Origin: Asterias amurensis
Lineage: Eukaryota
Length of the DNA: 54,732 nucleotides
NCBI RefSeq assembly: GCF_032118995.1
Contig: NC_092652.1
Coordinates: 15,816,336 to 15,871,067, forward strand
Direction of reading: 5' to 3'
In this document: in pieces, positions 1-54,732 of the stretch
How the letters are laid out: each line of letters starts with the position of its first letter
Position numbering within the stretch: the stretch's first letter is position 1
Notes under the pieces: model-generated
Databases searched by the model: none
What the model saw: the letters and a program-made list of their open reading frames with translations, nothing else
What the model was told of the DNA's origin: nothing
Made by a program: the position numbers and the translations under genes

Positions 1-142
1 GTCTTCTCATTGTCCATTGTTTACGGTAGGTTCAAAATGGAAAACTCACAGAACACAGAACGAAGGAAGACGTATTTTATAACAATGTGATAATCCACTG
101 ATTCTTTATTTTTGAACATTTCTTTGAATTTTGAAATTGCAG

Positions 143-225
143 TGACGCTGAAAACAATTTCTTCAAGCAGTTTCTTGTGGACATGAACAACCAGAACATC
201 AATGTACTTTACTTTGGCTTATCAG
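143..225 (+). CDS. exon; CTLD-A central segment (DAENNFFKQFLVDMNNQNINVLYFGLS), phase 2 in, phase 1 out
   Basis: AG acceptor 141-142, GT donor 226-227. Joins in frame to 1625 giving YFGLSDVAKDDELRWVDG, a WIGL.D...W.DG CTLD core. No ORF-track support. Confidence 0.55.
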
Positions 226-287
226 GTTGGTTGATTAGACATTCTAAACTGAGCTTAGTCTCAATTACATGATTGTAGCTAATGTAT

Positions 288-480
288 CTTATTGACCGAA
301 TTCACCTGACGCCATCATCAGAATGATCTTAGATGCGCCATACTGGTGGGCAATGTTACTGTGCATTATTCAGCAAAGTGCGCATTTGTATTTCCCACCA
401 AAATGGTGAGCGTGGCACAGTCACCGCATGTGACGTGCATGCAAGGGGTCAATACCCCCACCACACCAAACTCGTTCTCA
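288..480 (+). repeat. interspersed repeat, also present inverted at 8560-8760
   Basis: About 80% reverse-complement similarity between the two copies. Accounts for ORFs 333..596 and 8532..8714. Confidence 0.55.
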
Positions 481-744
481 CTACAAATTTAGTCTTGGTG
501 GAAGATGTTGCTATTGACACTATCACTCAACTTTTGCGGTCGCTTGCTCCCTCCTTGCGCAACGCACACTACAAATACTATCATCTTGCACCATGACTAC
601 ATTTTCAGAACATAGTGAGGACGAGATCAGTGTGATCGGGTATACGAATTGTGATATCACATCCGGATCAAAACAAAGTTTCTAAGGTTTTTTACTTCAT
701 GTTGTGTCACATAAATTGTGGATACTGTTCCAGGACTTGAATTC

Positions 745-1010
745 TACCACAGCATTACAGCAATAGACCCTTCCCATGAAATATGCTAATTACATTCCTG
801 CATGCGTACAGACCCTGTTGGTTGGCAATCGCCATAGAGTTGTGCACTAAGCAGACGCGCAATCGCGTCTGCGTCACGCACGCATTAGCCGTGTACAAAA
901 CAGCGCGATGTTCCCTCATTTTACCAACCAAAACGTTAGTGCGCACGCGCTATGTGCAATTTACATATTTCATGGGAAGGGTCTATTGCTGTGATGACCG
1001 TTACAGTTTT
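745..1010. mobile_element. MITE-like element with 25-bp TIR (caatagacccttcccatgaaatatg), CpG-rich interior
   Basis: 760-784 is the reverse complement of 960-984. Accounts for ORFs 755..946(-) and 783..1034. Confidence 0.6.
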
Positions 1011-1340
1011 ACAAATTTTACATTTTCCTCATAGAAGTGGCCATTTCCAGAAGAAAAATTTACTTGCCCTTTCAAGAACGAATTTCAAGACCTGCTGGTC
1101 TTTGACAAATTACCAATGATGTGCTGTATGATATTAAAAATATGTATTGTCATTGGGTTGGGACTGTCCCTTGAGCAAGAAAACCAACATGTACATATAG
1201 GGAGTTTGGATAGTCAATTGCTAAAACCTATTTTCCACGAGGTGAATGTCTCTTTTCCCCGAGTGTGACTGGGCAACAGAGGGCGCCCGTGATAGCCAAA
1301 CAGTTCGCAAGGTGTGTCTGTGCCACAATTCCAACAGTTA

Positions 1341-1527
1341 AGCCCGGTTTATACTTCATGCGAATGCGAATGCGAAGCGAATTTGACGTTAATTTGGCAT
1401 CACAAATTTCGCAGCGATATTCACAAGTGCGTAGAGCGGAGTTGAACTGCTGCGATTTATTCGTTACGAAGTTGTGACGTCAACATTCGCTTCGCATGCA
1501 TTTGCAGGAAGTATGAACCGGGCTTTA
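1341..1527. mobile_element. MITE family F (TIR aagcccggttcatacttcctgcgaatgcga)
   Basis: agcccggtttatacttcatgcgaatgcgaa ... ttcgcatgcatttgcaggaagtatgaaccgggcttt. Accounts for ORF 1265..1477. Confidence 0.75.
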
Positions 1528-1624
1528 CACCCAGAAAGAAGGTATGTGTGCATGACAAACTGTGTTCCAGCAAATACTACAGTGTAATTAAAATAGTTGC
1601 ATATTCATTTTTCTCACTATACAG

Positions 1625-1750
1625 ATGTGGCAAAGGATGATGAATTGAGATGGGTGGATGGCTTGAAGCTGGGTTCATACAAGCATTGGAATCAAGGCAT
1701 GACACCAACATTAACCCCAAAAGTTAAAGACTGCGGCTACATTACTACAG
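1625..1750 (+). CDS. exon; CTLD-A (DVAKDDELRWVDGLKLGSYKHWNQGMTPTLTPKVKDCGYITT), phase 1 to 1
   Basis: Acceptor ttctcactatacag at 1623-1624, donor gtatac at 1751. Same frame as ORF 1597..1854. Confidence 0.8.
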
Positions 1751-1865
1751 GTATACTGATGAAGTTTACAGCTCGGAAGGCTGGGGTTTATAGTAACCAT
1801 GGTTCCAAGAAATTAGACTTTCAAAATGACTATTTCAATTTTGTGATCAAATAATTTAGTAATGA

Positions 1866-1867
1866 TA

Positions 1868-1911
<44 letters not shown>
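1866..1911. repeat. (TAA)n microsatellite
   Basis: aataataataataataataataataataataataataataa. Produces the poly-Y run in ORF 1830..2012(-). Confidence 0.95.
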
Positions 1912-2149
1912 GACTTGTAATGCGCACATATCCACCCTGCTGGGTGTTCAAGGCGCAGTAAAACCAAAACAAGACAAAAACAAAACAACACTAAGAAAAA
2001 CAGACACAACAAAATTAGTCATTGAAAACCTGTGACATAAGATAAGTTTTGCGGTACAAACACAAGATAAACTGACTCATGTTAAAATAGTGTAAATTGC
2101 CATTGGGTTCGGTACCCTACCAGTGCAAAGTGTGTCACCATCCAAAACA

Positions 2150-2345
2150 TCTGGAGTCATGACCAAATGGTTTAGAGCATCAAAATAAAGTTTTAGTGGA
2201 TAAGTCATCGGAGTGTGGGTTTGAACGCCGGTCATGACACTTGTGTCCATGTTGAGCAAGATGGTTTAATATAATTGGCTCTCTTCACCCAGAGGTATAC
2301 ATGGGTACCTGTAAGAGTTAAATGAAAATGGCTTTTATTTTGACC
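2150..2345 (+). mobile_element. tRNA-derived SINE (family 1; Ser/Leu-like head, body ..ttgagcaagat..cacccaggggtataaatgggtacc..)
   Basis: B-box-like ggagtgtgggtttgaacgccggtcatgacacttgtg. Body similarity to other copies. Confidence 0.6.
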
Positions 2346-2734
2346 TTTTGATAAAAGAATCCTTCTAGTATTATAAAATATTCATCTATAATAGTTTTTC
2401 GTTGTTGAAATGCGTGAAGGCCTATGTTTTATGATTCATTATTGTGATATTTGGACATGAAACAAACAAACAAAACAAATCTAATGACATATTTCTCTCT
2501 GAAAAAGTCACTTGTAAGCAAAAATGAAGAGACCCATGTACACCATTTTAATGTATCTTCACAGGTGCTTCATATGAACACATTTAGTTTCTCAACATTT
2601 AAATGTTTATGCGATACAAAAAAAATTGGATTGGACAAATTTGCTCTGTCATGTTTGTTTTACCGTGGTAACAAATTGTGAAGTTTGATTGGTCGAGAAC
2701 CAATCACGTGATGTGATACAAAATAGTATGTACT

Positions 2735-2790
2735 ATGGCTAAGGATGCGTGCTACGCATTATGCGTAGAGCACATCCTTAGCCATGGTAG
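2735..2790. repeat. 54-bp palindrome
   Basis: ctatggctaaggatgcgtgctacgcattatgcgtagagcacatccttagccatgg. Confidence 0.8.
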
Positions 2791-3102
2791 GCCTTGCCTG
2801 GGTTTTTTGTTTACCAGTGTACAAAACCTTGATCGTTCCCACCAATGGTCCCACCAGCGCTTTGTACAAAACAGCCGCGTGTCAAGGGAACAGTGAATAA
2901 TTGTTTTTTGTTCGAACAACTGTTCGTCTGCTTATTAAATGCATACTCCGTCATTTGAAGATGACAGCAGAACTTCGAGCAATGTTGCCAAGGTATAACA
3001 AAACAATTGTTTCACGCTGTGACTGGGGTCCATGGGTTTTGTACACCCTCGAGGGAAAATGGTACCTTTGGAGAAAAATTGTATGTTAACAAAATGATTA
3101 TT

Positions 3103-3472
3103 AAAGGAACACGTTGCCTTGGATCGGTCAGGTTGGTCTTTGAAAAGCGTCTGTAACCGTTTGTTTATAAAATGTATACGGGTTGAAAGATATTTTAAAA
3201 GTAGAATATAATGATCCACACTAGTATCACTCGAAATTGCGTGATTTTCCTTTCACCTCGTCAACTAACACCGTCCGCCATTTATGGGAGTCAAATTTTT
3301 GACTCCCATAAATGGCCGACCATGTTAGTTTGCAAAGTAAAAGGAAAACCACGCAATTTCGAGGCAAATTTGTGTGGATCATTGTATTCTACAGTATACA
3401 TTTTATAACAAACGGTTATAAACGCTTTTCAAAAACTAACTCGACCGATCCAAGGCAACGTGTTCCTTTAAC
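3103..3472. mobile_element. MITE family A (TIR aggaacacgttgccttggatcg), full copy flanked by TTAA
   Basis: Terminal inverted repeats at both ends. Internal palindrome ccatttatgggagtcaaatttttgactcccataaatgg. TTAA on both flanks. Confidence 0.8.
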
Positions 3473-3570
3473 ATTATGAATCAGGTATGATGTCAAAGAC
3501 TTGGCGCCTCACATGCAGGTTTTTTTTATTTCCCCAGTTTTATATTTAAATAATAAGTCTTTAATTTCAG

Positions 3571-3645
3571 GAGATTCAAATGATGCATTCTGGAACGTGG
3601 GTGACTGTTTCATGCTTGGTGCATTCATTTGCAAGATTAATGCGG
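3571..3645 (+). CDS. exon; CTLD-A C-terminus (GDSNDAFWNVGDCFMLGAFICKINAG)
   Basis: Acceptor ttaatttcag, donor gtaggt at 3646. WNxxDC...FIC CTLD terminus. In frame with the 1750 exon. Confidence 0.8.
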
Positions 3646-4009
3646 GTAGGTACCTTTTTTTGTTGCCATTCACATGTAGCTTTTCTTTGTCAGTTCAAGC
3701 TTTTTGTATTTGCTTTTGTGGTTGTTGTTGTTCTTTTTGGTTTTGTGGTTTTCTTGTAATGTTTTAAACAGTTGTATACATTTTTGCCTATGAACTATTT
3801 TTAATTGTAAAGGTACTTTGTGGCCTGCTTGGCTGTCAGTGCAATCAATTTAAAAAAAACAGAACAATAATTAACCCATGTACAGGTCTTGAATCTGAAA
3901 TTTACAGTCCCTGTTTGCATGTGGCAAACCTAGCATAGTACCATATGAGTGCATGTACACTGGATGGAACATCCAAAGCTTTTATTATGTCACCCACTGT
4001 AGGCCTAAA

Positions 4010-4360
4010 GTGGGTGTGGTGGCCGAGCGGTCTAGGTCACCAGACCCAAGCTCTGGTGCTGTCGGCAGCAGAGTGTGGGTTCCAATCCCGGTCATAACAC
4101 TTGTGCCTTGAACATGTGTTGAACAAGGCACTTATAACCATAGTTGCTTTGTAAAACATTTGGAGTGTAGTGCATTCTGCTCTACCAGCCAGACTCTTAG
4201 TGTATGATACTCATGCCTATCCTTATAGACTGTGAAAGGGATAGCTTTGTTTCAGCCCCAAGAGTAGGTGGCAACGTGCCCCTTGTGACAGCTAAGTGTA
4301 GCCCTCACCTAGAAATGGTCTTCTATGGCCTTGTGATGTTAGGCAGTCTCCAAAAAAAGT
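4010..4360 (+). mobile_element. tRNA-derived SINE (family 5: same head, different body)
   Basis: Head ggtggccgagcggtctaggtcacc...cagagtgtgggttccaatcccggtcataacacttgtgcc. Body shared with 18316-18484 and 38485-38575. Confidence 0.65.
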
Positions 4361-4429
4361 TAAAATGATACAAGCGTGTTACTATGCCAATTAGGGGCGT
4401 CCAATGGATGTGTGGAAAGTGGCTTTATC

Positions 4430-4715
4430 GTGCCCAGTGAGGTGTCATGGCAAAGTGGGTTAAGTCATTTGGGTGAGGGTTCGAATCCTGTTTGTGACAC
4501 TTGAGCAAGATACTTTACTCTTGCTTCTCTTCACCCAGGGGTATAAATGGGTACCTACGAGGGTAGAGGTTGATATTGGGTTTGATAAAGCCAATTGGAG
4601 AGCTAGGTTGCCCATGTTGTATACTCCCCAGGGAGCTGAGAAAGATTAAAGGGATGTTATTGGCCCTATGATCAGGGCACTATGTGTAAAGCGCATTGAG
4701 ACGATATTAGAAAGG
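4430..4715 (+). mobile_element. tRNA-derived SINE family 1 copy
   Basis: Head ...gggtgagggttcgaatcctgtttgtgacacttgagcaagatactttac... and conserved body and tail. Confidence 0.7.
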
Positions 4716-4726
4716 GCCCTATGTAA

Positions 4727-4884
4727 CTACGGGAATAAAAGGGTAGCTTCTAGTTCTTTCACGGCCGTTTTTAACAGGCAGGGTCGAATTGCCGTGTGAC
4801 GAGGGCCTTTATCACACGGCAATTTGGCCTTGCAAGGTTTTAAACGGCCGTGAAAGAACTAGAAGCTACCCTTTTGTTCCCATT
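4727..4884. repeat. near-perfect 158-bp palindrome (hairpin), with a nested inner inverted repeat
   Basis: gggaataaaagggtagcttctagttctttcacggccgtttttaac / gttttaaacggccgtgaaagaactagaagctacccttttgttccc. Inner pair gaattgccgtgtga / tcacacggcaatt. Confidence 0.85.
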
Positions 4885-5370
4885 CATAAATGCCTTTTTG
4901 GTTAAAAGGCGTTAAAAGATACTATTATAGACACTTTAACAATTGAAAATTTGAGGTTTGAAATATTTTTTTCAAAAACGTTGTGAAGAATCTGTTCGAT
5001 GCACGTGGGTTGTGTGTACGCGTGCGCGCTTAGATTACGCGCTGTTACTATAGCTATGCATTGCGCTCCTCGTGATAATATTGCGCACCCGACACACGGA
5101 AGCCAGCTTGTTATACACACTGGTCATTATCAAAGATTTATACACCCCCACGAATAGCGAAACTGTCTGAGGTAATTATGAATATTTTTTATTGTTCTGT
5201 GTAAATAGACATCACTGGCACTGTAGCAGTTTAAAAATATTCTGCTTTGGTGTTTCTGATATAAGCAGAGGGTGGGTCTGATTTCTGGGAGCCATATTAT
5301 GGGAATGTGACTTTTTCTACAAATACAATCATGAAAATGACACTTTTACTAAATTATATGAATGTTTCAG

Positions 5371-5403
5371 GTACCAAAGTGACACCAGTGCCACCCGGAG
5401 TTG
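5371..5403 (+). CDS. 33-nt linker exon (GTKVTPVPPGV), symmetric phase 1-1
   Basis: Acceptor aatgtttcag, donor gtaagt at 5404. Pro/Thr-rich inter-CTLD linker. Confidence 0.7.
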
Positions 5404-6080
5404 GTAAGTACGAAGACTAACTTTTCCAAATTTGAGAGGAAAAAAAATAAATAAAAAAATAATCATCTTCTGCCCTTGAATAAACAGTACATCATAGTTG
5501 TTGTTTTGTTTGTATTTGTTTGCAATCTTTTTATTATCAACTTACATCATACAAATAACAAACTTTTAAAGACAAAAGTAGTGAAACGGCCAAACTTGCC
5601 ATTGTAGCAATGAATTTATGATTTGAATATTCATATACCATGGTTTATGCTTTTTTATTATTTTCCTAAACATATAAAAACATTTCCCAGGAAGTTTGGC
5701 GACAGGGATTAGGCTTTGCAACTTATGAGTGTATTGAAATACTGGGAGGCGTTCAAGCGCACAAGATTTTTTCCTTCAAGTAAATTACGTGCAACTAAAG
5801 TGGTCCCAAGCGTGAGACTTGCACAGTCTATAAAAAGTTAAAATACATTTGCTTCCACATTGAATGTTACACTTTTGTTAGTGGTAACAAATAGTCCAGC
5901 ATTATCTTAAATCATTTAAACAAGTTTTATTTCAAATATAGGCTCACATTCCTATGATTATAATGTTTTTGAAGTTGTTTTCTTAATTTCATCCTAAATA
6001 AAAAATCAACAGACTGGATTTTAATGATTTCAGATAGGTGATTAGAATTTGATAATTTCAAAAGAATTAATTACATTTGA

Positions 6081-6473
6081 TTAAAGGCACTGGACACCTT
6101 TGGTAATTGTCAAAGACCAGTCTTCTCACTTGGTGTATCTCAACATATGCATAAAAACCCAACCTGTGAAAATTTGAACTCAGTTGGTCGTCGAAGGTGC
6201 GAGATAATAATGGAAGAAAAAACACCCTTGTCACACAAATTGTGTGCTTTCAGATGCTTGATTTCGAGACCTCAAAATCTAATTCTGAGGTCTCAAAATT
6301 AAAATCTTGAAAAATTACTTCTTTCTCGAAAACTATGTTACTTCAAAGGGAGCCATTTCTCACAATGTTTTATACTATCAACAACTCTCCATTGCTAGTT
6401 ACCAAGTAAGTTTTTATGCCAACAATTATTTTGAGTAATAACCGATAGTGTCACTGCCTTTAAAAGTTGTTAA
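6081..6473 (+). mobile_element. MITE family B (TIR aggcactggacacctttggtaattg), full copy with TTAA TSD
   Basis: gaTTAAaggcactggacacc ... tagtgtcactgccTTTAAaag. Internal hairpin gagacctcaaaatctaattctgaggtctc. Confidence 0.8.
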
Positions 6474-6499
6474 TGTAACTTTCCTATTATCCTAAACAG

Positions 6500-6661
6500 T
6501 GGACGGTTCTTGTGAAAATTCGAAGTGGGACTTGCATGGTGATTACTGTTACAAGGTTACGACCTCCCAGTCCACCTGGGACTCTGCAAGTTCAGAGTGT
6601 AAAAAACTAGGTGCAGAGCTAGCCAGTATACACAATGATGGCACACAATCATATATGTCAG
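6500..6661 (+). CDS. exon; CTLD-B N-terminal part (VDGSCENSKWDLHGDYCYKVT...ECKKLGAELASIHNDGTQSYMS)
   Basis: Acceptor cctaaacag at 6498-6499, donor gtaaca at 6662. ORF 6499..6717 has the same frame. CTLD start signature C..W...CY.F...W..A...C...GA.LASI. Confidence 0.85.
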
Positions 6662-7162
6662 GTAACAAAATCTCTACTATGATCTCCCATTATGAAACTG
6701 TACCTCAGATGAACTAGACATCACATTTCTATGGCACTTTGACCTCTGACATCACTAGAAAACCATAACATGATTCGCGCGCATACCTCCAGGCAAAACT
6801 GACTACGCGTCTTTTTGCCCGGCGAAACATGACGTATACAGTGTTTTGTCAACAGGGCGGTTTGAATGTAAACATTGGTCACATCGTCTATAGATGGATT
6901 GCAATAGACGCCATCGGCAGCCATATTTGATGAACTGTGAAGAGCTACCGTTGGCTGAGAGTCGCACACAGTGCGTACATTCACTTTTCCATTGTCTTAC
7001 ATCAAAGATGGAGGTCAATGACGCATATTGCAACCCATCTACATGTATAGCAATGCGGGAGATGCCAGGAGTGACAAAATGGACATTTCATCACTGTTTA
7101 CAAAGGGCAAACTTAGCAACTGCAGCCAAACTTTCATGTTTGGAGAAAACCACATTCGAAGT

Positions 7163-7540
7163 TAAAGGAACATTACAGAATTGGTTTTGCTAGCAAAAAA
7201 GTTGCTGGCAGTGTCAGCACTCTATGTAATCCACAATATACATAAACTGACAAACCTGTAGAAGTTTGAGATCGATCAGCCATCTGGGTCACGAGAGAAT
7301 AGTGACAAAACGATTACAAATTCTGCATTGCATCAATGCCAAAACAAAAATTAATAAAACGCTCACTGAGCGATAAACTCAAAACGCGAAATTAGATTAT
7401 TTATTTCTCATCAAATATGAAATTTCAGACAGAAATATTTCAAGAGATGTTTTCTACTATCATCATTAGACCGTGTAAGTTTTATGTAAATCTGTGATCT
7501 TCACGATTTTTGTTTCTTACCAATTCTGTAACGTTCCTAT
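7163..7540. mobile_element. MITE family G (TIR aaaggaacattacagaattgg; internally related to family B)
   Basis: gTTAAaggaacattacagaattggtttt ... accaattctgtaacgttcct. Accounts for part of ORF 6894..7193. Confidence 0.65.
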
Positions 7541-7628
7541 TCTTGAAATAATTGTTTCAGACACTGTTTGCAAAGAAAAATGTTGACATTTAAAACTTGT
7601 GCAACACTTGTTCCTTTATTTCTTACAG

Positions 7629-7717
7629 TGCGAATGAATACTCTCAGCTCGTGGATGTGGATAGGCCTGAACGACAAAGCTGTTGAAGGGACCTACGTTT
7701 GGACAGACGGTTCAAGT
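7629..7717 (+). CDS. exon; CTLD-B middle (RMNTLSSWMWIGLNDKAVEGTYVWTDGSS)
   Basis: Acceptor tttcttacag, donor gtaagt at 7718. WIGLND...W.W.DGS motif. ORF 7568..7786. Confidence 0.85.
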
Positions 7718-8559
7718 GTAAGTATTCGCATCCAATCTTACATCCGTTTATCTATGATAGAATGTCTAGGAACTGCAGCTGTTTAGCGAACAAATTGTCA
7801 TTTGCTAAGCAAAAAGTAGCGGGGCACCATTTGACTCGCATGGCACTTTGTCTGCTTTCCTGCATCTGTTAAGCAGTATAGTGATTTGTGCTTAATAAAA
7901 CAAAAATTAAGATATAAAGGTTGATTTATTTTTTTGTCTAAGTGCCGTTTGTCCCTGTCTGTTTACCAGTGGTGTCAAAATTAATAAGTGAATGGTTCAA
8001 AAATCAATATAGCAGCCAAAAAAAATAAAAAATTTGTCTGTTCCTCTGCTTGCCCCTCCCTCAAATAAAAGTGTTTGGTTACATCACCCCTGTTAACCAA
8101 TCAAATAAATCCAGCCACCTTGATTGCATGCCAGTTAATACAAACAATGTTCCCCTCAGTTCAACATGCTTTTTAACTCTTTCAAAAAGGTCACTTTTCC
8201 AGCCTTCCATTTTGGTGACCTTAAAAATGTTACCTAACAGAATGCCCTTCCACAATGTCAGTTGTTGATATAGCTATGATAGCATTACAAGAATTTCTCA
8301 TTAACTAAATCTCCAATTCATAATACTCACTGGTTTCACTGTGACCCTTATCAGCTGCTATCAGGGAAGTAGTAATATAAACTTTCACCCTTGAGCCCAC
8401 TTCCCCAAGGCAAGTGATCCTGACCCATGGGCCTTCTTGCCGGTGTCTCGAAATGCAGAAGAGCAGAGAGAAAATTTTGTTCTTTCTTATTAATTTCTCA
8501 TTTAATTTTTAAAGATATTATTAGTAGATTTTCATGATTCAAAGCTAGTTAACACCGTT

Positions 8560-8760
8560 TCACAATTAACTCCTTGCACGCACGTCACACGCGGCGACTG
8601 TGCCACGCTCACCATACATGTAGGCTTGCGTGTAAACACCGCGTCGCCTAAAATGTGCACTTCACTGAGTAACGCACAGTGACATTGCCTACCAAAAGAT
8701 AAAGGGCGCATCAAAGATTATTCTGAGGATGACGCCAGGTGAATTGGGTCAATACAAGAA
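8560..8760 (-). repeat. inverted copy of the repeat at 288-480
   Basis: Sequence similarity. Confidence 0.55.
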
Positions 8761-8894
8761 CCTGGGAAATTCTACAGGTTGTGTCAGTTGTTACAGTAAT
8801 TGGTGCCCTTAACCATGAGTTTATACCTCTGGAACTTTTGATCAGATGAGAAATATCTTGCAGAAAACTGCTCTTTCCCAAACCAGCGATCGAA

Positions 8895-9135
8895 CCAACC
8901 TCGAGTTTGTCATAGGCAACCTCAGGTCAGCTTTTATTGGGTGATTCAAGTAATGATGGGAGGGCAGAGATGGTTCTTGTGATTGATTTAGCTGAGTAGC
9001 GTTTATTTGTTGCTCAAGGCTGTTTACTCCCCAGGTAGCTAAGATGGTTTTAGGAGGTAATATAATATATCAAGTGCTTTGAGACACCCTTTGATTGTGA
9101 AAAGCGCTATATAAATCTGACTATTATTATTATTA
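8895..9135 (+). mobile_element. SINE family 1, 3-prime portion with (TTA)n tail
   Basis: Similarity to 17330-17440 and 48040-48205. Tail aaagcgctatataaatctgactattattattatt. Confidence 0.6.
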
Positions 9136-9154
9136 AGCTCTTGTATGCCTTCAG

Positions 9155-9293
9155 TATGACTACAACAATTGGAGTCCTGGCCATCCCAAAACTGATGACT
9201 GTGTCGCCATGGTTTCTGGGGCAAATAACTACGGGCTCTGGAGAACGCGCCCTTGTACTAAGAATTATTACTACGTTTGCCAAAAAATGAAGC
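9155..9293 (+). CDS. exon; CTLD-B C-terminal part (YDYNNWSPGHPKTDDCVAMVSGANNYGLWRTRPCTKNYYYVCQKMK)
   Basis: Acceptor tgccttcag at 9152-9154, donor gtaagt at 9294. Y.NW...DC....W....C....VC pattern. No canonical Ca/sugar triad, so predicted non-sugar-binding. Confidence 0.85.
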
Positions 9294-9540
9294 GTAAGTA
9301 AACCACAAGGTTGCAGTGTTTGACGCATTTGAAATTCAGTTTTCAGTATGCTAAATTGTTTTTAGTATGGTTTTTTTTAATTAACAAAATTTTGAGGCAA
9401 ATTTTTACATATCCTTATATTCTACTTTTAAAACATCTTTCCAATTCATTTTACATCAAATTCTTTTATAGCTTTTTGAAGGCAATATTTTCCTTTAATA
9501 TTTTAAATATTTGACTTTGTTTTTCCTTATCCCTCCCCAG

Positions 9541-9579
9541 TTCCTGGGCCTGGTGTAACCAATGCTCCTCCCCCTACAA
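9541..9579 (+). CDS. 39-nt linker exon (LPGPGVTNAPPPT), phase 1-1
   Basis: Acceptor ccctccccag, donor gtaagt at 9580. Confidence 0.7.
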
Positions 9580-10256
9580 GTAAGTTCCCTTGTATTTGTG
9601 ATAATCAAGCATTTGTGGTAGTCACAAGTTCCATTGTTGAAAAACATCTCTTATTTTGTGTAAATCTAGATTTGTCAGTACCTAACACTCAAATTTGGAC
9701 GATGAAACAGGCATGATATTATTCATACTTTAGTGATTTTTGATTTCTTTTTGGCCCTTGGAAAAACATTAAAAAACTGATGAAATTGCCTGTAAGGTCT
9801 TTTTAAACCCTACACCATAGTCTATTCTATTGTAATGCCACAGCCCAACTTTTTGCTTAGAAAGGTTGAACAATTAGAAGGCATCAATTCAAACTGGAAA
9901 CAGTTTATTAATTTTGGTTTTTACCCATACACCGATGTGTGTTAGCACTGTATATACCCAGTATTTTCCCGAGTCCTGGAAACAGTTTGAACAAGATTAC
10001 ACAAATTTAAGTTTGTAAGGAAAACGCAGACATCAGTCATGCGATATAATTTGTTTCAACTGAAAGTATGCAGAAATGTTGAATTTGGTCACATCTGTTA
10101 ACATGGTTGGATATTTTGCTACATGTAACAATCGGCCGACCATGCAAACCAGCGACATTAGTTTATCAGCAATAGAAGGGTCTGTAAGAACAAGTAGTTC
10201 AGCCCTTGTACTTGGCAAAATGTTCCTGCTTTTTCCCCAAGAACAAAATATACCAG

Positions 10257-10580
10257 GGCCCAATTTCATAAAGGGGCTTCAGCAGAAAGTACTGCTTATT
10301 ACATTTTCTGCTGAGCTAAAATGAGCAGGATGCTTGCTTACTTGCATGTGTCGAGTGATGTCCTCGAACCACGATGGTTCTACATGCCTTTCTGTCTCCT
10401 ATTCATGCCGTCTTGAAATCTGCTAATTCCTGACCTGTGTCCATTAGTAAGTATGTCAGTGTATGTAAGTACAATGAGCAGGATACCAGTCACAAATTGC
10501 ACAAATAACAAGGTGGTTTGGCTGGTAACCTTTTTTCTGGTAAGCAACAATCTTGTCAGCAACTCTATGAAATTGGGCCC
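10257..10580. mobile_element. MITE family C (TIR gggcccaatttcatagagctgcttaagc)
   Basis: gggcccaatttcataaaggggcttcagc ... gcaactctatgaaattgggccc. Confidence 0.75.
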
Positions 10581-10649
10581 TGTTCTGAACACTGGACGTA
10601 ACAAAACTGATTTTGAAAAGAGAGCCATATGTCAAATATTTCATTTCAG

Positions 10650-10823
10650 TGAATTACTACGCACGATGTGGAAACGGTTGGGAGTACTACAAACCGTCTG
10701 ACCGCTGTTTCCTGTTTCGGCCATATGACTACAAGAACTGGTTCAATGCGCGCTACCAGTGCCGTGTAGAAGGAGGGGATCTTATGAGTCTATCAAACCC
10801 AGTTGATCAGACGTATGCCGCAA
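10650..10823 (+). CDS. exon; CTLD-C N-terminal part (NYYARCGNGWEYYKPSDRCFLF...QCRVEGGDLMSLSNPVDQTYAA)
   Basis: Acceptor tcatttcag at 10647-10649, donor gtaagt at 10824. ORF 10613..10852. Confidence 0.85.
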
Positions 10824-11499
10824 GTAAGTCACGTTACAAAATTGGTTGTTGAATTAAAATTATGAAATGGAATGTTGTGTACATTTGGTTATCACTTCTA
10901 AACTTATTGGCAATACATACTTACTTTGTTAGAAGTCTACAGCAGCTGTCAATCGTATAAAGCAATTTGAGAAACTATTTCGGTTTGAATCCCGCAAAAT
11001 TTGAATTTGAGAAATTTTATTGTCAGAAACGTTTCTCAGATTGTGTATTCCAGTTACGTATTATTTTTCCTGCGAAGACATAACCGCTCCTGATTTTTGG
11101 CAATATCTCAGAAACGCTACACCTTTTAAAATGAAGTTCTCACAGGTTAGTTTTGTTGTACATGTATATATCTACGTGTAGACAGGAGCAAATATGTCCA
11201 CGCAGGAATATAGGAAAACACACTCTGATTTTTTGGAATAAAAAGCAATATCTTTTTCCATAACCGCAGTACTTGGAAGTGAAATTTTTCTCAAAATGCA
11301 TTATATTATCCAAAGCTGCTGTACTTCTTACCAAGGCAGTTTTAATTGCCATTAATTTTCAGAGTCATTACTGAATGTATACAGACCCAATAAGTGCTAG
11401 ATTCTCTGCTTCCTTTGAACCCCCTTTACACTTATTCAGAATCAGCAGGAATGAAGCAGAACTAGCCGGAATAAAGCAGAACCAGCCGGAATGAAGAAT

Positions 11500-11860
11500 C
11501 TTCAAAATTTGTGATATATTCGGGAGGGAATCTTCAAATTCGCGATATTCGATATAATCGCGATTAGTTAAATTTGACATCATCAGTCTTCAAACTCCCA
11601 GTGAAAGTTGTAGAAGAGACAGTCACAGCATAAGAGAGGTGTTCTTATGACCTATTCTTCTGGTTTTACTCCAAATCTATGGGGTGCATGATGTCTCAGC
11701 TAGAAAATACATCCCGATATTGCGATATTTAATCGATATCGCGATATATCGCAATATATAGGATATATCAATAAAAACCAAATCGATCCAATATCGAAAT
11801 CGTTTCCAAGTTAGTCTCGCGATATTTGATAATATCGTGATATCGCCCAAGCTTAAGCTC
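11500..11860. repeat. cluster of ATCGCGATAT-type palindromic motifs
   Basis: cgcgatattcgatataatcgcgat; cccgatattgcgatatttaatcgatatcgcgatatatcgcaatatat; ctcgcgatatttgataatatcgtgatatcgcc. Confidence 0.7.
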
Positions 11861-11981
11861 TAGTGTGCCTTGGGTTTTGAGCACTAACTTTTCATTGACA
11901 GTAGTTGAGCAATGCCATGCCATTGACCACAGGATTATCATTCTGATTGTATTTTATCTTGGTTGTAATTTGTGTAAACAG

Positions 11982-12098
11982 GTCGTTTGAAAACGAGCAC
12001 AGAGAGTATTTCATGGCTTGGATGTAATGACCTCGGAGTGGAAGGAGGATGGGTCTGGACCGACAAGAAACCGTTTGTATTCATTGACTGGAATCCAG
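11982..12098 (+). CDS. exon; CTLD-C middle (SRLKTSTESISWLGCNDLGVEGGWVWTDKKPFVFIDWNPG)
   Basis: Acceptor tgtgtaaacag at 11979-11981, donor gtaggt at 12099. Confidence 0.85.
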
Positions 12099-12594
12099 GT
12101 AGGTTAATAATAATACTAATGGATTTATAGAGCGCTTTGTGCAAGCATCAAAGCGCTTAACAGTCAAACAGTTAGTAAAAGCTTTTAAATTTAGGCAACA
12201 TAAAAAAAAGAAACTGTTGATCATCCCCGCCCGACCGTTCAAAACCCTCAACCCATTTTTTTTTTCCCATGTCTGGATATCTCTTTATACTTTTACTGCC
12301 CAGATTTTTCAGCTGAAATTTTTTTCCAAATGTACAGGTTTGAAAAGATGTTTAAAGAAGGTTTTTTATTCATGTTGGCAAAGCAAGAACAAATCTTCGA
12401 ATATTTACTTGGGCTACACTGTGCTTAGTTGTTTGAAAAGGTTTACAGAAAATGTCATCTAGGAGTTAAATTTGTTTGACAAAACTATTGAAAACATAAA
12501 AAAAAAAAAAAAACCTCATCCACAAAAAAAAGGACGATCAACAATTTCTTTGTTATGTGGCCTTAAGTGAAATGGGCGAATATAAATCATTTTT

Positions 12595-12905
12595 AATCTG
12601 AGGTCATTGGTTCAAATCCTGCTGTAGTAAACTTTTCTCTGTTCAATCCCAAATGATTTAAAAGTTGCATCCCCCTTTAAGGTGATCCCCTGGCTGCCTC
12701 TTCCCAGATTGTATTGTAAACTTGGGTGTGACCCCTGGCTCACGGCACTCACAGTTTGAATGTTCTCTGACTGGCACCCTAGAATAAACATATTGACATT
12801 ATAGGGAGACTGCCAAGTTGTTGCTAGCTCAGTTGGTTAGTTAATCCTGAGGTGATCGGTTCAAATCCTGCTTTAGTCAATTTGTCTGTTCAAACCCAAT
12901 AATGT
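12595..12905 (+). mobile_element. Lys-tRNA-like SINE (family 3) as a head-to-tail dimer
   Basis: Two tRNA-like units (..ggttcaaatcctgct..) separated by the conserved ~150-bp module gcatccccc..ggtgatcccctggctgcc..ctgactggcaccc.. Confidence 0.6.
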
Positions 12906-13073
12906 GTGCCCAACACATTTACTTAATACGTGACATTGCAGGGATTATATGAAAGCTATAAGCACTGACAACTTCTCAAATAGGCTGAAGTATAATCATT
13001 TGGGAAAAGGAAAGATTCAACTTAAATAAGAAATAACTGATATGGAAATCCTCTATTCATTGTTCATTTCCAG

Positions 13074-13199
13074 GTCAGCCAGATAATTGGTTTGGTGGCT
13101 CCAGCACTGGCGAACACTGCTGCCAGTTTTACAATAACATTGGAACGTGGAACGATAACTACTGTGAAACTGGTTTAGGGTATAGCTGCAATCGTGATG
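13074..13199 (+). CDS. exon; CTLD-C C-terminus carrying QPD...WND (GQPDNWFGGSSTGEHCCQFYNNIGTWNDNYCETGLGYSCNRD)
   Basis: Acceptor tcatttccag, donor gtaagt at 13200. The QPD plus WND pair is the galactose-type motif pair. Confidence 0.85.
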
Positions 13200-13811
13200 G
13201 TAAGTGCTCACTTTCTGGTTTTTCTTCTTCAGTTGCTGTGAACACTGCCCAAATGGTATATTTAATAATGCAGCTCTCAGCGTTAAAAAATTCCTGTATT
13301 GATCGTATTCCCACTGTGTTCTCTGCTGCTCTGTGTATGGGTATAAGTTTGCGTGCAAGATGCAAGACGCATGTAATATCTTGACTGCACAGCGTTAACA
13401 TGCAAACACAATGCACAATATTTGCATCTTGTGTACGCATGGCAGACTGTGAGAATACGATCAAAAACGGGATTTTTTTTTGTGAGGAACATATGACGAC
13501 CAAAACCCACCGCAGAAAAATGTATGCTGCCATGGAATGTGAATCTGTTGAAATTAGTGGCTTCTTGCAGGAAGCTTTGAGTTATGAAGCTTTAAAAAAA
13601 TTTCGCCCCAGAAATGGACCCTGATATCCAGGACGTCACTCTAGTATAATGCGAAAGTGTAAGACCGCCAGGGCTAAGTAATTATCTAAAACTATTAATA
13701 ACTGTTAATACTTAACAGTATTTAACAGGGATGGGCATTGTGAAGTCCGAAATGTTGAAAAAGTTGGACTGCCGCCTGATTCGCCCTGATCATTGTCTTT
13801 CCTTCCTCTAG

Positions 13812-14057
13812 ATTACATCTTCAAGTATTACATCTCATTCCCCGAGAAGCAGCTCCTTGGAAACGACGACAAGACGCTGAAGAACATCTTTCCGAGTGAG
13901 TGCGCAAGACGTTGCGTCACCGAAACAGACTTTACCTGTCGCTCATTTGACTATGAACGCAACAAGATGACATGCTACCTCAGTAAGACCGACAAGAACG
14001 TGGCGGGAGGACTTGTACCATCATTTGAATCGCAGCACTTTGACTACTATGAGAGAG
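13812..14057 (+). CDS. exon encoding a complete PAN/apple-like domain (ECARRCVTETDFTCRSFDYERNKMTCYLSKTDKNVAGG), symmetric phase 1-1
   Basis: Acceptor ttccttcctctag, donor gtaggc at 14058. ORF 13793..14116 has the same frame. C..C...F.C.SF.Y......CYL spacing typical of PAN/apple modules. Confidence 0.8.
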
Positions 14058-14454
14058 GTAGGCAATATAAAAACAGATTGGTTTTAACAAAGGATTGTCT
14101 AAATTCTTCCAAGTGACCTATCACTGATTTTTTGAACAAACATTTTAGTCAAATTCTCTTCTTTTTTTAAAATACTTTTTACTTGATTTTGTTGTCTTTG
14201 TTCAATAATAGTTTACTTATACTACGCACATATCTGTCGATAAAGACACCCAAGCCGCACATAGAAAAAATTAATGGTTCATTTAAACAGAAAACTTGAT
14301 TCTGAAAGAACGCTTATTGAAAGAACGCTTATTGTCTTTAAAAATGGACTTGAAGCACCCAAGGGATGTAGATTAACAAAGATCTTATGTGAGAGTGTTC
14401 CAAACTCGTGGAGCAGCCACACAGAATGACCCAAAATTATTTAAAATTTATCTA

Positions 14455-14745
14455 TCAGTCAGTTTCTCTTGTGGTGTATCATTTAAAATCTGAAATAAAA
14501 ATTAGCATCCCCTTTATATGGTGATTTCCCTGGCTCGTCGCTTCCCTGGTTGTAGCGTAAACTTGGATGTGATTCCTGGCTACACGGTAGTTGGCGGTTA
14601 TATATGGCTTTTGACTGGCACCCCTAAACAAAATAGGGAGGCCGCCAACGTAGGGCTAGATAGCTCAGTTGGTAGAGCGCAGGTACGTTATTCCAGAGGT
14701 TGTTGGTTTAAATCTCGCTCTGGTAATTTTTCTTGTTGTGGGAAT
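14455..14745 (+). mobile_element. SINE family 3 copy; tRNA-like unit at 14653-14728
   Basis: gggctagatagctcagttggtagagcgc..ggtttaaatctcgctctggtaa preceded by the conserved module. Accounts for ORFs 14518..14760 and 14669..14911. Confidence 0.6.
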
Positions 14746-15296
14746 CAACTCATGGGGTAAGGCTGACAGCAGACAGAGGACTGGCTATGTGCGTGTCCTC
14801 CGCTGTAATACTGGTGCAGAGACCACAGCAGGGCCCAATTTACCAGGGTTTACCGCTTACCACATTTTTATGCCTGCAATTACCAGTCTCTGCTTACTGT
14901 GCCAGTGTTGATCTTCTGCGCTCGCCTGTTACGCAAATAATGCCTATGGTGCGTTTGTTTAGCTTCCCTGGTGTGTGGCGTTTTTTTTTTCCAGGACGAA
15001 CGTGGGTAATTATCTGCACACGTTCGTCCTGGAAAGAAAAAACGGGACGCTAAACGAACGCACCCCTAGTAACATTGAGTCCGCTTGCACAAGCAAAAAT
15101 GTGAACCTGTGAACTACACTTGAATAAGTGCCGAATTCTCTGCATCCTTGAGCACCAATTCGTTGGTTACGGTAAGCGGACCTATAAAATGGGCCCAGAA
15201 CTGACTGCCTTCATAGGGTTAAGAGAAGATTGGATTGGCGAGAGGCTGTGCTGGTTGCCATTGAAATATTGTTTTATCTGTGTTTCTTTTTGCCAG

Positions 15297-15515
15297 ATTT
15301 CTCTGTGGCAGTTCCAATACCAACTAAAGCTCCTGGTACCGACATGGGATGCGCCAAAGGTTGGGGTCGATACAAGGGGTTCTGCTACTTTGCCAATCTA
15401 GCCGCACTGGAGTTCGCTGAGGCAGAGAAAGCATGCAAGAATCAAGGAGCTGAAATGGCTTCCATTTTAGACATGAATGCCAATAACTTCCTGAGGGCTA
15501 ACATCTACGAGAAAA
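15297..15515 (+). CDS. exon; CTLD-D N-terminal part (DFSVAVPIPTKAPGTDMGCAKGWGRYKGFCYFANLAALEFAEAEKACKNQGAEMASILDMNANNFLRANIYEK)
   Basis: Acceptor ttctttttgccag, donor gtaagt at 15516. ORF 15230..15538. Confidence 0.85.
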
Positions 15516-15631
15516 GTAAGTATTTCAAAACAGAGTAACATTGAAAAATAAACTGAAGTAACACTTTTCGCCATTGGTGAAGGGATGTGATTTCTCTGTT
15601 CTTAAAAAAAAAAGATTCTTGGTTTTTTTTG

Positions 15632-15668
15632 CCCCCCCCCCCCCCACAAAAAGAAAAAAAAAAAAAAT
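15632..15668. repeat. poly-C followed by poly-A tract
   Basis: gcccccccccccccccacaaaaagaaaaaaaaaaaaaa. Confidence 0.9.
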
Positions 15669-15756
15669 AATGAAGATAAAACCATATAAATTACGCCCCA
15701 GATTGCAGAGTAGGGCTTTTAAAACCAAAGATATATGTTATTATTGGGCTTCATGC

Positions 15757-16130
15757 TCGTTGCCTTGGATCGGACGAGTTGGTGTATAAAAAGCGTTTGA
15801 AACCGTTTGTTATAAAATGCATATGGTTAGAAAGATATTTAAAAAGTAGAATATAAGGATCCACACAAGTATCACTCGAAATTGCATGGTTTTCATTTTA
15901 CGTCGTGAACTAACGCGGTTGGCCATTTTATGGAGTCAAAATTTTGACTCCACAAAATGGCCGACTGTGTTTCTTCTCGATGTAAAAGGAAAACCGTGCA
16001 ATTTCCAGGCATGTTTGTGTGGATCATTGTATAATCTACTTTTAAATTATCTATCTGACCATTTGCATAACATAACAAACAGTTTCAAACGCTTTTCAAA
16101 GAACAACTCGACCGATCCAGATTTCCTTTA
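15757..16130. mobile_element. MITE family A copy with degenerate ends
   Basis: Full-length similarity to 3103-3472. Source of spurious ORFs 15886..16131 and 15893..16078. Confidence 0.7.
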
Positions 16131-16213
16131 ATGTTTTGGACAAAAGGCAACACCGTTGCCTACCATGATTCATGTGTTACATCATCATCTGATGACCTTG
16201 TTGTTCTCAACAG

Positions 16214-16371
16214 CAAAGACCATCACTCGCTACTGGATCGGTCTGAATGATAAGAAGACAGAAATGCTGTATGAATGGTCTGATGGTACTCCGGTAACCT
16301 ACACTAACTGGTATGCCCATGAACCCAACGATGCCAACGGTGAAGATTGTGTCGAGATATACACCGACATT
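16214..16371 (+). CDS. exon; CTLD-D middle with EPN (TKTITRYWIGLNDKKTEMLYEWSDGTPVTYTNWYAHEPNDANGEDCVEIYTDI)
   Basis: Acceptor ttctcaacag, donor gtaaga at 16372. ORF 16156..16407. EPN is the mannose-type motif. Confidence 0.85.
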
Positions 16372-16518
16372 GTAAGAAACACTATTTATGTAACTTTTCA
16401 TCAATGATTAATTCCAATGTGAAAGAAGTACTGAGTATACGGTGCTAACACACACCGATATATATGGGTTAAAGCAAAATTAATATTCTGTATGACACAC
16501 CTCTTGCTTGTTCTGTAT

Positions 16519-16614
16519 TCTGGTTGGCTGAAACACAGTCACGTGGGGTGATTTAAAATAGTAATCTGGTTGGCTGAAACACAGTCACGTGGGGTGAACT
16601 AATATAGTCTAGTG
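16519..16614. repeat. 48-bp tandem duplication
   Basis: tctggttggctgaaacacagtcacgtggggtga(t/a)(t/c)taa(a/t)atagt occurs twice. Confidence 0.8.
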
Positions 16615-16662
16615 ATTGTGCGTACATGTTTTGCGTAAATAGTGCCCGATCGGGCACTAGTC

Positions 16663-16926
16663 TTTAAAAAAACACCCTTGTCACATGAAGTTGCGTGCTT
16701 TCAGATGCTTGATTTCGGGACCTCAAAATCTAATTCTGAGGTCTCAAATTCAAATTCAAATATTTTAGTCAAAAAATTACTTCTTTCTCGAAAACTGCGT
16801 TACTTAAGAGTGAGCCATTTCTCAGCATGTTTTATACTATCAACAGCTCTCCATTGCTTGTTACCAAGTAAGTTTTTATGTTAACAATTATTTTAAGTAA
16901 CTACCATTAGTGTCAAGTGCCTTTAA
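16663..16926 (+). mobile_element. MITE family B copy, 5-prime truncated
   Basis: Internal and 3-prime TIR similarity. Accounts for ORF 16642..16884. Confidence 0.7.
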
Positions 16927-16960
16927 ATGAGTATACATGTTTGGAATTACTCTTTAACAG

Positions 16961-17068
16961 GGCTACTGGAATGACTTGAATTGTAAAGGATACACCTTCA
17001 GCTCTATCTGTAAGAAGCCTCTCTCTTCTGGTAACCCAGTACACTTGCCAGCCGCAACATGCCCAACT
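16961..17068 (+). CDS. exon; CTLD-D C-terminus plus linker plus first Cys of CTLD-E (GYWNDLNCKGYTFSSICKKPLSSGNPVHLPAATCPT)
   Basis: Acceptor ctctttaacag, donor gtaagt at 17069. Confidence 0.85.
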
Positions 17069-17165
17069 GTAAGTATACACAGCTCTTTTTCAGAGCCAAC
17101 ACTCCTTTGAAAAGAGATTTTACACATGGTTGTACCCGCAAGTTTACTTGTTATAGTTACTATGG

Positions 17166-17890
17166 TTGTCGTGGCCGAACGGGTAAGAGTACCGAACTCA
17201 AGCTCTTGTGTTTCTGTTAAGCAGAGTGTGCATGGGTTTGAATCCTGGTCCTGACACTTGTCTCCCTCGGAAAGACACTTCTAACTAAAATTGCTTCTCT
17301 CCACCCAGGGGTAATTGGGTACCTGTGAGGGCAGAGATGGTTCTTGTGATTGATTTAGCTTATGCGCATTATTATCGCAGGACAGTTCACTCCCTTAGGA
17401 GCTGAGATGGTTTAAGGAATGAATTAAGGCCCAGTTACCAGGGGTAATAATTTTGGAATCGCTTTAAAGCCATTGGACCCTTTAGGTAAACAGTATTGTC
17501 CAAGGCCCACACTATGTGTATCGCAACTTCGATATAAAATAACAAACCTGTGGAAATTTGGGCTCAATCGGTCATCGGAGTCGGGAGAAAATAACGGGAG
17601 AACCCACCCTTGAATCCGCACGTTTCGCCGTGTCATGACATAAATCCGTAATTCTCGATATCGAAACTTGATATTGTTTTACTGTTTTCTCAAAAAGTAA
17701 TGCTTTTCATGGAATAATATTTCAAGAGAAGTCTTTCACCACTACCTTCTGTAAACCCTGTAAGTTATTTGTAAATCTGTGAACTTTTTTTTTTTTTTTT
17801 TCTGTACCGAAAGGGTCCAATGGCTTTAAGACGCCCTCTGGTTGTGAAAAGCGCTTTATAATAACTGGTTATTATCATTACTATTATTTT
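17166..17890 (+). mobile_element. SINE family 1 copy interrupted by the MITE-G insertion (17465-17829)
   Basis: Head gtcgtggccgaacgggtaagagtaccg...gggtttgaatcctggtcctgacacttg. Tail resumes after the MITE. Confidence 0.7.
17465..17829. mobile_element. MITE family G copy inserted into a SINE, with a perfect TTAA duplication
   Basis: gcTTTAAagccattggaccctttaggtaaac ... gtaccgaaagggtccaatggctTTAAg. The flanking SINE sequence is continuous across a single TTAA (compare 9080-9110 and 48150-48190). Confidence 0.8.
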
Positions 17891-17968
17891 AACTTCTGAT
17901 TTACCACACCATGGATGCAAAGCTTCAAATAACAAATAAGATTAGATACAGATTTAAACCCATAACCT

Positions 17969-18218
17969 GGGCCCAATTTCATGGCTCTGCTTACCGCCGA
18001 ATTCTACGCTTACGATCACGATTCCCCGCTTACGTGCAAGCGCCGAATTTCTGCGCTAGCCTTGTAAGCGTAGAATGCCTAGTAACGCAGAGTACGCACG
18101 CGCAGAAGCCAAAATTCGCCGCTAACCCGTGAAATACGCTTGCCGTAAGCACAGAATTCCCTGCTTCCGTAAGCGCCAATTTTGTGCTTACGGTAAGCAG
18201 AGCCATGAAATTGGGCCC
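17969..18218. mobile_element. MITE family C, CpG-rich subfamily
   Basis: gggcccaatttcatggctctgcttaccg ... cggtaagcagagccatgaaattgggccc. Confidence 0.8.
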
Positions 18219-18315
18219 TGATGATGTCTTTGATATTCCAGAATGAGGTTTATTCATAAAGCGAAGTGAATTTTGTTGCATACCTGATTATTTGAGTCAC
18301 ATAATCTTACTTTGC

Positions 18316-18484
18316 GTGAAGTGGGTTGTCTTTGGCTGTGTGGTTTCTGATCAGCAGAGTGTGGGTTCGAGTCCCTGTCGTGGCTTTTATGTCCTCGAGC
18401 AACTTTACCATAGTTGCTTTGTCCTTCATATGAGACACATAAGCTGTAGGTTCCCGTGGATTTGGTTTGAAGTACCTGCCTGAC
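18316..18484 (+). mobile_element. SINE family 5 partial copy
   Basis: ..ctgatcagcagagtgtgggttcgagtccctgtcgtgg.. plus body similarity to 4100-4300. Accounts for ORF 18292..18483. Confidence 0.55.
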
Positions 18485-18487
18485 TGA

Positions 18488-18648
18488 AGCTCCGTTCATA
18501 CTTCCTGCGAATGCGAAGCGAATGTTGACGTCACAAAAATCGCAACGAATTTCGCAGCAGTTCAGCTCTGTTCAACTCACTTGCGAATATCGCTGCGAAA
18601 GGATAGTTGTTATGTCAAATTCACTTCGCATTCGCAGAACCGGGCTTT
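18488..18648. mobile_element. MITE family F copy
   Basis: ctccgttcatacttcctgcgaatgcgaagcg ... cgcattcgcagaaccgggcttt. Confidence 0.7.
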
Positions 18649-18814
18649 AGTGGGGTTTTCCCTGAAATATTTGTCTGGGGATTACCTACAACATCTAAAA
18701 CTGTTACTTCCTTGTCTTCTCTCCATTGGGTTCTTGGCTAGTACAGTCATTAAGTACGCTTTTCTTTGAGTCCTTAGCTTCAAAACCAGAATAAATGAAA
18801 TGAAATGATAACTA

Positions 18815-19020
18815 AAATTCTGACTGGCACCCCCGAACAAAGATATTAACAAAATAGGGACACCGCCAACATAGGGCTAGATAGCTCAGTTGGTGGAGCG
18901 CTGGCTTGTTAATCCAGAGGTCGTTGGTTCGAATCCCACTCTAGTCAACTCTTTGTTCAACCCCCAAACTCATTTAAAAATTTACCCAGTCAGTTTCCCT
19001 TGTGGTTTATATTGATAACT
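18815..19020 (+). mobile_element. SINE family 3 copy; tRNA-like unit at 18876-18950 (anticodon-loop region cttgttaatcc, Lys-like)
   Basis: gggctagatagctcagttggtggagcgctggcttgttaatccagaggtcgttggttcgaatcccactctagtcaa. The 3-prime acceptor strand mismatches the 5-prime strand, so it is not a functional tRNA. Confidence 0.65.
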
Positions 19021-19054
19021 AGAATTATTACTGTACTTTACCAATCGTTACCAG

Positions 19055-19170
19055 GGTTGGACAGGCTGGAATGATGTGTGCTACAAGATGGATTCTACCA
19101 AGGCTACATGGACTGATGCTGGTACTCAATGCAAGACTGCTGGTGGTCGACTGGTCATCATTGAAGACAA
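19055..19170 (+). CDS. exon; CTLD-E N-terminal part (GWTGWNDVCYKMDSTKATWTDAGTQCKTAGGRLVIIED)
   Basis: Acceptor atcgttaccag, donor gtaaat at 19171. Continues CPT|GW from the previous exon. Confidence 0.8.
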
Positions 19171-19364
19171 GTAAATATGCACTCCACAACGACTGTTTGA
19201 ATCTCAGTATATAGTCTTGTATTGAATTTATTTCAATTCAATTCAATTCAACTACTCTTTATTAGATAAATAATGATAATAATAAAAAGGGTAGATCAAA
19301 TGCTTGCCTGCTGATAAATCATTAAAACATTAAAACAGCTCTTGGGCTTTATACAATTGAAAGT

Positions 19365-19619
19365 AAAACCGCCACACGTCACTTTCACACGAATTTGTGT
19401 GCTTTCGCAGATGCTTGATTTCGAGACCTCAAAATCTAATACTGAGATCTCAAACTTAAATTCGTGGAAAATTACTTCTTTCTCGAAAACTATGTCACTT
19501 CAAAGGGAGTCATTTCTCACAATGTTGTATACTATCATCCTCTCCTTACTCATTACCAAGTAAGGTTTTATGCTAAAAATTATTTTTGAGTAATTACCAA
19601 TAGTGTCCACTGCCTTTAA
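19365..19619 (+). mobile_element. MITE family B copy, 5-prime truncated
   Basis: Similarity to 6081-6473. Accounts for ORF 19342..19563. Confidence 0.7.
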
Positions 19620-19669
19620 AAGAGGTTGGTTTAGAAATTTCTTAAAGAGCAACTGTCTGTTTGTTACAG

Positions 19670-19818
19670 GTATGAGTTATCTTTCCTGAGTGCTCAGCTT
19701 GGAATGGAGAATGGCGATGATTTCTTCATCGGTTTCAGCGACAGTAAAACACCAGGACTCTATGAGTGGATGGATGGATCTTCAGTCACCTACACCAACT
19801 GGGCTGAGGGACAACCTG
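19670..19818 (+). CDS. exon; CTLD-E middle (KYELSFLSAQLGMENGDDFFIGFSDSKTPGLYEWMDGSSVTYTNWAEGQP)
   Basis: Acceptor tttgttacag, donor gtcaga at 19819. Phase 2 in, phase 1 out. Confidence 0.8.
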
Positions 19819-19952
19819 GTCAGAGTCAACACTATATTATCATTTAGGATTTTACATTAAATTTCAACAGATTTGATGGTTTTTGTTTTGTTTTTTTTTA
19901 TATTTTAAGTTTCACCCCTAAAACAAGTTTTTAATTGTAGTTCTAATAAAGC

Positions 19953-20078
19953 TTGCCATTTGTTGCATATTGCTTCTTGCTGGTATTTAACTGTAATTGG
20001 GTTGGTAATCCTGTTTTTATCAAGGAAGAAATATTATGCTAACCAATTTTTTGTGCTTAGCTCTATGAAATTGGGCCC
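19953..20078. mobile_element. MITE family C partial copy (3-prime half)
   Basis: Similarity to 33290-33461 ending in ctctatgaaattgggccc. Confidence 0.55.
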
Positions 20079-20275
20079 AGTTATTAGGCAGTACTTAAGC
20101 AGCAGAGTCAAGCAATCTCCTGAAGACGATCAGAGCACACTGATTGAAACGTTGGGTTGTCAACCACCGGTTCTTTTTAGACCCAAGACTACTCAAAGGA
20201 GATCCTTACATGGTGTTACCACATACCTCTCTTAGCCATACTTCCTCCATGCAAAGTTCCAAATCCTACTTATGA

Positions 20276-20462
20276 AGCCCGGTTCATACTTCCTGCAAAT
20301 GCAAAGGCGAAGCGAGTGTTGACGTCACAAATTCGCAACGCATAATTTGCAGCAGTTCAACTCTGTTCAACTCACTTGCAAACATCGCTACGAAAGGAAG
20401 GAATTGTGACATCAAATTCATGTCGAATTCGCATCCCATTCGCAGGAAGTTCGACCCGGGCT
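20276..20462. mobile_element. MITE family F copy
   Basis: agcccggttcatacttcctgcaaatgcaaa ... cattcgcaggaagttcgacccgggctt. Confidence 0.7.
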
Positions 20463-20490
20463 TAACTCTGATGATTGTTTGTCTCTACAG

Positions 20491-20702
20491 ATGATCAAGC
20501 CGGTAACTGTGTAACAATGAACTCTGGCATGGATGCTGGCTACTGGACCGATAGAGATTGCAGTGTGAAACGTCGTTACATCTGTGAGAAAGCTGGGAAT
20601 GGTCAACCACCTCTGACCCCACCTCCTGCCATCACACCTACCCAGCCATCGGACACTGACTGCCAAGCTGGATGGACAGGCTATGGAACACAATGCTTCA
20701 GG
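20491..20702 (+). CDS. exon; CTLD-E C-terminus (WTDRDC...YICEK), PT-rich linker, and CTLD-F start (DCQAGWTGYGTQCFR)
   Basis: Acceptor gtctctacag, weak donor gttagc at 20703. ORF 20475..20735 has the same frame. Confidence 0.75.
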
Positions 20703-20764
20703 GTTAGCTTCAGAAGATTTTGTTTTTTCCTGTGAGATCGAATCTTCTTGAGAAAATAGAATTA

Positions 20765-20938
20765 GCTGCCGTCGATTTCACAAAGAGTTAGGACTTGTCT
20801 TATCTCGAGTTAGGACGAGTAACTCTTCCTAACTTAGGATTAATCTTAAGGTCTGCATGCTACAGTGCAGGGTTGGGACTCATCCTATGTCCTAAGATTA
20901 GTCTTAAGTTGGGAAGAGTTTTGTAAAATCGACGGCTG
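20765..20938. mobile_element. MITE family D (TIR cagccgtcgatttcacaaa, internal taggac/gtccta repeats)
   Basis: gctgccgtcgatttcacaaagag ... ttttgtaaaatcgacggctg. Confidence 0.75.
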
Positions 20939-20982
20939 TTTTAATTGATGTTAAATTTGCATCGGGAATAAAGGATATTCAT

Positions 20983-21190
20983 TTTGGTTTTTACCTGTAT
21001 ACACCAATGTGTGTTAGCACTGTATACTCAGTACTTTCCCGAGTCCTGTGAAAAATATCACAGGCATAATACTCGGGTGGGATTCAAACCCATGACCTTT
21101 GCAATTCTAGAGCAGTGTCGTACCAACTAGACCCCCCCCCCCCACGAGATTGCCCGGTGGCTAGAGGCAGTTTGAATCCTATGTTTTGTG
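20983..21190 (-). mobile_element. tRNA-like SINE family 4 (T-arm on minus strand: gggattcaaacccatgacc)
   Basis: Similar to 9893-9990, 21600-21680 and both arms of 44474-44757. Poly-C run at 21128-21140. Confidence 0.5.
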
Positions 21191-21350
21191 CAGAATTAGC
21201 TGTTGCAAACAACTTAACAACCAAAATGACCTATGGTATAAATGCAAATAATAGTTTCAACCCTAACAGAGTCTTTCTCAAAGATGACAACGCAACAAAC
21301 GTGAACAGGTAACTAAGTGTAACATAAGTAGTCGGGTGGAAGTACATGAA

Positions 21351-21367
21351 TAGAGAGAGAGAGAGAG
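21351..21367. repeat. (GA)n microsatellite
   Basis: agagagagagagagag. Confidence 0.9.
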
Positions 21368-21599
21368 TCAGAAAGCACACAGAAATAAGCAAGGGATAAA
21401 CAATGAATAGGGAGACAAAACGGGGGGTCTTCTTCTTAAACTTCTATTTGTACAAAGTTCTTGAAAAAATTATCATCTGTCAAAGGAAACAGCTAATCTC
21501 TCTCGTATAAACATTGGTTTAATGTCTATGATTATGAATTGCACAAATCAAGAAACTGTGATTCAGGAACTAGACGACAATATTTATTATAGTCATTTT

Positions 21600-21680
21600 G
21601 AAATCAGCGGTTAGCTGGGGGATTCGAACCCACAACCTTTTGATTGCAGGTCCTGCAGCCTAACCACTGGACCACAGTGA
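21600..21680 (-). mobile_element. tRNA-like sequence (minus strand), SINE family 4 head or tRNA pseudogene
   Basis: Reverse complement gtcactgtggtccagtggttaggctgcaggacctgcaatcaaaaggttgtgggttcgaatcccccagctaaccg. The acceptor stem does not pair. Confidence 0.45.
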
Positions 21681-21744
21681 CATTTTGATAACCGAGGAGT
21701 TCAAGATAATTTTTTTAAATGTGGGTGATATTTGTTGTTTCCAG

Positions 21745-21872
21745 ATATTTGAGTTCCAGTCTGATTCAGACATGGTGACGTGGGATGAGGCAAATCGACA
21801 GTGTATTAACATGGGAGCAAACCTCGCCAGCTTTCACCATCCTGATCAGCAAGCGTACCTCGTTCAACAATT
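21745..21872 (+). CDS. exon; CTLD-F N-terminal part (IFEFQSDSDMVTWDEANRQCINMGANLASFHHPDQQAYLVQQ)
   Basis: Acceptor ttgttgtttccag, donor gtaagt at 21873. ORF 21685..21876. Confidence 0.8.
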
Positions 21873-22336
21873 GTAAGTTGAGAGGAACATTTGCGCATAA
21901 CTGCCACCCATCCAAAGAACAAATTCCACACAATGAAGTAAGACCAAACCTTTAGAAATTCTCTTTGTGACAGCTATAAGGCCTCCACAAATGCCAACCA
22001 CATCATATTTTCTGTTTATACATTTCCTGTGTATTCTTCTGGTCAGTTCATCCAAAAAGCTCTTTTTATTATTTTAAGGAGTTCTAGTTTAATAAAACCA
22101 TTGATTTGTTTTTGTTAAAATCTCAATTGCTACTTTGCATACATTCAGCAAGACATTGATAACCTTTTTTATTGTGTTTATTTTATTTAAGTATGTACAT
22201 GTACAAGGTGCTCACTCTATTTGAAACTGGCTATGAATATTTGTTATCCATCAGCATCTATTGATCAATGTTATCGGATTGCTGTGGATAATTTGGGGTT
22301 AACATCTGTTAATACCAATTGTGTTTATGTTTGCAG

Positions 22337-22395
22337 TACACCCACATCTTCAAACGGATTTTGGATTGGACTGAATGACCAACGCAAAGAGGGGG
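22337..22395 (+). CDS. exon; CTLD-F middle (FTPTSSNGFWIGLNDQRKEG)
   Basis: Acceptor tgtttgcag at 22334-22336, donor gtaagt at 22396. ORF 22221..22481 has the same frame. Confidence 0.75.
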
Positions 22396-22897
22396 GTAAG
22401 TTTTGGTCTGGCATTTCTTACAATTTACCTTTATCACGCTGTCACCATCTTGGTCATGTTCCCTGTTTCCGATCCCAGTAATGAATGCTAACATTCACTG
22501 CGCATGGCACATTCTAATATTTCGCCCATCCTCAGTTTGGTTACAATGAGTTGAAATGGAGTAAAATCAAGATGGCCACATCGTGATAAAATGCTTATAA
22601 TAAGAACAATTAGTGTGCACCTGTCCCCACAGATTGATCCAGGCACAGTACACTTCAATGAAATCTAAAAACTAAAGTTCAGTTATTTTTTTACATTGGT
22701 TTGAATTGCTACATTTTGTATACCTAGTGATCACTTAACCTCACCCCAAAAAAATACTTTTGTAAAAAAAAAGCTGCTCTAGTAATACAGAAAGGCATGA
22801 GTGTAAATTACTTTTTTATTGCACATCAATAAAGGGAAGGGAAACAATAACACAAAATGCCAACAAATTGTCAAAATGGATTACTTGCCCTCATGGC

Positions 22898-23142
22898 AGG
22901 GGCCAATTTCATAGAGCTGCTTAAGCAAAAAATGTGCTTAAGCACGAAAATAGCTCGCTTATTTTACACATGTTACTGGCCAAAATTTCATGCCATATAC
23001 ATTGCTTATGACTAGTATTTAGCTGTTGTTTACTTAGCATAACAATTGAGTGGAGTCTTGGCCGGTAATCTGATTTTACTAAGCAATGAATTTTTTGCTT
23101 AAGCAAAATTTTTTGCTTAAGCAGCTCTATGAAATTGGGCCC
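22898..23142. mobile_element. MITE family C copy
   Basis: ggggccaatttcatagagctgcttaagc ... gcttaagcagctctatgaaattgggccc. Confidence 0.8.
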
Positions 23143-23200
23143 TGGTCTCAAGACCTCATCATGGTCTCGACAAGCAACAGTCTCAGTCTCGGACAGAAAA

Positions 23201-23442
23201 GGGTCCAATTACATGGCTATTGCTTAATGCCAGATTATGAGTGAACGGTCACCATTCTCCGCTTACTGTGCAAGCGCCGAATTTCTGCGCCAGCTGTGTA
23301 AGTGAAGCATGCCTAGTAACTAGAGTGCCCACATTGAAAATTCACTGCTTATCCAGAAAATATGCTTGACATAAGTGCAATTTCCCTACTTCTGTAAGCG
23401 CGATTCTTTGCTTATGATTAGCAAAGCCATGAAATCGGACTC
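23201..23442. mobile_element. MITE family C copy, CpG-rich subfamily, degenerate TIRs
   Basis: Similarity to 17969-18218. Confidence 0.6.
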
Positions 23443-23729
23443 TTGTCGCTAGTTAGTCTAGGCAGGCATAGACATAGACTTTTATTCAGTTCTCAACAGT
23501 GGCGTTGCCTGGAACATATTCTCATTCTCAGTAGGTGTTGGGACTGACGTGGGTTGTATCTGGACAAAATCGTCACAGCCCACATATTCCCAAATATTTT
23601 AGGGCCCAAGCCCACAGGGCCCAAATTTCACAGCTGATATACCTGTGTAAGCACAAAAATGAGCTAAGCAAAACAAAACTCTTCTTAACCAAAAAAAGGA
23701 TACCAGGAAAGGTCCATGTTCATACATGA

Positions 23730-24090
23730 CTGTTGTCCTGCTCGTTTCCTGCTGTGACACTTGTGTCCTTAAGCAAGACACTTAACCATTCGTCCTTCGG
23801 ATGGGACATAAAGCCGTTGGTCCCATGTGTTGTGTAACGCATGTAAAAGAACCCAGTGCACTTACCGATATCAAAAAGAGAAGGGGTTTGCCCCGGTGTT
23901 CCTGGCTGTGGCTGCTTTATGTGCCGTAGCACCTTGTAAACCCTTAGAAGGTGCTAAATAAATGGGTCTCAGAATTCCTCACTGCAATAACATATCTTTC
24001 TGAAAGTTTGTATATACTCAGCGCCTTGAGTACCTTGTTTGGTAGATACGTGCGCTATATAAGACTTTGATATTTATATATATATATTAG
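23730..24090 (+). mobile_element. SINE family 2 (same tRNA-like head, body ..ttcggatgggacataaagc..gttggtccc..tgtaaaagaacccagtgcac..)
   Basis: Similarity to 28620-29000 and 52686-53090. Tail gcgctatataagactttgatatt. Confidence 0.65.
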
Positions 24091-24150
24091 CAATACTTTC
24101 TGCTCAAACAGCTCTTTCAAGAATCCCACATGATTTTGTTTCTTGACCAG

Positions 24151-24321
24151 GTTATGCATGGAGTGACGGCACACAAGTTGAATTCACTGACTGGGCACCA
24201 GGAGAGCCCAATGATTACGGTGGCCAGGAGGAATGCGTGGAGATTTATCTGCAGTCCGACAATAAATGGAACGATCTGTACTGCTGGTATCAGAGAAACT
24301 TCATCTGCCAAATACCCAAAG
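24151..24321 (+). CDS. exon; CTLD-F C-terminal part with EPN...WND (GYAWSDGTQVEFTDWAPGEPNDYGGQEECVEIYLQSDNKWNDLYCWYQRNFICQIPK)
   Basis: Acceptor tcttgaccag, donor gtttgt at 24322. ORF 24130..24390. Confidence 0.85.
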
Positions 24322-25312
24322 GTTTGTATTTTTTTTTCTTACGGAGTACCCCATGAAAAAACATGCATAATATGCTATAGGGATAGCTAAGTCCTAATTT
24401 CAACAGACCATCCAATGATAAAAAAAAAACGAAAATAAAAGAAACTAAATAATAGTTATTGGACTATGCCTCACTCACTAGAAAGTGATGAGAGACGCAA
24501 CAATTAGCATCACACTGCAAACATAATTGCCGTAAAACAGGACCTTACTTACACATAAGGTATTTATTTACTCTTCATTTGAATGACTGTATAAAGCTGT
24601 GTTCCTATTGGACTATTTTAAGTACCACTACTTTTCTGTAGAATTACAAAATTAAATCCAATGGGACTGCATGGTAAACTGACCTCCCTGTCAACTTACC
24701 CCGACCGTGATGAAAAAAATAGGCCTAAAGAGGTCGTGGAAGACTTCCCCGCAGCCACGTACCTTTACAGGGGTGCTAACAAATCCAATGGAAACAGCTC
24801 CGCTCTGTAAAAACCTACCTCCACTTGCTATAAAACGCTATACAAACTTCACGAAATGTAAGTCCAGGTGGGAACACATGGTAGAATTACACAAAGTCAG
24901 TCACGGTCATTTCCCGCGCGGTAGCGGAAGTCGAATGGAAATATGGCCGTAGACGGAGATTGTTGACAGTGTGTTGTGTAATGCACGTCAAAAGAACCCA
25001 GTGTACTTATCGTGAAGACGAGTGGTTTCGCCCCCGGTGTTCCTGGTTTGATTGGCTGCATATTGTGCTACAGCACCTTGTTAACCATTACTGGGTATTT
25101 TGTTTAGAAAATAGTGTTATACATCAAAAACGTAGCTCCACATACCTTGCAGGAAAACACTGAATGTTGAAGCACCATGAGTGTTGCTGAGTGACGAATT
25201 TGTGGGCTATGAGAAGCCACTATTATTATTATTATTAGCCACAATGTGATAAAACAATTTCTCAAATTTAGTATTGTGTTTAATTGTTTCTTGTGATGCG
25301 TTTCTATTCTAG

Positions 25313-25354
25313 GGGAAAGCGTTATAACAACACCAGCCCCAACAATTCCAACAG
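25313..25354 (+). CDS. 42-nt linker exon (GESVITTPAPTIPT) with a GC donor
   Basis: Acceptor tttctattctag, donor cag|GCAAGT at 25355 (GC-AG intron consensus). Phase 1-1. Confidence 0.6.
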
Positions 25355-25632
25355 GCAAGTTAATATTGCAGTATAAATTTATAAATGGGAAGAAGAAAAA
25401 AACTAAACTGAAATAAACTTTTGATTTGTGCTGCTGTGTAGTCCAGCCTTGGATGGATTCACATAATGTTATCGCAGAAATCTGCTCACCAGGGGATTCT
25501 TGCGTATAATTGTATTGTATTGAGTTTTTCTTTTTAATGGAACAAACCCCATACCCTTGGGAAGGGTTACAACAATTTAACAAAGAAGGAGAGTTTAGCA
25601 TGATCAAATATTAAATTTTGTTTGGGTTTCCT

Positions 25633-26033
25633 TTAAAGGAACACGTTGCCTTGGACCAGTCCAGTTGGTCAAACATAGCGTTTGAAACTGTTTCTTTTGA
25701 AATGCATATGGTTAGAAAGAAATTTTAAAAGTACAACATAATGATCCAAACAAACATGCCTCGAAATTGCACGGTTTTCCTTTTATGTCGCGAACTAACA
25801 CGGTTGGCAGTTTATGGAGTCCAAATTTTGACTCCACATATAATGGCAGACAGTGTTTCTTTGCGATGTAAAAGGCAAACCGTGAAATTTCGAGGCATGT
25901 TTGTGTGGATCATTATATTCTACTTTTAAAATATCTTTAAAATGTCTTTCTTTATAAATGCATTTCATAACAAACGATTTCAAGCGCTTTTCAAAGACCA
26001 ACTCGACCGATCAAGGATAACGTGTTCCTTTAA
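25633..26033. mobile_element. MITE family A copy with TTAA target-site duplication
   Basis: cctTTAAaggaacacgttgcc ... cgtgttccTTTAActt. Confidence 0.8.
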
Positions 26034-26636
26034 CTTAATGCAGAGAATAAGTACTTCGTAACACAGTTCATAGTGGTTTTATCCTGAGAGCTCATTAGGA
26101 AAATAAATTTGTCCTTCTTAGATAAGATACTAAAATCTGTGTAACTTTGACCAATGGACAAATGATGGAACCATATAATTTCTTTCTGAATACAGTAAAC
26201 ATTGGGCAAAGGGAAATGAATTTAATTTCCGTTTCAACATCCTGTGGGAAGAATCGGGAAACAGTGTTAAATATTATAATGAAAGTATTCAATTCAATAA
26301 TACGTTTATTCCATACTCTTGTTGAAAAAAAAGAACAGCTGTGAGAATTAAACAGTCAAAATCTAAAGCGCATTAAATTGTACAGAAACAATATAATCTT
26401 AAAGGAAATAATAAATAAATAACTAGGAATTAACTATGTTCAAAGTAACTTTGAAGTATAAAAATTGACCGAATATTATTTTGAGAAATCCAATAAGAAA
26501 CTGCAGGACTTTCTCTGTGCTTTTCAACAATTTCATTATTTGACAGCAAATATGCATGTGGGTCAGGATTACTAGCCTTTGGAAAGTTGTTTCAAGGAAG
26601 AACTGTTGTAAAACAACTACTTTACTGATAACACAG

Positions 26637-27010
26637 TTAAAGACCTTGGACACCTTTGGTAATTGTCAAAGACCCGTCTTCTCACTTGTTGTATCTCAAC
26701 ATGTGCATAAAACAACAAGCCTGTGAAAATTTTAACTCAATTGGTCGTCGAAAGTTGCGAGAGAATAAAGGAAGAAAAAGCACCCTTGTCACACAAGTTG
26801 TGTGCTCTCAGATGCCTGAGGTCTCGAATTCAATTCAAATATTTTAGTGAGAAATTACATTACTTCTTCCTCAAAAACTACCTTAATTCAGAGGGAGCCA
26901 TTTCTCACAATGTTTTATACTACCAACAGCTCTCCATTTGTTCCATACCAAGTAAGTTTTTATGCTAACAATCATTTTGAGTAATTTCCGATAGTGTCCA
27001 GTGCCTTTAA
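26637..27010 (+). mobile_element. MITE family B full copy with TTAA TSD
   Basis: cagTTAAagaccttggacacctttggtaattg ... ccgatagtgtccagtgccTTTAAgag. Confidence 0.8.
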
Positions 27011-27283
27011 GAGTCACACAGATATAAACTGGTGATTAAAATTCACACTTGGGGTGGTTCTGAAAAGAACCGTTGGTTTCAACTCGACGTTTCGATCAGT
27101 ATGCGCTGATCGTCTTCTGGAGAATACTTTCATTGAGAGATACATGGTAGTCGTTACATGTTACCGCAAACCTTTCCATATTGTATTTCTACCATGCAAA
27201 GTTTTAAATCCTACTTAAAATTCACAGATTCACGTAATGCAAGTTGACTACATGTAAATTTTGCACCTTGTTTTTCGCCTCAG

Positions 27284-27459
27284 GTGACCCATGTCCAGGC
27301 AATGATAAATGGATTCATCGTGCCCCATACTGTTATTACTTCAGTCAAGCAATGGATGGTGTTCTTGGCTGGGCCGAAGCAGAAGAGTTCTGTCATAAAA
27401 ACAACGCACATCTGGTGTCTGTCCACAGCAACGACGAACAATCATTCCTCAAAAAATAT
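27284..27459 (+). CDS. exon; CTLD-G N-terminal part (GDPCPGNDKWIHRAPYCYYFSQAMDGVLGWAEAEEFCHKNNAHLVSVHSNDEQSFLKKY)
   Basis: Acceptor ttttcgcctcag, donor gtgagt at 27460. ORF 27244..27504. Confidence 0.85.
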
Positions 27460-27514
27460 GTGAGTTTGAAATGTGTTCATTTGACAAGTTGTATCGTAAA
27501 GTGAGGTGTGATCC

Positions 27515-27693
27515 CTGCAGCTGATTTCACGAAACGCTAGGATCAGCCCTACCTCGAACTAGGACGAGTAACTCATCCTAACTTGGGATGGGCTCAATGT
27601 GTCCTAACGTATTTGAATACAGAACTGAGAACCCGTCCAAAGTCCTAAGATTAATCCTAAGGTAGGAAGAATTTGGTGAAATCGACGGCTCGC
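27515..27693. mobile_element. MITE family D copy
   Basis: cctgcagctgatttcacgaaacgctagg ... tttggtgaaatcgacggctcg. Confidence 0.7.
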
Positions 27694-27969
27694 TCCTATT
27701 ATTATTAAATAAATTTGCCTCCGTGTTTGCCTCGTTTTTAATTGTTTCTACTTAAGTTATTATTCTAGAAGTTCTTGATACCTCTTTGTTCAATAGACCA
27801 TCTTTTTAATTATGTGTACACTGTATAGTCATTCTGAAAATAAATGCTAAGTTGAATTTAATTGATTAGTGACGATTGATAGTTTTAGAACCGGGTTCTT
27901 GTGACTACCAAACATTTTTATTTGAGTTTGGTTAAAAACTGGATTGTGATATTTTTCGTGTGATTTCAG

Positions 27970-28037
27970 GCGAGCTTCTTCGCTAGTGGTTACTGGATTG
28001 GTCTGCGGTCCAACTTGACTCACCCAGGGGAATACCA
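27970..28037 (+). CDS. exon; CTLD-G middle (ASFFASGYWIGLRSNLTHPGEY)
   Basis: Acceptor gtgatttcag, donor gtaagt at 28038. Confidence 0.8.
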
Positions 28038-28092
28038 GTAAGTTGAAGCCACAGACTTTGTTCAGTTGTTTCCCCTTTGAAAGACCTCTAAA

Positions 28093-28094
<2 letters not shown>

Positions 28095-28127
<33 letters not shown>
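28095..28127. repeat. (TAA)n microsatellite
   Basis: ataataataataataataataataataatag. Confidence 0.95.
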
Positions 28128-28619
28128 GCCGTGTTTATAACGCGATACAAAGCGCCAAGTAGTTACTGCAAAGTGAGTGGGACGGAGTTTGAATTAAGAG
28201 ACCTAATTCTTAGCACCATGTAATGGTTTACCTGGAACCCCTTGTGGCCAAGTAATAAAAAAGGAGTCTTACATTGCACAGATATCGACCAGTATGGTGC
28301 TCGATGTGCTTGTGCAGAAAGAAACTTTTTTTTAAGATTTATTTATTTATTTTAATTTATTTTTATTAATTTGGAGTGGACCATACAATATTTTTATAAC
28401 AAGCAGAGGCTGTCCAGGGAGTGGTAAAGGCAACAACAAAATTAATCAAATTGTCACACAGATATTGTAGAAAAAATTTAAAACTAAATATGTGACCCAC
28501 TAATGTAGCACCTTTGGGGGGTTACAGAGTGCTGCGCAGCACTTGGCAGCCACTGCCAAAAGCACCGCAGCGTATGTGCTGTTTTTCATGGTGTCTGCCA
28601 TAAAGACACCATACGATGG

Positions 28620-29000
28620 AAGTGTCATGGCCAAGGGATTAAGAACACTGAATTCAAACTCTGGTGTTTCTGTTCAGCAGAGTGTGGGGTCGAGTCCCAG
28701 TCATGACACTTATGTCCTTAAGCAAGACACCATTTCTTCATCCTTCGGATGGGATGTAAAGCTGTTGGTCCTGTGTGCTGTGTAACGCTTGTAAAAGAAC
28801 CTATAGTGCGCTTATTGAAAAGAGAAGGGCTTCGCTGTGGTGTTCCTGGTTTTATTGGCAGCATATTGGGCCGCAGCACCTTGTAAATTATTACATGGTG
28901 CTTCAAAGGAATAGGTCTCTACTAAAAAACGTAGCTCAACAGTGCAAGACAAAATACTGAGCGCTTTGAGCTACGCCCCTATGTGGCGCTATATAAGAAC
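28620..29000 (+). mobile_element. SINE family 2 full copy
   Basis: Head tcatggccaagggattaagaacac...cagcagagtgtggggtcgagtcccagtcatgacactt. Tail gcgctatataagaac. Accounts for ORFs 28543..28785 and 28775..28960. Confidence 0.7.
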
Positions 29001-29151
29001 CTAGTAATATGATGTTTTTGTAAAAAAATACAAAGTATTCAGTGCTTATGCACATTGGTATACACATCGGTGAAAGGTCAGAAACCAAATAATATTCTTG
29101 ATCCCGCTGCAAAGTTATTGTCTATTAACAAGTTTTCAATGTGTTCCTCAG

Positions 29152-29255
29152 GTGGGCAGATGAGACCAATCTAGACTTTGTCAACTGGCAAAAAGGCCAA
29201 CCAGATTCAGTGAACGGTGCTGAGCTCTGCGTTGAAATGAAGATGTTCCCAAACA
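29152..29255 (+). CDS. exon; CTLD-G with QPD (QWADETNLDFVNWQKGQPDSVNGAELCVEMKMFPN)
   Basis: Acceptor gtgttcctcag, donor gtaagt at 29256. ORF 29141..29407. Confidence 0.8.
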
Positions 29256-29660
29256 GTAAGTTCCCTTTTTTGTTTATTTTTTCTGGTTCACTTATTATTC
29301 ATCGTCGAATGAAATTAAGAACCCTGAGCTCAGATTATGGGGAGCTTTTCAGTCTGCGATTATTTACAACATACAGCGTAACTGCGAATGATTTTCAGAC
29401 AATCTGAAACAGTCACCGCTCAAAAAAATCAACAGTCGCAAGAGTAGAACAATTTCAACTTGTACGACAAAATCCAGATAGTTCAGAACCAATCACAGCA
29501 GGCCCACTATTTCTCAGTTGTTGTGACCGGAGCATATTTCATCCGCGCGTTGCCGACAATTTGTTGTGGGCGCAAGGAAATCGTAGGTCGACCTGAGGCC
29601 GGCTTAAGAAGCCACTATTATTTTTATTATAATTATATTATTATTTGAATTCATACCCAG

Positions 29661-29927
29661 CCGGTGAATGGAGAGACAACAACTGTGGCGACTGGGCAAA
29701 GTTCATCTGCCAGAAAACCGTCGACGACGTTCCTATGGTAACACATGCACCAACCACACCTCCGACTGGCGAGTGTCCAAACGGCTGGAAAAAGTACAAC
29801 AATCGTTGCTACACCATTGGTGGAAAGAACGAAGGATCCAAGAAGAATTGGCAAGATGCCAGGAAGGAGTGTCAAACCTTGAATGCAGCGGCTAGCCTGG
29901 CATCCATACACGATATCGCTGTGCAGA
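29661..29927 (+). CDS. exon; CTLD-G C-terminus (GEWRDNNCGDWAKFICQK), PT-rich linker, and CTLD-H start (ECPNGWKKYNNRCYTIGG...LASIHDIAVQ)
   Basis: Acceptor attcatacccag, donor caga|gtaagt at 29928. ORF 29645..30100 continues past the donor because the downstream junction copies stay in frame. Confidence 0.85.
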
Positions 29928-30240
29928 GTAAGTATTCCTTTCGAATAACAGTTTCCCTTGTCGCAAGCCTGGTGTCCATACACGATACCTCTTTGCAGAG
30001 TAAGTATTCATTTCGAAAACAGTTTCCGTTGTATACTTTCGCCAGCCTGGATATCGCCGTGCAGAGTAAGTATAGACCAATCCAGGCGCGCATTGCCTAG
30101 CACTTGCGCGCCTGGATTGGTCTATTCCTTTCTAAAATAGTTTCCCTTGTATACTATCGCAAGCCTGGCGTCCATACACGATACCACTGTGCAGAGGATA
30201 GTACATTTAGTCATTTCCAGAACACTTTCCCTTGTTTATA
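29928..30240 (+). repeat. tandem array (3 extra units, 66-75 bp) copied from the exon-end plus splice-donor junction of exon 29661-29927
   Basis: Units repeat ..agcctgg(c/t)(g/a)tccatacacgata.c..tgcagag|taagtat..cagtttcc.ttgt.. Units 1 and 2 keep cagaGTAAGT and are 72 and 66 nt, so they stay in frame. Unit 3 has the GT mutated (gatagt). Confidence 0.85.
30075..30124. repeat. 50-bp perfect palindrome inserted into unit 2 of the junction repeat
   Basis: agaccaatccaggcgcgc attgcctagcactt gcgcgcctggattggtct. Confidence 0.8.
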
Positions 30241-30468
30241 CATGTACTGTACAGTAGTATTGCAAAATAATACAAAAAATGTATCAGTGGCTATATTCTT
30301 TCTTTCGATGGGACGTAAAAGCCGTTGGTCCCATTTGTTGTGTAATGCATGAACTTCCAGGAAAAGGGGTTTCCCCCGGTTTGGCAGTGGCTGCGGAGTG
30401 CACAGCTGCTCCTTGTACCCAAATCATTTTTAAATATACCCTTACATGTACATCTTGCCCCTATGCAG

Positions 30469-30614
30469 CCTACTTGACAGCTGACCTGATTGATGTCAAC
30501 TTTGATGTGTGGATTGGTATGTCATCCCTTGGTAGCAGCGGAAACTTCCTGTGGGCAGACAACACACCGGCAGACTACTTCAACTGGGGCTTCAACCAAC
30601 CTGATTGGCCCTTT
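30469..30614 (+). CDS. exon; CTLD-H middle with QPD (TYLTADLIDVNFDVWIGMSSLGSSGNFLWADNTPADYFNWGFNQPDWPF)
   Basis: Acceptor cccctatgcag, donor gtaagt at 30615. ORF 30279..30692. Confidence 0.8.
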
Positions 30615-30626
30615 GTAAGTCATTTA

Positions 30627-30886
30627 GGGGCAAATTTCATAGAGCTGCTTAGCGACAAATTTTGTGCTTACTGTGCGATTTCTATTTCATAGACCATAAG
30701 CACATGAAAAGGCGTGCTAACCTTCTGGTGCGCACTGCACCAAAATAAATATCATTACAATGTTAACATGGTGAACGTGCAATTATGGTCGCTAATTTTT
30801 CTGCTAACTGCTAACCTGTACCTTAGCAACATTTTCTGCTGCAGTACAAAAATCTGCTTACCGCTAAGCAGTGCTATGTCGGGCCC
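30627..30886. mobile_element. MITE family C copy inserted 13 bp downstream of the splice donor at 30615
   Basis: ggggcaaatttcatagagctgcttagcg ... gcttaccgctaagcagtgctatgtcgggccc. Confidence 0.75.
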
Positions 30887-31795
30887 AGGTGTTTAGTGTC
30901 GGTTGTTTGCCTTATAGGCACTGAACACTATTGGTAATTACTAAAAAAATAAATGTTCGCAAAAAAAAATAACTTGGTAACAAGCAACTAAGAGCTGTTG
31001 ATAGAATAAAACATTGTGAGAAATGGCGCGCCCTCTGATGTAACATCATTTCTCACTCAAATATTAAACGCTTTCGGGCCTGAAGTCTTTTAAGGCATCT
31101 GAAAGCACACTAGTTTGTTTTTTCTTTCTCTAGGCCTGTCTCTTGCACTTTTGATCACCAATTGAGTCCAAATTTCCAAAGATTGTTTATTTTATGCATA
31201 TGTTTGGATACACCAAGTGAGAATACTGGTCTTTTCAATTCTTTATTTGTACATCTGTACATGTAAATGTAGATATTATATGTCCAAATTTCATTTCAAA
31301 AGGTGATAAGTGTATTTTAGATTTTGCCAAACATCTGGAGCATTTACGTTCACGCAGAAAGAATAATCTGTAAAACACAATCTGAGAAGCTTTACTGTCG
31401 GTAATGTTTCTCAGATTCAAACGTTTGTGGATAGTGATATCTTTTCCATTTAACCGCAGTACTTTGATGTGAAAAATGTCTCAAAATGAATTATACATGT
31501 ACTAAGTGCTTCTTTACAAGTATGTTTTAATTTTCATTAGTTTTCACTACCAACCATATACACGTACAACCCCTTTAGTTCGAAAGATTGCCTTTGTACT
31601 GGTACATGAACATGTCTGTCTTATTTTTTCAAAACCAAGGCTCTGTCATGATTGCATTTAGTTTGTTTAACTGTGGCGAAAAGTCAAAATGCAACCACCA
31701 CAACACAGCGTTGATGCAACCATGCTGTAAGATACAATTGTGTTTTACTATTTTGTTTGCTTTATTGTATTGTTTGATTATTTTGCATAATTCAG

Positions 31796-31907
31796 AAGGG
31801 AAATCGAACAGACTGTGTCTTGATGATGAATGAGGAAGAGGAACCAGGCCGCTGGAATGATGTGGACTGTATGGCCCTCAACAGCTACCTTTGTGTCATG
31901 AAACCTG
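31796..31907 (+). CDS. exon; CTLD-H C-terminus (KGNRTDCVLMMNEEEEPGRWNDVDCMALNSYLCVMKP)
   Basis: Acceptor gcataattcag, donor cctg|gtaata at 31908. This junction is the founder of the downstream minisatellite. Confidence 0.8.
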
Positions 31908-32530
31908 GTAATACTAACGTACAGTCTCATCATTAGTACTTTAACTTTGTGTCAAGAAACCTGGTAATACTAACATGCAGTCTCACCCTTGGTACTTTAA
32001 CTTTGTGTCAAGAAACCTGGTAATACTAACATGCAGTCTCAACCGTACCTTTGTGTCATGAAACCTGGTAATACCAACATGCAGTCTCATCATTAGTACT
32101 TTACATATGTGTCATGATACCTGGTAATACTGCAGTCCCATCCTTAATACTTTACCTTTGTGTCGTGAAACCTGGTAATACTAACATGCAGTCCCATCCA
32201 TAGTACTTAACCTTTGTATCATGAAACCTAATAATACTAACATGCAGCTCATCATTAGTACTTTACCTTGTGTCATGATACCTAATAATACTAACATGCA
32301 GCTCATCATTAGTACTTTACCTTGTGTCACGATACCTAGTAATACACTGTACTAACATGCAGTCTCACCCTTGGTACTTTACCTTTGTGTCATGAAACCT
32401 GGTAACTAACATGCAGTCTCATTCTAAGTACTTTAACTTTGTCTCATGATACCTGGTGATCACATGTACTAACATGCAGTCTCATCCCTGTAGTACCTTA
32501 CTGTTGTTTCATGAAACCTGGTAATACTAA
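31908..32530 (+). repeat. minisatellite, about 12 units of 49-60 bp, derived from the exon-end plus donor junction of exon 31796-31907
   Basis: Each unit: ..tttgtgtcatgaaacctg GTAATAC TAACatgCAG tctcatcattagtacttta... The last unit (32507-32530) precedes the true acceptor at 32583. Confidence 0.9.
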
Positions 32531-32583
32531 TTTGAAAGAAACAAATATTAGTTTTCTTATGATCAACCATGGTATCATTTCAG

Positions 32584-32828
32584 ATGATAAATACACAAAT
32601 CCAACCACCCCGCCGAAGTGTGACGGCTTGCCTGAGTACGAGAAGTACGGAGATGCCTGCTTCAAGGTTGACATCATTACTAAGAGGACATTTGAGGAAG
32701 CCAAGACGTTCTGCCAGAAGGATGGAGCAAACGTGGCCTCGATCCGCAACGGTTACGAGCAGGCCAAGTTGCAATCCATGGTCATGAAAGCGGATCAAAG
32801 TGTCTGGATTGGCTTGTATGACGACCCG
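32584..32828 (+). CDS. exon; linker plus CTLD-I N-terminal part (DDKYTNPTTPPKCDGLPEYEKYGDACFKVDIITKRTFEEAKTFCQKDGANVASIRNGYEQAKLQSMVMKADQSVWIGLYDDP)
   Basis: Acceptor ggtatcatttcag, donor gtaatt at 32829. ORF 32511..32942. Confidence 0.85.
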
Positions 32829-32948
32829 GTAATTCAATTGAAAACTTATAATTTACAAAACTCTTCTTGCACTTTCAGTGCGTGCATTTTCTTTTGCATT
32901 TTTAACCTAAAATGCCCAGCTCTTTTAGGTTTTATACATTAGTGTTAA

Positions 32949-33109
32949 GCAGCCGATTTCACGAAACGCTAGGATTAATTCTAACACGAGATAGGACGAG
33001 TAACCTGTCCTAACTTAGGATGGGTTCAATTCGTCCTGGAACTGAACACGCCAAAGTCCAAAGATGAATCCTAAAGTTATAGGAAGAGTTTGGTGAAACT
33101 GACGGCTGG
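32949..33109. mobile_element. MITE family D copy
   Basis: gcagccgatttcacgaaacgctagg ... tttggtgaaactgacggctgg. Confidence 0.7.
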
Positions 33110-33227
33110 TCATTGAGCCAATGTCATTCCTGTAGTTTTTCTCAGCTCCCCAAGGAGTATAAAGTCTCGGGCTGCTGTGGTTCCAAAGGCTTTTTCAAAC
33201 CAACCTCCTCCTTTGCAGGGCCCAGTT

Positions 33228-33461
33228 TCATAGAGCTGCTAAAAGCACAAAAATTTGCTAAGTATGAAATTTCTTCCCCGATAAAAACAGGATTACCAGC
33301 CAAATTTCCATTTGTTGCATACTGCTTGTTACTGGTATTCAGCTTTTGTTTGCCTATCCTGAAAATCACATGGAAATTTGGTTGGTAAACGTGTTTTAAT
33401 CTAGGAAGAAATTTCATGCCAAGCAAATTTGTGTGCGTAGCAGCTCTATGAAATTGGACCC
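33228..33461. mobile_element. MITE family C copy
   Basis: gggcccagtttcatagagctgctaaaagc ... gtagcagctctatgaaattggaccc. Confidence 0.75.
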
Positions 33462-33645
33462 AGGTACCCATTTATAACCCTAGGTGAGAAGAGAAGCAAT
33501 TATATTAAAGTATCTGGCTCAATACAAGGACACAAGTGTCATGACCAGGATTCAAACCCACTCTTTAACCATCTACACTTTAGTTGATGTTCTACTAAAC
33601 CACTCTGCCATGACTCCCTTTTTCTACTTATTTTATCTCCTGTAG

Positions 33646-33826
33646 GCTACTGGAGTATTTACGTGGATAGACGGCTGGCCATTGTACTACACCAACTGGG
33701 GCTGGTTGTCTCCTATAGGTTTACCATGTGCCGTCATGAAGGAAGGTGGATTTTTCACTGAGGCGGGCGAATGGTCAAACGTAGGATGCGGTATGAAGTC
33801 ATACACCGCTTGCAAATACACCACAG
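33646..33826 (+). CDS. exon; CTLD-I C-terminal part (ATGVFTWIDGWPLYYTNWGWLSPIGLPCAVMKEGGFFTEAGEWSNVGCGMKSYTACKYTT)
   Basis: Acceptor ttatctcctgtag, donor gtaggc at 33827. No canonical sugar triad. Confidence 0.85.
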
Positions 33827-34717
33827 GTAGGCAAGGGTTAACCCTGTAGAGAGGGCTGCTGACAGCTCATGCTGACTTTAGGCAAAGTCACACTGCAGCG
33901 ATAACAAAAGCGATAACGATCTTGAAGCAAAGAGAATACTTTCCATTGGGTGAATTACTCCACGCAGAATACGCACACGCTCATTAAATCAATAGGATGC
34001 GTTCTCTTGACGTCGTGATCGTTATTGTTTCTGTTTTTCCATTGTTAAAGGCACTCTCTTAAACAGCCAATAAAGGATGATCTCAAATATATAGATATTT
34101 CTAACAGCTGCAGTCCATACAGGAAACATAAAAAATATAACGAGTCTCTTACCTGACGTTAAACATGGTAAAAATGGGTTTTTGCCAGAACGCTCCAAGC
34201 CAAATTTCTGAAAAAACGTGGGGTCAAACAAGCCCGTGCGACAAAGGAATCGTGATGTCAGTGGCGGCTATTTTGAGTGGAAATGCCAAAGCTGGAGAAT
34301 TGTGTTCAAACCAATAGGGGATAATCGTCACTGGCGTCCAGGGTCATCATAATAGATAAGCCGTTTTTGACTCTCGGTTGAAAAAGCCGCGCGGCCGGGT
34401 GCATTTTTGACTCAAGTTATTTATTACTAAATGCAAATTTTGAGAGTAAAATGGTTATTAACCGGTATCTGCAATGTCTATTTGGCCATAGAAAGGTAAC
34501 AGTTGACATATTGAGATCATCCTTTATTGGCTCTTTAATATTTATGCATGACGTCATAATTCTCACCCAAAATGAGGCTATTGGCACACATCCCCCATCA
34601 CTTGCAGTGGCTGTGTCCATTACCTCATTTTGGATTGATTAGTAAGAAAGGCCTATTGTGTTGGCTTAAAAACTTGGTTACAGCTCCCTCTGAAGTAGCC
34701 TAGTGTTTGAGAAAAAA

Positions 34718-34946
34718 AGTAAATTCTCACTCAAATTCTTTAATTGAAATCAAGACCTCAGCTGAGGTCTCGAAATCAACCATCTGAAAGCACAGCTTGT
34801 GCGAAAAGGGTGTTTTTTCTTCCACTATTCTCTTTTGACCAATTGAGCTCAAATTTTGACAGGTTTGTTATTTTATGCATATGTTGAGACACATCAAGTG
34901 AGAAGATTGGTCTTTGACAACTACTGATAGTGTCCAGTGCCTCTAA
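34718..34946 (-). mobile_element. MITE family B copy, reverse orientation, truncated
   Basis: Reverse-complement similarity to the MITE-B internal region and TIR. Confidence 0.65.
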
Positions 34947-35605
34947 CTGCATTCTACACACATTCATAGTGCCATGATATCCTAAGCTGGACCATACCAC
35001 TCGTCATAGAGGGGTTGTCAATCAAGTGGTGTTATAAAATGATTTGGTAGAAGGGGGTAGGACAAAAATCTGCCAGCATCCTCTGTTTACAAAATCGGTA
35101 TTTCAATTGTCAATGGTAGCTGAAACCAAACTATTACACTTTTAAAACACAAACAATGTTTCATTAAACCAGGAAACAGGGTTTGCTTTCGTGGGTGATT
35201 CAGGTAATGAAAACGAGCGATATTCAAGCACAAACAACACATTTCTGATGTAATGGTTTAACCCTTTGATGCGCAAGGCGGACACTAGACGCTACCGACC
35301 ACCAAAAACATGACAAATTACACTTTGATAAATGGTCATAACTTAAAAACTAACACCCAAATATACCGCCCTCATTCAGTTGAATAGTTCTTTTTTTTCT
35401 TTCTTTTAAATTAAATCTTCGCACCAAAGGGGTAAACTTAATCCAAAAAAAACAAAACATGGTTCCATTAACCAAAGATTCAGTGTTTGCTACCAATGGG
35501 TGATTCAGGTAATGAAATAGAGCAATATTCTAATAATTTGAACTTTATTGGGGTTTTTGTTTGCTTGTTTTTACTATTTTTTGTTGTTTGATTTTACGAA
35601 TGCAG

Positions 35606-35866
35606 CGGTCCCACCAACCAAGGTTCCAGATTCAGAAGGCAAGTGTCCAGACGATTGGACAGCATATGGATCCAGCTGTTACATCATGGGATCTGGGTTC
35701 TTCTCTACAGGCTCATTCCCAGAGGCACGGTATGACTGTCAGACAAACTACGGAGCGGATCTGGCCACCATCAGCAGCAAGGACGAGAACCACTTTGTGT
35801 TGGGACTGGCTCAGAAGTCATTTGACGTGTCGTGGCTGATCATGGGGCTTCATCGAAGTAACAATG
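35606..35866 (+). CDS. exon; linker plus CTLD-J N-terminal part (AVPPTKVPDSEGKCPDDWTAYGSSCYIMGSGFF...DLATISSKDENHFVLGLAQKSFDVSWLIMGLHRSNN)
   Basis: Acceptor attttacgaatgcag, donor gtaaga at 35867. ORF 35548..35973. Confidence 0.85.
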
Positions 35867-36087
35867 GTAAGATGCAAGAATTGCATTGTTTCACTCTGTT
35901 TGTGAAGCCAAGAATTCTCACAAAATTTATTAGCTCAATTTCTAAACTAGCCAAGTACCTCGTGAAGAGATAAAAAAGTAGAAGATTTCAGGAAAAGCCC
36001 AGATAATTTACTAAAGGGAAGATCTCTGCAATCGGATTGGGACTGATGAAAGCTCAATCAACATAGTGCTCCCAGAAGGATTTGAAC

Positions 36088-36263
36088 CAGCCGTTGATTT
36101 CACAAAACTCTTCCTAACTTAAGACTAATCTTAGGACTTAGGACGAGTCCCAGCCTTGCACTGTAGCATGCAGACCTTAAGATTAATCCTAAGTTAGGAT
36201 GAGTTACTCGCCTATCCTAACTCGAGATAAGACAAGTCCTAACTCTTTGTGAAATTGACCCCT
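36088..36263. mobile_element. MITE family D copy (inside an intronic tandem duplication)
   Basis: cagccgttgatttcacaaaac ... ctttgtgaaattgacccctg. Confidence 0.7.
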
Positions 36264-36450
36264 GATTGTGAAGCCAAGAATTCTCAGAAAATTGAACTCA
36301 ATTGCTAAACTAGCCAAGTACCTCATGAAGAGAAGAAAAAGTAGGAGATTTCAGGAAAAGCCCAGATAATTTACTAAAGGGAAGATCTCTGCAATCGGAT
36401 TTGGACTGATGAAAGCTCAATCAACATAGTGCTCCCAGAAGGATTTGAAC

Positions 36451-36596
36451 CAGCCGTCGATTTCACAAAAATTCTTCCTGACTTTAGATTAATCTTAGGA
36501 CTTAGGACGAGTCCCAACCCTGCACTGTAGCATGCAGACCTTAAGATAAATCCTAAGTTAGACGAGTCCTAAGCTCTTTGTGAAATCGACGGCAGG
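36451..36596. mobile_element. MITE family D copy with an internal deletion (second unit of the tandem duplication)
   Basis: cagccgtcgatttcacaaaa ... ctttgtgaaatcgacggcagg. Confidence 0.7.
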
Positions 36597-36680
36597 GTCC
36601 TAGAGGTGAGGATGGGGAAAGGTACTTTTTAAGCCAACCTAAACTACCAAATGACAAACAAATGTCTCTGACGTTTGCAG

Positions 36681-36848
36681 GTGGCTGGAAGTGGATTGAT
36701 GGCTCCCCAGTGGCTTTTACCAACTGGGCTAATGGCGAGCCTGACGATGACTCGGCAGGGTGTGCAGAAATCTGGCCAGATTCGCAGGGCAAATGGTTTG
36801 ACGTATCCTGTACTGTCAATAGCCACTATGTCTGTGAGATGCCAAAAT
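36681..36848 (+). CDS. exon; CTLD-J C-terminal part with EPD...WFD (GGWKWIDGSPVAFTNWANGEPDDDSAGCAEIWPDSQGKWFDVSCTVNSHYVCEMPK)
   Basis: Acceptor gacgtttgcag, donor gtaagt at 36849. ORF 36662..36886. Confidence 0.85.
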
Positions 36849-37277
36849 GTAAGTTACATTCATCTTTAATATTTTCTTCTTCTTGAAGCCCCTTACTACT
36901 TAAAGTGGTTTTCAGCCTTGTTTGGGACAAATTTGCATGAGACAAGAATAAATTAAACAAACACTACCAGTACTTGGTATTGGTGTGAATCTGTATATTC
37001 TACTTTAAATACTTTGTATTGTTGTTGTCCGCTTGGTTGTCTGTTTTTTCTGTCCTGTAAGGCATCCCCCCCCCCAACTTCAAGCTCTGTTTTTTCGGGA
37101 TTTACCCACACATTACTCCCCCTTTAAGTTTTTATTTATTTAATGTCCATGTTGTATGCCTCTGCTGAGTGTTAGTTTACTTTATATTCAGTAGTTGTCT
37201 ATTTTCGTCTTTCTGTGATATGGAAATAAATGTTATACGAATGAATGAAAATGCAGACAGATTTACACATGACTGAA

Positions 37278-37410
37278 AGCCCGGTTCATACTTCTTGCAA
37301 GTGTGAATGCGATACTAATGTTACGTCACAAACTCAAAAAGAATAAATCAAAAGAGTTGAATTGTGTGCCACTCCTGCGAAGTATTGGCAGAGAAAACAG
37401 GGCTGTGTGA
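37278..37410. mobile_element. MITE family F partial or degenerate copy
   Basis: aagcccggttcatacttcttgcaagtgtgaatgcgata... Confidence 0.5.
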
Positions 37411-37771
37411 CGCATTTGCATTGAGTATTAATTGGGCTTTTACATGGAGTAAAAATGGCTATTGTGGGAAAATATGTTTGCCTAAAATGATTTAGTTTTT
37501 GAAAAATGAGTAAAACATTTAGAGCATGTTTGAAAACAGTGAAAAGTATTTTTTAACTGTATTTTTTGCGACCTCAATGACCGATTGAGCTTTTATGGCT
37601 ATGTTATTTTATTTGTGTATTGGTGGTTCTCAAAAAAACGGTAAGGCCCTACTGGTCTTTGCTAACTACCATTTCTTTTTCAGTGTATTTAAATTTTAGC
37701 TGCATATATATGTGACTGTTTCTTTTAAAATTCCTGTTGACCTAACTTGTATATTTGTGTTTGTTCCACAG

Positions 37772-37807
37772 TGCCTCTTTTCACAACAGAAGCACCCTTC
37801 ACTAAAC
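37772..37807 (+). CDS. 36-nt linker exon (LPLFTTEAPFTK), phase 1-1
   Basis: Acceptor gtttgttccacag, donor gtaaga at 37808. Confidence 0.65.
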
Positions 37808-38876
37808 GTAAGACAACAATTTGATTTGAGTAATGGTCATCTTTTTTATGGAATTATTCACCAAGGGTGTTATGAGCTATGTGTAACATTGTGCTCATCA
37901 TCACAATATGAAGAGCCGTTTTCTGTCCTGGGTCGGCACCTAACTTCTGCAAATTGGCTGTGTTGAGATTTAACTTCAATTCTGGCTAACCCCAGTGCCA
38001 TTTGATCAGCGATCAGCACTTCATTGTGTCAAACTGTTTATATAGTTAGGCAGCATAACACACAAACCAATAACAATCGTGCATTTTATGATAACAGCCA
38101 GGGATTTGGTATATAGGTAAATTAATGTGTTACAAAAATATTTGGATATTGGGCCATTTCAATTTCTGCTCCTAGCGGCTTTGGCGGCCATTTTGAAAAT
38201 GGAAAACCTTCTTTAATGTGACTTCTATGAGGCTATGATACTGTTAAACTGGTCTGCAAAGGTGTTGGCAACTATAACCCAACTAGCTAAGGGCATTTTG
38301 GTCCTCTTCTTGAATGCACTGAAAAACTGCTCTCAGAACTGGACACAGAAGCTAGATTACCCCATCAAGGCCCTTGGCCTGATTTCAAAGAGCTGCTGAA
38401 GCAAAACATATTGCTTACTTTTCTGCTTACCAGAATGATCAGGATAGCATTCACAAATTGAACATATTAAACATTTTGGGTGGTCACCTTACCCAAGCCT
38501 ATATCCGTATGGACTGTAAAAGGGATAACCCTGTTTCAGCCCTAGGAGTAGGTGGCAACGGGCTCTAGAATTTTTTTTATTGTAACCCACACCTTGACGC
38601 GGCCTTCAGGCCTTGTTTGTCTGGTGACTTGTATAACAATTTTTTATTTTAAATTCTGGTATGCATAATTTTGTTTTGCTCAGCTAGATTTTGTTTTTTA
38701 TGTAGCTCTGTGAAATCTGCGCCCTCGCGTAGCGTATTGCTGCGGCACATGGACAGCATAAGACACTTGAAGCCGAACATCGATGCTTGAATATACAATC
38801 GTATTAAAACATGAACTGCATAGAGGACACCAAGTTTGACATTTTGTTTTAATTTTATTTTATCTGAAGCAAAAAG

Positions 38877-39125
38877 TCGCATCCCCTTAAGGTGATCACC
38901 TAGCTGCCGCCTCCCAGGTTGTATCGTAATTTGGGTGTGATCCCTGGCTACACGGCAGTTAACGGTTGTATGGCTTCTGACTGGCACCCCCGAACAAAGA
39001 TATTGACAACATAGGGACACCGCCAATATAGGGCTAGATAGCTCAGTTGGTAGAGCGCCGACACGTTAATCCGGATGTCGTTGGTTCGAATCCCACTCTA
39101 GTCAATTCTTTGTTCAACCCCCCCC
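38877..39125 (+). mobile_element. SINE family 3 copy; tRNA-like unit at 39034-39110
   Basis: Conserved upstream module plus gggctagatagctcagttggtagagcgccgacacgttaatccggatgtcgttggttcgaatcccactctagtcaa. Confidence 0.65.
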
Positions 39126-39169
39126 CTAAATTTTTTTATTTTATCTGACATTACATTTTTTCTAACCAG

Positions 39170-39339
39170 CACCGTATTGTCCAACGGACCCTGATTGGCT
39201 ATTTGTTAGTCCATACTGCTACTATGTAGAGGACAGCAAAGAGAAGACATGGTATGATGCTGAAGCATGGTGTAACACCAAAGGAGGCTACCTGGCATCA
39301 ATACACGACGATCAGGAGCAGATACTTGTCAAAGGATTG
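39170..39339 (+). CDS. exon; CTLD-K N-terminal part (PPYCPTDPDWLFVSPYCYYVEDSKEKTWYDAEAWCNTKGGYLASIHDDQEQILVKGL)
   Basis: Acceptor ttttttctaaccag, donor gtacgt at 39340. Confidence 0.85.
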
Positions 39340-39696
39340 GTACGTTCTCATTTGTCTTCTGATCATTTTAGGTACAAGAACTAAAGCCTTATGCCCACAG
39401 TATAAATATATATAATATTTTGTTGAGCTTGTCTGTTTTCCTTTATTTTAACCCTGCGCTGCAGTATGCCAGATTCCATGCAGCAACAAAAGGTTGTACG
39501 GTCCTCGACCCTACAGTGACAAATTGCGACAAATTGCTTGCAAAACTGATTTTGGTAGCACATCACAAGCTGTCATTAATTTTAAGAGTGAATTCCAAAT
39601 GTACATCTTCCATTTAAAGCTCCGGATAAGGTAGAACAATAAGTGGCACATTTTTTGTTACAATAGTTTTTATCAACTTCTCTATTTTTCCTTCAG

Positions 39697-39770
39697 ACTC
39701 CATACTCCTACAATTATTTCTGGATCGGATTAAAGAAACTTGACGATAGTAACAGTGTTGATGAATACAG
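39697..39770 (+). CDS. exon; CTLD-K middle (TPYSYNYFWIGLKKLDDSNSVDEY)
   Basis: Acceptor tttttccttcag, donor gtaggt at 39771. Confidence 0.8.
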
Positions 39771-39799
39771 GTAGGTTCATTTTCCATGTATAATAAGTG

Positions 39800-40072
39800 A
39801 TATTTATAAAACGCTTTATACATCAGAAGGGTGTCTCAAAGCGCTGAAACATACAGTGTTTTATGCGCACTGTAATGGTTTACAAGGTGCTGTGACGCAA
39901 TATGCCGCCATCCAGCCAGGAACACCGGGCGAACCCCTTCTCTTTTCGATAAGTGCACTAGGTTCTTTTATCACAACACACGGGACCAACGGGTTAATGT
40001 CTCATCCGAAGGACAAAGCAATGATTAGGTGTCTTGCTTTAAGGGCACAAGTGGCACGGCTGGGGATGTATA
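39800..40072 (-). mobile_element. SINE family 2 copy, reverse orientation
   Basis: Reverse-complement similarity. Accounts for ORF 39856..40125. Confidence 0.65.
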
Positions 40073-40880
40073 GAGAGAGAGAGGCAGAATGCAAACGAGA
40101 AAACCAAGGGGTAAGCAATAAATAAGGGGATAAAAGAGTGGTTTGGAGTTGACTGCATGAAGTTGAAACACAGAGGACAGAGGGAGAACAAATATTTCAG
40201 TGGTGAATAAGGCAGACTAAAATGGAGATATCTTTTGGAAAGGGAGAAGGAAAAGACAAAAAAAATCTATTAGTCATTTTCTTGTTAGATGTTCAAACCA
40301 TTGGATTGAATGTTCTGAAGGCGCCTAATCCACAGTTTCTCCTTACTCAACGAACAATCTCTCGGTGGTTAGCTATTACCTCAATGCTTTGTAAAATCAT
40401 TTCAGGAATGGAATGATTAGGAATATTGAAGTGATGTCCTTACAGGTGTGTCCAGCTTTTGGGTCTTGACTGTGGATCTGTGGCCGTAGAAGTGCCTCTT
40501 GATTGTAGTTCTTGTTTCACCTACATGTATATATTGAAAACCACAAGCTTTGCAAGATATCAGATAGATGCGATCAGTGGTTATGGAGGTGACATGACCC
40601 CTTGATTGTCTTATGGGTATGGCTGGTGAAAGAGTGAGATTCCCTGATGTATTTTCTACAGACGTTGCATTTGGAGATGTTGGAACATCTGAAAGTTCCC
40701 TGTGGTAGGAAACCTCTGATGGTCGCCTTCAACTCATCCCAGTCCAGCATCAGAGTTCTAAGCTCAGTGGTTTCGTGTTGCGTCCTTCTTCAGCTTGTCT
40801 ACGAGTGTAGTAATGTCTTACAGGTGTATCCAGCTTATAGGTGCGTTGACTGATAATGATTTGAATGATTTCATTTACAG

Positions 40881-40975
40881 GTGGAGTGATTCGTCACCAA
40901 GTGACTTCACTAATTGGGATTATGGACAACCCAATGACGGCCTGGGAATGCAGAAATGTGTTGACATGGCGGATG
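40881..40975 (+). CDS. exon; CTLD-K with QPN (RWSDSSPSDFTNWDYGQPNDGLGMQKCVDMAD)
   Basis: Acceptor gatttcatttacag, donor gtaagt at 40976. ORF 40795..41118 has the same frame. Confidence 0.8.
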
Positions 40976-41019
40976 GTAAGTCGCTCCTTCTAGGTGCACC
41001 CGAGTCTGGTCCCCTGTCT

Positions 41020-41575
41020 TTCAGGGCCAAATTTTATAGTGCTGCTTACTGGACACAATTAGTAATTGTCAAAGACCAGTCTTCTCACTTCGTGTATCTC
41101 AAAATATGCACAGAATAACAGACCTGAAAATTTGAGTACAGTTGGTCGTCGAAGTTGCGAGATAATAATGAAAGAAAAACACCCTTGTCACACGGGGAGT
41201 TGCTTTGATTTTGAGACCTCAAAATCTAATTCTGAGGTCTCGAAATCAAATTCATGGAAAGTTACTTCTTTCTTGAAAACTATGAGGGAGCCGTTTCTCA
41301 CAATGTTTTATACTATGAACAGCTCTCCATTGCTTGTTACAAAGTAAGTTTTTATGCTAACAATTATTTTGATTAATTACCAATACAGTCTTCTGCCTTT
41401 TATGGCAGATTTTGTGCTTACTGTACAATTTCCATTTCATAGCTAACCGTAAGCATATGAAAAGGCGTGCTAACTGTCCTGCGCTTACTGCACGAAAATG
41501 CATGACGACACATGTAAATCCCTAACCTGTAATATGCGCTTCTGCTTAAGCAAATTATTCTGTTGCAGCTAGCAT
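41020..41575. mobile_element. MITE family C copy split by a nested MITE-B insertion
   Basis: gggccaaattttatagtgctgcttac at 41020-41046, rest at 41398-41575. Similar to 30627-30886. Confidence 0.65.
41047..41397 (+). mobile_element. MITE family B copy nested inside a MITE family C copy
   Basis: Interrupts the MITE-C element spanning 41020-41575. Accounts for ORF 41066..41347. Confidence 0.7.
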
Positions 41576-41639
41576 AAAAATTTTCGTCTTGGTCATTTTG
41601 TTTGTTGGTTAAATATTTGACTTGTTGTTTTGTCCGCAG

Positions 41640-41900
41640 ATGGCTTATGGGGTGATACTAACTGTGGTATAGAACAGCACTTTGTTTGCAAGAAAGATTA
41701 CAATAACAAGGTTCCGATTGTGAAGCCTGACCCTCCGCCCGCAGAAGGTAACTGCCCCAATGGGTGGTTCAAGATCGACAAAGGTTGCTACCAGATCAAC
41801 GGAGACACCAGTGATTTCAAGACGTGGGACAACGCTCGCACTGCGTGTAAGGCAAACGAGGGAGGAGGCCTTGCATCCATTCATAATCAAGCGGTTCAGT
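41640..41900 (+). CDS. exon; CTLD-K C-terminus (DGLWGDTNCGIEQHFVCKK), linker, and CTLD-L start (NCPNGWFKIDKGCYQING...GGGLASIHNQAVQ)
   Basis: Acceptor ttttgtccgcag, donor cagt|gtaagt at 41901. ORF 41630..41917. Confidence 0.85.
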
Positions 41901-41949
41901 GTAAGTCTGCCGTTTAACAATGTAATAATAATAATAGTTTGAGAGACTA

Positions 41950-42262
41950 ATCATCCTTACCCGCAGGTATGAGCTGAAATGTGAAGGACGCGGCTACAAC
42001 GTCTTCGAGAAGCAGGCATGCCAGGGCGCCTTTGGCAGCCAGCCACATCAACCCATTTTGACCACGGAGCACAGCCAGAGATCGAAAGTGTTTGATTTTT
42101 CCCGAGGGAGGAAAACCTGATGGTCTGGAAAACCCTAGTGGCACAGCAAAGAACCAACGCACAACGCAACCCACATTATGGCCCTGGCCGGGTATCAAAC
42201 CAGGGTCACCTTGGTGAGAGGCGAGCGTTTTACGCACAAGCCAACCATGCCCCCAAATCATA
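41950..42262 (-). mobile_element. GC-rich repeat with a tRNA-Glu-like head (minus strand), probably a SINE
   Basis: Reverse complement ..cgctcgcctctcaccaaggtgaccctggtttgatacccggccagggcca resembles the tRNA-Glu anticodon, T-arm and acceptor. Accounts for ORFs 41947..42261(-), 42120..42320 and 42178..42585. Confidence 0.4.
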
Positions 42263-42470
42263 TGTCTTATGTAAGATGGTGGGGTTTCGTTGTGAAACGG
42301 TTTGGGGCGATGGACTCTAGTTCTGTAATTTATAATCCTATATTGTATATAAGATGTCGGGATGTCGCGGCCGAACAGTTTTGGGCAGTGGACTCAAGTT
42401 GTGTAGTATTCAATCCTATATCTTATGTAAGATGGTTTGGGGCGACAGACTCGAGTTTTGTTATTTACAG
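42260..42470. repeat. minisatellite, ~68-bp unit x ~3
   Basis: Repeated ..tttggggcgatggactctagttctgtaatttataatcctatattgtatataagatg.. Explains the repeated AVDSSCVVFNPISYVRW in ORF 42178..42585. Confidence 0.75.
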
Positions 42471-42647
42471 AATAAAGGTTCAAATCGGGGCCTGCTCAGT
42501 TGTTTCAAATTTTTATTTTTCGGAATTTCTGGAGAAGCTTTTGGAAAGACAAAATGAAATCCAACCAATTCAATCTGTGAAATAAAGACAAGTATAAAAC
42601 GTTAAAGATTGACCAAACAGGGTTGATGTGTTTGTTTTTGTTTACAG

Positions 42648-42796
42648 CTTTATTGACCTCGTTGATGAAGTTCTCCACTGGGAACCTGTGGACTGGACTA
42701 AGCAACAAAGTGGGATACTATTATGAGTATCATTGGTCTGATAACTCCAATGTTGACTTCCAGCACTGGGCTAGCAACCAACCCAGCTATCCCTAT
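42648..42796 (+). CDS. exon; CTLD-L middle (SLLTSLMKFSTGNLWTGLSNKVGYYYEYHWSDNSNVDFQHWASNQPSYPY)
   Basis: Acceptor tttgtttacag, donor gtaagt at 42797. ORF 42623..42931. Confidence 0.8.
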
Positions 42797-42924
42797 GTAA
42801 GTAGTAATAAGTTACATCCAGTAGTTATAATAATAATATCAAAATCTTATATAGCGCACGTATCTACCAAACAAGGTACTCAGCAAACACAAACTTTCAG
42901 AAAGATAGGTTATTGCAGTGATGA

Positions 42925-43385
42925 ATTCTGAGACCCACTGATTTAGCTATGGCGTATACAGCAGCCACAGCCAGGAACACTGGGGCAAACCCCTTCTCTT
43001 TTCGATAAGTGCACAGCCGTCGATTTCACAAAACTCTTCCTAACTTAAGACTAATCTTAGGACTTAGGACGAGTCCCAACCCTGCACTGTAGCATGCAGA
43101 CCTTAAGATTAATTCTAAGTTAAGAAGAGTTACTCGTCCTAACTCGAGATAAGACGAGTCCTAACTCTTTGTGAAATCGACGGCTGGGTTCTTTTACATA
43201 CATTACACATCACGTAGGACCAACGGCTTTATGTCCATTCCAAAGGACGGAGCAATGGTTGAGTGTCTGGCTTAAGGACACAAGTGTCACGGCTGGGGAT
43301 TCGAACCCACACTCTGCTGATCAGAAACACCCGCCACAAATTTGATGCTCCTAACCTCTCGGCCATGACACTTCCAGTAGTGACA
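42925..43385 (-). mobile_element. SINE family 2 copy, reverse orientation, carrying the nested MITE-D (43017-43186)
   Basis: Flanks align to 39830-40072 when the MITE is removed. Confidence 0.7.
43017..43186. mobile_element. MITE family D copy nested inside a reverse-oriented SINE
   Basis: Interrupts the SINE segment ...cttttcgataagtgcac | ... | ggttctttt. Compare the intact copy at 39930-39960. Confidence 0.75.
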
Positions 43386-43532
43386 CTCTATCAGCTTTTT
43401 TCTACTACATGAATCTATGTTCTTACAAGCACTTAGGAATCCTACGCACTGCTTTCCTAGAAATGTGTGGCTACATTCAGATGAACCTTACAATGTTCAG
43501 CTTCATCAGCACTTGAATTTCATCTTTGTAGA

Positions 43533-43875
43533 GTGTCGCGGCCGAGTGGTTAAGAGCATCGAATTCAAGTTCTGGTGCAGTCACCGGAGTGTGGGTCTGA
43601 ATCCTGGTCGAGACAGTTGTCTCCTTGAGCAAGATACTTTACTATAATTGCTTCTCTTCACCCAGGGGTATAAATGGGTACCTGCGAGGGTAGAGGTTGA
43701 TACTGTGAATGAAAAGCTTTCGGAGCGCCACAGCATCTCGGGGCTGTAAACTCCCTAATGGGAGCTGAGAAAGATTAAAGGGATGTTTATTGGCCCAATG
43801 ACCATGGGACTAATGTAAAGCGCACTGATACGGTTTATTGTGAAATGCGCTATATAAGAATTTGTTATTATTATC
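43533..43875 (+). mobile_element. SINE family 1 full copy
   Basis: Head gtcgcggccgagtggttaagagcatcg...ggagtgtgggtctgaatcctggtcgagac. Tail gcgctatataagaatttgttattattatc. Accounts for ORF 43417..43647. Confidence 0.75.
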
Positions 43876-44108
43876 TTTGAGAGGACAAGGCCATTTTCAT
43901 TTTCCCAAAGGGCATTTCCATAGGAAAGTCTCTCAGAATGTTATGATGGGCACCAAGGCCAAAACCAGGGCAACAGAACAGAATACATGGCCTCAGTAGT
44001 GGCCACTGTGTAATTCCAGGCCTATATTGAAAAAAAAATGTTTACTTTGTAATTATTATTTTTGTCACAATATAATGTTGTATACTGTGTCCTGTTTGTC
44101 TAACGAAG

Positions 44109-44214
44109 GTTGATACTGCTTGTGGAGTTTTGGTGAATGATCCATCATACCCTGGCAGATGGGACGATGTTGACTGCTCTGAACAACATGGCTACCTTTG
44201 CTACAAACCCTTGG
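44109..44214 (+). CDS. exon; CTLD-L C-terminus (VDTACGVLVNDPSYPGRWDDVDCSEQHGYLCYKPL)
   Basis: Acceptor ctgtttgtctaacgaag (AG 44107-44108), donor gtaaga at 44215. Phase fit with neighbours. Acceptor context is weaker than the others. Confidence 0.7.
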
Positions 44215-44473
44215 GTAAGATACAAACTTGTTTTTAGAAAAAAAATGTCTTTATAAAGGTTTTTCGCTAGTTCTGTTTCCCTCCTGTGCCCAATTTCAAG
44301 TTAACAAGCAGGACAGTTATTTTTTAGGACAGAGAAGTCTCCTGAATTCCGAAAATTTTATTCCGCGGTAGTAGACAAACTCTTCTGAACTTCAAAAGAC
44401 TACTTCCCGGTAGTAGAATATAAAACAAGACAAGTTCTCACAAGAACATAATCTACCAAGCAAGTAGATACAC

Positions 44474-44757
44474 ACATGGTGTATACTCGGTACTTTCCCG
44501 AGTTCTGTGAAAAAATTTCACATGCATATTACTCTAGCGGGATTGGATTCCACGACTCTTGCAATTCTAGAGCAGTGTCTTACCAACTAGACTACTTTGC
44601 CTAGTTACTAGAGGCAGTTGGAATCCTATATTTTGGCTGCGGGTACCGGGCAATCTCAGTAGTCTAGTTGGTAAGACACTGCTCTAGAATTGCAAGATTT
44701 GTGGGTTCGAATCCCACCCGAGAAAGTACTGAGAGTATACAGTGCTATGGGTAAAAA
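44474..44757. mobile_element. inverted dimer of SINE family 4 forming a ~120-bp-arm hairpin
   Basis: Arm 44474-44600 is the reverse complement of arm 44660-44757 (..gcaattctagagcagtgtcttaccaactagact..). A-rich tail at 44750-44771. Confidence 0.65.
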
Positions 44758-44820
44758 AAAAAAAAAAAAATGTTTTTATCCCCAATGAAAATTTAACTTT
44801 TTTTATTACTTTGCTTGCAG

Positions 44821-45071
44821 ATCCAGCACTGCCCACTCAAGAACCCTCTTTTGGCGGCCTGTGCCCAGCCAACGGATTCCTCCAATATGGCACTGATTGC
44901 TTCAAACTAATGACTACTCCGATGTCATTCATTGATGCTAAGAAGGCCTGCGAAGGACAGACAGCTACCCTGGCCTCTGTCCGGGATGGCTTCTCGGAAG
45001 CGTTCATCGTGGCCAACATGCTGTACAAGAATAATTTAGACAGCGCTTGGATTGGCTTGACAATAAATGAT
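44821..45071 (+). CDS. exon; linker plus CTLD-M N-terminal part (DPALPTQEPSFGGLCPANGFLQYGTDCFKLMTTPMSFIDAKKACEGQTATLASVRDGFSEAFIVANMLYKNNLDSAWIGLTIND)
   Basis: Acceptor ttactttgcttgcag, donor gtatgt at 45072. ORF 44742..45194 reads through into a MITE. Confidence 0.85.
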
Positions 45072-45136
45072 GTATGTTGTTTATATTTCTCACATTTATT
45101 TCTGCTTTTGTTTTGCTTAACGGGAAGTTACACGTT

Positions 45137-45490
45137 TGGGATTGTCAAAGACCAGTCTTCTCACTTGGTGTATCTCAACATAAGCATACAATAACAAGCC
45201 TGTGAAAATTTGGGCTCAATTGGTCATCGAAGTTGCAAGAAAATGAAGAAAGAAAAAACACCCTTGTTGGACGAAATTGTGTGCTTTTAGATAGGAATAA
45301 AAGACTTCTAGCTAGAAGTCTGTTATTATTTTAGTGAGAAATTGCCTCTTTCTAAAAACTACGTTACTTCAGAGGGAGTCGTTTCCCATAATGTTTTATA
45401 CTATCAACAGCTCTCCAATGCTTGTTACAAGTAAGTTTTTTAAGTTAATATTTGTTTTGAGTAATTACCAAACGTGTACCTTCCCTTTAA
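45137..45490 (+). mobile_element. MITE family B copy, 5-prime TIR truncated
   Basis: Starts 66 bp after the donor at 45072. ORF 44742..45194 reads into it. Confidence 0.7.
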
Positions 45491-45644
45491 TTTGTTTTTA
45501 TATTGTTCTTTTGTATTTGGTGCTGTTGCCCTAATTTACTATAGTCTTCACCAGGATACAGCACCATGCGCTTAGAAACATAATCGTAAGCGTGGCATAA
45601 ATTTATATTATTACTATTGTTGTTATGAAGTAGGATGCTCTTGA

Positions 45645-45815
45645 AAGCATGGTCCAAATTTCCTGCGAATGCGATACGAATTTTGACATCAAAAAATTTG
45701 CAAACAAATAATTCTCATCAGTTGACATGTGCTGAACTCCTGTGAAACCTTTCGCTGCGAAAACAGCCCAGTGACGCCAAAATTTGCATTGCAAGAAGTA
45801 TGAACGGCGCTTAAT
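45645..45815. mobile_element. MITE family F copy, degenerate
   Basis: tcctgcgaatgcgatacgaattttgacatc ... ttgcattgcaagaagtatgaacggcgctt. Confidence 0.55.
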
Positions 45816-46275
45816 ACTATAATAGAACAAGACCGTGTGCCCCCTCCCGCCACACTCCAAAAACCAGCAGGTCTGATACTTTGAATCAAATTTGATCTTC
45901 TGAATTTGTCGAAATCCATCTCCCTAAAACTGCAATGGGACACTATACCTGTATTGTACATGTACTGAGGGTTTCTTTTGGGGGGAGGGGTTAGTTGTTT
46001 GGGGGAGGGTGTGGTAGTTCTTTTATTCTATCTATTTTTAATGAGTTATTTCAACAGTAGTTTAGCTGTTTGGGCACTCCACCCTGAACAAATCGTTTTG
46101 GGGTTTGTTTGTTTGTTTGTTTTGGTTTTTTTTTTGTATTTCTTTTTTCTTCTTTACTGTTATATGTTTGTTTCTCCATTATCAAATGATACAAAAAAAA
46201 CAATTTTATGTGAGTTCTTTTTTCCAAATTTTATGTGAATTCTTATTTCTTTTTGCACACTACCGTTACATACAA

Positions 46276-46675
46276 CATTGTACATGTACAAGTGTGCCGT
46301 TATAAGTTATACAAGTTATTTTGTTTGTCTTTTATACTATAGGCCTATTATGTGTGTTTCTCCATACCAAATGATATGAAAAGCAAGCTAAACATGAGAA
46401 TTTTGTTTTGCAGAATAACGGTACATTCAAGTGGATTGATTGTTGGCCATTGATGTTTACTAGTTGGGCTGATTACGAACATTGTACAAGTGTACTGTTA
46501 TAAGTTATACAAGTTATTTTGTTTGTCTTTTATACTATAGGCCTATTATGTGTGTTTCTCCATACCAAATGATATGAAAAGCAAGCTAAACATGAGAATT
46601 TTGTTTTGCAGAATACCGGTACATTTAAGTGGATTGATCGTTGGCCATTGATGTTTACAAGCTGGGCTGATTTCG
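46276..46675 (+). repeat. ~205-bp tandem duplication spanning the intron 3-prime end, the acceptor and the first 67 nt of exon 46612
   Basis: 46276-46480 and 46481-46675 are near-identical. The junction is at ttacgaac|attgtacaag. Confidence 0.85.
46414..46480 (+). pseudogene. duplicated decoy acceptor plus truncated pseudo-exon (NNGTFKWIDCWPLMFTSWADYEH...), copy of the start of exon 46612-46783
   Basis: 205-bp tandem duplication of 46276-46480 and 46481-46675. First copy has no donor and runs into a stop (..VLL*). Confidence 0.6.
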
Positions 46676-46783
46676 AACCAAGTGAAGAAGACGGAGAGGG
46701 TTGCGTAGTACAGACCAACAGTGCTGACTGGGATTCTATCAAATGTACATTGAAACGTGCATTTGTCTGTCATACAACAGAAA
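46612..46783 (+). CDS. exon; CTLD-M C-terminal part with EPS...WDS (NTGTFKWIDRWPLMFTSWADFEPSEEDGEGCVVQTNSADWDSIKCTLKRAFVCHTTE)
   Basis: Acceptor ttttgttttgcag (second copy of a duplicated acceptor), donor gtaagt at 46784. ORF 46606..46851. Confidence 0.8.
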
Positions 46784-47339
46784 GTAAGTTTATTATTACT
46801 AGTGGTTTATTAAATATACTGCAATACTTAAGCATGCAGCTTTTCAGCTGATTTCCTCTATTTCTTTTTAAAACAGTGCCATAGAAAACTGAAAAACACT
46901 ACAAAAGATAAGTGTGGTTGGTTGTTTTCTCTCCTTTTTTTTTGCAATAAGAAAGTGAAATGTCTGAATACAGCGACTAAAAGCCAAAATGTGCACTTTA
47001 CAAAAGCCATACATATTATTAAAAACATTAGCAGTAAATTACAGATACACACGGAAATGAAAAATAGTTATTTAGAGATATATAAAACACTTTTTTATGA
47101 TAGTACAAAACTCAACAATTTGGACTAAATAAGAATCCAGTCATTAAGAGCAACTATAAATATAAATATTAATAGTAAACTTGCGGGTACAACCAATTTA
47201 TATTTATAGTTGCTCTTATTCTCCACACCATGCAAAGCTTCAAACATCATTTAATTCAGTCATTGCTCATAATCTTGGAATGTCAACAAGATGAATATGT
47301 GCCATCAACAAAAACATGTTGTCAAGACAAACATTAGAA

Positions 47340-47400
47340 TTACATGGTGGCAGTGGCATCTGTCGCCCCTGGCCGTGGTCGCCCCTGGCCTTGGTCGCCC
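47340..47400. repeat. 18-bp tandem repeat x3 (gtcgcccctggcc[gt]tg)
   Basis: ctgtcgcccctggccgtggtcgcccctggccttggtcgcccctggccttggtc. Confidence 0.8.
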
Positions 47401-47528
47401 CTGGCCTTGGTCTTGTTTGCCCCTTCAAAAGTTTTCTTAGACTTTAAGATTCTGCAATAAAAAAGTGCCCTTGGCAAAATGAAAATAGCCTTGCCCTCTC
47501 AACGATGAAGTTCCAGGCCTAAAACTTC

Positions 47529-47702
47529 CACTGGACACCTTTGGTAATTGTCAAAGACCAGTATTCTTACTGTTTCTCAACATAAGCAAAAAAAAAAAAA
47601 AAATCTGTGAAATGTTTTACTCAATTGGTCGTCGATATTGCAAGAGAATATTGAAATAAAAAAACACCGTTGTTGCACAAATTGTTGTGCTTTCAGATGC
47701 CT
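47529..47702 (+). mobile_element. MITE family B copy, 3-prime truncated
   Basis: 5-prime TIR cactggacacctttggtaattgtcaaagacc plus internal region. Confidence 0.65.
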
Positions 47703-47884
47703 AAAAAGGGGCTTCATAAGGCCTGGAGTATTTTACTATTTCGCAAGTAGAAATTAGGTTTCACGTTTTACAAAATATTCCACTTGCCAGCAATTTATTA
47801 ACATTCAACCCTAACGGCAGACTAAAAATGTACAGAGCATTTGTTTCTTGCCCATGCTATGATAATTTGTTTGTTTATTATGGG

Positions 47885-48210
47885 GTGTCGTGGCTGAGCG
47901 GATAAGAGCACCGAATTCAAGCTCTGCTGATTCTGTTCAGCAGTGTGTGGGTTCGAATCCCGGTCGTGACACTTTTGTCCCTGAGCAAGACACTTCACTA
48001 TAATTGCTTTTCTCCACCTAGGGGTAAACAGGTACCTGTGAGGGCAGAGTTGGTTCTTGTGATTGATTAGCCTTGGTTGCGCTACATATTTAGCGGCACA
48101 GGCTGTATACTCCCCAGGGAGCTGAGATGATTTAAGGAATGATTTAAGGCCCAGTGACCAGGGGTAACAATGTTGAAGTGCTATATAAGAAGCCACTATT
48201 ATTATTATTG
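47885..48210 (+). mobile_element. SINE family 1 full copy
   Basis: Head gtcgtggctgagcggataagagcaccg...gtgtgggttcgaatcccggtcgtgacac. The minus-strand 178-aa ORF 47822..48358 lies entirely over this element. Confidence 0.75.
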
Positions 48211-48288
48211 AAGAGTTTTCATTGTTTTGTTTTTTCATTTTAGTCAGTTTCATAAACAATAACTTACCTCTTGTTTTCTCGTGGACAG

Positions 48289-48549
48289 TGGTTCCCCCAA
48301 CACCGCCCTCGTTTATTCCTGGCAACTGTCCCCCAAAATGGATAGGGTTCGGTGACAACTGCTACATGTTTGAAGCAGAGTTGCAGTACGTGTCATGGTG
48401 GGAGGCGTCTTATTTCTGCGAGAAAACCTTTGACAATTCGCACATCTTGAACATCCACAGTAGAGGGGAGAATGCATTTGTCAAGAGGGTAGCTGCAGAG
48501 AAGTATGGGTACTATGGAGTGTGGCTGGGCTTGACACGTAACACAACTG
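48289..48549 (+). CDS. exon; linker plus CTLD-N N-terminal part (VPPTPPSFIPGNCPPKWIGFGDNCYMFEAELQYVSWWEASYFCEKTFDNSHILNIHSRGENAFVKRVAAEKYGYYGVWLGLTRNTT)
   Basis: Acceptor ttttctcgtggacag, donor gtaagt at 48550. ORF 48222..48557. Confidence 0.85.
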
Positions 48550-48949
48550 GTAAGTAAGCGTGATCTTTCATATTTGGTTGAAGATTAAGCTTAAGTATGC
48601 CTTTATATTTTTTAATCATCCAATGGGGGACTTTGCGGACGCGTGGTGGCAGCAGACTTACAGGTAAAATACAATTTACCTGGTAAGTCTGCTGCCACCT
48701 AAACATTCCGAAGTCTCCCATTGGTTTAATCTTATGTAGTTGTAGATATATTTGTGTGAGATACAGTGTTTAATCCAGATAAAAACCTTTGGCAGTTGAA
48801 GAAAAGTTTATTTATGATGATAGAGCTTGGGAGTATGCAGTGCTAACACACATCAGTGTATGTGGGTTAAAATCAAAATTATTATTCTTTATCCCCGATG
48901 CAAATTTCCATCTATTAAATCACTGGCCTTGTTTCATTTCCCTCTGTAG

Positions 48950-49135
48950 CTGTAGACAAGCAGGAGTTTCTCTGGAACGACGGTCAGCCGCTGGATTACA
49001 CAAACTGGAAAGTAGGAGAACCAGACAACGAGCTAGATTCCGAGGACTGTGTACGCATAATGACATCGGAGTACGGCAAATGGGAAGACACTGGATGCGC
49101 CTCTTACTCACAGTTAGTCTGCAAGAGACCCAAAG
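48950..49135 (+). CDS. exon; CTLD-N C-terminal part with EPD...WED (AVDKQEFLWNDGQPLDYTNWKVGEPDNELDSEDCVRIMTSEYGKWEDTGCASYSQLVCKRPK)
   Basis: Acceptor tttccctctgtag, donor gtacgt at 49136. Confidence 0.85.
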
Positions 49136-50226
49136 GTACGTACACAATGCCTTCCGGTATAGTCTGTGTATAGGAACCTCATCAAAATGGTAAATAATAA
49201 TAATAATAATACCGACGATGACTAGAGCAAGCTAGTCGAAACATTGAGACCCAATTAAAAACTCACTTCACGGTAGTGAAGTTAAATCCACTAAAAGCTA
49301 GTCTCAGCCTATTTCCTACCTTCCCCGGCCCAGGTAGTAGTTAAAAAGCAGATCTTTTCAGAACTGAGAAGTCTTCCGATATCTGAAAAAATCTGCTCTG
49401 TGGTAGTAAAAATTAAAGCAAAAACAATTCTCAAAAGAACATAATCTACCAAGCAAGGAGATACACACATGATGTCGACACCAAACCAGCTCTTTTTTCA
49501 GAGCCAACACTCACCTTAAAAGATTTGCACATGGTTGTACCCGCAAGTTTACTATTTATTTATAGTTTCTTCTTATAATCTAATGTTTATTGAAACCTCA
49601 CCATGTAATGCGTCAATTTCCATACTCCATAAAATGGTAATTAATAACAATAAAACTAGGTTCTTATATGTTAAGGAGAATATACGAGAAAGTGTAGTTT
49701 TGTGAATAGAATGTACGAGCCGAAGGCCAGTACATTGTAATCCCGAATCTACACTTTAGTGTCTATTCTCTGACTTACACTATTTCCCCCATTGGTTATG
49801 TAACAGTTTCAAGGGAATGATTTTTCTAAACTGGATTATGTTTGTAAATTGAAAGATAACATATTGTCAGCTATGTTTTTTTGCACTTCATGCCATCTTT
49901 CAGTTTGGGACAGTAATTTTCAAGTTGAACTATTTACTTAAGTTTGTAATGAACCTACACTCAACTGTTGATTATTTTTACGAATCTACACTTAAGTGTA
50001 GACTACAGTTAAGTTTAAGTTCATGTATCAGACCCCTGAAGGGGCGTATTAAAGCGCTCGGTATTTTTTCCTGCAAGGTATTTCTAGCTACATTTGAACT
50101 ATGATGCCTATAATTCCTTTACCAATTCCTTATTTCATTAACTTTGTGAGTATTTACAGTCCCTACCTTTTCCATGCTATTTTTTATATTGTATTCTAAA
50201 TGGATGTTTCTGCTTTTTCCCAACAG

Positions 50227-50238
50227 ACAAAAGCTCAG
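50227..50238 (+). CDS. candidate 12-nt micro-exon (DKSS), symmetric phase 1-1, possibly an optional cassette
   Basis: Strong acceptor ctgctttttcccaacag and consensus donor cag|gtgagt at 50239. Frame is preserved with or without it. Confidence 0.4.
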
Positions 50239-50378
50239 GTGAGTTAAAATCTCTTTGATCCTTTAATGTTTTCTTTAAGATCATTAACAAACAAGGCCAC
50301 ATACATTAACAGTGTTTTTGTTAATAAGGGATTCAAACTGTATACAGGCACATATTCTTGTGGTAGAACAAACACTCC

Positions 50379-50722
50379 TTAAAGGAACACGTTGCCATGG
50401 ATCGGACGAGTTGGTCTATAAAAAGCGTTTGTAAACGTTTTTTATAAAATGCATATGGTTGGAAAGATGTTTTAAAAGTAGAATCAATGATCCACACAAG
50501 TTTGCCTCAAAAGTGCGTGGTTTTCCTTTTACTGCGCGAACTAACACGGTCGGTGTTAGTCGACGAGGTAAAAGGAAAACCGTGCAATTTCGAGGCATGT
50601 TTGTGTGGGTTATTGTATTAAACTATTACAACATCTTCCTTCCCATATGCATTTTATAAAAAATAGTTACAAACGCTTTTCAAAGACCAACTCGACCGAT
50701 CCAAGGCAACATGTTCCTTTAA
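50379..50722. mobile_element. MITE family A copy with TTAA flanks
   Basis: TIRs aggaacacgttgccatggatcg and ggatcggtcgagttggtc..atgttcct. Confidence 0.75.
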
Positions 50723-50765
50723 CATTTCATACCACCGGTGACCTCACATGAAATACATAATGGGC

Positions 50766-50940
50766 CTGCAGCCGATTTCACAAAACGCTAGGATCAATCC
50801 TATCTCTAGTTAGGACAAGTAACTCAACCTAACTTAGGATGGGTTCAAGGTGTCCTAACATCTATGGATACAGAACTTAACTCGTCCTAACTCCTAAGAT
50901 AAATCCTAAGTTAGGAAGAGTTTTGAAATCAATGGCAGGC
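50766..50940. mobile_element. MITE family D copy
   Basis: ctgcagccgatttcacaaaacgctagg ... ttttgaaatcaatggcaggc. Confidence 0.7.
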
Positions 50941-51005
50941 TTGTTTTTACTTTAACCCAAACTCACATTTTGGACAACACAGAGTTTAATGTTTATTAGA
51001 GCTGC

Positions 51006-51352
51006 TTAAAGGGACCATTGCCTTGGATTGTTGGTTTATGAAAAGCATTTGTAAACCGTTTGTTTTAAAAGTAGAATATAGTCCACACAAATATGCCTAA
51101 AAATTGCGTGGTTTTCCTTTTACTTTGAGAACTAATATGGCGAGTCAGACATTTTGTGAAGTCAAATAGACTACACAAATTAAAGTGCTGTGTAATTGTT
51201 CACAACGTATAAGAAAAACAGGAAATTTCGAGGCATGTTTGTGTGGATCATTATATTCTACTATTAAAACATCTTTCTAATCATATACATTTCATAACAG
51301 TTACGCACCCTTTTCATGAACCAACTCGCCTGATCCAAGGCAACTTGTCCCT
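51006..51352. mobile_element. MITE family A copy with degenerate 3-prime TIR
   Basis: gcTTAAagggaccattgccttggattg plus internal similarity. Confidence 0.65.
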
Positions 51353-51729
51353 CCAAGCTCAACAGTTGGCAAAGCACAATACAGTAAAGATTATACAAGC
51401 TTAAAAACCATGTCACACTAGCGGGATGCCGTGCTTCGCTAGAAATCTTTATGCTTAAAATGCCGCGTAGCGTTGTGTAGTGGGGTGGGGGGGGGGTAAG
51501 AAAACAATGGCGGCCCCATGCGATTTGAGCGTCATTATAGTACCATCTGTGATTAGTATCCTGATCTTTTCTACAGAGCAGCGAAAACTGCTAAGCAAAA
51601 GTTTCTTCTTAAGCAGCAGAGAATTTGAAATTGAGCTTAGCAGAGTTTTGATTCCCGTGCACTAAAACCATTTGCCACCTATACCCCCAATGTCAAACTG
51701 AATATATCTGTTGTTTTTTCATTCCGAAG

Positions 51730-51885
51730 TTGGCGGTTGTGAGAAAGATTGGTACCGGATGAACAACTTATGTTATGGAGCATTTGGCAGCAACGAGCCC
51801 GAATCATTAACGTGGACTGAAGCTTATAAGTCTTGCGAGAATAAGGGTGGCAACTTAGCTACTGTCTATGGTCAGAATGTCCTAT
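51730..51885 (+). CDS. exon; CTLD-O N-terminal part (VGGCEKDWYRMNNLCYGAFGSNEPESLTWTEAYKSCENKGGNLATVYGQNVL)
   Basis: Acceptor ttttttcattccgaag, donor gtaagt at 51886. ORF 51711..51932. Confidence 0.85.
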
Positions 51886-51957
51886 GTAAGTCACTTATGT
51901 CTGCAGTTTTCTTGTATTTTTGCTTTTGTTGACATATTAAATTAGCTCTAGCCATAT

Positions 51958-52143
51958 GCTCGGTTCATACTTCCTGCGAATGCGATGTGAATTTGACGTG
52001 AATTTGTTGTCACAACTCTCCCCTTGCAACGATATTCGCAAGTGAGTTGAGCAGAGTTGAACTGCTGCGAATTATTTGTTGCTAATTTGTGACATCAACA
52101 TTCGCTTTGCATCCGCATTCGCTGGAAGGGATGAGCCGGGCTT
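51958..52143. mobile_element. MITE family F copy
   Basis: gctcggttcatacttcctgcgaatgcgatg ... cattcgctggaagggatgagccgggctt. Confidence 0.7.
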
Positions 52144-52685
52144 AAGTCTTGAAGTTTAAGTTTTGTTTCCTTCTGCATTATTTCTATGTAAGCAGGCAGT
52201 GCAAGTCTCGCACGTGCACACATTTCTGGGACCAAGTTGGTCCAAACCACATTGAGTTTAACAATATTGGGTTCATAATATGTCCAGTCTAGGCCGATTT
52301 TTTCACTTTTCATCTTATCTCTGTACTTGCTTTCCTCAGAGTGTAATTCTTTTAGTTAGGCTGTTTCTGTTATCTGTGTGATATAGAAAGGTTTGCGGTC
52401 ACACCATGTAATGATAATCTCTAAATGAGTTGGGATGGTTTTGAAAAGGGCCGTTGGTTTCAACTCAACGTTTTGATCAGAATGCTCTGGTTATCTTCTT
52501 TTCTCTTAAGAAGACGATCGGAAGCATACTGGTCAAAACATCGAGTTGAAACCACTGGTTCCTTTCAGAACCACCCCAACTCATTTAGAGATTACCATTT
52601 CATGTTGTATCCACAAACCTTTCTGTATCGTGTTTCCACCATACAAAGTTTCAAATCCTACTTATCTGTGTGATATATTTGTGGA

Positions 52686-53090
52686 AGTGTCGTGACCGAG
52701 CGGTTAAGAGCACCGAAATCAAACTCTGGTGCTTCTGATGAGCAAAGTGTGGGTTCGAATCCCCAGTTATGACACTTGTGTTCTTAAGCAAGACAATGAA
52801 CCATTGCTTCGGATGGGATGTAAAGCCATTGGTGCCATGTGTGGGTGCCATGTGTTGTGTAAAGCATGAAAAAGGACCCAGTGCACTTATCGAAAAGAGA
52901 AGGGGTTAGCCCCGGTGTTCCTGGCTGTGGGTGCTGTATGCGCCGTAGCATGTACATAACGGGTCTCACTATTCGTCACTGCAATAACCTATCTTTCTAA
53001 AAGTTTGTGTATATACCCAGTGCCGTGAGTACCTTGTTTGGTAGATACGTGCACTATATAAGACTTTGATATTATTATATTATTATTTTT
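52686..53090 (+). mobile_element. SINE family 2 full copy
   Basis: Head gtcgtgaccgagcggttaagagcaccg...gtgtgggttcgaatccccagttatgacac. Tail cactatataagactttgatattattat. Confidence 0.7.
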
Positions 53091-53105
53091 TGTCCAACTT
53101 TCCAG

Positions 53106-53242
53106 CTTTGCTAGAAGCCATGATGTTCATGATGAGACGTACCAATGCATGGATTGGATTGAATAAGATTGATGGTTCATATGAATGGGCAGATGGAACT
53201 CCCATGCAGTTTGAACACTGGACTGAAAACTTCCCTGATAAG
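53106..53242 (+). CDS. exon; CTLD-O middle (SLLEAMMFMMRRTNAWIGLNKIDGSYEWADGTPMQFEHWTENFPDK)
   Basis: Acceptor ccaactttccag, donor gtatgt at 53243. ORF 53066..53284. Confidence 0.8.
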
Positions 53243-53749
53243 GTATGTGTGCATGGCAAGTTAATATCAAGCTCAATCAGTTAAGCGCACTGGACACTTT
53301 TGGTAAACCTTGCGTGTGACGCTAAACATACCTTCATCTGCCAGACGGCAGACATTGGGAAACCAATGTTGGCAGGTCTGCGAGGTGGGGTGGTTAAGTG
53401 TCCAAAACGTCACCACGAAATATTTCAGATTTGTTTTTCAACACCTGGTTGCTTCTCTGAGGAATACGTAATCTGAGAAACGTTTACTGACAGTAACGCT
53501 TCTCAGGTTCAACCTGTTTGCCATAAAACAAAACTGTGTTTCTGGTTCACATGCAAGTATCACTGTTTACAGGTTTACTCAGGCTTGTGAGCTACAGTGA
53601 TTCACTTATGCGGCATCCTTCATTGCCAGAAATATATAATAGTAGAATCAGACCAATACTTACCTCCAGATCCCCTGGGTTATTTTCATGTGAATTCTTT
53701 CCTTCTTGTTGCCCCTAACCAAAGGTTGCCTTGTTTGGGACACACTTGC

Positions 53750-54129
53750 TGAAAGGCGCTGGACACCTTTGGTAATTTTCAAAGACCGGTCTTCTCACTT
53801 GGTGTATCTTAACATAAGCATACAATAACAAATCTGTGGATATTTCAGCTCAATTGGCTGTCAAAGTTGTGAGATAAGACAAAACACCCTTGTCACAAAA
53901 AGTTGTGTGCTTTCAGATGCTTAATTTCGACACCTCACAATCTAGTTCTGAGATCCCGAAATCAAGTTCGAGGAAAATTACTTCTTTCTCAAAAAACTAC
54001 ATTTCTTCAGAGGGAGCCGTTTCTCACAATGTATTATACTACATGTATCAACAGCTCTCCATTCCTCTATACCAAGGTTTTGCTATTAATTATTTTGAGC
54101 AATTACCAATAGTGTCCAATGCCTTTTAA
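53750..54129 (+). mobile_element. MITE family B full copy. An orphan TIR fragment of the same family lies at 53283-53310
   Basis: aaaggcgctggacacctttggtaatt ... caattaccaatagtgtccaatgccTTTTAAc. Accounts for ORFs 53890..54129 and 53903..54112. Confidence 0.75.
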
Positions 54130-54321
54130 CAAAATAATAACAAGTACAATTTCAAACTTTGCATGGTGGAAATATGATATGGAAAGGTTTGTGATAACAC
54201 CATGTAATGACCATCTTAACCACCCCAACTCATTTAGAAAATAATAACAATCGAATGAATTGTTTTGCCTCACAAAAGTCATTTCACTCTTGTTTACTTA
54301 TCATTTTTTTTTTTACCAAAG

Positions 54322-54433
54322 GACCCTGACAATATGTGTGTGATGATTGTTAACAACCAAGTCAAGCCAGGATTCTGGAAGAACCTACCGTGTGAAGGGC
54401 CGAGAGAGGGATACTTCTGCCAAAAGCCAACCG
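54322..54433 (+). CDS. exon; CTLD-O C-terminus (DPDNMCVMIVNNQVKPGFWKNLPCEGPREGYFCQKPT). The gene continues beyond the window
   Basis: Acceptor ttttttttttaccaaag, donor gtaagt at 54434. Ends in phase 1, so more exons are expected downstream. Confidence 0.8.
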
Positions 54434-54690
54434 GTAAGTAGATTGAATATAAAAAACATTCTACTATTTGTGTTAGTGTTTGAAAATCCTGTTCTTTCCC
54501 TACTCTTTTTAAGTAACCAACTGTTTTTCTTCTTACAAACATCTTCCTCTCCATTTTAGGCATTAATGACACATTCAAAGTGTTTGTTCTTTGAATTCAA
54601 GGACATGTAACTGGTCGCCAGCGAGCCCGCAGTGCCAATGAGAAAATGCAATAAAAAAAAATTAACAAATCTATAACTCTACCTTTAAAG

Positions 54691-54732
54691 GCTCAGCCCT
54701 CAATTTCACCAAACTCTTCCTAACTTAGGATT
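54691..54732. mobile_element. MITE family D copy truncated by the window end
   Basis: ggctcagccctcaatttcaccaaactcttcctaacttaggatt. Confidence 0.5.

Follow-up and report, generated by a model that had tools for sequence, protein, structure and literature searches.

The window analysed here, a 54,732-nt stretch of Asterias amurensis DNA, is the interior of one annotated gene on the + strand and encodes residues 343–2567 of its product. Splicing of 47 + strand exons located between positions 143 and 54433 yields 6677 nt and a translation of 2225 amino acids with no stop codon, which is an exact substring of the RefSeq proteins XP_071789139.1 and XP_071789137.1. An earlier note made from the sequence alone had proposed the same 47 exons with consistent phases; its model is correct, the gene is already present in the public annotation, and the finding is in this respect an ordinary one. 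RefSeq lists XP_071789137.1, XP_071789138.1 and XP_071789139.1 as isoforms X1–X3 of an 'uncharacterized protein', a name that gives no function, and all of these models are predictions. X1 and X3 show zero difference from the window translation and represent the same gene. The isoforms differ only beyond the window or, in the case of X2, by an internal start, because X2 begins at an internal methionine in window exon 1 and lacks a signal peptide. The RefSeq protein continues for 342 residues upstream and at least 366 residues downstream; both gene ends thus fall outside the window, as the note had stated.

The exon model was obtained with an exon-chaining DP, which generated a 45-exon in-frame chain, and by the addition of the note's micro-exons and exon 143–225, which brought the number to 47. 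The 12-nt exon 50227–50238 was retained from the DP chain; it is needed for the exact RefSeq match and is also found in an Asterias rubens model (P0124). Acceptor 3538, chosen by the DP for exon 3, was rejected because the RefSeq protein needs acceptor 3571. All 47 exons have AG acceptors and 46 have GT donors (22 of them GTAAGT), the sole GC-AG intron being located directly 3' of micro-exon 22 (25313–25354). The 3' ends of 32 of the 47 exons are in phase 1, and the reading frame is kept at all 46 junctions. Ahead of exon 41, a recent 198-bp tandem duplication has made a decoy acceptor. Motifs and profile matches of the C-type lectin-like domain (CTLD) type are confined to the + strand: Jackhmmer searches with three exon-type seeds yielded 14, 14 and 12 significant matches to + strand stop-to-stop segments (47 rows in total) and zero matches on the - strand, and no Pfam domain was found in the non-exonic ORFs of the window on either strand. 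The features of the window are as follows.

143..3645, + strand: CTLD A (CTLD 3 of the full protein), exons 1–3 (143–225, 1625–1750, 3571–3645); C-terminal two thirds alone in the window; non-canonical sugar site without EPN/QPD, with WNV
5371..5403, + strand: micro-exon 4 (33 nt, phase 1-1), linker GTKVTPVPPGV
6500..9293, + strand: CTLD B (CTLD 4), exons 5–7 (6500–6661, 7629–7717, 9155–9293); non-canonical sugar site (GHP, WRT)
9541..9579, + strand: micro-exon 8 (39 nt, phase 1-1), linker LPGPGVTNAPPPT
10650..13199, + strand: CTLD C (CTLD 5), exons 9–11 (10650–10823, 11982–12098, 13074–13199); QPD and WND, the canonical galactose-type pair
13812..14057, + strand: PAN/apple domain after CTLD 5, single exon 12 (246 nt, phase 1-1)
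15297..17068, + strand: CTLD D (CTLD 6), exons 13–15 (15297–15515, 16214–16371, 16961–17068); EPN and WND, the canonical mannose-type pair; CTLD E begins within exon 15, after the end of CTLD D and a linker
17060..20702, + strand: CTLD E (CTLD 7), end of exon 15, exons 16–17 (19055–19170, 19670–19818) and first part of exon 18 (20491–20702); QPD and WTD; CTLD F begins within exon 18, after the end of CTLD E and a linker
20661..24321, + strand: CTLD F (CTLD 8), end of exon 18 and exons 19–21 (21745–21872, 22337–22395, 24151–24321); EPN and WND, canonical
25313..25354, + strand: micro-exon 22 (42 nt, phase 1-1), linker GESVITTPAPTIPT
27284..36848, + strand: block G-H-I-J (CTLDs 9–12), exons 23–27 (27284–27459, 27970–28037, 29152–29255, 29661–29927, 30469–30614) and 28–32 (31796–31907, 32584–32828, 33646–33826, 35606–35866, 36681–36848); exon 26 joins CTLDs G and H; G, QPD/WRD; H, QPD/WND (canonical); I, none; J, EPD/WFD
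37772..37807, + strand: micro-exon 33 (36 nt, phase 1-1), linker LPLFTTEAPFTK
39170..49135, + strand: block K-L-M-N (CTLDs 13–16), exons 34–38 (39170–39339, 39697–39770, 40881–40975, 41640–41900, 42648–42796) and 39–43 (44109–44214, 44821–45071, 46612–46783, 48289–48549, 48950–49135); K, QPN/WGD; L, QPS/WDD; M, EPS/WDS; N, EPD/WED
50227..50238, + strand: micro-exon 44 (12 nt, phase 1-1), residues DKSS, picked by the DP
51730..54433, + strand: CTLD O (CTLD 17), exons 45–47 (51730–51885, 53106–53242, 54322–54433); non-canonical sugar site (FPD, WKN)

In total, the window contains 15 CTLDs, of which the first is incomplete, together with a single PAN domain and five linkers on micro-exons. Every spliced piece gave a match to Lectin_C (PF00059) above the curated Pfam cut-off of 22.6 bits, with two-domain pieces scoring 108–160 bits, and a single PAN_1 domain was detected (E 2.2e-13). 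These results match the expectation of the earlier note, which had predicted repeated Lectin_C and one PAN domain and had counted about 15 CTLDs, A to O. A profile search likewise gave 15 CTLDs, with the first third of A missing. The Cys framework and WIGL signature described there were also recovered: the long-form framework, with its extra N-terminal Cys pair, is present in all 14 complete CTLDs, and a WIGL-like motif in the core could be aligned in all 15. Twelve of the 14 complete CTLDs contain six Cys residues, whereas C contains eight and I, as delimited, five. The four Pro/Thr-rich linker peptides quoted in the note were located at 5371–5403, 9541–9579, 25313–25354 and 37772–37807, and may be O-glycosylated stalks, as it proposed.

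The full-length RefSeq proteins have the layout of a type I membrane protein, in which CTLD 1 directly follows a signal peptide and the order is five CTLDs, PAN, 14 to 19 more CTLDs connected by short Pro/Thr-rich linkers, one TM helix and a short tail that bears GFDNVLY. Counted as Lectin_C stretches in Pfam, the number of CTLDs is 19 in X3 and 24 in X1, with one PAN_1 in each. The cytoplasmic tail (39–43 residues, with FDNVLY after the TM helix) is encoded outside the window, and X1 and X3 use two different TM and tail cassettes downstream of it. The ricin-B or FN2 module that the note had considered possible at the 5' end is absent from the complete protein: neither full-length RefSeq protein gave a PF00652 or PF24562 match (ricin-B), and no PF00040 match (FN2) was found in XP_071789139.1 or XP_071789137.1. 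The gene product therefore does not strictly belong to the vertebrate mannose-receptor family.

A contig from a related species (L001) is collinear with window positions 20538–39345. Exons alone align between the two sequences, with 70–84% nucleotide identity, and the differences amount to 12.2%, 12.1% and 45.5% at codon positions 1, 2 and 3, respectively. The conserved exons include exon 18 (L001 1–168), every exon of CTLD F and all exons of block G-H-I-J, and the stretch around micro-exon 22 (25321–25355) is 97% identical to L001 2306–2340.

Single-protein orthologues were found in two other sea stars, namely Acanthaster planci LOC110978072 (P0003; 2825 aa, with a signal peptide and TM) and the Patiria miniata 'lymphocyte antigen 75-like' protein (P0004; 2642 aa, with a TM; the model is truncated at the N-terminus). 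Both show 52–53% identity over 100% of the query, each within one protein, and share the domain order from CTLD 1 to 18, the PAN position and the tail motif, with the domains corresponding one to one at 41–64% identity. They contain 17–18 CTLDs and a single C-terminal cassette, whereas Asterias X1 has six additional CTLDs and uses a second TM and tail.

Further relatives are the 12-CTLD 'macrophage mannose receptor 1-like' proteins of Asterias rubens (P0014), Lytechinus (P0017), Anneissia (P0013) and Glandiceps (P0021), which consist of five CTLDs, PAN, seven CTLDs, a TM and an F[DE]NxxY tail. These ambulacrarian proteins resemble the A. amurensis protein in the signal peptide, the five CTLDs followed by PAN and more CTLDs, the TM and the GF[DE]NxxY tail, but have 12 CTLDs versus 19 or 24 and per-domain identities of 30–47%. 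PAN follows CTLD 5 in P0002 and P0125, and in most echinoderm and hemichordate relatives. The F[DE]NxxY motif is conserved among relatives from echinoderms, hemichordates, molluscs and crustaceans, as well as in MRC1 of fish and birds. CTLDs 1–12 map one to one onto the 12-CTLD relatives, their best matches being positions 1–12 of P0014 (nearly as good for P0017, P0013 and P0021); CTLDs 13–16 map onto 9–12, and CTLDs 17–24 are repeated pairs, with CTLD O opening a two-CTLD unit of which further copies lie downstream of the window. Sequence comparison identifies the gene as an expanded sea-star paralogue of the 12-CTLD receptor common in echinoderms and hemichordates. The 'expanded invertebrate-type' label of the earlier note is supported and can be restated as an ancestral 12-CTLD layout that was enlarged by block duplication.

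The two blocks in the window bear the marks of this event. The pair identities are 35% (G-K), 40% (H-L), 35% (I-M) and 34% (J-N), every one of them the highest or equal highest value in its row, and the exon lengths of K-L-M-N parallel those of G-H-I-J in the same exon pattern. On this evidence, K-L-M-N is an old copy of G-H-I-J. CTLDs 9–12 were duplicated as a block of approximately 10–12 kb, and two-domain units were added C-terminally at a later time.

The vertebrate family (MRC1, MRC2/Endo180, PLA2R1, LY75/DEC-205 and avian FcRY) shares with the A. amurensis protein a type I topology, tandem long-form CTLDs with short linkers, few CTLDs with sugar motifs and a short tail that carries an FxNxxY-type motif, a tyrosine-based internalisation motif of the same class as that of fish and bird MRC1. 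Its members differ in having 8–10 CTLDs with N-terminal ricin-B and FN2 domains, versus 19–24 CTLDs without both and with an internal PAN. The closest solved structures are FcRY, PLA2R, DEC-205, MRC1 and Endo180. Taken one at a time, the CTLDs show no clear preference for mannose-receptor CTLDs over other CTLD groups: single-domain scores reached 60.5 bits with FcRY and 68 bits with the aggrecan CTLD.

Whereas gene structure, domain content, conservation and homology could be observed directly, we can only infer ligand binding, linker glycosylation, endocytosis and the expressing cell type; a literature search found no experiment on this protein. We propose that it may serve as a cell-surface endocytic receptor. 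EPN or QPD occurs together with WND in C and H (QPD/WND) and in D and F (EPN/WND), and the pair is partly or wholly missing in the other 11 CTLDs of the window. The intact domains may bind glycans on microbes or self glycoproteins, C and H being of the galactose type and D and F of the mannose type, and the degenerate ones may act as spacers or protein-binding modules. In the vertebrate mannose receptor, the FENTLY motif drives clathrin-mediated uptake, and GFDNVLY may by its likeness do the same. The term 'pattern-recognition receptor' used in the earlier note would fit such a role. Taken jointly, one-gene identity, an origin by block duplication and a putative endocytic glycan-receptor function form a reading that we consider very probable.

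With the canonical motif pair limited to 4 of the 15 CTLDs in the window, lectin activity may play a minor part. Instead of being a glycan pattern-recognition receptor, the protein could have a structural, adhesive or matrix-binding role or serve as a PLA2R/Endo180-like receptor for protein ligands, a possibility that we regard as rather unlikely. The absence of a complete Ca2+/sugar motif pair from 11 CTLDs speaks for it, as do the PAN/apple domain conserved at a fixed position, a domain type that often mediates protein-protein contacts, and the best full-length PDB matches, FcRY and PLA2R, both of which bind proteins. Retention of the pair in four CTLDs argues for glycan binding. Two studies of other proteins point indirectly the same way: sea stars exposed to wasting disease are reported to up-regulate immune genes that include family members annotated as MRC1-like (10.1101/2025.07.05.662347), and a response to Vibrio is described for clam proteins classed as mannose receptors (PMC12321717). 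The latter, Manila clam RpMR1-13, are also large invertebrate proteins; they have a transmembrane region and as many as 14 CLECT domains and are discussed as pattern-recognition receptors (PMC12321717), but they carry FA58C, kringle and other accessory domains, lack PAN after CTLD 5 and have fewer CTLDs than the A. amurensis protein.

It is very improbable that the locus is a tandem array of independent, shorter multi-CTLD genes and that the long RefSeq models are read-through artefacts. RefSeq does split the orthologous locus of the sister species A. rubens into four models (299, 184, 2343 and 916 aa), and the two TM and tail cassettes of X1 and X3 resemble fused neighbouring paralogues. However, P0122, P0124 and P0126, three of these four models, begin at internal methionines without a signal peptide, and P0122 ends by reading past the exon 6 donor into the intron, a read-through also seen in the window; these fragments are truncated models rather than separate genes. 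Within the window, exons 15, 18, 26 and 37 each run from the last part of one CTLD through a linker into the beginning of its neighbour, thus physically joining the two CTLDs, and no linker exon encodes a start methionine with a signal peptide after it. The in-frame junctions, the stop-free translation and the lack of Pfam domains in non-exonic ORFs likewise argue against several genes. One continuous gene, as claimed in the earlier note, is further indicated by the exact RefSeq match and by the Acanthaster and Patiria orthologues, which are single proteins ending in a TM (that of Acanthaster with a signal peptide). The choice between one and two genes is limited to the region downstream of the window.

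Canonical sugar motifs are lost from most CTLDs in the functional vertebrate receptors MRC1, PLA2R and DEC-205 as well, and we give almost no credence to a decaying pseudogene or non-functional duplicate left open by recent duplication, for which the similar motif loss here and the 198-bp duplication with its decoy acceptor might speak, given 2225 codons over 47 exons without a stop, substitutions relative to L001 concentrated at codon position 3, one-to-one domain order with Acanthaster and Patiria, and 97% conservation of even a 42-nt micro-exon.

The corrected translation of the gene is an exact substring, residues 343-2567, of two RefSeq isoforms of an uncharacterized Asterias amurensis protein, X3 (XP_071789139.1, 2933 aa) and X1 (XP_071789137.1, 3633 aa); before two corrections of the model, the full-length query matched X3 at 99% identity. 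This match identifies the window as A. amurensis DNA. The 47-exon gene that had been spliced by hand in the earlier note is the public model, micro-exons of 33-42 nt and 12 nt included, and both the observation and the interpretation of that note are right. The gene already has RefSeq models, and annotation of its family is widespread, if loose. The gene is an annotated, yet unstudied, member of its receptor family; no work on this protein turned up in literature searches.

The window has a G+C content of 39% and contains many short ORFs on both strands and no long ones, which fits intron-rich eukaryotic DNA. The WIG, WxDG, WND, and F[IV]C motifs, hallmarks of the C-type lectin-like domain (CTLD), are strongly enriched on the + strand, in short open segments scattered across the entire window. 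Jackhmmer searches of stop-to-stop segments, seeded with the three typical types of CTLD exon in turn, yielded 14, 14, and 12 significant matches on the + strand (47 rows in total) and none on the - strand. The exons were not resolvable by an all-against-all BLASTP of six-frame segments, because dispersed intronic repeats match in all frames on both strands. An exon-chaining program, which combined codon log-odds trained on the jackhmmer matches with generic splice-site matrices, produced a raw chain of 45 exons, in frame from 1625 to 54433. The final model consists of 47 exons (6677 nt) read in a single frame of 2225 codons with zero stops, and the phases are consistent over all junctions, as had been claimed. 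It includes the following exons:

143-225, + strand: first exon, with the same start as in the hand-made model
5371-5403, + strand: linker micro-exon with proper splice sites
9541-9579, + strand: linker micro-exon with proper splice sites
25313-25354, + strand: linker micro-exon 22 with proper splice sites, followed by a GC donor
37772-37807, + strand: linker micro-exon with proper splice sites
50227-50238, + strand: 12-nt micro-exon encoding DKSS; good splice signals; needed for the RefSeq match

The four linker peptides quoted earlier are thus genuine micro-exons; no Pro/Thr linker exon was found in 49136-51729. All acceptors of the 47-exon model are AG (CAG in 40), and 46 donors are GT, 22 of them GTAAGT. 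The introns are 247-1986 nt long (median 1056 nt), and 32 of the 47 exons end in phase 1, the usual phase of shuffled extracellular modules. The sole GC-AG intron of the window adjoins micro-exon 25313-25354; its donor, CAG/GCAAGT, shows the AG/GCAAGT context typical of GC donors, and the micro-exon together with this donor is 97% identical to positions 2306-2340 of L001, a contig of a related species. RefSeq models of A. amurensis and A. rubens alike contain the 12-nt exon, which suggests that the models of both species are supported by transcript data.

The acceptor at 3538 chosen by the program was rejected in favour of 3571, and exons 4003-4074 (a false exon in a tRNA-Leu-like repeat with an open frame) and 53352-53384 (spurious) were discarded, in each case after inspection and comparison with RefSeq. 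Segment 53285-53473, at first sight another candidate for the last exon of CTLD O, is intronic; it lies directly behind the strong AAG/GTATGT donor of exon 46 and is absent from the RefSeq protein. This open segment reads ...ACDAKHTFICQT... and mimics the end of a CTLD with an FIC-like motif.

A Pfam search of the translation, proposed as a check in the earlier note, returned Lectin_C in every piece and PAN_1 once, in exon 12. The expected array of about 15 tandem CTLDs was recovered by profile search, which delimited 15 (A-O), with A lacking its first third. Six cysteines are present in 12 of the 14 complete CTLDs; C contains eight and I five as delimited. The full proteins begin with a signal peptide, carry Lectin_C 19 (X3) or 24 (X1) times and PAN_1 once, and end with a transmembrane (TM) helix and a GFDNVLY tail of 39-43 residues.

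Several lines of evidence argue for one gene rather than several. Exons 15, 18, 26, and 37 each run from the end of one CTLD through a linker into the beginning of its neighbour, so that these particular neighbours are physically joined. A start or stop codon is required at none of the junctions, and none of the ten longest ORFs outside the exons, on either strand, matched Pfam. Single proteins with a TM helix in Acanthaster planci (LOC110978072, 2825 aa) and Patiria miniata ('lymphocyte antigen 75-like', 2642 aa) span the full query (100%), with CTLDs in one-to-one order; the Acanthaster orthologue has a signal peptide, and the Patiria model is truncated N-terminally. The A. rubens orthologue (~97% identical) is annotated as four pieces. 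Three of the four begin at internal methionines and have no signal peptide, and one fragment model, P0122, runs into an intron at its end, so that these three are probably truncated models, not separate genes.

The L001 contig (15.8 kb, contig ctg867953 of ENA metagenome assembly ERZ26222911) was reached through a metagenomic protein that was the sole match of an 88-residue query. It represents animal DNA inside a metagenome assembly, an orthologous stretch of the gene from a sea star, collinear with window 20538-39345. Only predicted exons are alignable, at 70-84% nucleotide identity (micro-exon 22 at 97%), and all 15 larger exons of this region were recovered at the protein level; the introns are shorter in L001. 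Its exon identity of ~75-80% compares with ~97% for A. rubens and ~53% for Acanthaster or Patiria. Differences amount to 45.5% at third codon positions, against 12.2% at first and 12.1% at second ones, and this third-position excess is a signature of purifying selection, under which the gene appears to evolve in the frame of the model.

Among the relatives retrieved, domain counts revealed a recurrent echinoderm and hemichordate architecture of five CTLDs, PAN, seven CTLDs, and TM. The array exceeds the 8-10 CTLDs of vertebrate mannose-receptor family members, as had been pointed out, by enlargement of this ancestral 12-CTLD layout. In best-hit mapping to P0014, a 12-CTLD A. rubens relative, CTLDs 1-12 of X1 correspond to CTLDs 1-12, CTLDs 13-16 to 9-12, and CTLDs 17-24 form recurring pairs similar to 10/7 and 11. 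The mapping to Acanthaster is one to one for CTLDs 1-18, whose last two positions, 17-18, are also the best hits of CTLDs 19-24. Blocks G-H-I-J (27284-36848) and K-L-M-N (39170-49135) show 34-40% identity and a shared exon pattern, and are old copies of one another:

Exon lengths of the two four-CTLD blocks (nt)
G-H-I-J: 176/68/104/267/146/112/245/181/261/168
K-L-M-N: 170/74/95/261/149/106/251/172/261/186

The F[DE]NxxY tail is common to echinoderm, hemichordate, mollusc, annelid, and crustacean relatives and to fish and bird MRC1; an FxNxxY tail is also a feature of vertebrate mannose receptors. The top solved-structure matches were FcRY, PLA2R, DEC-205, MRC1, and Endo180, with single-domain scores no better than those against other CTLD groups. 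Pfam detected no ricin-B or FN2 domain in the complete X1 or X3, and the CTLD number also differs; the gene thus falls outside the vertebrate mannose receptor family and within the ambulacrarian CTLD-PAN-CTLD group. The ancestor of five CTLDs, PAN, and seven CTLDs, the 9-12 block duplication, and the FxNxxY tail provide an evolutionary frame for picking test domains.

In topology, tail motif, the tandem array of CTLDs, and the small number of sugar-competent domains, the architecture resembles that of vertebrate mannose receptors. On this basis, the protein would most likely serve at the cell surface as an endocytic receptor for glycans or glycoproteins. C (QPD/WND), D (EPN/WND), F (EPN/WND), and H (QPD/WND) retain the canonical pair of sugar-site motifs, which is partly or wholly degenerate in the remaining eleven CTLDs of the window. 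A role in adhesion or in binding a protein ligand competes seriously with endocytic glycan capture. 'MRC1-like' genes are listed among the immune-responsive transcripts of sea stars (10.1101/2025.07.05.662347), and clam proteins classed as mannose receptors contain up to 14 CTLDs (PMC12321717). The receptor family recurs in lists of immune-responsive genes of echinoderms, for example in sea-star wasting studies.

Downstream of CTLD 18, outside the window, a comparison of XP_071789137.1 with XP_071789139.1, and of A. rubens XP_033624819.1 and XP_033625168.1, points to two putatively alternative C-terminal cassettes, both of which include a TM helix and a GFDNVLY tail. The first consists of one CTLD and TM, and the second of six CTLDs and TM; in A. 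rubens, the distal cassette is a 916-aa protein model of its own, without a signal peptide. Tentatively, a 12-domain ancestor might have grown stepwise to 18 in the sea-star lineage, with the two cassettes giving different ectodomain lengths from one locus. The 24-domain transcript, should it prove real, would rank with the longest known tandem CTLD arrays and would show how this receptor class tunes domain number.

A 198-bp tandem duplication (46301-46480 and 46499-46678) comprises 113 nt from the end of intron 40, the acceptor, and 67 nt from the start of exon 41. In the upstream copy, the ttttgcag acceptor is intact and gives a decoy exon start at 46414, with a stop codon soon after. The copies differ at 6 positions, every one of them within the 67 exonic bases, whereas the 113 intronic bases are identical (chance ~0.003 under an even spread). 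A dispersed repeat of ~250 nt, always on the + strand, occurs at 18780-18965, 38890-39120, 12681-12883, and 14537-14734, and also in L001 (14469-14701). Its 3' part resembles tRNA-Asn(GTT) in the Rfam tRNA search (18875-18947, 61 bits; 39032-39104, 49 bits), and it may be a tRNA-derived SINE, although the tRNA-like part is 3', not 5'. The tRNA-like element at 4013-4100, tRNA-Leu(CAA)-like, was called by ARAGORN, not by Rfam at the gathering threshold. Three sense-oriented tRNA-like elements (18875-18947, 39032-39104, and 44653-44725) precede the acceptors of exons 16, 34, and 40 by 108, 66, and 96 nt, respectively, closer to 3' splice sites than random placement in ~1 kb introns would give (rough chance ~0.02).

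What the first reader, a model, noticed from the sequence alone, without database searches (positions are those of the whole stretch)
13074..49135. Mosaic of predicted sugar specificities along the CTLD array
Reading the long-loop and beta-4 motifs: CTLD-D (HEPND...WND) and CTLD-F (GEPND...WND) carry the mannose/GlcNAc-type EPN. CTLD-C (GQPD...WND) and CTLD-H (NQPD...WND) carry the galactose-type QPD. CTLD-G has QPD with WRD. Others have EPD/WFD (J), QPN/WGD (K), QPS/WDD (L), EPS/WDS (M), EPD/WED (N). A, B, I and O lack the triad altogether. A single polypeptide would then combine Man-type, Gal-type and non-lectin CTLDs, which suits a broad pattern-recognition role.
Basis: partly seen in the sequence, partly recalled or inferred. 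Interest (0 to 1): 0.5.

Follow-up and report, generated by a model that had tools for sequence, protein, structure and literature searches.

The report
Sea-star multi-lectin receptor, few active sites
The window is the interior of an already annotated sea-star gene for a giant membrane protein made of 19 C-type lectin domains, and only three of the 15 domains encoded here keep a complete sugar-binding calcium site (one galactose-type, two mannose-type), so the proposed mosaic is real but much narrower than suggested.

Summary

The window threads at 100% identity, over 47 + strand exons, onto residues 344-2567 of Asterias amurensis XP_071789139.1. That protein has a signal peptide, 19 CTLDs, a PAN domain after CTLD5, a transmembrane helix and an FDNVLY tail. 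One polypeptide is therefore supported at the gene-model level.

Only three in-window CTLDs have all five site-2 ligands:
- C: QPD, with Trp at +4 and an ASGPR-like Gly-rich loop.
- D: EPN.
- F: EPN.

These three states are unchanged in the Acanthaster and Patiria orthologues, and C, D and F are the most conserved domains there.

The other domains are incomplete. H (QPD/WND) has Thr in place of the Glu, and its orthologues read QND/QKD and WLD. G has WRD. J to N are incomplete and drift between species.

The reading is partly supported: there are two predicted specificities, not many. This is a new member of a known kind, the mannose-receptor-like multi-CTLD receptors. No binding or pattern-recognition role has been tested.

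The parts
147..54434 (+). Interior of one gene: 47 exons encoding residues 344-2567 of Asterias amurensis XP_071789139.1 (P0120).
   Evidence: Exact threading of P0120 onto the window at 100% identity, 46 GT-AG introns and one GC-AG. An independent de novo splice model gave the same boundaries except for five linker micro-exons, the upstream CTLD-A exon at 147-225 (the de novo model started at 1642), and the middle exons of CTLD-K.
10650..13199 (+). CTLD-C (CTLD5), exons 10650-10823, 11982-12098 and 13074-13199. Complete Gal-type site: QPD 13076-13084, Trp at +4 13088-13090, Glu 13112-13114, WND 13148-13156.
   Evidence: Pfam 47 bits. The loop QPDNWFGGSSTGEHC aligns with ASGR1 QPDDWYGHGLGGGEDC. 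The five ligands are identical in Acanthaster and Patiria. AF2 model pLDDT 84, TM 0.78-0.83 to ASGR1, MGL and SRCL CRDs.
13812..14057 (+). PAN/apple domain on a single phase 1-1 exon between CTLD-C and CTLD-D
   Evidence: Pfam PAN_1 at 50 bits, cut-off 21.4. A gap of about 100 aa follows CTLD5 in most of the echinoderm and hemichordate homologues examined, and all list PF00024.
15297..17068 (+). CTLD-D (CTLD6), exons 15297-15515, 16214-16371 and 16961-17068. Complete Man-type site: EPN 16321-16329, Glu 16342-16344, WND 16967-16975. Site-1 ligands D, E, D, D are also present.
   Evidence: The closest solved single domain is the Endo180 CRD2 with bound fucoside, 9qy1, at 85.6 bits.
19055..20621 (+). 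CTLD-E (CTLD7). QPD is split by an intron (19812-19818 + 20491-20492), Gly replaces Glu193 (20502-20504), WTD 20544-20552.
   Evidence: The same QPDD..G.C..WxD state occurs in most of the ambulacrarian homologues examined.
20661..24321 (+). CTLD-F (CTLD8), the 3' part of exon 20491-20702 plus 21745-21872, 22337-22395 and 24151-24321. Complete Man-type site: EPN 24204-24212, Glu 24228-24230, WND 24267-24275.
   Evidence: The best solved single domain is mannose-receptor CTLD4, 1egg, at 77 bits. It also best-matches MRC1 CTLD4 in domain-by-domain phmmer.
27284..29743 (+). CTLD-G (CTLD9). QPD 29198-29206, Glu 29222-29224, but WRD 29669-29677 (Asn205 replaced by Arg). Site-1 ligands absent.
   Evidence: Orthologues have WLD.
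29774..31907 (+). CTLD-H (CTLD10). QPD 30597-30605, Thr in place of Glu193 (31808-31810), WND 31853-31861. Trp is at +3, not +4. Site-1 ligands absent.
   Evidence: Orthologues read QND/S/WLD and QKD/S/WLD.
32584..49135 (+). CTLDs I to N (CTLD11-16) with incomplete sites. I: SPI/L/WSN. J: EPD/A/WFD (36737-36745, 36794-36802). K: QPN/Q/WGD (40927-40935, 41648-41656). L: QPS/T/WDD (42779-42787, 44160-44168). M: EPS/E/WDS (46675-46683, 46729-46737). N: EPD/E/WED (49018-49026, 49081-49089).
   Evidence: K to N are a block duplicate of G to J. The ligand states differ in Acanthaster and Patiria.
147..9293 (+). CTLD-A (CTLD3, exons 147-225, 1625-1750, 3571-3645) and CTLD-B (CTLD4, exons 6500-6661, 7629-7717, 9155-9293). 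No triad (MTP/K/WNV and HPK/D/WRT).
51730..54434 (+). CTLD-O (CTLD17), exons 51730-51885, 53106-53242 and 54322-54434. FPD 53231-53239, WKN 54376-54384. No site.

Best explanation
The window is the middle of a sea-star (Asterias amurensis) gene for a type I membrane protein. The protein has a signal peptide, 19 tandem C-type lectin-like domains, a PAN domain after CTLD5, one transmembrane helix and a short tail carrying FDNVLY.

It belongs to a family found in the echinoderms and the hemichordate examined. The ancestral form has 12 CTLDs. The CTLDs of this family are positionally similar to those of the vertebrate mannose-receptor family.

Shown: of the 15 CTLDs encoded here, only three keep the full Ca2+ site 2 (E/Q-P-N/D, Glu, Asn-Asp).
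- CTLD-C carries QPD, a Trp at +4 and a lengthened Gly-rich loop, as in the asialoglycoprotein receptor.
- CTLD-D and CTLD-F carry EPN...E...WND, as in MBP-A, Endo180 CTLD2 and MR CTLD4.

Inferred: C binds Gal/GalNAc-type sugars. D and F bind Man/GlcNAc/Fuc-type sugars, each through Ca2+-coordinated 3- and 4-hydroxyls. The remaining domains are sugar-inactive spacers or protein-binding modules that hold the active N-terminal CRDs away from the membrane. Most of them derive from block duplication of CTLD9-12 followed by decay of the site. The FxNxxY tail drives endocytosis of bound glycoconjugates.
For: Gene structure:
- The window threads at 100% identity onto P0120 over 47 exons.
- An independent de novo model gives a 2131-aa open reading frame with no stops.
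- Pfam finds Lectin_C 14 times plus a partial copy, and PAN_1.

Binding-site alignment:
- Reference sequences were verified identical to 1KWT and 1DV8.
- Alignment places the triads and WND at MBP-A 185-187 and 204-206.
- The five-ligand table is complete only for CTLD5, 6 and 8 in the window, plus CTLD1 upstream of it. The same four are complete in Acanthaster P0121. In Patiria P0122 the same three in-window domains are complete, and its model lacks CTLD1.
- The motif states are identical in A. rubens.
- C, F and D are the three domains most conserved against Acanthaster (64, 64 and 61%, versus 40-59% for the others). Against Patiria, C and F lead at 63-64% and D is 55%.
- Site-1 ligands are present in D, largely present in F, and absent in G and H.

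CTLD-C specifically:
- Its loop aligns residue for residue with ASGR1, including the stacking Trp.
- CTLD5 of the other echinoderm classes and the hemichordate is EPNN..GE[HD]C, so this is a lineage-specific EPN to QPD switch.
- The AF2 model of C has pLDDT 84 and TM about 0.8 to solved CRDs including ASGR1, MGL and SRCL.

Relation to the mannose-receptor family:
- Nearest solved domains: C to CTLD1 of the MR family, D to CTLD2 (Endo180 9qy1), F to MR CTLD4 1egg.
- FxNxxY is conserved in all 12 echinoderm members examined and equals MRC1 FENTLY.
Against: - No binding, expression or localisation data exist for this protein. The literature searches found nothing.
- EPN/QPD is an imperfect predictor. 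From my own knowledge, the sea-cucumber lectin CEL-IV has EPN but binds galactose, and the tunicate lectin TC14 has EPS and binds galactose.
- In CTLD-C the positions of the site-1 ligands D188 and D194 are Asn and His.
- The long-loop region of the C model has only moderate confidence, pLDDT about 69-75.
- In DEC-205 and PLA2R no CTLD binds sugar, so multi-CTLD receptors can be purely protein-binding.
- Two non-canonical states are widely conserved and may be functional in unknown ways: QPDD..G in most CTLD7 domains, and EPS..GEGC..WDD (WND in the hemichordate) in the CTLD11-type domains of the 12- to 14-CTLD relatives.
Confidence: 0.65

Rival explanations
1. Most triad-bearing CTLDs (C, D, F, G, H and the EPD, QPN, QPS and EPS variants J to N) are active CRDs with different specificities, giving a very broad pattern-recognition surface.
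For: Variant motifs such as EPD are routinely treated as sugar-binding in invertebrate lectin papers, for example scallop CfLec-3 (PMC4432315, listed). The EPS..GEGC..WDD state (WND in the hemichordate) is conserved in the CTLD11-type domains of the 12- to 14-CTLD relatives, from hemichordate to echinoderms. The QPD..GNxxDC..WND pattern of H recurs in a brittle-star protein and a Patiria paralogue.
Against: G, H, J, K, L, M and N each lack at least one of Glu193, Asn205 and Asp206. Their ligand positions differ between Asterias and the Acanthaster and Patiria orthologues, while those of C, D and F do not. G and H also lack the site-1 ligands.
Confidence: 0.12
2. A non-lectin scaffold. As in DEC-205 or PLA2R, the CTLDs bind proteins or other ligands. 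The conserved EPN/QPD-WND residues in C, D and F only hold a structural Ca2+.
For: Most domains here are clearly degenerate. The vertebrate relatives with the best PDB scores include DEC-205, PLA2R and FcRY. To my knowledge these are not sugar receptors.
Against: All five sugar- and Ca-ligating residues plus the cis-Pro are conserved in C, D and F across three sea-star genera. CTLD5 acquired the complete Gal-type signature of QPD, Trp at +4 and an extended loop, which is hard to explain without selection on sugar binding. The positional counterparts Endo180 CTLD2 and MR CTLD4 have solved structures with bound sugar (9qy1, 7l63).
Confidence: 0.18
3. A gene-model artefact. The array is really two or more adjacent genes or a pseudogene, so no single polypeptide combines the domains.
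For: RefSeq lists isoforms of 2933, 3278 and 3633 aa that differ at the 3' end, which suggests read-through or uncertain ends. No transcript data could be examined here.
Against: All 47 exons join in frame with no stop over 2224 codons, and nearly all inter-domain introns are phase 1. No signal peptide, stop codon or transmembrane segment lies inside the window part. Collinear orthologues of 2642-2825 aa exist in Acanthaster and Patiria. The isoforms are identical over the window part.
Confidence: 0.05

Closest known systems
Vertebrate mannose receptor family (MRC1/CD206, MRC2/Endo180, PLA2R, DEC-205, FcRY)
   Same: It is a type I membrane protein with a long tandem CTLD array in which only a few domains keep a sugar site. 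It has a short tail with FxNxxY (FDNVLY versus MRC1 FENTLY). Domains match in order: sea-star CTLD5, 6, 8, 9, 10, 15 and 16 best-match MRC1 CTLD1, 2, 4, 5, 6, 7 and 8, while CTLD7 scores 86 against CTLD2 and 74 against CTLD3. D resembles Endo180 CTLD2 and F resembles MR CTLD4, which are sugar-binding domains.
   Different: There is no CysR (ricin-B) domain and no FNII domain. Four extra CTLDs lie N-terminal, and a PAN domain is inserted between the CTLD1 and CTLD2 equivalents. It has 19 CTLDs rather than 8-10. The CTLD1 equivalent (C) carries a Gal-type site, which the aligned CTLD1s of FcRY, PLA2R and DEC-205 lack.
Asialoglycoprotein receptor H1 / macrophage galactose lectin CRDs
   Same: CTLD-C has QPD, Trp four residues after the Gln, a Gly-rich extended loop, Glu-x-Cys and WND in the same columns. 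The fold model superposes at TM 0.78-0.83.
   Different: Overall identity is only about 28-29%. The loop is one residue shorter. Positions 188 and 194 are Asn and His instead of Asp and Asp. Here the domain is one unit in a 19-domain chain, not a type II oligomeric receptor.
Rat mannose-binding protein A and its engineered QPD/Trp/Gly-loop galactose-binding mutants (Drickamer and co-workers, recalled from my own knowledge)
   Same: D and F share all five site-2 ligands with MBP-A. In other echinoderm classes and the hemichordate, CTLD5 is EPNN..GE[HD]C. In this sea-star clade it is QPDNW plus a loop lengthened by three to six residues. These are the same three changes used to convert MBP-A to galactose binding.
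   Different: This is a natural change inside a membrane receptor array and is untested biochemically. MBP-A is a soluble collectin trimer.
Invertebrate multi-CRD C-type lectins read by EPN/QPD motifs (for example scallop CfLec-3, PMC4432315; insect dual-CRD immulectins)
   Same: One chain combines CRDs with different motif classes, interpreted as broad non-self recognition.
   Different: Those are small secreted proteins with 2-4 CRDs and some binding data. This is a 2933-aa membrane receptor with no data.

Membership tests
C-type lectin-like domain (Pfam PF00059) | Profile match above the gathering threshold, with the conserved Cys framework and the WIGL element | tested here: met
   B to O score 47-87 bits against a cut-off of 22.6. 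A is partial because the domain query used for Pfam (from the de novo model) lacked its upstream exon at 147-225. The Cys and WIGL columns align.
Ca2+-dependent carbohydrate-recognition CTLD (canonical site 2) | E/Q-P-N/D in the MBP-A 185-187 columns | tested here: met
   Met in C, D, E, F, G and H. Variants in J to N. Absent in A, B, I and O.
Ca2+-dependent carbohydrate-recognition CTLD (canonical site 2) | Glu at MBP-A position 193, two residues before the Cys | tested here: inconclusive
   Present in C, D, F, G, M and N. Replaced in E (Gly), H (Thr), J (Ala), K (Gln) and L (Thr). The result differs by domain.
Ca2+-dependent carbohydrate-recognition CTLD (canonical site 2) | Asn205-Asp206 (WND) | tested here: inconclusive
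   Present in C, D, F and H only. Taken with the other rows, all five ligands occur only in C, D and F.
Ca2+-dependent carbohydrate-recognition CTLD (canonical site 2) | Measured Ca2+-dependent sugar binding | not testable with these tools
   This needs recombinant domains and a glycan array. No literature was found.
Galactose-type CRD (ASGPR/MGL-like) | QPD, Trp at +4 and an extended Gly-rich loop before Glu-x-Cys | tested here: met
   Met in CTLD-C: QPDNWFGGSSTGEHC versus ASGR1 QPDDWYGHGLGGGEDC. Not met in H, where Trp is at +3 and there is no Glu.
Mannose receptor family (group VI multi-CTLD endocytic receptors) | N-terminal cysteine-rich (ricin-B) domain | tested here: not met
   In P0120, CTLD1 starts at residue 25, directly after the signal peptide. 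PF00652 is not among its Pfam domains.
Mannose receptor family (group VI multi-CTLD endocytic receptors) | Fibronectin type II domain before CTLD1 | tested here: not met
   PF00040 is absent from P0120 and from all the echinoderm and hemichordate homologues, although it is listed for the vertebrate and Ciona hits.
Mannose receptor family (group VI multi-CTLD endocytic receptors) | Tandem CTLD array, single transmembrane helix and a short tail with a Tyr-based endocytosis motif | tested here: met
   19 CTLDs, a transmembrane helix and FDNVLY. The helix and tail lie outside the window.
Mannose receptor family (group VI multi-CTLD endocytic receptors) | Domain-by-domain correspondence to MR CTLD1-8 | tested here: inconclusive
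   Best phmmer matches are collinear for 6 of 8 domains in the urchin and crinoid homologues and for CTLD5, 6, 8, 9, 10, 15 and 16 here. The margins are sometimes small and no phylogeny was built.
PAN/apple domain (PF00024) | Profile match above the gathering threshold | tested here: met
   50 bits against a cut-off of 21.4, on exon 13812-14057.

The most novel reading that the evidence does not exclude
The conversion used the same three changes that protein engineers used on MBP-A: EPN to QPD, a Trp at +4, and a lengthened Gly-rich loop. This happened inside a receptor whose CTLD5-12 are domain-for-domain counterparts of vertebrate MR CTLD1-8. That would make the echinoderm and hemichordate 12-CTLD/PAN receptors the invertebrate sister of the mannose-receptor family, with lineage-specific retuning of specificity.
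Probability: 0.4. Interest if true: 0.5.

Novelty: new member of a known kind. Interest (0 to 1): 0.3.

Why it matters
If the predictions hold, sea stars carry a mannose-receptor-like endocytic receptor that reads two sugar classes with three or four active domains on a very long stalk of inactive ones. That would give a concrete candidate for glycan-based non-self or clearance recognition in an echinoderm. It would also give a natural example of an EPN to QPD specificity switch that can be tested by ancestral reconstruction. On its own, reading EPN/QPD motifs in a multi-CTLD protein is routine annotation, and the gene is already in RefSeq.

Tried and rejected
- My first homologue search used a 415-aa D-E-F query. 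It returned only proteins of 723 aa or fewer, at up to 48% identity, and wrongly suggested the species was not in the database. The full 2131-aa query found the exact protein.
- My de novo splice model differed from the RefSeq protein in the same way at three kinds of place. It missed five linker micro-exons (5371-5403, 9541-9579, 25313-25354, 37772-37807, 50227-50238). It also lacked the upstream CTLD-A exon at 147-225. For CTLD-K it joined 39339 directly to 40834 ('LIGALTDNDLNDFIY'), whereas the RefSeq protein uses exon 39697-39770 and then 40881. None of these differences touches a site-2 residue.
- A threading run restricted to GT donors failed until GC donors were allowed.
- The fold search reports only global scores, so residue-level structural superposition on MBP-A or ASGPR could not be done. 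Placement of the ligands rests on sequence and profile alignment.
- Minus-strand and other intronic ORFs of 100 aa or more have no Pfam match. The window holds no second gene.
- Literature searches for this family in echinoderms found nothing relevant.

Full report
**What the window is**

The window is eukaryotic DNA with G+C of about 0.39, short exons, and introns full of interspersed repeats. The + strand carries a long series of C-type lectin-like domain (CTLD) exons, with two to four main exons per domain.

I built a splice model from open frames and GT-AG scoring. It gave a 2131-codon reading frame with no stops.

A search with the full model found P0120, which is XP_071789139.1, 'uncharacterized protein isoform X3', from Asterias amurensis, 2933 aa. 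Threading that protein onto the window gives 47 exons at 100% identity for residues 344-2567. One intron is GC-AG.

My own model differed from the RefSeq protein by five short linker micro-exons, by the upstream CTLD-A exon at 147-225, and in the middle exons of CTLD-K. None of these touches a binding-site residue.

The whole protein has a signal peptide, 19 CTLDs, PAN after CTLD5, a transmembrane helix and a tail with FDNVLY. The other RefSeq isoforms differ only beyond residue 2710, outside the window. Other ORFs in the window have no Pfam match.

**Check of the observation**

The finding's start and end coordinates are exact exon boundaries.

I verified my reference sequences of rat MBP-A and human ASGR1 as identical to PDB 1KWT and 1DV8. 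I then aligned them with the 15 CTLDs using MAFFT. Separately, I aligned them with all CTLDs of 13 homologues by hmmalign to a profile.

In both alignments the tripeptides fall in the columns of MBP-A E185-P186-N187, and the W-x-D falls in those of W204-N205-D206. The first refutation criterion, triads outside site 2, is therefore not met.

After splicing it reads QPDD...AGNC...WTD.

**The other ligands**

Site 2 needs five side chains: 185, 187, Glu193, Asn205 and Asp206. The states in the order 185-186-187 / 193 / 204-205-206 are as follows.

| Domain | 185-187 | 193 | 204-206 |
|---|---|---|---|
| A | MPT | K | WNV |
| B | HPK | D | WRT |
| C | QPD | E | WND |
| D | EPN | E | WND |
| E | QPD | G | WTD |
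| F | EPN | E | WND |
| G | QPD | E | WRD |
| H | QPD | T | WND |
| I | SPI | L | WSN |
| J | EPD | A | WFD |
| K | QPN | Q | WGD |
| L | QPS | T | WDD |
| M | EPS | E | WDS |
| N | EPD | E | WED |
| O | FPD | N | WKN |

Only C, D and F are complete. The auxiliary site-1 ligands are intact in D, nearly intact in F, altered in C (Asn and His at positions 188 and 194), and absent in G and H.

**Comparative test**

In the collinear orthologues from Acanthaster planci (P0121) and Patiria miniata (P0122), C, D and F have the same five residues. CTLD1, upstream of the window, is also complete in Asterias and Acanthaster; the Patiria model lacks it.

The other domains drift:
- H becomes QND/S/WLD and QKD/S/WLD.
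- G becomes WLD.
- J, K, M and N change at several ligand positions.

C, F and D are the three domains most conserved against Acanthaster, at 64, 64 and 61% identity, against 40-59% for the rest. Against Patiria, C and F lead at 63-64% and D is 55%. The A. rubens orthologue has the same motif states.

The complete sites therefore look constrained, and the incomplete ones look relaxed.

**CTLD-C**

Its loop, QPDNWFGGSSTGEHC, aligns with ASGR1 QPDDWYGHGLGGGEDC. The match includes the Trp four residues after the Gln and a Gly-rich extension that is one residue shorter.

In urchins, crinoids, sea cucumbers, a brittle star and Saccoglossus, the CTLD5 counterpart is EPNN..GE[HD]C...WND. In the 12- to 14-CTLD Asterias paralogues it is EPN..GE[NH]C...WND. 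The QPD, Trp and longer-loop state is thus a change within one sea-star gene lineage.

An AlphaFold model of C has mean pLDDT 84 and pTM 0.82, with 69-75 in the long loop. It matches solved CRDs, including ASGR1, MGL and SRCL, at TM about 0.8.

**Relation to known receptors**

The best PDB matches are multi-CTLD receptors of the mannose-receptor family:
- C matches their CTLD1 best.
- D matches CTLD2 best. Its best single solved domain is Endo180 CRD2, solved with bound fucoside.
- F matches MR CTLD4 best among single domains.

Domain-by-domain phmmer scores show collinearity with MRC1 CTLD1-8 for CTLD5, 6, 8, 9, 10, 15 and 16 here. They also show it for six of eight domains in each of the urchin and crinoid proteins.

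The 19-CTLD array equals the 12-CTLD array plus duplicates of blocks 9-12 and 10-12. The FxNxxY tail motif is shared with MRC1 FENTLY.

The protein lacks the CysR and FNII domains that define the vertebrate family, and it has a PAN domain instead. I therefore call it mannose-receptor-like, not a member of that family.

**Mechanism and verdict**

Shown:
- one gene,
- correct placement of the motifs,
- complete and conserved sites in C, D and F only.

Inferred:
- Gal/GalNAc binding by C,
- Man/GlcNAc/Fuc binding by D and F,
- a spacer or non-sugar role for the rest,
- endocytosis through the tail.

Nothing here tests a pattern-recognition role, and no literature on this protein was found.

Reading EPN/QPD in multi-CRD invertebrate lectins is routine, and the gene is already annotated. 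The finding is a correct but ordinary annotation-level observation whose scope should be narrowed.

Noticed in passing
window 10650-49135, with P0120, P0129, P0130 and P0161: The CTLDs are collinear with vertebrate MRC1. Sea-star CTLD5, 6, 8, 9, 10, 15 and 16 best-match MRC1 CTLD1, 2, 4, 5, 6, 7 and 8. Urchin CTLD5-10 match MRC1 CTLD1-6, and crinoid CTLD5, 7, 8, 9, 10 and 12 match CTLD1, 3, 4, 5, 6 and 8. This suggests that the 8-CTLD core of the mannose-receptor family predates the split between chordates and the echinoderm-hemichordate group.
   Followed up: partly
window 27284-54434 (CTLD9-17) and beyond: The 19-CTLD array looks like a 12-CTLD ancestral array plus internal block duplications. 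CTLD13-16 best-match CTLD9-12 of the 12-CTLD relatives. CTLD17-19 best-match CTLD10-12 of the 12-CTLD Asterias rubens paralogue, though less cleanly against the urchin protein. In the urchin and crinoid, CTLD9, 10 and 12 mostly carry full EPN sites. In this gene the whole membrane-proximal part, CTLD9-19, has lost them.
   Followed up: partly
window 31889-32530: A 56-bp minisatellite of about 11.5 copies is built from the last bases of exon 31796-31907 plus its splice donor. The donor sequence is therefore repeated many times down the intron.
   Followed up: no
window 29894-30032: A 72-bp tandem duplication copies the 3' end and donor of exon 29661-29927. This gives equivalent in-frame donors at 29928, 30000 and 30066, which could add in-frame insertions of 24 or 46 residues.
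   Followed up: no
window 46285-46678: A 198-bp duplication (two copies, 95% matches) copies the acceptor and 5' part of exon 46612-46783 (CTLD-M). The upstream copy (ORF 46375-46500) ends in a stop, so it is a pseudo-exon.
   Followed up: no
window 40834-40880 versus exon 39697-39770: The open frame just upstream of the acceptor at 40880 encodes a degenerate WIGL-like segment (LIGALTDNDLNDFIY) contiguous with the exon. The RefSeq protein uses a separate WIGL exon at 39697-39770. The segment may be a relic of an exon duplication or an alternative 3' splice site.
   Followed up: partly
window 25355: The single non-canonical intron has a GC donor. It follows the linker micro-exon 25313-25354.
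   Followed up: no
window 4013-4100, 18875-18947, 39032-39104, 44653-44725: ARAGORN calls four tRNA-like sequences (Leu, Asn, Asn, Ser) in introns on the + strand. Self-BLAST shows about 40 intronic repeat blocks, including families of 7-9 copies of 350-400 bp. These are probably tRNA-derived SINEs or other short interspersed elements rather than tRNA genes.
   Followed up: no
CTLD-E (19055-20621) and CTLD-M (44821-46783); homologues: Two non-canonical site states are conserved far beyond sea stars. CTLD7 keeps QPDD..G.C..WxD in most of the echinoderm and hemichordate homologues examined. The CTLD11-type domains of the 12- to 14-CTLD relatives keep EPS..GEGC..WDD (WND in the hemichordate). This conservation without a full Ca2+ site is unexplained.
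   Followed up: no
window 13812-14057: A PAN/apple domain sits on one phase 1-1 exon between CTLD5 and CTLD6. A gap of about 100 aa follows CTLD5 in most homologues examined, and all the echinoderm and hemichordate homologues list PF00024. Its role is unknown.
   Followed up: partly

Follow-up and report, generated by a model that had tools for sequence, protein, structure and literature searches.

An exon of Asterias amurensis between two C-type lectin-like domains (CTLDs) most likely encodes an ancient PAN module of an ambulacrarian mannose-receptor-like receptor, gained, as far as its sequence tells, by exon shuffling. The exon lies in a window of 54,732 nt, the whole stretch of DNA analysed here (contig NC_092652.1, positions 15,816,336 to 15,871,067, assembly GCF_032118995.1). 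As an overall explanation we consider it likely that this is a constitutive PAN_1 exon of a giant multi-CTLD receptor, shuffled in anciently and proposed to encode a binding module. Because the same exon is found in the same place in starfish and acorn-worm genes, and the same domain order in a feather-star protein, this is an old and fixed domain-shuffling event, tidy rather than surprising. Coordinates of the features are collected in Table 1.

Table 1. Features of the PAN-containing receptor gene in the window and of its relatives.
Feature	Source	Coordinates	Strand	Description
Host gene, incomplete at both window ends	window	141-54433	+	41 exons, 2213 codons, no stop
CTLD5 (CTLD-C), directly upstream of PAN	window	10650-13199	+	exons 10650-10823, 11982-12098, 13074-13199, all phase 1-1
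PAN_1 exon	window	13812-14057	+	246 nt, 82 codons, phase 1-1; encodes D-YIFKYY...FDYYER-D
PAN core with four Cys codons	window	13901-13975	+	codons 13901-03, 13913-15, 13937-39, 13973-75
CTLD6 (CTLD-D), directly downstream of PAN	window	15297-17068	+	exons 15297-15515, 16214-16371, 16961-17068
PAN exon	A. planci (L001)	22303-22545		243 nt, phase 1-1; tgttgttacag/AATAC...GAAAGAG/gtgagt
PAN exon	Glandiceps (L002)	16164-16403		240 nt, phase 1-1
Exon sizes	window			117/126/246 (PAN)/219/158/108/116/149/212/128/59
Exon sizes	A. planci			117/126/243 (PAN)/216/158/108/119/149/212/128/59
Exon sizes	Glandiceps (L002)			117/123/240 (PAN)/213, all phase 1-1
P0043	A. planci			XP_022088561.1 'lymphocyte antigen 75-like'; 2515 aa; 55% identity to exon; no extra domain
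P0129	A. planci			XP_022088512.1, paralogue of P0043; 1999 aa; 47% identity to exon; no extra domain
P0071	crinoid Anneissia japonica			XP_033107417.1; 2100 aa; 43% identity to exon; extra domain Methyltransf_FA
P0113	hemichordate Glandiceps talaboti			XP_077993987.1; 1091 aa; 44% identity to exon; extra domain Methyltransf_FA

The original prediction had placed a PAN exon with phase 1 introns on both sides between the two domains it called CTLD-C and CTLD-D, and splice sites, reading frame and joined translation bear this out. The acceptor reads ...ttccttcctctag/AT (slashes mark splice junctions) with its AG at 13810-13811, the exon letters after it begin ATTACATC..., and the donor reads GAGAGAG/gtaggc with its GT at 14058-14059. 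Comparison of the three forward frames left a single one open across the exon, that starting at 13814, which translates to YIFKYYISFPEKQLLGNDDKTLKNIFPSECARRCVTETDFTCRSFDYERNKMTCYLSKTDKNVAGGLVPSFESQHFDYYER, in agreement with the original translation. Since bases 13812-13813 complete the prior codon and base 14057 opens the next, the exon is phase 1 on both sides. The upstream exon ends in phase 1 at 13199 (CGT GAT G/gtaagt) and the downstream exon starts in phase 1 at 15297 (ttgccag/AT TTC TCT), so that the spliced CTLD5-PAN-CTLD6 product reads ...YSCNRD-D-YIFKYY...DYYER-D-FSVAVPIPTK..., a frame continuous with both neighbours. The exon has neither a start codon nor a signal peptide of its own.

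The symmetry of the exon is not special within the gene model, where 16 of the 41 exons are phase 1-1 and the introns at domain boundaries are phase 1 in every case. As phase 1 is general between modules, the PAN exon fits the pattern of the gene and does not stand out by symmetry. Its donor, GTAGGC, is sub-consensus and weaker than the GTGAGT of A. planci. The two introns on either side of the PAN exon, scanned for repeats and inverted repeats, gave nothing bearing on an insertion mechanism, as expected for an ancient event.

In an hmmscan search, the exon alone gave one match, Pfam PAN_1, with an E-value of 2.6e-13 and 50.1 bits against a gathering cut-off of 21.4, in agreement with the predicted module. 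The match covers profile positions 3-74 of 76 (72/76) and residues 6-81 of the 81 full codons, and inside the full gene model it scores 41.8 bits. An E-value this low lies well outside what chance would give, even when the window's roughly 2500 open segments are taken into account, and no further PAN-like stretch was found on either strand of the window. The four cysteines, C30, C34, C42 and C54, are spaced C-x3-C-x7-C-x11-C. Together with S44, F45, Y47 and D77 they are invariant across 13-14 aligned homologues, and the cysteines are also invariant in five orthologues.

Among solved proteins, the N domain of HGF and plasminogen come nearest in sequence. The plasminogen match aligns query residues 28-58 with chain residues 28-58, equal spans, and positions 30, 34, 42 and 54 are what we take to be the disulfide positions of plasminogen PAp, paired 30-54 and 34-42. 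By analogy with this plasminogen/HGF N-domain pairing, the disulfides of the exon are predicted to join the first to the fourth and the second to the third cysteine. An AlphaFold2 model of the exon, computed on the homologue alignment, shows a helix-on-sheet fold (pLDDT 94.3, pTM 0.83), and its best Foldseek matches in the PDB were the HGF N domain (TM 0.77-0.80) and plasminogen PAp (TM 0.83, rmsd 1.8 A). The apple domains of FXI and prekallikrein (TM about 0.62-0.64), the leech antiplatelet protein and apicomplexan microneme PAN domains came lower. Apple domains have six cysteines, including a disulfide that joins the first and the last and thereby the N and C termini. With four cysteines only and the weaker fold matches, the apple subtype of factor XI and prekallikrein is out for this exon. 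Of the PAN/apple cysteine spacing originally predicted, the PAN half therefore stands, as the four-cysteine plasminogen/HGF type, while the apple half, which requires six cysteines, falls away. Taken jointly with the origin described below, it is very probable that what the exon encodes is a PAN domain, complete and able to fold on its own, of the four-cysteine plasminogen/HGF N-domain type, with the disulfides as predicted.

The host gene model contains part of CTLD3, CTLD4-5, PAN, CTLD6-16 and one further CTLD. CTLD pieces were mapped by an iterated profile built from the window's own exons, and in a scan of the whole window they appeared on the + strand only, from about 1600 to 54400. Splice sites were chosen by frame consistency and simple site scores; a few borders (3538, 40768, 48244) are approximate, and linker exons of 27-42 nt that occur in A. 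planci are probably missing from the model. The profile counts 15 CTLDs in the model, and Pfam gives 14 Lectin_C domains plus one PAN_1. Several CTLD junctions are without any intron, and the introns within CTLDs are of phase 0, 1 or 2.

Complete sugar/Ca motifs occur in only four of the CTLDs: CTLD5, CTLD6, CTLD8 and CTLD10. CTLD5 has the motif QPD...WND, and with 55-64% identity to A. planci its exons belong to the better conserved ones of the gene. CTLD6 has EPN...WND and is preceded by the Pro/Thr-rich linker FSVAVPIPTKAPGTDMG. The PAN domain starts 3-4 residues past the last cysteine of CTLD5, and this linker comes after it. An unusual adjacent cysteine pair in CTLD5 (EHCC) is shared by the three asteroid-type sequences, while crinoid and hemichordate lack it.

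Compared with P0043 of A. planci, the window gene has one more CTLD after CTLD16 (51730-54433). This extra domain is complete (exons 51730-51885, 53106-53242 and 54322-54433), follows the counterpart of A. planci CTLD16 and joins exon 48950-49135 in phase 1; no transmembrane (TM) or FxNxxY tail exon was found downstream of 49135 within the window. This implies either that the gene has at least 17 CTLDs or that a tandem paralogue starts at this point.

When the exon was searched exhaustively with HMMER against 1.84 billion representatives, 564 matches at E <= 1e-3 were returned, and our taxonomic survey comprises the matches listed by this one search. Four single-PAN proteins among the matches listed are large CTLD arrays (P0043, P0129, P0071 and P0113; Table 1), and in all four PAN lies between the same two domains, CTLD5 and CTLD6. 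The A. planci, Anneissia and Glandiceps proteins are automatic RefSeq predictions, with the PAN site as in the window gene. In P0043, which runs from a signal peptide through CTLD1-5, PAN and CTLD6-16 to a TM segment and a short FxNxxY tail, CTLD5 covers residues 597-729, PAN 731-810 and CTLD6 829-953. Its Pfam content is 16 Lectin_C and one PAN_1, with no other non-CTLD domain. BLASTP places the window model on P0043 residues 338-2431 in a single colinear alignment, about 2100 residues long with 47% identity; identity falls to 43% with P0129 and to 38% with the crinoid protein. Judged by this likeness, the window gene is the counterpart of the A. planci gene for 'lymphocyte antigen 75-like'.

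The related genomes carry the PAN exon at the same junction, in A. planci and in Glandiceps. In the exon series listed for A. planci and the window (Table 1) the phases are identical. This comparison of exon phases rests on the A. planci and Glandiceps loci, and the crinoid was compared by protein domain order. Identity to A. planci is 54% for the PAN exon versus about 49% for a typical CTLD exon, PAN being at least as constrained, and the CTLD5-PAN junction is gap-free in five orthologues. At their C-terminal ends the orthologues have a TM segment and then a tail with FDNVLY, FENAAY or FDNALY. As the signal peptide, CTLD1-2, TM segment and tail of the window gene lie outside the window, its receptor topology was taken from these orthologues.

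PAN is not the only domain set into the CTLD array in the hemichordate and crinoid relatives, whose arrays also contain a Methyltransf_FA domain (PF12248). The Glandiceps copy is encoded by a single 435-nt phase 1-1 exon (L002 17829-18263) inside CTLD6, between exons 1 and 2 of that CTLD; in Anneissia the domain occupies residues 583-711 of P0071, between CTLD4 and CTLD5. A partial Saccoglossus protein carries Lectin_C, PAN_1 and Methyltransf_FA, and Pfam found no Methyltransf_FA in the window model or in A. planci. Methyltransf_FA looks like a second, mobile shuffled module of the same gene family. The two Anneissia isoforms P0071 (X2) and P0151 (X1), both of 2100 aa, differ at 24 positions; of these, the first 20 lie within residues ~105-138, in CTLD1. 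Such clustering points to a mutually exclusive exon pair, so that the family uses alternative exons, though not at PAN.

In the window, in A. planci and in Glandiceps, the borders of the PAN domain coincide with the borders of an exon between phase 1 introns. The top HMMER matches are mostly multi-PAN mosaics, non-CTLD relatives such as PAN x4 with CUB x2, PAN x13, or PAN with Laminin_B. The nearest non-CTLD relatives include a 'plasminogen-like' protein of Ptychodera with PAN, Kringle, SRCR, LDLa and Trypsin domains. The exon borders at the domain borders, the 1-1 phases and the recurrence of the module in unrelated mosaic proteins uphold the view of an exon-shuffled module. As we picture it, a PAN exon with phase 1 borders would have been inserted by exon shuffling into the phase 1 intron between CTLD5 and CTLD6. 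The insertion would date from before the divergence of echinoderms and hemichordates, with the exon retained at the CTLD5-CTLD6 junction since. That the starfish and the hemichordate share exon, junction and phases indicates that the exon predates the echinoderm-hemichordate split, which took place at or before the early Cambrian.

Three further PAN_1 relatives, P0138, P0144 and P0147 (33-39% identity), look bacterial rather than animal and have Sec-type signal peptides. One of the bacterial-looking proteins, of 572 aa, has a long Pro/Arg-rich region and a C terminus that by eye is peptidoglycan-binding-like. These matches hint at PAN_1 domains in prokaryotes, or at contamination.

The vertebrate mannose receptor family (MRC1, MRC2/Endo180, PLA2R1, LY75/DEC-205 and FcRY) shares the long tandem CTLD array with the window gene. 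LY75, FcRY, PLA2R, MRC1 and MRC2 were the top PDB sequence matches of the array, with E-values down to 9e-105 and colinear stretches of several CTLDs. The likeness extends to the orthologues of the window gene, with their single TM segment and short FxNxxY tail, and to the small number of CTLDs with full sugar motifs. The tail resembles what we take to be the internalisation motif of the mannose receptor family, and by analogy the receptor may have an endocytic role.

Vertebrate members have 8-10 CTLDs, compared with 15 in the window, 16 in P0043 and 16-17 overall, and here the array is interrupted by PAN. No Ricin_B or fn2 domain, corresponding to the ricin-type Cys-rich and FNII domains, was found by Pfam in full-length P0043, where the signal peptide directly precedes CTLD1. 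The best alignments to LY75 (DEC-205), FcRY and PLA2R, and also to MRC1, begin just after the PAN segment of the query, and nothing in the vertebrate family corresponds to a PAN domain within the array. By its sequence, the window gene is accordingly not a canonical mannose-receptor family member. The earlier claim that PAN modules are not part of the canonical architecture is thus supported by the DEC-205, PLA2R and MRC1 alignments and by the domain content of P0043.

The N domains of plasminogen, HGF and MSP agree with the exon in cysteine spacing and predicted fold; there the domain is N-terminal to a kringle-protease, whereas here it is internal. The apple domains of FXI and prekallikrein, and kalliklectin, have the same superfold, with six cysteines against the four of the exon, and are less like it than plasminogen/HGF. 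A CTLD and a PAN-superfamily module in one secreted protein have a nematode precedent in the class IV CTLD proteins of C. elegans (PMC5297725). The nematode proteins are small, with 1-2 CTLDs and 1-2 CW domains of the CW/PAN_3 subtype rather than mannose-receptor-like arrays, and this combination presumably arose independently. Already known, then, are CTLD+PAN combinations, in nematodes, and the ambulacrarian proteins, as automatic predictions in RefSeq; in our incomplete coverage of the literature we found no published description of a PAN domain within a CTLD array, in echinoderms or elsewhere. Of the 'unusual lectin/adhesion chimera' first proposed, the PAN domain within a CTLD array is real, but it is not a peculiarity, being conserved in echinoderms and hemichordates and having the nematode CTLD+PAN precedent.

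What the domain does in the receptor can be proposed from its surroundings. The HGF N domain, plasminogen PAp and MIC4 are examples of PAN/apple modules that act as binding modules. PMC5297725, with reference to Tordai et al. 1999, regards PAN modules as mediators of protein or carbohydrate binding, and mannose-specific lectins are known among apple-domain proteins (PMC3219417). In the window gene the PAN domain lies 3-4 residues from CTLD5 and is tied by the Pro/Thr linker to CTLD6, both neighbours having complete motifs; on these grounds it could well be an additional ligand-binding module, which we consider quite possible. It would then add a non-CTLD binding surface, for protein or glycan, to the most lectin-competent part of the array, and its role would parallel that of the Cys-rich and FNII domains, which add specificities to the vertebrate mannose receptor. 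The receptor as a whole would be an endocytic pattern-recognition receptor, the orthologues being type I membrane proteins. Binding of the heparin/GAG type by PAN is not indicated and we do not propose it, since the domain is approximately charge-neutral and, lacking most of the basic residues of what we take to be the HGF heparin site, keeps only one.

The main alternative, which we regard as rather unlikely, is that PAN, though constitutive, binds no ligand itself and only fixes the geometry of the CTLD array, as a rigid spacer or hinge. Invariance is confined to cysteines and core residues (CRSFDY, FDYYE), with no obvious surface patch, a basic heparin-type surface is not apparent from the sequence, and the very short, gap-free link to CTLD5 suggests a fixed structural unit. 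However, PAN/apple modules of characterised proteins are binding modules (PMC5297725; PMC3219417). Moreover, short Pro/Thr linkers act as spacers elsewhere in the protein, so a folded domain would be an expensive spacer to keep since before the echinoderm/hemichordate divergence. A two-domain CTLD5-PAN prediction for the A. planci segment, based on a 4-row alignment, reached pLDDT 47 and pTM 0.37, too low to judge the interface.

In both the ligand-binding and the spacer reading the exon is constitutive. A regulated cassette, skipped in some tissues or conditions to give isoforms with and without PAN, seems improbable. Skipping would keep the frame (246 nt, phase 1-1), as the original prediction had said, and the direct 13199/15297 junction would read ...CNRD-D-FSVAV...; in addition, the PAN donor GTAGGC is sub-consensus and the family does have alternative exons, as in the swapped CTLD1 segment of Anneissia X1 and X2. 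Nevertheless, the same 1-1 phases in so many exons of the gene mean that symmetry predicts nothing specific, PAN is present in every orthologue model examined, including both Anneissia isoforms, and the PAN exon is as conserved as its neighbours. An identity at or above that of the CTLD exons, together with the gap-free CTLD5-PAN junction, argues for constraint at the protein level and hence for routine inclusion. The PAN exon is thus, on sequence conservation, most likely a constitutive part of the receptor ectodomain, and the term 'cassette' holds in its structural sense only; as a name for an optional exon it is at odds with this conservation. That the exon is foreign to the lectin gene, as a chance frame, a decaying pseudo-exon, a nested intronic gene or an assembly chimera, is scarcely credible: we reject the chance-ORF, nested-gene and assembly-artefact readings in view of the PAN_1 E-value of 2.6e-13, the invariant cysteines and core residues, the orthologous exon with the same junction and phases in the annotated CDS of two independently assembled genomes of other species, and a frame that runs through both neighbours from an exon that itself lacks a start codon and a signal peptide.

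Returning to the exon as a constitutive binding module, echinoderms and hemichordates may share a distinct, old family of mannose-receptor-like endocytic receptors in which CTLD5-PAN-CTLD6 (a Gal-type CTLD, PAN and a Man-type CTLD) forms a composite recognition unit, with PAN standing in for the Cys-rich and FNII domains. This is a tentative extension, and so is the family layout that goes with it: a signal peptide, five CTLDs, PAN, 11 or more CTLDs, a TM segment and an FxNxxY tail. If true, it would be a parallel solution to adding a non-CTLD specificity to a multi-lectin receptor. Should PAN provide a ligand site between two sugar-competent CTLDs, the receptor would be a useful comparison for how the specificity of multi-lectin receptors diversifies.

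Mosaic immune-type proteins are common in invertebrate deuterostomes, and current understanding is therefore not overturned. The exon is of value as a clean and datable case of exon shuffling, in which a one-exon phase 1-1 module in a phase 1 inter-domain intron has been held in echinoderms and hemichordates. Furthermore, automatic names such as 'LY75-like' or 'MRC1-like' are not to be taken literally for receptors with an architecture of their own, without Cys-rich and FNII domains, with 16-17 CTLDs and with an internal PAN. This architecture matters for reading echinoderm immune-gene repertoires and expression studies.

Elsewhere in the window, positions 29894-30032 contain a 72-nt tandem duplication (1.9 copies, 88% match), in which the 3' end of exon 29661-29927 is repeated along with its GTAAGT donor. 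Equal-scoring phase 1 donors occur at 29927, 29999 and 30065, and use of the later ones would add 24 or 46 residues to the CTLD. Introns on the + strand contain tRNA-like sequences at 4013-4100, 18875-18947, 39032-39104 and 44653-44725 (Leu-caa, Asn-gtt twice, Ser-aga), three of the four scoring above the Rfam gathering threshold for tRNA. Such sequences could be genuine tRNA genes or else mark the heads of tRNA-derived SINEs. Translated motifs like 'AQLVER..PEVVGSNP' recur in further introns, for example at 14660-14760.

Follow-up and report, generated by a model that had tools for sequence, protein, structure and literature searches.

A short non-autonomous element inserted at TTAA in a SINE-like repeat, probably of Kolobok rather than piggyBac type

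Which kind of transposase moves a short, gene-less element that is bordered by TTAA on both sides? The question is raised by MITE-G, an element nested in a SINE-like repeat of the stretch of DNA analysed here, which is 54.7 kb long in its entirety and is called the window throughout. In genome annotation TTAA-flanked MITEs are routinely assigned to piggyBac, and the original prediction for this locus also spoke of piggyBac-type targeting; the present case shows that the terminal dinucleotide needs inspection before such an assignment is made. The comparisons presented below point to MITE-G being probably a Kolobok-type non-autonomous MITE, integrated at TTAA and related to another family of the window, family B.

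The window looks like invertebrate-type eukaryotic DNA, with a G+C content of 36–44%. A long gene on the + strand (13037–48554) has an exon for a PAN domain (13790–14113) and numerous exons for C-type lectin domains, and the best named relatives, from Ptychodera, Acropora and Strongylocentrotus, show 35–43% identity. The introns of this gene are packed with short repeats, and all MITEs and SINEs discussed here are intronic; MITE-G itself lies between exon pieces near 16958–17040 and 19070–19170. With a spliced C-type-lectin exon peptide as query, contigs of about 90% identity (L002–L005) were found in ENA marine metagenomes; they stop at window position 16562, short of the MITE-G site, and provide no orthologous empty site for it. 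In one of these orthologs (L002 1336–1713, from SOLA22-1, about 90% identical) the intron corresponding to window 15576–16180 has a SINE, and the window side has a poly-A/C tract and a copy of family A (15758–16120). The intron is not alignable, its junctions being too diverged for empty sites, and the difference reads as lineage-specific repeat turnover.

The predicted 365-bp element within a SINE copy is real: read from the sequence, its body measures 358 bp, or 366 bp with both TTAAs, and its terminal inverted repeats of 16 nt are perfect (Table 1). Non-coding, shorter than 600 bp and with such ends, it has the generic features of a MITE. No coding capacity was found in it, judging by its short stop-free stretches, the longest of which, 84 aa, extends into the SINE and has at most ~70 aa within G. 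Nothing indicates a host function for MITE-G.

Table 1. Positions in the window of MITE-G, its host repeat, related and neighbouring elements and lectin exons
Feature	Position	Strand	Basis and remarks
5' copy of the duplicated target TTAA	17464..17467	+	read directly; the SINE before it ends ...GGAATCGCT
MITE-G body, 358 bp, non-coding, ends 5'-AG...CT-3'	17468..17825	+	sequence and external copies
5' terminal inverted repeat, AGCCATTGGACCCTTT	17468..17483	+	perfect 16/16 complement of 17810–17825
3' terminal inverted repeat, AAAGGGTCCAATGGCT	17810..17825	+	reverse complement of 17468–17483
3' copy of the duplicated target TTAA	17826..17829	+	the SINE picks up again directly after it with GACGCCCTCTGG
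T17 run inside MITE-G, near the 3' terminal inverted repeat	17785..17801	+	read directly
5' block of MITE-G, ~145 bp, with homology to family B; contains ...ACAAACCTGTGGAAATTTGGGCTCAATCGGTCATCGGAG...	17468..17612	+	blastn
SINE-like repeat, part 5' of the insertion, head with A-box/B-box-like motifs	~17164..17463	+	80% identity to 47883–48175, 72% to 43534–43808
SINE-like repeat, part 3' of the insertion (...GTGAAAAGCGCTTTATAATAA... and TTA-rich tail)	17830..17889	+	82% identity to 9078–9132
Uninterrupted SINE paralog	9010..9135	+	alignment; TTGA at 9079–9082 where the 17-kb copy has TTAA
Uninterrupted SINE paralog across the site (...GCGCACTGATACGG...)	43534..43880	+	alignment
Nested B copy in a family-C MITE, flanks TTA(del) and TTTA	41046..41402	+	paralog 30626–30750 has a single TTAG (30649–30652)
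Family B reference, TTAA-AGGCACTGGACACC...CACTGCCT-TTAA	6081..6463	+	homologous to G
Other B copies	26637–27010, 41049–41398, 45117–45490, 53750–54130, 30912–31234(-), 34680–34946(-)
Partial B copies	16667–16926, 19385–19619, 47529–47702
Family A reference, TTAA-AGGAACACGTTGCC...GGCAACGTGTTCCT-TTAA	3101..3471	+	TSD and AGG start; not homologous to B/G
Other A copies	25633–26033, 50379–50722, 51006–51352(-), 15758–16120
C-type lectin exons, examples	15188–15535, 16240–16380, 19070–19170, 24147–24353, 32600–32830, 36584–36883, 48300–48554	+

MITE-G is present once in the window. Six-frame stop-free translations of it, used as a protein query, matched 49 ENA 'proteins' that correspond to ORFs reading through G-like copies, and retrieval of six of the contigs behind the matches (L006–L011, public ENA metagenomes, 76 kb) provided eight further full copies of 87–92% identity, together with many B copies and one A copy. 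The nine full copies of G, one of them in the window, are thus dispersed and uniform in length (355–369 bp), and their outer flanks are all unrelated. Other searches returned little: a degenerate pattern of the B and G terminal inverted repeats matched metagenome contigs only once (in L001, where a truncated copy of B has TTAA at its 5' end) and viral contigs not at all, the unique-flank ORFs adjoining MITE-G, used as a protein query, were matched by nothing, and a literature search for the terminal repeat strings gave chance primer matches only. As to the ENA 'proteins' of 170–280 aa that match MITE-G (L006–L011; ERZ21849167, ERZ21849173), their loci do not translate to them by the standard or the bacterial code, and they appear to be artefactual gene calls on eukaryotic repeat DNA under another genetic code.

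The host repeat is represented by further copies at 47883–48200, 43534–43880 and 8957–9135, with shorter head matches elsewhere. A tRNA-derived SINE is a fair description of it in view of the ARAGORN call of tRNA-Leu(CAA) in a related SINE head (4013–4100) that matches SINE positions 4–102; Rfam, run on SINE heads including that of the 17-kb copy, returned no tRNA match. For the empty-site comparison the element and one TTAA were deleted in silico and the restored SINE was aligned to its paralogs, all of which stand in for the pre-insertion allele and are neither orthologous nor allelic to it. The SINE proved to be continuous across one TTAA, as predicted, with no gap over the junction against three uninterrupted paralogs, two in the window and one in an external contig. 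The restored junction of the 17-kb copy is ...GGAATCGC-TTTAA-GACGCCCTCTGGTTGTGAAAAGCGC, and the corresponding site reads ...TCAAGTGC-TTTGA-GACACCCTTTGATTGTGAAAAGCGC in the 9-kb copy (~9010–9135), ...AAAGCGC-ACTGA-TACGG... in the 43-kb copy (~43745–43880) and ...GGAAGCGT-TTTGA-GAAGCCCT... in the external copy (L010 4932–5055). The uninterrupted site had been placed at 9080–9110 and 48150–48190; the former copy does span it, with TTTGA and not TTTAA, and the latter, by alignment, is devoid of ~31 bp including the insertion site. The empty allele at 17464–17829 should read ...GGAATCGCTTTAAGACGCCC... with one TTAA.

Because TTAA is palindromic and stands here in the context TTTAA|A, this single filled and empty pair fits several models equally well, namely a target duplication of 4 bp with the ends AG...CT, of 2 bp (TA) with AAG...CTT, of 3 bp (TWA) with ends shifted by one position, or none at all; discrimination among them needs many independent copies, and G is single-copy in the window. 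Termini were collected by a fuzzy search for the terminal 16-mer that was blind to the flanks. Exact TTAA adjoins 13 of 17 G-type termini, and the remaining four tetranucleotides (TTGA, TTCA, TTTA and TAAA) each differ from it by one mismatch or reflect an indel artefact. At all 17 termini T is found at -4 and A at -1, and position -5 is unconserved (T6/C8/A3). TTAA was also found at 22 of 40 B-type matches, the others being accounted for by degenerate copies or by chance, and the intact ends of family A show the same pattern as G. TTAA occurs 378 times in the 54.7 kb, i.e., at ~0.007 per position, and its presence on the flanks of these elements is far above chance.

A shorter duplication, with TTAA lying partly in the ends of the element, would place MITE-G among the commonest MITE types, either with Stowaway-like elements (TA; Tc1/mariner/pogo, AAGCC...GGCTT) or with Tourist-like ones (TWA; PIF/Harbinger), and the lone comparison of G in the SINE agrees with 4, 2 or 0 bp alike. 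Under the TA model the base outside TA is expected to be free, yet it is T at every one of the 17 G-type termini, conservation ending only at -5, and the ends of A and B behave likewise; the TWA model needs asymmetric ends and one free outer base, neither of which is seen, all four bases being symmetrically invariant on both sides. Such a shorter duplication is hardly credible, and both the TA and the TWA model are judged to be ruled out by the flank invariance in the terminus survey. The other reading that departs from a 4-bp duplication regards TTAA as the outermost part of the element and not as target-derived, and it has in its favour that TTAA extends the inverted repeat perfectly at essentially every end. 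The original prediction itself had named variable, non-TTAA flanks as the sign of this; the 17 G-type termini have exact TTAA or a tetranucleotide one mismatch away. If the element is taken out along with both TTAAs, each of the five nested insertions described below comes out 4 nt shorter than the paralogs, and a TTAA that belongs to the element is extremely improbable.

These five insertions of G or B into other repeats are independent, and each corresponds to one TTAA-like tetranucleotide in the uninterrupted paralogs, never zero or two. Apart from G in the SINE at 17 kb, with TTGA or CTGA in the paralogs, they comprise the B copy of the window that lies in a family-C MITE (Table 1), where GCTGC-TTAG-CGACAA of the paralog is to be compared with GCTGC-TTA...B...TTTA-TGGCAG of the filled site; a G copy (L007 10064–10427) likewise in a family-C MITE, with a single TTAC or a single TTAT at the site in the paralogs of the window; a B copy (L007 19607–19984) in another repeat, with one TTAA in one paralog and an 11-nt indel nearby in the other; and a B copy within a B copy (L009 1392–1769), where the site in four B copies without an insertion reads TTCAA or TTCAG, 1 nt longer than the restored TTAA. 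Removal of the element with one TTAA restores colinearity in three of the five cases, and in the other two there is a small indel nearby (11 nt and 1 nt). The site sequences of the paralogs thus vary (TTGA, CTGA, TTAG, TTAC, TTAT, TTAA and TTCAA), and since only a single TTAA-like tetranucleotide is present in the paralog of every nested case, the TTAA of the filled site is the duplicated target and not just the outer end of the element. The predicted integration at TTAA with duplication of the target is in this way corroborated by the G-type termini, by the G copies with unrelated flanks and by the nested insertions. A 4-nt staggered cut and a blunt insertion between TT and AA of an element with the ends AA...TT have an equal sequence outcome, and as TTAA is palindromic the two are not separable by sequence alone. 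For the joined flanks of the family A copies no spanning paralog was found, and the support for a duplication in A consists of the invariant TTAA flanks.

The family-C MITEs, with ends C(A/T)GGGCCCAATTTCATAGAGCTGCTTA..., are located at 10254–10582, 17965–18222, 22897–23144, 33216–33465, 30626–30750 and 41022–41048 + 41403–41560. Their inverted end holds a TTAA-like site (GCTGC-TTAA/TTAC-G) that was hit independently by the B copy of the window and by the G copy of L007, and this site may be a local hotspot for TTAA-targeting families. It is also of note that at L007 12866–13582 a G copy lies directly next to an A copy, with one T(G)AA common to both (...CCAATGGCT-TGAA-AGGAACACG...); it would seem that the target duplication of one TTAA-targeting element served as the insertion site for the other.

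The relations among families A, B and G differ from those first proposed, according to which all three have internal blocks in common. B and G are clearly homologous by sequence: blastn of positions 1–150 of G against B copies gives 69–77% identity, and the local alignment score is 49–52 against 12 ± 1.5 for shuffles (z 25–28). Between A and B or G the scores are the same as those of shuffles (z ~0), only TTAA and AGG being common to them, and family A is a long near-palindrome. The part common to B and G consists of the ends and ~145 bp on the 5' side; the 3' internal half of G differs and is conserved among the G copies. G is a family in its own right, and a derivative that is chimeric in part. 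The TTAA on both sides of the A copies at 3101, 25633 and 50379 and of the B copies at 6081 and 26637 was predicted correctly. The single TTAA-targeting superfamily proposed for A, B and G holds by homology for B and G, and the inclusion of A is plausible from TTAA and the AG end signature. Together with a single-copy element, H, the three families make up 22 intervals, ~17 substantial copies and 5 fragments, which cover 6.1 kb or 11% of the window; the predicted number of more than 20 copies is reached only by counting the fragments. Element H (34059–34538) is 480 bp long and has 28-nt inverted ends with TTAA on both sides (TTAA-ACAGCC...GGCTCT-TTAA; TTAA-ACAGCCAATAAAGG...CCTTTATTGGCTCT-TTAA); it resembles neither A nor B nor G, has no second copy in 137 kb and is a candidate mobile element only. 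A further short inverted-repeat family, with the ends CAGCCGTCGATTTCACAAA...TTTGTGAAATCGACGGCTG, is unrelated to A, B and G and occurs at 20768–20936, 36453–36593 and 43014–43186.

In a Kolobok system the autonomous partner has the same terminal inverted repeats and encodes a DDD/E transposase with a C/DxxH signature, and the partner transposase of piggyBac elements, which excise precisely, belongs to the DDE_Tnp_1_7 family. The 20 longest stop-free stretches in the window, scanned with Pfam, yielded no transposase domain, in line with the predicted lack of an autonomous transposase there, and the long ORFs in 82 kb of related contigs, read by eye, show nothing obviously transposase-like.

The choice between superfamilies is made by the ends. 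In the literature consulted, piggyBac and Kolobok are the only superfamilies described as TTAA-specific (PMC9587614), and the TTAA duplication established above, by the 13 exact G-type termini with the others one off and by the five nested insertions, agrees with either. Kolobok elements generate TTAA-specific duplications of 4 bp, and it is their 5'-RR...YY-3' termini that set them apart from piggyBac (Kojima and Bao, PMC9587614). The sequences adjoining TTAA in the present families (AGGCACTGGACAC and AGCCATTGGAC, and AGGAACACGTTGCC in family A) conform to this pattern, with AGCC...GGCT in G, AGGC...GCCT in B and AGGA...TCCT in A. All ten full-length Xenopus Kolobok copies listed in one study, with six distinct TIR pairs, also start with AG (AGCGA, AGGAG, AGGAC, AGGGG, AGAGC; the TIRs begin with AGCGATTC, AGGAGAAG, AGGACATG, AGGGGAAC and AGAGCAAG) (PMC6004289), and Kolobok elements occur widely among marine invertebrates (PMC9587614; Repbase list in PMC6004289 supplement).

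Mobilisation by a TTAA-targeting piggyBac-like transposase would equally account for the TTAA duplications in all families; piggyBac is the best-known TTAA-specific superfamily, and positions 2–3 of the TIR deviate in some piggyBac-like elements (PMC5381638). The CC[C/T]T terminal motif, however, is the hallmark of piggyBac and is regarded as a requirement for transposition (PMC2872659), C is retained as the first base of the TIR throughout 157 piggyBac-like elements (PMC5381638), and every terminus of G, B and A begins with A (AGCC, AGGC, AGGA), never with C. The TTAA-anchored inverted-repeat pairs that mark whole elements in the window all start with A, mostly AG, and none with CC; two extra pairs of this kind are internal palindromes of family A. 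This end feature is precisely the one that separates Kolobok from piggyBac (PMC9587614), and the 20 window ORFs scanned with Pfam contain no piggyBac transposase domain. A piggyBac-type MITE is unlikely, and the 'piggyBac-type' label of the original prediction was rejected for the 5'-AG...CT-3' ends, which a Kolobok-like assignment fits instead. It is quite unlikely, too, that the elements belong to some other TTAA-preferring group, whether a Sola-like one with a 4-bp duplication or a lineage not yet described, in which case the AG ends would be a coincidence. Such a group would be in keeping with the finding of no transposase tied to these ends in the window or the related contigs, with a signature, RR...YY, of two nucleotides only, and with G and B being without AGGRR; against it stand the TTAA specificity described, in the literature consulted, for piggyBac and Kolobok only (PMC9587614), the wide distribution of Kolobok across marine invertebrates (PMC9587614; PMC6004289 supplement) and, for Sola, the AWWT duplications of Sola2 (PMC3627910), which are incompatible with TTAA. 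Sola was rejected on this ground. A bolder proposal, and a distinctly improbable one, is that A, B and G are mobilised by a TTAA-specific transposase lineage distinct from both canonical Kolobok and piggyBac, or by a branch of Kolobok as yet undescribed in this animal group, and that G represents the birth of a new MITE family in which the ends and the 5' block of B were fused to unrelated sequence. The preferred assignment to Kolobok, suggested for G and B and probably extending to A, is drawn from two features, the TTAA duplication and the two-nucleotide end signature.

Among known elements, the Xenopus T2-MITEs (Xmix and others), defined by TTAA and a terminal AGGRR (PMC6004289), are similar in several respects: the TTAA target with its 4-bp duplication, the 5'-AG...CT-3' (RR...YY) termini, the lack of coding sequence, a length of a few hundred bp and the occurrence of many families at high copy number in introns. 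Unlike in these MITEs, no linked Kolobok transposase was seen here, and the published TIRs share only AG(G) with the present elements. The host differs too, being here an invertebrate, probably a marine one. The AGGRR start is found in A alone (AGGAA), B starting with AGGCA; because G starts with AGCCA, it is filed, on its sequence, as Kolobok-like and not as a T2-MITE in the strict sense. The piggyBac MITEs, such as the coral CMITEs, human MER75/MER85 and Daphnia mPok, are also small, with a TTAA duplication and TIRs of 13–16 bp, and are nested in repeats, but they keep CC[C/T]T...A[G/A]GG, whereas A, B and G begin with AG and end with CT. The KolobokP solo LTDRs (Kojima and Bao 2022) are non-autonomous Kolobok elements of a few hundred bp with short TIRs of their own, present in marine invertebrates including echinoderms, molluscs and amphioxus. 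In contrast to G, B and A, which measure 340–400 bp, have strict TTAA flanks and show no LTDR-INT architecture, they are ~450 or ~660 bp long, have duplications of 3–5 bp and form direct repeats around an internal region or multimers.

MITE-G can then be pictured as a gene-less, non-autonomous cut-and-paste DNA transposon, related to the abundant family B but diverged from it and in part chimeric. An autonomous relative located elsewhere in the genome, presumably of Kolobok type, would provide a transposase in trans, and this enzyme would bind the 16-bp inverted ends of MITE-G, excise a MITE-G copy and integrate it at a TTAA in the older SINE, where a 4-nt staggered cut followed by gap repair would leave TTAA on both sides. 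In kind, G is an ordinary non-autonomous DNA transposon; the families are new, the kind is already known and will be no surprise to the specialist. AG-ended, TTAA-flanked elements fitting Kolobok take up about 11% of this 55-kb genic window, and their correct assignment determines which transposase is to be sought and bears on how much piggyBac and Kolobok invertebrate genomes are estimated to contain.

Several minor features were noted in passing. An exon-like ORF at L009 11540–11730 (...FPFSQPEILKKWVISMKRDNWSPSKKSVLCSDHFEQSCFDRTGQTTRLKAGVVPTSF...) resembles by eye a THAP zinc-finger domain; its position is close to the end of the contig, and no terminus of A, B or G is linked to it. On the - strand of the window, the ORF at 40420–40728 contains ...CKACGFQYIHVGETRTTIKRHFYGHRSTV..., by eye like the GIY-YIG nuclease motif of Penelope-like retroelements, and had no Pfam match at E <= 0.01. 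Besides the Leu-CAA call at 4013–4100, which overlaps a SINE-head-like repeat, ARAGORN called tRNAs at 18875–18947, 39032–39104 and 44653–44725, two of them Asn-GTT and one Ser-AGA, the Ser call being within one arm of a 68-nt inverted repeat (44529–44596 / 44658–44725); all four may be tRNA-derived repeats instead of functional genes.

Follow-up and report, generated by a model that had tools for sequence, protein, structure and literature searches.

Reiterated splice donors at an exon-intron boundary of a multi-CTLD gene: a probable lineage-specific junction minisatellite

In several human genes a minisatellite begins with a monomer that lies across an exon-intron boundary, and the splice donor is reiterated along the repeat as a result (Borensztajn et al. 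2006, PMC1557585). Splicing is confined to the authentic, most upstream donor in F7 (37 bp, repeated 5-9 times), LMNB2 (100 bp) and PDGF (81 bp), the LMNB2 repeat occupying most of an intron; in IFI6 and in CBS (period 31 bp) the next two pseudo-sites are used additionally (PMC1557585). The pseudo-sites of F7 are functional, but a scanning-type preference, working 5' to 3', selects the first site ahead of them, and those that preserve the reading frame are not favoured (PMC1557585); the evidence for this scanning rule comes from mammalian cells. Here we describe an array with the hallmarks of such repeats: the units are arranged head to tail, the first monomer contains the boundary, and the donor is unchanged in the downstream monomers, the fourth excepted. 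It lies in a gene for C-type lectin-like domains (CTLDs).

The array and the boundary it spans

A single gene fills the window (the whole 54.7-kb stretch of DNA that was analysed): tblastn and an iterated HMM search locate at least 15 CTLDs in series on the plus strand, each divided into two to four exons. At the end of exon a of one of these domains, CTLD-H, positions 29891-30240 are resolved by the sequence itself, a repeat search, TRF and a table of units into four head-to-tail units lying across the exon-intron boundary. According to the alignment, the unit consists of the final 37 nt of exon 29661-29927 and the initial 35-41 nt of its intron; TRF reports a period of 72 with 88% matches, and the repeat search gives direct-repeat families D1-D5 with three to four copies each. 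Units were delimited by anchoring on GC[ACT]AGCCTGG. The features of this region are as follows, a slash marking the splice junction.

29661..29927, plus strand: exon a of CTLD-H, an open frame; acceptor cag/CC at 29660/29661
29891..29962, plus strand: unit U0, 72 nt, with the authentic 37 exon nt and 35 intron nt; GT at 29928
29963..30040, plus strand: unit U1, 78 nt, 88% identical to U0; pseudo-donor 2, TGCAGA/GTAAGTAT, GT at 30000
30041..30158, plus strand: unit U2, 118 nt (66 + 52 inserted); pseudo-donor 3, GT at 30066
30072..30125, no strand assigned: palindrome with perfect 21-nt arms at 30072-30092 and 30105-30125 (100% complementary) and a 12-nt loop
30159..~30240, plus strand: unit U3, about 82 nt; decayed donor CAGAG/GATAGT, GT gone at 30197
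30295..30394, plus strand: dispersed-repeat fragment in the intron tail, outside the array; blastn copies at 23788-23915, 43197-43245 and 52841-52870
30469..30614, plus strand: exon b of CTLD-H, with helix alpha2, WIGM and QPD; acceptor cag/CC at 30468/30469

Exon a completes the preceding CTLD, continues through a linker and codes for the first third of CTLD-H; it terminates in phase 1 following ...SLASIHDIAVQ. The 72 nt of U0 align as the 78-nt unit with a 7-nt deletion and a 1-nt insertion; the exon-derived part of U2 has a 12-nt deletion, the net insertion in this unit being 52 nt; U3 continues straight into the remaining intron. The original prediction had the exon end and intron start copied three more times, the GT destroyed in unit 3 and a palindromic insertion in unit 2, and all of this is seen here: four units of 37 nt plus 35-41 nt, a fourth copy reading CAGAG/GATAGT, and 21-nt perfect arms around a 12-nt loop. 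The 72 and 66 nt quoted there are right as spacings between donors and wrong as lengths of units, which measure 72, 78, 118 and 82 nt.

The unit motifs have no other occurrence in the 54.7-kb window, and shuffles lead one to expect 0 matches; the array is thus far beyond chance. The unit sequence likewise has no copy in L001, the related contig introduced below. An origin of the array from a dispersed repeat or from a paralogue was rejected, the unit motifs being confined to the array. A dispersed repeat family containing ...GGGACGTAAAAGCCGTTGGTCCC... is found in several introns (30295-30394, 23788-23915, 28678-28779, 43184-43316, 52748-52923) and also at 11094-11277 of L001. Introns of the gene further hold tRNA-like sequences at 18875-18947, 39032-39104, 44653-44725 and 4013-4100 (Asn-GTT twice, Ser-AGA and Leu-CAA; Rfam, ARAGORN), which are probably the heads of tRNA-derived SINEs and not tRNA genes, since they overlap repeats shared with L001 (e.g. 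L001 14469-14701).

The protein search found one relative, P0001, on the ENA metagenome contig L001, which is collinear exon by exon with positions 20538-41711 of the window at 70-84% nucleotide identity; the introns of the two sequences do not align except for dispersed repeats. Exon a matches L001 5523-5792 with 75% nucleotide identity, the protein similarity stops at the donor, and the first ~18 intron nt after 29927 resemble the start of the L001 intron (blastn reaches 29945). The orthologous L001 exon ends ...GATGTCCAGA/GTAATA and has a single donor, CAGA/GTAATA; it is followed by an unrelated, repeat-free intron of ~660 nt, after which the next exon begins cag/CGTATTTGAC, L001 6453-6598 being the ortholog of exon b. 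With the splice 29927^30469 the window and L001 proteins align gap-free over 137 residues with 76% identity. From the end of the L001 exon, the stop of coding similarity and the gap-free alignment of the CTLD we infer that 29927/29928 is the authentic boundary.

Over the 174 codons of CTLD-H compared with L001, pN is 0.135 and pS 0.75 (saturated), and identity by codon position is 86/86/51%; the pN/pS indicates a domain under purifying selection and two lineages old. Canonical CTLD-H aligns gap-free to 13 paralogous CTLDs of the window, scores 68.6 bits against Pfam Lectin_C (PF00059; cut-off 22.6), and has visible QPD and WND motifs in its sequence. For a 571-aa multi-CTLD query the nearest annotated proteins (snail, annelid, lizard) are 31-32% identical, and the source lineage appears to have no annotated close relative in the database searched. 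The spliced product of the multi-CTLD gene was not found in that protein database, and no match was returned by an exact look-up of ORF 29645-30100, by JGI metagenome scans with protein patterns and a degenerate exon-b DNA pattern, or by an IMG/VR scan for relatives of the gene; the protein search, the look-up and the JGI and IMG/VR scans likewise gave no second haplotype or individual.

Age and origin of the array

The array is without counterpart in L001, the only relative found (one distant species), and no tandem array occurs in the 15.8 kb of that contig. The exon-derived parts of the units are 84-92% identical to each other. As the units are far closer than the saturated synonymous sites, and as L001 lacks any tandem array, we place the origin of the array in the lineage of the window. 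Differences between exon parts number 2 of 25 for E0 and E2, 3 of 37 for E1 and E3, and 6 of 37 for E0 and E1, and the intron parts group alike, with TATTCC in I0 and I2 and TCATTTC in I1 and I3. This ABAB grouping speaks for a first duplication of ~78 nt, divergence, and then duplication of the pair. An ABAB higher-order pattern is the usual minisatellite signature of unequal exchange.

The best reading, which includes the probable silence of the extra donors (below) and to which we give a probability of roughly 0.7, is a young minisatellite restricted to this lineage, the exon-intron boundary of CTLD-H lying inside its first monomer. It would have begun with the tandem duplication of a ~78-nt segment (37 exon and 41 intron nt); the two copies would have diverged before the pair was duplicated in its turn to give ABAB; small indels (-7/+1 in I0, -12 in E2), the entry of the palindrome into unit 2 and the decay of the fourth donor may then have followed. 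Of the two origins proposed at the outset, a neutral slippage product gains support from the absence of the array in L001, the ABAB structure, two sister duplications with in-frame stops and, as far as so few sites go, the 3:2:2 spread of variable sites over codon positions described below.

The palindrome interrupts the sequence precisely at position +7 of donor 3 and carries a TAG at 30098-30100; no second copy of it exists in the window or in L001. The predicted RNA fold of U2 has an energy of -51.7 kcal/mol (z = -7.1), and in this fold an extension of the palindrome stem pairs donor 3 positions -1, +1 and +3 to +5, so that the accessibility of donor 3 is probably lowered by pairing at the palindrome foot. 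As regards the features expected of a MITE, the arms are perfect over 21 nt and there is a possible 2-nt AT duplication, in a single copy for window and L001 together; a tiny foldback element or a template switch is a possible origin. Derivation from a copied coding stretch for the CTLD 'WIGL' was discarded, as the 12-nt match of one arm (CCTGGATTGGTCT) to 27993-28004 has E ~0.12 and is put down to chance.

Two more local duplications in this gene span a splice junction.

31889..32530, plus strand: second donor array; TRF period 56, 11.5 copies, score 683
46285..46678, plus strand: acceptor duplication, 2 x 198 nt; TRF period 198, 95% matches; identity 96%

The 56-nt unit of the second donor array is made of the final 19 nt of exon c (31796-31907, CTLD-H) and 37 intron nt, and its 12 copies account for 623 of the 676 nt (92%) of intron 31908-32583. 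GT is kept in 10 of the 12 copies, seven having the identical CCTG/GTAATA, and L001 has a single donor at exon c. The read-through frame meets a stop after nine codons, and therefore only the first donor of this array yields the conserved protein; as the most upstream of the 10 GT donors is the only one to preserve the frame, the spliceosome of the organism must cope with reiterated donors. Each 56-nt unit (CCTG/GTAATACTAAC...) also has a TACTAAC and then a CAG, resembling a branch point and an acceptor. In the acceptor duplication the cag/ ends lie at 46413 and 46611, and use of the upstream copy would lead to a stop and a truncated frame.

The remaining local duplications in the window are intronic throughout. 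One tandem duplication of 364 nt (35896-36590, 93-96% identity) starts 28 nt 3' of the donor at 35868 and is purely intronic. Altogether a junction is spanned by 3 of the ~7 local duplications, where unit length multiplied by junction density predicts 1.7 (P = 0.22), and preferential duplication at splice junctions was dropped as an explanation, the enrichment being unsupported. The simplest reading is a high local rate of tandem duplication in this lineage, the junction-spanning products being tolerated.

Use of the extra donors

A 14-nt core, TGCAGA/GTAAGTAT (-6 to +8), is identical at GT 29928, 30000 and 30066, the spacings being 72 nt (29928 to 30000) and 66 nt (30000 to 30066). Since their 9-mers are identical, any position-weight or MaxEnt model scores the three donors equally. 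Each offers eight contiguous base pairs to the 5' end of U1 (+1 to +8), and by this pairing and the identity from -6 to +8 the pseudo-sites are intrinsically as strong as the authentic site. The frame of exon a (phase 1 at 29927), read onward, gives SKYSFRITVSLVASLVSIHDTSLQ (72 nt) and then SKYSFRKQFPLYTFASLDIAVQ (66 nt) without a stop, and closes at the TAG 30098-30100 within the palindrome. The claims that units 1 and 2 retain a consensus donor, and that the extensions are stop-free and preserve the frame within ORF 29645..30100, are thus confirmed by three identical donors and 72 + 66 nt of open sequence.

How far this openness exceeds chance can be estimated. Stop triplets make up 5.5% of the non-coding trinucleotides of the window; a run of ~26 codons derived from the intron would lack a stop by chance in 23% of cases, and both spacings would be multiples of three in 1 case of 9, so that the joint chance of spacings both in frame and stop-free is ~0.025 for the exon a array of CTLD-H. 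For one or more of the three junction arrays to have this property the chance is ~0.07, and the figure for donor 2 alone is ~0.17. The indication that the open frame is more than a coincidence is suggestive, not compelling. The in-frame spacings arose via a -7/+1 pair of compensating indels and the loss of 12 nt, and the variable sites in the exon-derived copies, few in number, are distributed 3:2:2 over codon positions 3, 1 and 2, which, given so few sites, gives no sign of coding constraint. Most likely, the 138-nt open frame is a coincidence.

The effect of an extension on the domain was modelled with AlphaFold2, using the window paralogues as alignment and replacing the split-codon Thr by Ala in the modelled sequences. 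For canonical CTLD-H the model has pLDDT 91.5 and pTM 0.86, and Foldseek places it at TM 0.87 to solved CTLDs (5f2q, probability 1.00). In this model helix alpha2 comprises residues 50-63, and the exon junction Q53/T54 falls in its first turn, ~13 residues on the N-terminal side of WIGM and well away from the long loop; the original prediction had put the insert in the long-loop region, which both the model and the paralogue alignment contradict. The +24 form keeps the core (pLDDT 81.7, pTM 0.78; residues 51-72 with pLDDT <50), with Foldseek TM 0.85-0.89 to its targets, and four of its five models are at pLDDT 70-74 versus 83-91 for the canonical form. The 24-residue insert is predicted to be a floppy, disordered loop that the fold may tolerate, and the +24 isoform need not be misfolded, since AlphaFold keeps the CTLD core. 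The Pfam Lectin_C score falls from 68.6 bits in the canonical form to 63.0 in the +24 and 55.5 in the +46 form, in which only profile positions 36-106 are aligned and the N-terminal third is unaligned. None of the 13 paralogous CTLDs of the window has an indel at the insertion site.

On our analysis, the donors at 30000 and 30066 are probably pseudo-sites that are largely silent, splicing using 29928. All extra copies sit 3' of the authentic donor, and the most upstream donor would be chosen; donor 3 would in addition be hidden in the foot of a predicted hairpin of great stability. Provided that the most upstream donor is indeed chosen, the mRNA would be unchanged by the duplication, because the extra copies are all downstream. 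Counting against silence are the three equally strong donors, the precedent of IFI6 and CBS, the ~2.5% chance of the open frame, the CTLD core retained in the +24 model, and the mammalian basis of the scanning rule, the organism here being an invertebrate-like metazoan.

Several of these points speak for the donor at 30000, and perhaps that at 30066, being a real alternative 5' splice site in a fraction of transcripts, which would add a loop of 24 or 46 residues between the LASIHD strand and helix alpha2. Three units share one and the same 14-nt donor core, the chance of spacings of 72 and 66 nt without a stop is ~0.025, IFI6 and CBS use their first two pseudo-sites (PMC1557585), and the +24 model retains the CTLD core (pTM 0.78, TM 0.85-0.89) and shows the insert as a loop without order; the frame being preserved, such transcripts would escape nonsense-mediated decay, and the variants could be by-products or exploited isoforms. 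Although this is the main rival reading, we consider such use rather unlikely, since the array is missing from the orthologous L001, 0 of 13 paralogues have an indel at the site, the Pfam scores drop and the +46 form loses the alignment of its N-terminal third, four of the five +24 models reach only pLDDT 70-74 against 83-91 for the canonical domain, donor 3 lies in the base of a predicted hairpin of about -50 kcal/mol, the known long-period arrays (81 and 100 bp) use the authentic donor only, and the two sister arrays contain stops and so cannot generate isoforms. Of the built-in isoform generator suggested originally, the arithmetic stands (identical donors, in frame, stop-free), whereas L001 without the array, the paralogues without indels, the Pfam drop and the disordered loop tell against it.

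A stronger version, in which donor 2 (perhaps 3) is used meaningfully and the copy number also varies between individuals, so as to give individual-specific in-frame length variants of the CRD, appears very improbable; if true, it would mean that an IFI6-like junction minisatellite was recruited for lectin diversification in an invertebrate. Highly doubtful, too, is a role of the extra donors as intronic U1-binding decoys or enhancers that help to define the exon upstream of them or shield the pre-mRNA, and that owe their retention to this and not to coding. Units 1-2 have an intact donor core alongside 8-16% divergence in the flanks (chance ~0.06, a rough count), and seven identical donors persist in the 31889-32530 array, but the exon a array is not conserved in L001, GT is lost in unit 3 and in 2 of the 12 copies of the second array, and junction-spanning duplications are not enriched (3 versus 1.7 expected, P = 0.22). 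Least probable of all is an assembly artefact or the insertion of a transposable element with donor-like sequence: the palindrome of unit 2 has the look of a tiny inverted-repeat element, but substitutions and indels set the units apart in an ABAB structure unlike that of stutter copies, unit 0 directly adjoins a conserved coding exon, and the unit sequence occurs nowhere else in the window or L001.

Relation to described junction minisatellites

If the extra donors are silent, the array is a further example of a tolerated class of mutation, a tandem duplication across a donor that is invisible to the mRNA. It also shows a route of intron growth by self-copying of a junction, one intron here being 92% copies. 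The gene provides natural tests of splice-site competition outside mammals, with three identical strong donors (66-72 nt apart), 10 GT donors (56 nt apart) and a duplicated acceptor, and its arrays could show whether the rule of F7 that the most upstream donor wins holds more widely. For annotation, such arrays matter as gene predictors may settle on a donor further downstream and so yield a CTLD lengthened spuriously by 24 or 46 residues.

As to the host gene, its likeness is to the mannose-receptor family (DEC-205/LY75, PLA2R, MRC1, Endo180), which has tandem CTLDs and to which the solved structures matching CTLD-H best belong (for DEC-205, E = 1.6e-56 as a sum over its domains). It differs in its at least 15 CTLDs in the window versus 8-10, and with an identity of ~30% orthology is not claimed.

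Among the junction repeats, intron 7 of F7 resembles the exon a array in its boundary-spanning first monomer and in identical pseudo-sites downstream of the authentic donor; there, some pseudo-sites would keep the frame yet go unused. In contrast to F7, the period here is 72-78 nt, with three extra units that are 8-16% diverged, and the donor is much stronger (GTAAGTAT versus gugggu in F7). Intron 2 of IFI6 and intron 13 of CBS share the reiterated donors, and the use of their pseudo-sites is what the original prediction proposed for CTLD-H. The IFI6 repeat has a period of 12 bp, and its products are in-frame length variants. The IFI6 and CBS repeats are of short period and present in 15-26 copies, whereas the donors of exon a are spaced by 66-72 nt. 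This spacing resembles rather the long-period junction repeats of LMNB2 and PDGF, and the 31889-32530 array, with 92% of its intron taken up, has its direct counterpart in LMNB2. Those repeats belong to other genes and another phylum, and here two donor arrays and one acceptor duplication are found in one gene. The exon a array is thus a new, invertebrate-like example of the junction minisatellite class already described.

Follow-up and report, generated by a model that had tools for sequence, protein, structure and literature searches.

Minisatellites whose first monomer lies across the boundary between an exon and the following intron form a recognised class, with examples in the human genes F7, IFI6, CBS, LMNB2 and PDGF, in which splicing as a rule takes only the most upstream donor (Borensztajn et al. 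2006, PMC1557585). The best-studied case is IVS7 of the human F7 gene, where 37-bp units, the first of them across the exon 7-intron 7 boundary, form a polymorphic minisatellite with 5-9 identical donors. The most upstream of these alone is used and the downstream ones remain silent even when they are strengthened; they are nevertheless functional, and become active only once the sites upstream of them have been destroyed (PMC1557585). For the other members the same article describes 25 pseudo-sites in intron 2 of IFI6 (6-16), the first two of which are also used, and 15-20 repeats in intron 13 of CBS, where the first two pseudo-sites are used too. It also lists longer units in LMNB2 (100 bp, 10-15 copies) and in intron 4 of PDGF (81 bp, 16-18 copies), for which use of the authentic donor alone is reported (PMC1557585).

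The array analyzed here, in a lectin gene on the plus strand of a stretch of 54,732 nucleotides (hereafter the window), belongs to this already described class, and its arrangement is not new. Its units lie head to tail and are within the size range of the class (about 10-100 bp), the end of the exon and the authentic donor are part of the first monomer, and the donor is reiterated in the intron. As in F7, the array begins in the exon, the authentic donor is sub-optimal and is followed by identical pseudo-donors, the copy number is polymorphic (5-9 in F7; 12, 17 and 19 here), and most of the downstream sites disrupt the reading frame. It differs from F7 in the length of its unit (56 bp instead of 37 bp), in the extent of its exonic part (19-31 nt instead of 4 nt), in its more numerous and more diverged copies (about 80-85% similarity), the GT being mutated in some of them, and in its host, a multi-C-type-lectin receptor gene of a marine animal. 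With IFI6 and CBS it has in common a first repeat across the exon-intron boundary followed by many donor copies, whereas here the use of a downstream donor would bring a stop 9-11 codons on. LMNB2 and PDGF resemble it in their longer units and double-digit copy numbers, and the sole use of the authentic donor reported for them is the behavior predicted here, although the genes and taxa are different and there is no sequence relationship.

Host gene and structure of the array

The features needed to follow the analysis are listed below; a slash within a sequence marks the junction between exon and intron or, in proteins, between the products of two exons.

13790-14113: PAN/Apple domain exon (Pfam PAN_1, E = 2.5e-13), set among C-type lectin exons.
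31796-31907, plus strand: last coding exon of a C-type lectin domain (...RWNDVDCMALNSYLCVMKP), with its 3' end in phase 1.
31889-32530, plus strand: minisatellite of 11.5 units of 48-65 bp (TRF, unit split and alignment).
31908-31916, plus strand: authentic 5' splice site ctg/GTAATACTA, weak and lacking the G at +5 (generic donor matrix).
32212-32319, plus strand: units 7 and 8 of the array, a recent duplicate pair, 94% identical (unit split and alignment).
32531-32583, plus strand: unique 3' tail of the intron, with a branch-like TGATCAAC, a pyrimidine-rich stretch and the acceptor tcatttcAG.
32584-32828, plus strand: next coding exon (DDKYTNPTTPPKCDGLPEYEKYGDACFKVD...WIGLYDDP), comprising a linker and the start of the next C-type lectin domain (reading frame).
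32829-32830, plus strand: GT of the predicted donor of that exon, ccg/GTAATT (donor prediction).

The gene is very large and, judged by its repeated Lectin_C matches, is a mannose-receptor-like multi-C-type-lectin gene. Pfam assigns Lectin_C to the spliced product with E = 8.5e-30, and a protein self-search of the window finds about 33 CTLD-coding segments along the plus strand. A PAN domain is encoded as well, and the position of its exon among the lectin exons indicates that the gene product is not purely an array of lectin domains. In a protein search the best named homologues are proteins called 'macrophage mannose receptor 1', with at most 30% identity, from spiders, annelids, crustaceans, vertebrates, sponges and corals.

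The bounds of exon 31796-31907 follow from the reading frame and the AG/GT rule, its junction reading ctg/GTAATACTAAC. The first-pass annotation of this DNA had placed the donor at 31908 and the acceptor at 32583; this predicted model, which has the intron in phase 1 and gives ...LCVMKP/DDKYTNPTT, agrees both with the reading frame and with the position and phase of the corresponding intron in a related locus (L004, see below). The exon starting at 32584 follows tcatttcag and runs on as DDKYTNPTTPPKCD...; an ORF fragment from a metagenome (P0001) is 98% identical to it, and L004 has an equivalent. No spliced protein spanning LCVMKP/DDKYT was found in the protein collection, the matches there being genomic ORF fragments only. 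A separate branch-like TGATCAAC precedes the real acceptor by about 25 nt, and the intron tail that contains it is conserved in the three metagenome contigs L001, L002 and L003. The donor at 32829 is also of the GTAAT type; together with that at 31908 it makes up the only 2 of 33 predicted donors to lack the +5 G in this way.

The array extends over 642 bp with a period of 56, 11.5 copies, 79% matches and a score of 683 (TRF); its unit has the consensus CTTTGTGTCATGAAACCTG/GTAATACTAACATGCAGTCTCATCCTTAGTACTTTAC, with 37.5% GC. Using a fuzzy anchor, 12 copies of the junction are counted in the window, the first of which is the authentic junction of exon 31796-31907, and the donor-equivalent G of these copies stands at 31908, 31964, 32020, 32068, 32124, 32175, 32231, 32285, 32339, 32402, 32456 and 32521. 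A 26-nt core of the junction, CTTTGTGTCATGAAACCTGGTAATAC, has nine matches with up to three mismatches, all of them within the array, for an expectation of 0 (100 shuffles). Unit 1 takes in the last 19 nt of the exon, or up to about 31 nt (from 31877) according to one self-alignment, and this start inside the exon indicates that the array was derived from the donor junction. The earlier claim of a tandem array amplified from a donor junction is thus borne out, by the TRF array and by the exon-end sequence in unit 1.

On the other hand, two details of that description have to be corrected. The units, said to measure 49-60 bp, measure 48-65 bp, and the statement that every unit keeps GTAATAC, TACTAAC and an ATGCAG does not hold, since the array of the window contains them 8, 8 and 9 times, respectively, in each case fewer than once per junction copy. 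The GT is kept in 10 of the 12 junction copies, and the 9-mer ctg/GTAATA is identical in seven, the authentic one included; the two copies that have lost the GT read cta/ATAATA, at 32231 and 32285. These belong to units 7 and 8, which both lack the donor GT (CCTAATAAT), share a 1-nt deletion after CAG and are 94% alike, so that a donor-less unit has itself been propagated. The 48-bp unit 3 was considered as the ancestral unit and rejected, its matching units in L001 and L002 being 55-56 bp long; by comparison of these sequences it more likely carries an 8-nt deletion.

Copy number among alleles and origin of the array

When the two exons were joined and used as a protein query, a single close relative was found, the ORF fragment P0001 from marine metagenome assemblies. 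Both contigs that carry it, L001 of 2.5 kb and L002 of 2.3 kb, cover the whole intron. Their exons differ from those of the window by 1-2 nt (about 99% identity), and the unique flanks of the intron are 94.5-97% identical to the window and 98-99.6% identical between L001 and L002. The anchor counts 19 junction copies in L001 and 17 in L002, against 12 in the window (TRF: 17.5, 15.5 and 11.5 copies, respectively), so that the intron is between 676 and 1085 nt long depending on the allele. A unit-level alignment reveals that the three sequences share their first unit and their last few units, and that relative to the window L002 has five and L001 seven extra units, present as blocks of one or two whole units, L001 and L002 being mainly one two-unit block apart. 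L003, a contig from a third sample, agrees at 99.9% with the L001 array over the 3' half of the latter, a point in favor of the assemblies. A DNA pattern scan and a protein scan of JGI metagenome contigs recovered no further alleles.

These counts and the whole-unit differences identify the array as a copy-number-variable minisatellite (VNTR), the numbers for L001 and L002 being taken from metagenome assemblies, which can mis-count repeat units. The hypervariable VNTR that had been put forward as one option is therefore the one that three independent sequences support. It may be that the window and the L001 and L002 contigs represent sibling species, not individuals of a single one.

The unit with the authentic donor, the first one of the L002 array (positions 963-1016 of that contig), reads GTAATACATATGCAG and has no TACTAAC; the branch-like motif beside the real donor is thus dispensable.

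A comparison with a related locus is provided by L004, a contig of 15.8 kb from another assembly that was reached by a protein search with the previous exon: it is collinear with the region 20.5-39.3 kb of the window over 11 exons in the same order, with 62-88% protein identity, and the introns of the two do not align. The counterpart of exon 31796-31907 has 80% protein identity and the same final codon, and the intron that follows it lies at the same position and in the same phase, is 946 nt long and reads ...TATGTGTCATGAAACCAG/GTGAAA (cag/GTGAAA) ... tttacag/ATGATTC. Neither TRF nor a direct-repeat search detected a tandem repeat in this intron, the neighboring exons of which are conserved. 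An intron at the same position and phase without any repeat indicates that the intron is old and that the array is young and lineage-specific; L004 may, however, be a paralogue that has diverged and not the orthologue.

The same observation disposes of intron gain by tandem genomic duplication, of which Hellsten et al. in 2011 reportedly described an example. The likeness lies in a small tandem duplication that involves splice-site sequence; the difference is that here no intron has been created and a pre-existing one, already present in L004 at the identical position and phase, has merely been lengthened.

We consider it likely that the array is a copy-number-variable intronic minisatellite that arose by duplication of the boundary, that its splice-like motifs are passengers, that the first donor is the one used and that the whole is most likely neutral. 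According to this proposal, some 50-56 bp across the exon-intron boundary, of which 19-31 nt are the end of exon 31796-31907 and 25-37 nt the beginning of an intron that already existed, would have been tandemly duplicated in the lineage of the window. The array would then have grown and shrunk by whole units, presumably because of unequal exchange or slippage. The motifs resembling donor and branch point and the CAG would stem from the first bases of the intron (GTAATACTAACATGCAG) and would have been copied with each unit. Splicing would join the donor at 31908 to the acceptor ending at 32583, the downstream copies being silent, as experiments have demonstrated for human F7; use of one of these copies would add a premature stop, and the transcript would probably be removed by nonsense-mediated decay. 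By analogy with mammalian cells, exclusive use of the first donor is the most likely behavior.

Donor copies and other duplicated exon boundaries

With a score of 0.8 bits, the third lowest value among the 33 predicted donors of the gene, most of which are GTAAGT, the authentic donor is weak; the matrix was built from approximate textbook frequencies, and its scores serve for ranking only. Six copies within the array are identical to the authentic site and two, at 32402 (GTAACT) and 32456 (GTGATC), score slightly above it. The reading frame stays intact with the first donor alone: from the downstream ones a TAG is reached after 9 codons in the window and in L001, and a TAA after 11 codons in L002.

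Given the weak authentic site and its copies, leakage to downstream sites is conceivable, and it forms the basis of an alternative in which these donors are used in a meaningful fraction of transcripts, yielding stop-containing mRNAs that are degraded, so that the length of the array tunes expression. Besides the weakness of the authentic site, this idea draws on the retention of GT in all 19 copies of L001 and all 17 copies of L002, on the use of the first pseudo-sites beside the authentic one described for IFI6 and CBS (PMC1557585), and on the reported association of human intronic VNTR length with splicing changes (PMC5954066, PMC10078293). Nevertheless, we regard it as unlikely. Over the 45 units of the three alleles the donor, TACTAAC and CAG columns are no more conserved than the others (0.92 vs. 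about 0.90, permutation p = 0.30), and the same is true of the units of the window taken alone (0.92 vs. 0.89, permutation p = 0.17). Selection on the splice-like motifs was rejected on these grounds. Moreover, a unit without GT has been propagated, the array is absent from L004 despite its conserved exons, and in F7 the downstream sites are unused (PMC1557585).

The accessibility of the donors, too, is without pattern. Local unpaired probabilities rank the authentic 9-mer between 5 and 14, so that it is not the most open one, and a structural reason for the choice of the first donor was discarded. The consensus unit can fold into a hairpin covering the donor (-7.5 kcal/mol), unit 1 of the window does not form it, and the pattern is inconsistent across the alleles.

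Two further duplications span exon boundaries of the same gene:

29894-30200, plus strand: about four copies of the donor junction AGCCTGGCATCCATACACGATATCGCTGTGCAGA/GTAAGTAT, two exons upstream of the array exon (TRF, sequence and self-BLAST).
46285-46678, plus strand: 198-bp tandem duplication in two copies, 95% identical, across an acceptor junction (TRF, sequence).

The copies of the first one read AGCCTGG...GTGCAGA/GTAAGTAT; three of them have their GT (29928, 30000 and 30066), and one, near 30197, is degenerate, with GG. In L004 the 29928 junction is single-copy. The amplified donor junction previously noted for a preceding exon is thus real, but the two exons are not consecutive, since an ordinary exon conserved in L004 (30469-30614) separates the two amplified donor junctions. 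Each copy of the second one carries ttttgttttgcag/AATA, then A or C, then CGGTACATT..., and the second copy alone continues into the exon; according to the protein self-search the upstream copy is the start of a pseudo-exon ending in a stop.

The third copy within 29894-30200 is interrupted at 30074-30123 by a perfect palindrome with arms of 19 bp (AGACCAATCCAGGCGCGCA ... TGCGCGCCTGGATTGGTCT), and the sequence of these arms occurs nowhere else in the window. The duplication at 35896-36561 was considered as a further boundary case and rejected, being entirely intronic: it is a near-tandem duplication of about 300 bp (35896-36197 and 36262-36561, 92.7% identical, 366-bp offset) that begins 30 nt past a donor.

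The first-pass annotation had seen in the repeated amplification of donor junctions a sign of a locus-specific mechanism or of selection. In the window, 3 of 17 tandem arrays span an exon boundary (the donors at 29928 and 31908 and the acceptor near 46612), and how this figure is judged depends on what is placed at random, in a test that is post hoc and uses an approximate exon map. With founder units, 0.6-0.8 boundary cases are expected and P(3 or more) is 0.02-0.03, a weak hint in favor of the claim; with whole arrays, 1.9-2.2 cases are expected (P = 0.27-0.39) and the figure is unremarkable. The idea that exon boundaries of this lectin gene are duplicated by preference, through selection or a process particular to the locus, has on its side three boundary-spanning duplications in one gene within 54.7 kb together with the founder-unit result. 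We nonetheless hold it to be quite improbable, as most of the tandem arrays lie wholly within introns and survivorship bias alone could give the pattern: purely exonic duplications would be selected against, whereas boundary duplications would be tolerated, the mRNA remaining unchanged thanks to the outermost site.

The window also holds dispersed repeats. The only Rfam matches are three tRNA-like ones, all intronic and on the plus strand (18875-18947, 39032-39104 and 44653-44725). About 200 bp around the tRNA-like matches constitute a dispersed repeat, found by BLAST at 38891-39119, 18819-18962, 14537-14734 and 12681-12883 and in L004 at 14469-14701, which looks like a tRNA-derived SINE family that is also present in the genome from which L004 comes. 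Recurrent intronic ORF-like translations (…KTPLSHKLCAFRCL…SKSNSEVSN…LLSRK…), at 6081-6299, 16639-16881, 19318-19560, 26711-26965, 41066-41344 and 53873-54126, point to another family of dispersed repeats.

Acceptor-like motifs, assembly and meaning of the array

Besides the GT of the copied donor, AG dinucleotides and the branch-like CTAAC are present in a typical unit, and such mimics of donor, branch and acceptor could be thought to allow a stepwise removal of the intron or the inclusion of small pseudo-exons. In every unit the CAG lies 7 nt past the branch-like A, which, by what is established for the choice of 3' splice sites, is too close for the two to act together. More favorable to nested splicing is a second AG, 18-21 nt past the branch-like A and preceded by TCTCATCCTT, in 6 of the 9 CTAAC-bearing units of the window. 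Recursive splicing, on the other hand, would call for a ratchet site, and the absence of AG/GT (AGGT) from the intron in all three alleles, where CAG is followed by TCTC or CTCA, indicates that there is none. In addition, the motifs show no extra conservation, the pseudo-exons of 27-39 nt would each contain a stop, and an intron of 676-1085 nt needs no stepwise removal. Nested or recursive splicing is on balance highly improbable and, of the consequences that had been listed as open, neither this nor splicing decoys or alternative splicing gained support from the tests that were run.

Mis-assembly as the source of the repeat or of its length differences deserves next to no credence: tandem repeats can collapse or expand in short-read assemblies, and L001 and L002 differ mainly by one two-unit block, but four independent assemblies hold the array with the same order of units at both ends, the window has private unit variants (CCTAATAAT) that are not present in the contigs, and units diverged by 15-20% from each other make the array assemblable.

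The array, read as a neutral VNTR with passenger motifs, places a burden on annotation, in that gene predictors and short-read aligners are confronted with 10-19 near-identical donors and with an intron of unstable length. A bolder combination of the above elements, in which the exon boundaries of the gene are unusually duplication-prone (three cases in 55 kb), the 12-19 weak donors are partly used and the length of the VNTR sets the balance between productive and stop-containing mRNA, appears to us very unlikely; if true, expression of an immune-type lectin receptor would be set by a heritable dial that mutates fast. The value of the neutral array is more modest: it provides a natural, non-mammalian test of the rule, established for human F7, that the most upstream donor wins. 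For this it offers a weak authentic site followed by up to 18 copies, alleles that differ in copy number and natural mutants in which the GT is lost or positions +5 and +6 are changed, and, within the same lectin gene, the second duplicated donor junction and the duplicated acceptor junction would serve as internal comparisons.

Follow-up and report, generated by a model that had tools for sequence, protein, structure and literature searches.

The 54.7-kb window, i.e. the whole stretch of DNA that was analysed, lies inside a single large animal gene on the + strand. A profile search seeded with both exons of the domain CTLD-M finds about 15 (at least 15) C-type lectin domains in this window, each encoded by two or three exons. 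In front of the second exon of CTLD-M, the 13th of these domains, the end of the intron, the acceptor and the start of the exon are present twice in a row. How did this additional acceptor arise, and does the spliceosome use it? The reading favoured here is that positions 46277-46678 represent a genuine germline 198-bp tandem duplication spanning a 3' splice site, which originated by slippage or template switching, of which mostly the downstream acceptor is used, and whose two copies have been evened out by gene conversion. The probability of this combined reading is put at about 0.72.

The CTLD-M domain and the duplicated unit

CTLD-M is encoded by two exons, separated by an intron that contains the additional material:

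44821-45071, + strand: CTLD-M exon 1, with the acceptor ttgcttgcag/AT in phase 1 and the donor GAT/gtatgt in phase 0; profile match with E=3e-37 and splice model
45072-46611, + strand: CTLD-M intron of 1540 nt, now containing the relic A0 and the young copy A
46612-46783, + strand: CTLD-M exon 2 of 172 nt, encoding Cys2, Cys3 and Cys4, with the acceptor ttttgttttgcag/AAT and the donor AAA/gtaagt in phase 1

After splicing of 44821-45071 to 46612-46783, the resulting 141 residues match Pfam Lectin_C (PF00059) over profile positions 2-107 of 107 with 62.5 bits (E=7e-17; cut-off 22.6 bits) and contain all six cysteines of the long form, at positions 15, 26, 43, 114, 129 and 137. The solved structures that match the domain best are those of FcRY, PLA2R, LY75 and MRC1, which belong to the mannose receptor family. 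Members of this family have ricin-type and fibronectin type II domains at the N-terminus, 8-10 lectin domains and a single membrane span. The long-form six-cysteine C-type lectin domain is the feature that CTLD-M has in common with MRC1, PLA2R1, LY75, MRC2 and chicken FcRY, while the number of lectin domains differs, with at least 15 in the window, where the lectin region alone was examined, versus 8-10 in the vertebrate family. The best domain identity to mannose-receptor-like proteins is about 41%. In an exhaustive HMMER search of 1.8 billion representatives, the nearest proteins are annotated as 'MRC1-like' or 'LY75-like' and come from invertebrate deuterostomes. They contain 12-16 lectin domains, and the nearest multi-lectin proteins, from Branchiostoma (amphioxus), Acanthaster, Strongylocentrotus, Amphiura, Asterias and Ptychodera, show domain identities of at most 41%. 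Word-indexed searches with the CTLD-M domain and three neighbouring domains retrieved no close orthologue or annotated protein. The affinities of the nearest proteins make an invertebrate deuterostome the probable source of the gene.

The duplication consists of two adjacent units:

46277-46480, + strand: copy A, 204 nt, comprising 137 nt of the intron 3' end and 67 nt of the exon start
46481-46678, + strand: copy B, 198 nt, which holds the exon start together with the working acceptor

By Tandem Repeats Finder, 46285-46678 is the top-scoring tandem array of the window (period 198, 2.0 copies, 95% matches, 0% indels, score 732). Repeat pairing within the window gives 96% identity between 46285-46480 and 46483-46678, and in a self-BLAST of the window the two copies of 46285-46678 match each other with E=3.5e-87. 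They are arranged head-to-tail and differ by eight substitutions per 196 aligned bases, with no internal indels. The 6-nt difference in length is due to an additional TGTACA at the 5' edge of copy A. In both units, ~130 nt from the end of the 1540-nt intron lead into the acceptor ttttgttttgcag, which is followed by the first 67 nt of CTLD-M exon 2. The remainder of the exon is continuous with copy B only, where 46679-46783 completes Lectin_C, whereas copy A is followed by intron sequence with a TAA. Adjacent copies of high identity, each combining an intron end with an exon start, are what defines an internal tandem duplication over a 3' splice site. The initial annotation had described such a tandem duplication across the intron/exon boundary, and all three methods confirm it. 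It had given the segment as ~205 bp, which fits copy A but not the period, which is 198. Its splice coordinates, a phase 0 donor at 45071 and an acceptor at 46612, are right by sequence, frame and splice model.

Two other sources of the unit were considered and rejected. Derivation of the pseudo-exon in copy A from a paralogous lectin exon is contradicted by the best paralogue (36689-36741), which reaches 73% identity over 45-53 nt, versus 96% for the adjacent copy. Membership in a dispersed-repeat family is contradicted by self-BLAST, in which no further copy of the young 198-nt unit was found across the window, the decayed A0 aside, despite the repeat-rich introns.

Breakpoints, an older relic and the divergence of the copies

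The edges of the units and the sequence directly upstream of copy A carry the following features:

46136-46276, + strand: A0, a decayed third copy, located upstream of copy A inside the same 1540-nt intron
46202-46249, + strand: 25-nt tandem duplication inside A0 that spans the relic pyrimidine tract (Tandem Repeats Finder period 25, 1.9 copies, 91%; also found by repeat pairing as family D3)
46278-46291, no strand: 14-nt palindrome TTGTACATGTACAA without a mismatch, marking the 5' edge of copy A (self reverse-complement BLAST, 100%)
46482-46489, no strand: shorter, 8-nt form TTGTACAA of the palindrome, on the corresponding edge of copy B
46274-46276, 46478-46480 and 46676-46678, + strand: AAC microhomology before the unit, at the end of copy A and at the end of copy B, respectively

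A0 is recognised by two colinear segments. The first, 46136-46198, aligns with 46515-46580 at a score of 47, while 1074 control windows from the same sequence reach at most 27 and 500 shuffles at most 35. For the second, 46245-46271 (ATTTCTTTTTGCACACTACCGTTACAT), the partner is the acceptor region 46598-46624 (ATTTTGTTTTGCAGAATACCGGTACAT), and the score of 29 is equalled by 0 of 1000 shuffles. BLAST likewise relates A0 to the unit (E=2.4e-4). The spacing between the two matches is widened because of the internal 25-nt duplication at 46202-46249, and the acceptor AG of A0 has become AC (46257-58). A0 also reveals the direction of one change in the younger copies: the A at 46418 is derived in the pseudo-exon, because A0 and copy B read ACC at this place and copy A reads AAC.

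The join between A0 and copy A reads ...ACAAC/ATTGTACA and the join between copies A and B reads ...CGAAC/ATTGTACA. Since both run into ATTGTACA, the A0 event and the A/B event share one 5' breakpoint. Tandem duplications that are bounded by a palindrome and flanked by microhomology are a product of replication slippage or template switching, and the A/B duplication most likely originated by one of these processes between the AAC microhomologies. Acceptor-side duplication has occurred at least twice at one palindrome, and the palindrome-bounded site would have duplicated once already, giving A0, before the A/B event. The initial annotation is incomplete in this respect, as A0, the palindromic breakpoint and the evidence for conversion are absent from it.

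This evidence comes from the distribution of the eight mismatches. Two of them are located in the intron part (46296 and 46298) and six in the exon part (46418, 46428, 46441, 46461, 46464 and 46475), where three are synonymous and three nonsynonymous. The excess in the exon part (6/67 versus 2/129 differences) has a Fisher p=0.02. Between 46299-46417 and 46497-46615, 119 nt are free of mismatches, while the flanking 77 nt hold all eight (~10%); under random placement, a mismatch-free run of such length has P=0.004. Neither the exon excess nor the clustering is predicted by simple neutral decay of one copy, and the assumption of gene conversion was therefore added. The clustering fits gene conversion because conversion evens out the centres of repeats and spares their edges. 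This pattern suggests that copies A and B exchanged sequence by gene conversion in the central 119 nt, and if this is true, the A/B event is older than the overall divergence of 4% implies. A structured or small RNA was rejected as an explanation of the 119-nt core, since Rfam gave no match at E<=1 and folding was no better than that of shuffles on either strand (z = +1.5 and 0.0).

False haplotype duplications are a known type of assembly error, and two haplotypes of a heterozygous animal, ~4% apart, could have been placed end to end in a genome that truly has a single copy. The copies indeed differ by substitutions alone, at a level that is plausible for alleles of a marine invertebrate. Such an artefact is nevertheless quite unlikely: the entire window contains no N and no gap, hence no scaffold join is nearby, and the edges show microhomology and a palindrome, as in biological breakpoints. 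In addition, the older and more diverged A0 lies immediately upstream, the gene contains other local duplications of differing age, and differences between alleles should not cluster in the exon part. Searches for the locus in independent DNA, by exact 26-mer and by protein-guided scan of metagenome contigs, found no match, and exact look-ups of four ORF products of the window gave no match either.

Two identical acceptors and the sequence behind them

A germline duplication of this kind leaves a second acceptor within the intron, with the following elements:

46412-46413, + strand: spare acceptor AG, the counterpart of the working AG at 46610-46611
46414-46480, + strand: truncated pseudo-exon of 22 codons and 1 nt, with six differences from the real exon; profile match E=6e-9
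46501-46503, + strand: in-frame TAA, encountered when the upstream acceptor is used and located 283 nt before the donor of the exon, i.e. the next junction

The sequences of the spare and the working acceptor are identical from -115 to +4, in line with the initial description of an upstream acceptor that is intact and the same as the real one. The reading frame from 46414 is exactly NNGTFKWIDCWPLMFTSWADYEHCTSVLL followed by the stop at 46501-03, so that the pseudo-exon does read into a stop as had been proposed. A product that terminates here would cover Lectin_C profile positions 2-71 of 107 only and would lack the last three cysteines. Use of the upstream acceptor would thus truncate the protein, barring a very weak in-frame GT at 46492.

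That no donor follows the pseudo-exon, as had also been claimed, was assessed against 24 confident donor sites of this gene (consensus A-A-G/GTAAGT), obtained by pairing frame-compatible GT and AG between successive coding segments. Sites were scored with a generic metazoan matrix and with a matrix trained on the 24 self-modelled sites only. With the generic matrix, the real donors score 4.2-10.6 (median 6.9) and the best of the 17 GT sites in 46414-46611 scores 3.8; with the gene-trained matrix, the corresponding values are 4.8-11.1 and 3.5. None of the 17 GT sites in 46414-46611 reaches the weakest of the 24 real donors. The best cryptic site by the generic matrix is TAT/GTGTGT with the exon end at 46549, which is past the stop. 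The sole candidate that is in frame and free of stops is the GT at 46492 (AGT/GTACTG, exon end 46491), scoring -1.6 with the generic and -0.2 with the gene-trained matrix. All remaining GT sites in this interval shift the frame or lie beyond the TAA.

The lack of a credible donor bears on the idea that a new exon and a new intron are emerging. In potato RdRp, an intron was gained by tandem duplication across the boundary of intron 1 and exon 2 (Ma, Lan & Niu 2016, PMC4974935). There as here, the unit consists of an intron 3' end and the 5' part of an exon, and the branch site, pyrimidine tract and acceptor come from the parent; but in potato a donor within the upstream exon fragment is used, and the new exon and intron are found in transcripts. 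By analogy, a cryptic donor near the end of the pseudo-exon would turn the intron part of copy B into a new short intron and add at most 26 residues in frame. The shared architecture speaks for this possibility, as does the GT at 46492, which would yield a 78-nt in-frame insert without a stop. It is nonetheless highly improbable, as the scores of AGT/GTACTG are well below those of all real donors, no other GT preserves an open frame, and the insert would repeat part of the core of the lectin fold ahead of the Cys2-Cys4 region. Duplication of a whole exon, as in mutually exclusive exons, does not apply: the duplicated part covers the first 67 of 172 exon bases and excludes the donor. Recursive splicing via the upstream site was rejected as well, because the 45071/46414 junction (GAT/AAT) regenerates no donor.

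In a further alternative, regulated unproductive splicing, the upstream acceptor is used to a meaningful extent, either alone or together with the GT at 46550 (exon end 46549). The result would be a stop-bearing poison exon, or else a long exon, and the gene would yield less product in certain tissues or conditions. Known poison exons possess both splice sites and are usually conserved. The fragment resembles them in that use of its acceptor would bring in a stop codon in frame, long before the last exon junction, but it differs in being a fragment with an acceptor only, where a cassette has an acceptor and a donor, and in having an older sibling, A0, that has decayed. Regulation of this kind is favoured by the upstream acceptor, which reproduces a working one exactly and is still intact although the edges of the unit are ~10% diverged (8 in 77 nt). 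Moreover, TAT/GTGTGT (3.8) is barely below the weakest real donor and would leave a downstream intron of 62 nt, and the same gene has two more arrays of spare donors. On the other side, the identity of the core reaches back 115 nt from the AG, which is far beyond the needs of a splice signal and is better explained by conversion than by selection. The loss of the AG in A0 means that no long-term constraint is visible, and a donor of real quality is lacking after the pseudo-exon. Regulated use of the upstream acceptor is therefore considered unlikely.

In the favoured reading of a duplication with mostly downstream acceptor use, the choice between the two sites would depend on their surroundings. 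As the sequences are identical from -115 to +4, intrinsic strength cannot decide between them, and their identity at the site had already been pointed out initially. With a score of 6.0, where most reach 7-12, the shared acceptor is weaker than all others that were confidently paired, so that it probably relies on exon context. The exons in the splice model of this gene measure about 104-306 nt and the introns 0.4-3 kb, sizes at which exon definition is known to operate. The donor of CTLD-M exon 2, AAA/GTAAGT (46784), scores 7.9 and is located 172 nt from the downstream acceptor. Paired with the upstream acceptor, it would define an exon of 370 nt (46414-46783), which exceeds every other modelled exon of the gene; this exon, with the TAA at 46501 inside it, would be the realistic outcome of upstream use. 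The exon sequence beyond the duplication also contains a possible additional determinant:

46684-46699, + strand: purine-rich run GAAGAAGACGGAGAGG, which starts 6 nt past the 3' breakpoint and is a candidate exonic splicing enhancer

Purine-rich sequences are classic exonic splicing enhancers, and by analogy GAAGAAGACGGAGAGG may act as an enhancer for the downstream site. Copy A did not inherit this run because it lies beyond the 3' breakpoint. The downstream acceptor at 46612 is expected to be predominantly used, since it offers an exon of normal size, a strong donor and the retained GAAGAAGACGGAGAGG, and arguments from exon definition favour it. The upstream site is transcribed first, however, and kinetic arguments of the 'first transcribed, first used' type would favour the upstream acceptor instead.

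Copy A, which is now intronic, would offer the spliceosome a second set of branch site, pyrimidine tract and AG that is the same as the real one. Behind this spare AG lie 67 nt of exon and a stop codon, and no donor. Transcripts using the upstream AG would acquire a premature stop and would be subject to nonsense-mediated decay, or would encode a truncated and misfolded domain. It is plausible that the upstream site acts as a 'decoy' in this sense, and that some leakage to it occurs and is cleared by nonsense-mediated decay. The net effect would likely be a small cost in expression and no new function.

Duplications at splice junctions in this gene and in other systems

Three duplications in the gene are associated with junctions, as had been noted initially, and the one in CTLD-M is among them; the other two, then cited at 29928-30240 and 31908-32530, are found at 29894-30230 and 31889-32530, respectively. 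In the array at 29894-30230, the end of a lectin-domain exon and its donor are repeated about four times, in units of 72 and 66 nt. AGA/GTAAGT is present at the exon ends 29927, 29999 and 30065, and the frame is open through all three, so that the downstream donors would add 24 or 46 in-frame residues. The fourth copy reads AGAGGATAG and has lost its GT. The third copy of this array is broken by an inverted-repeat insert (30072-30125). The array at 31889-32530 is a 56-nt minisatellite with 11.5 copies of ~79% identity. Its unit takes in ~19 nt from the end of an exon (…CVMKP), then the donor CTG/GTAATA and the branch-site- and acceptor-like sequence TACTAAC…ATGCAG, and CTGGTAA is retained in eight copies. 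It occupies most of the intron ahead of the exon that starts near 32584.

Local tandem duplications with a unit of at least 40 nt occur at five places in the window (16515, 29894, 31889, 35896 and 46285), and a junction lies inside the unit in three of the five. When the duplications are placed at random relative to the 60 modelled junctions, three or more such cases have P=0.016, a value that is post hoc and depends on an approximate gene model. Small tandem duplications might be drawn to junctions, e.g. by breakage or template switching tied to co-transcriptional splicing, or they might be retained as spare sites that tune a fast-evolving receptor of the immune type, but this explanation is very unlikely. 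The pair at 35896-36197 and 36262-36561 is a direct duplication of ~300 nt with 92.7% identity, which is wholly intronic and ends ~120 nt before the acceptor at 36681.

Repeats of other kinds are also present. Interspersed repeats crowd the introns (3101-3471, 15758-16119, 25633-26033, 50379-50722 and 51061-51352), and a further repeat family is found at 6073-6464, 26637-27014, 41048-41400, 45112-45490 and 53742-54129. The copy of this other interspersed family at 45112-45490 is located in the same intron as the duplication at 46277-46678. One repeat family of the window is self-complementary over ~370 nt (foldback or MITE-like). In addition, tRNA-like sequences are present in introns on the + strand at 18818-18965, 38975-39122 and 44653-44770, and also at 4013-4100. 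They include two Asn-like copies (GTT), which are 92.6% identical over 148 nt with flanks, and one Ser-like copy (AGA) that is followed by an A18 tail. Each of them lies ~50-110 nt or less upstream of the first exon of a lectin domain. Judged by their sequence, they look like tRNA-derived SINEs and not like tRNA genes.

Internal gene duplications that cross intron-exon boundaries were reportedly described by Gao and Lynch in 2009 (PNAS 106:20818; cited in PMC3443670 and PMC4974935), and those that duplicate a single splice site are said to be common in eukaryotes. Like these, the CTLD-M duplication has a short unit with one splice site, which the gene then possesses twice, and the intron can take up the surplus sequence; nothing essential differs. 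Particular to this locus are the recurrence at one spot and the presence of two donor-side arrays in the same gene. In the literature, internal duplications of a single splice site are considered as a way in which introns can become longer and in which new introns or alternative sites can emerge (PMC3443670, PMC4974935, PMC2891723); products that are poorly spliced can then still be caught by nonsense-mediated decay, as Lehmann et al. note (2010, PMC2891723). In the Rogers AGGT model and in the vertebrate ATP2A1 case (Hellsten et al. 2011), an exonic tandem duplication gives rise to a new intron (reviews: PMC3443670, PMC2891723). The likeness is that the duplication supplies duplicate splice signals and that nonsense-mediated decay can buffer the outcome, and the difference is that their unit is purely exonic and creates a new intron, whereas an existing intron is lengthened by 198-204 nt in CTLD-M.

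Both the class of event and the mechanism have thus been described before, and the locus is one more example. In practice, it is a trap for annotation, as a gene predictor or aligner that chooses 46414 over 46612 will produce a truncated or frameshifted model of the multi-lectin gene. It also constitutes a natural competition between acceptors, in which 119 nt are identical and the difference lies only downstream, and A0 shows the eventual fate of such a copy, namely loss of the AG. Together with the two donor-side arrays, the locus could serve as an illustration of intron lengthening by internal duplication and of the way in which alternative splice sites are seeded.
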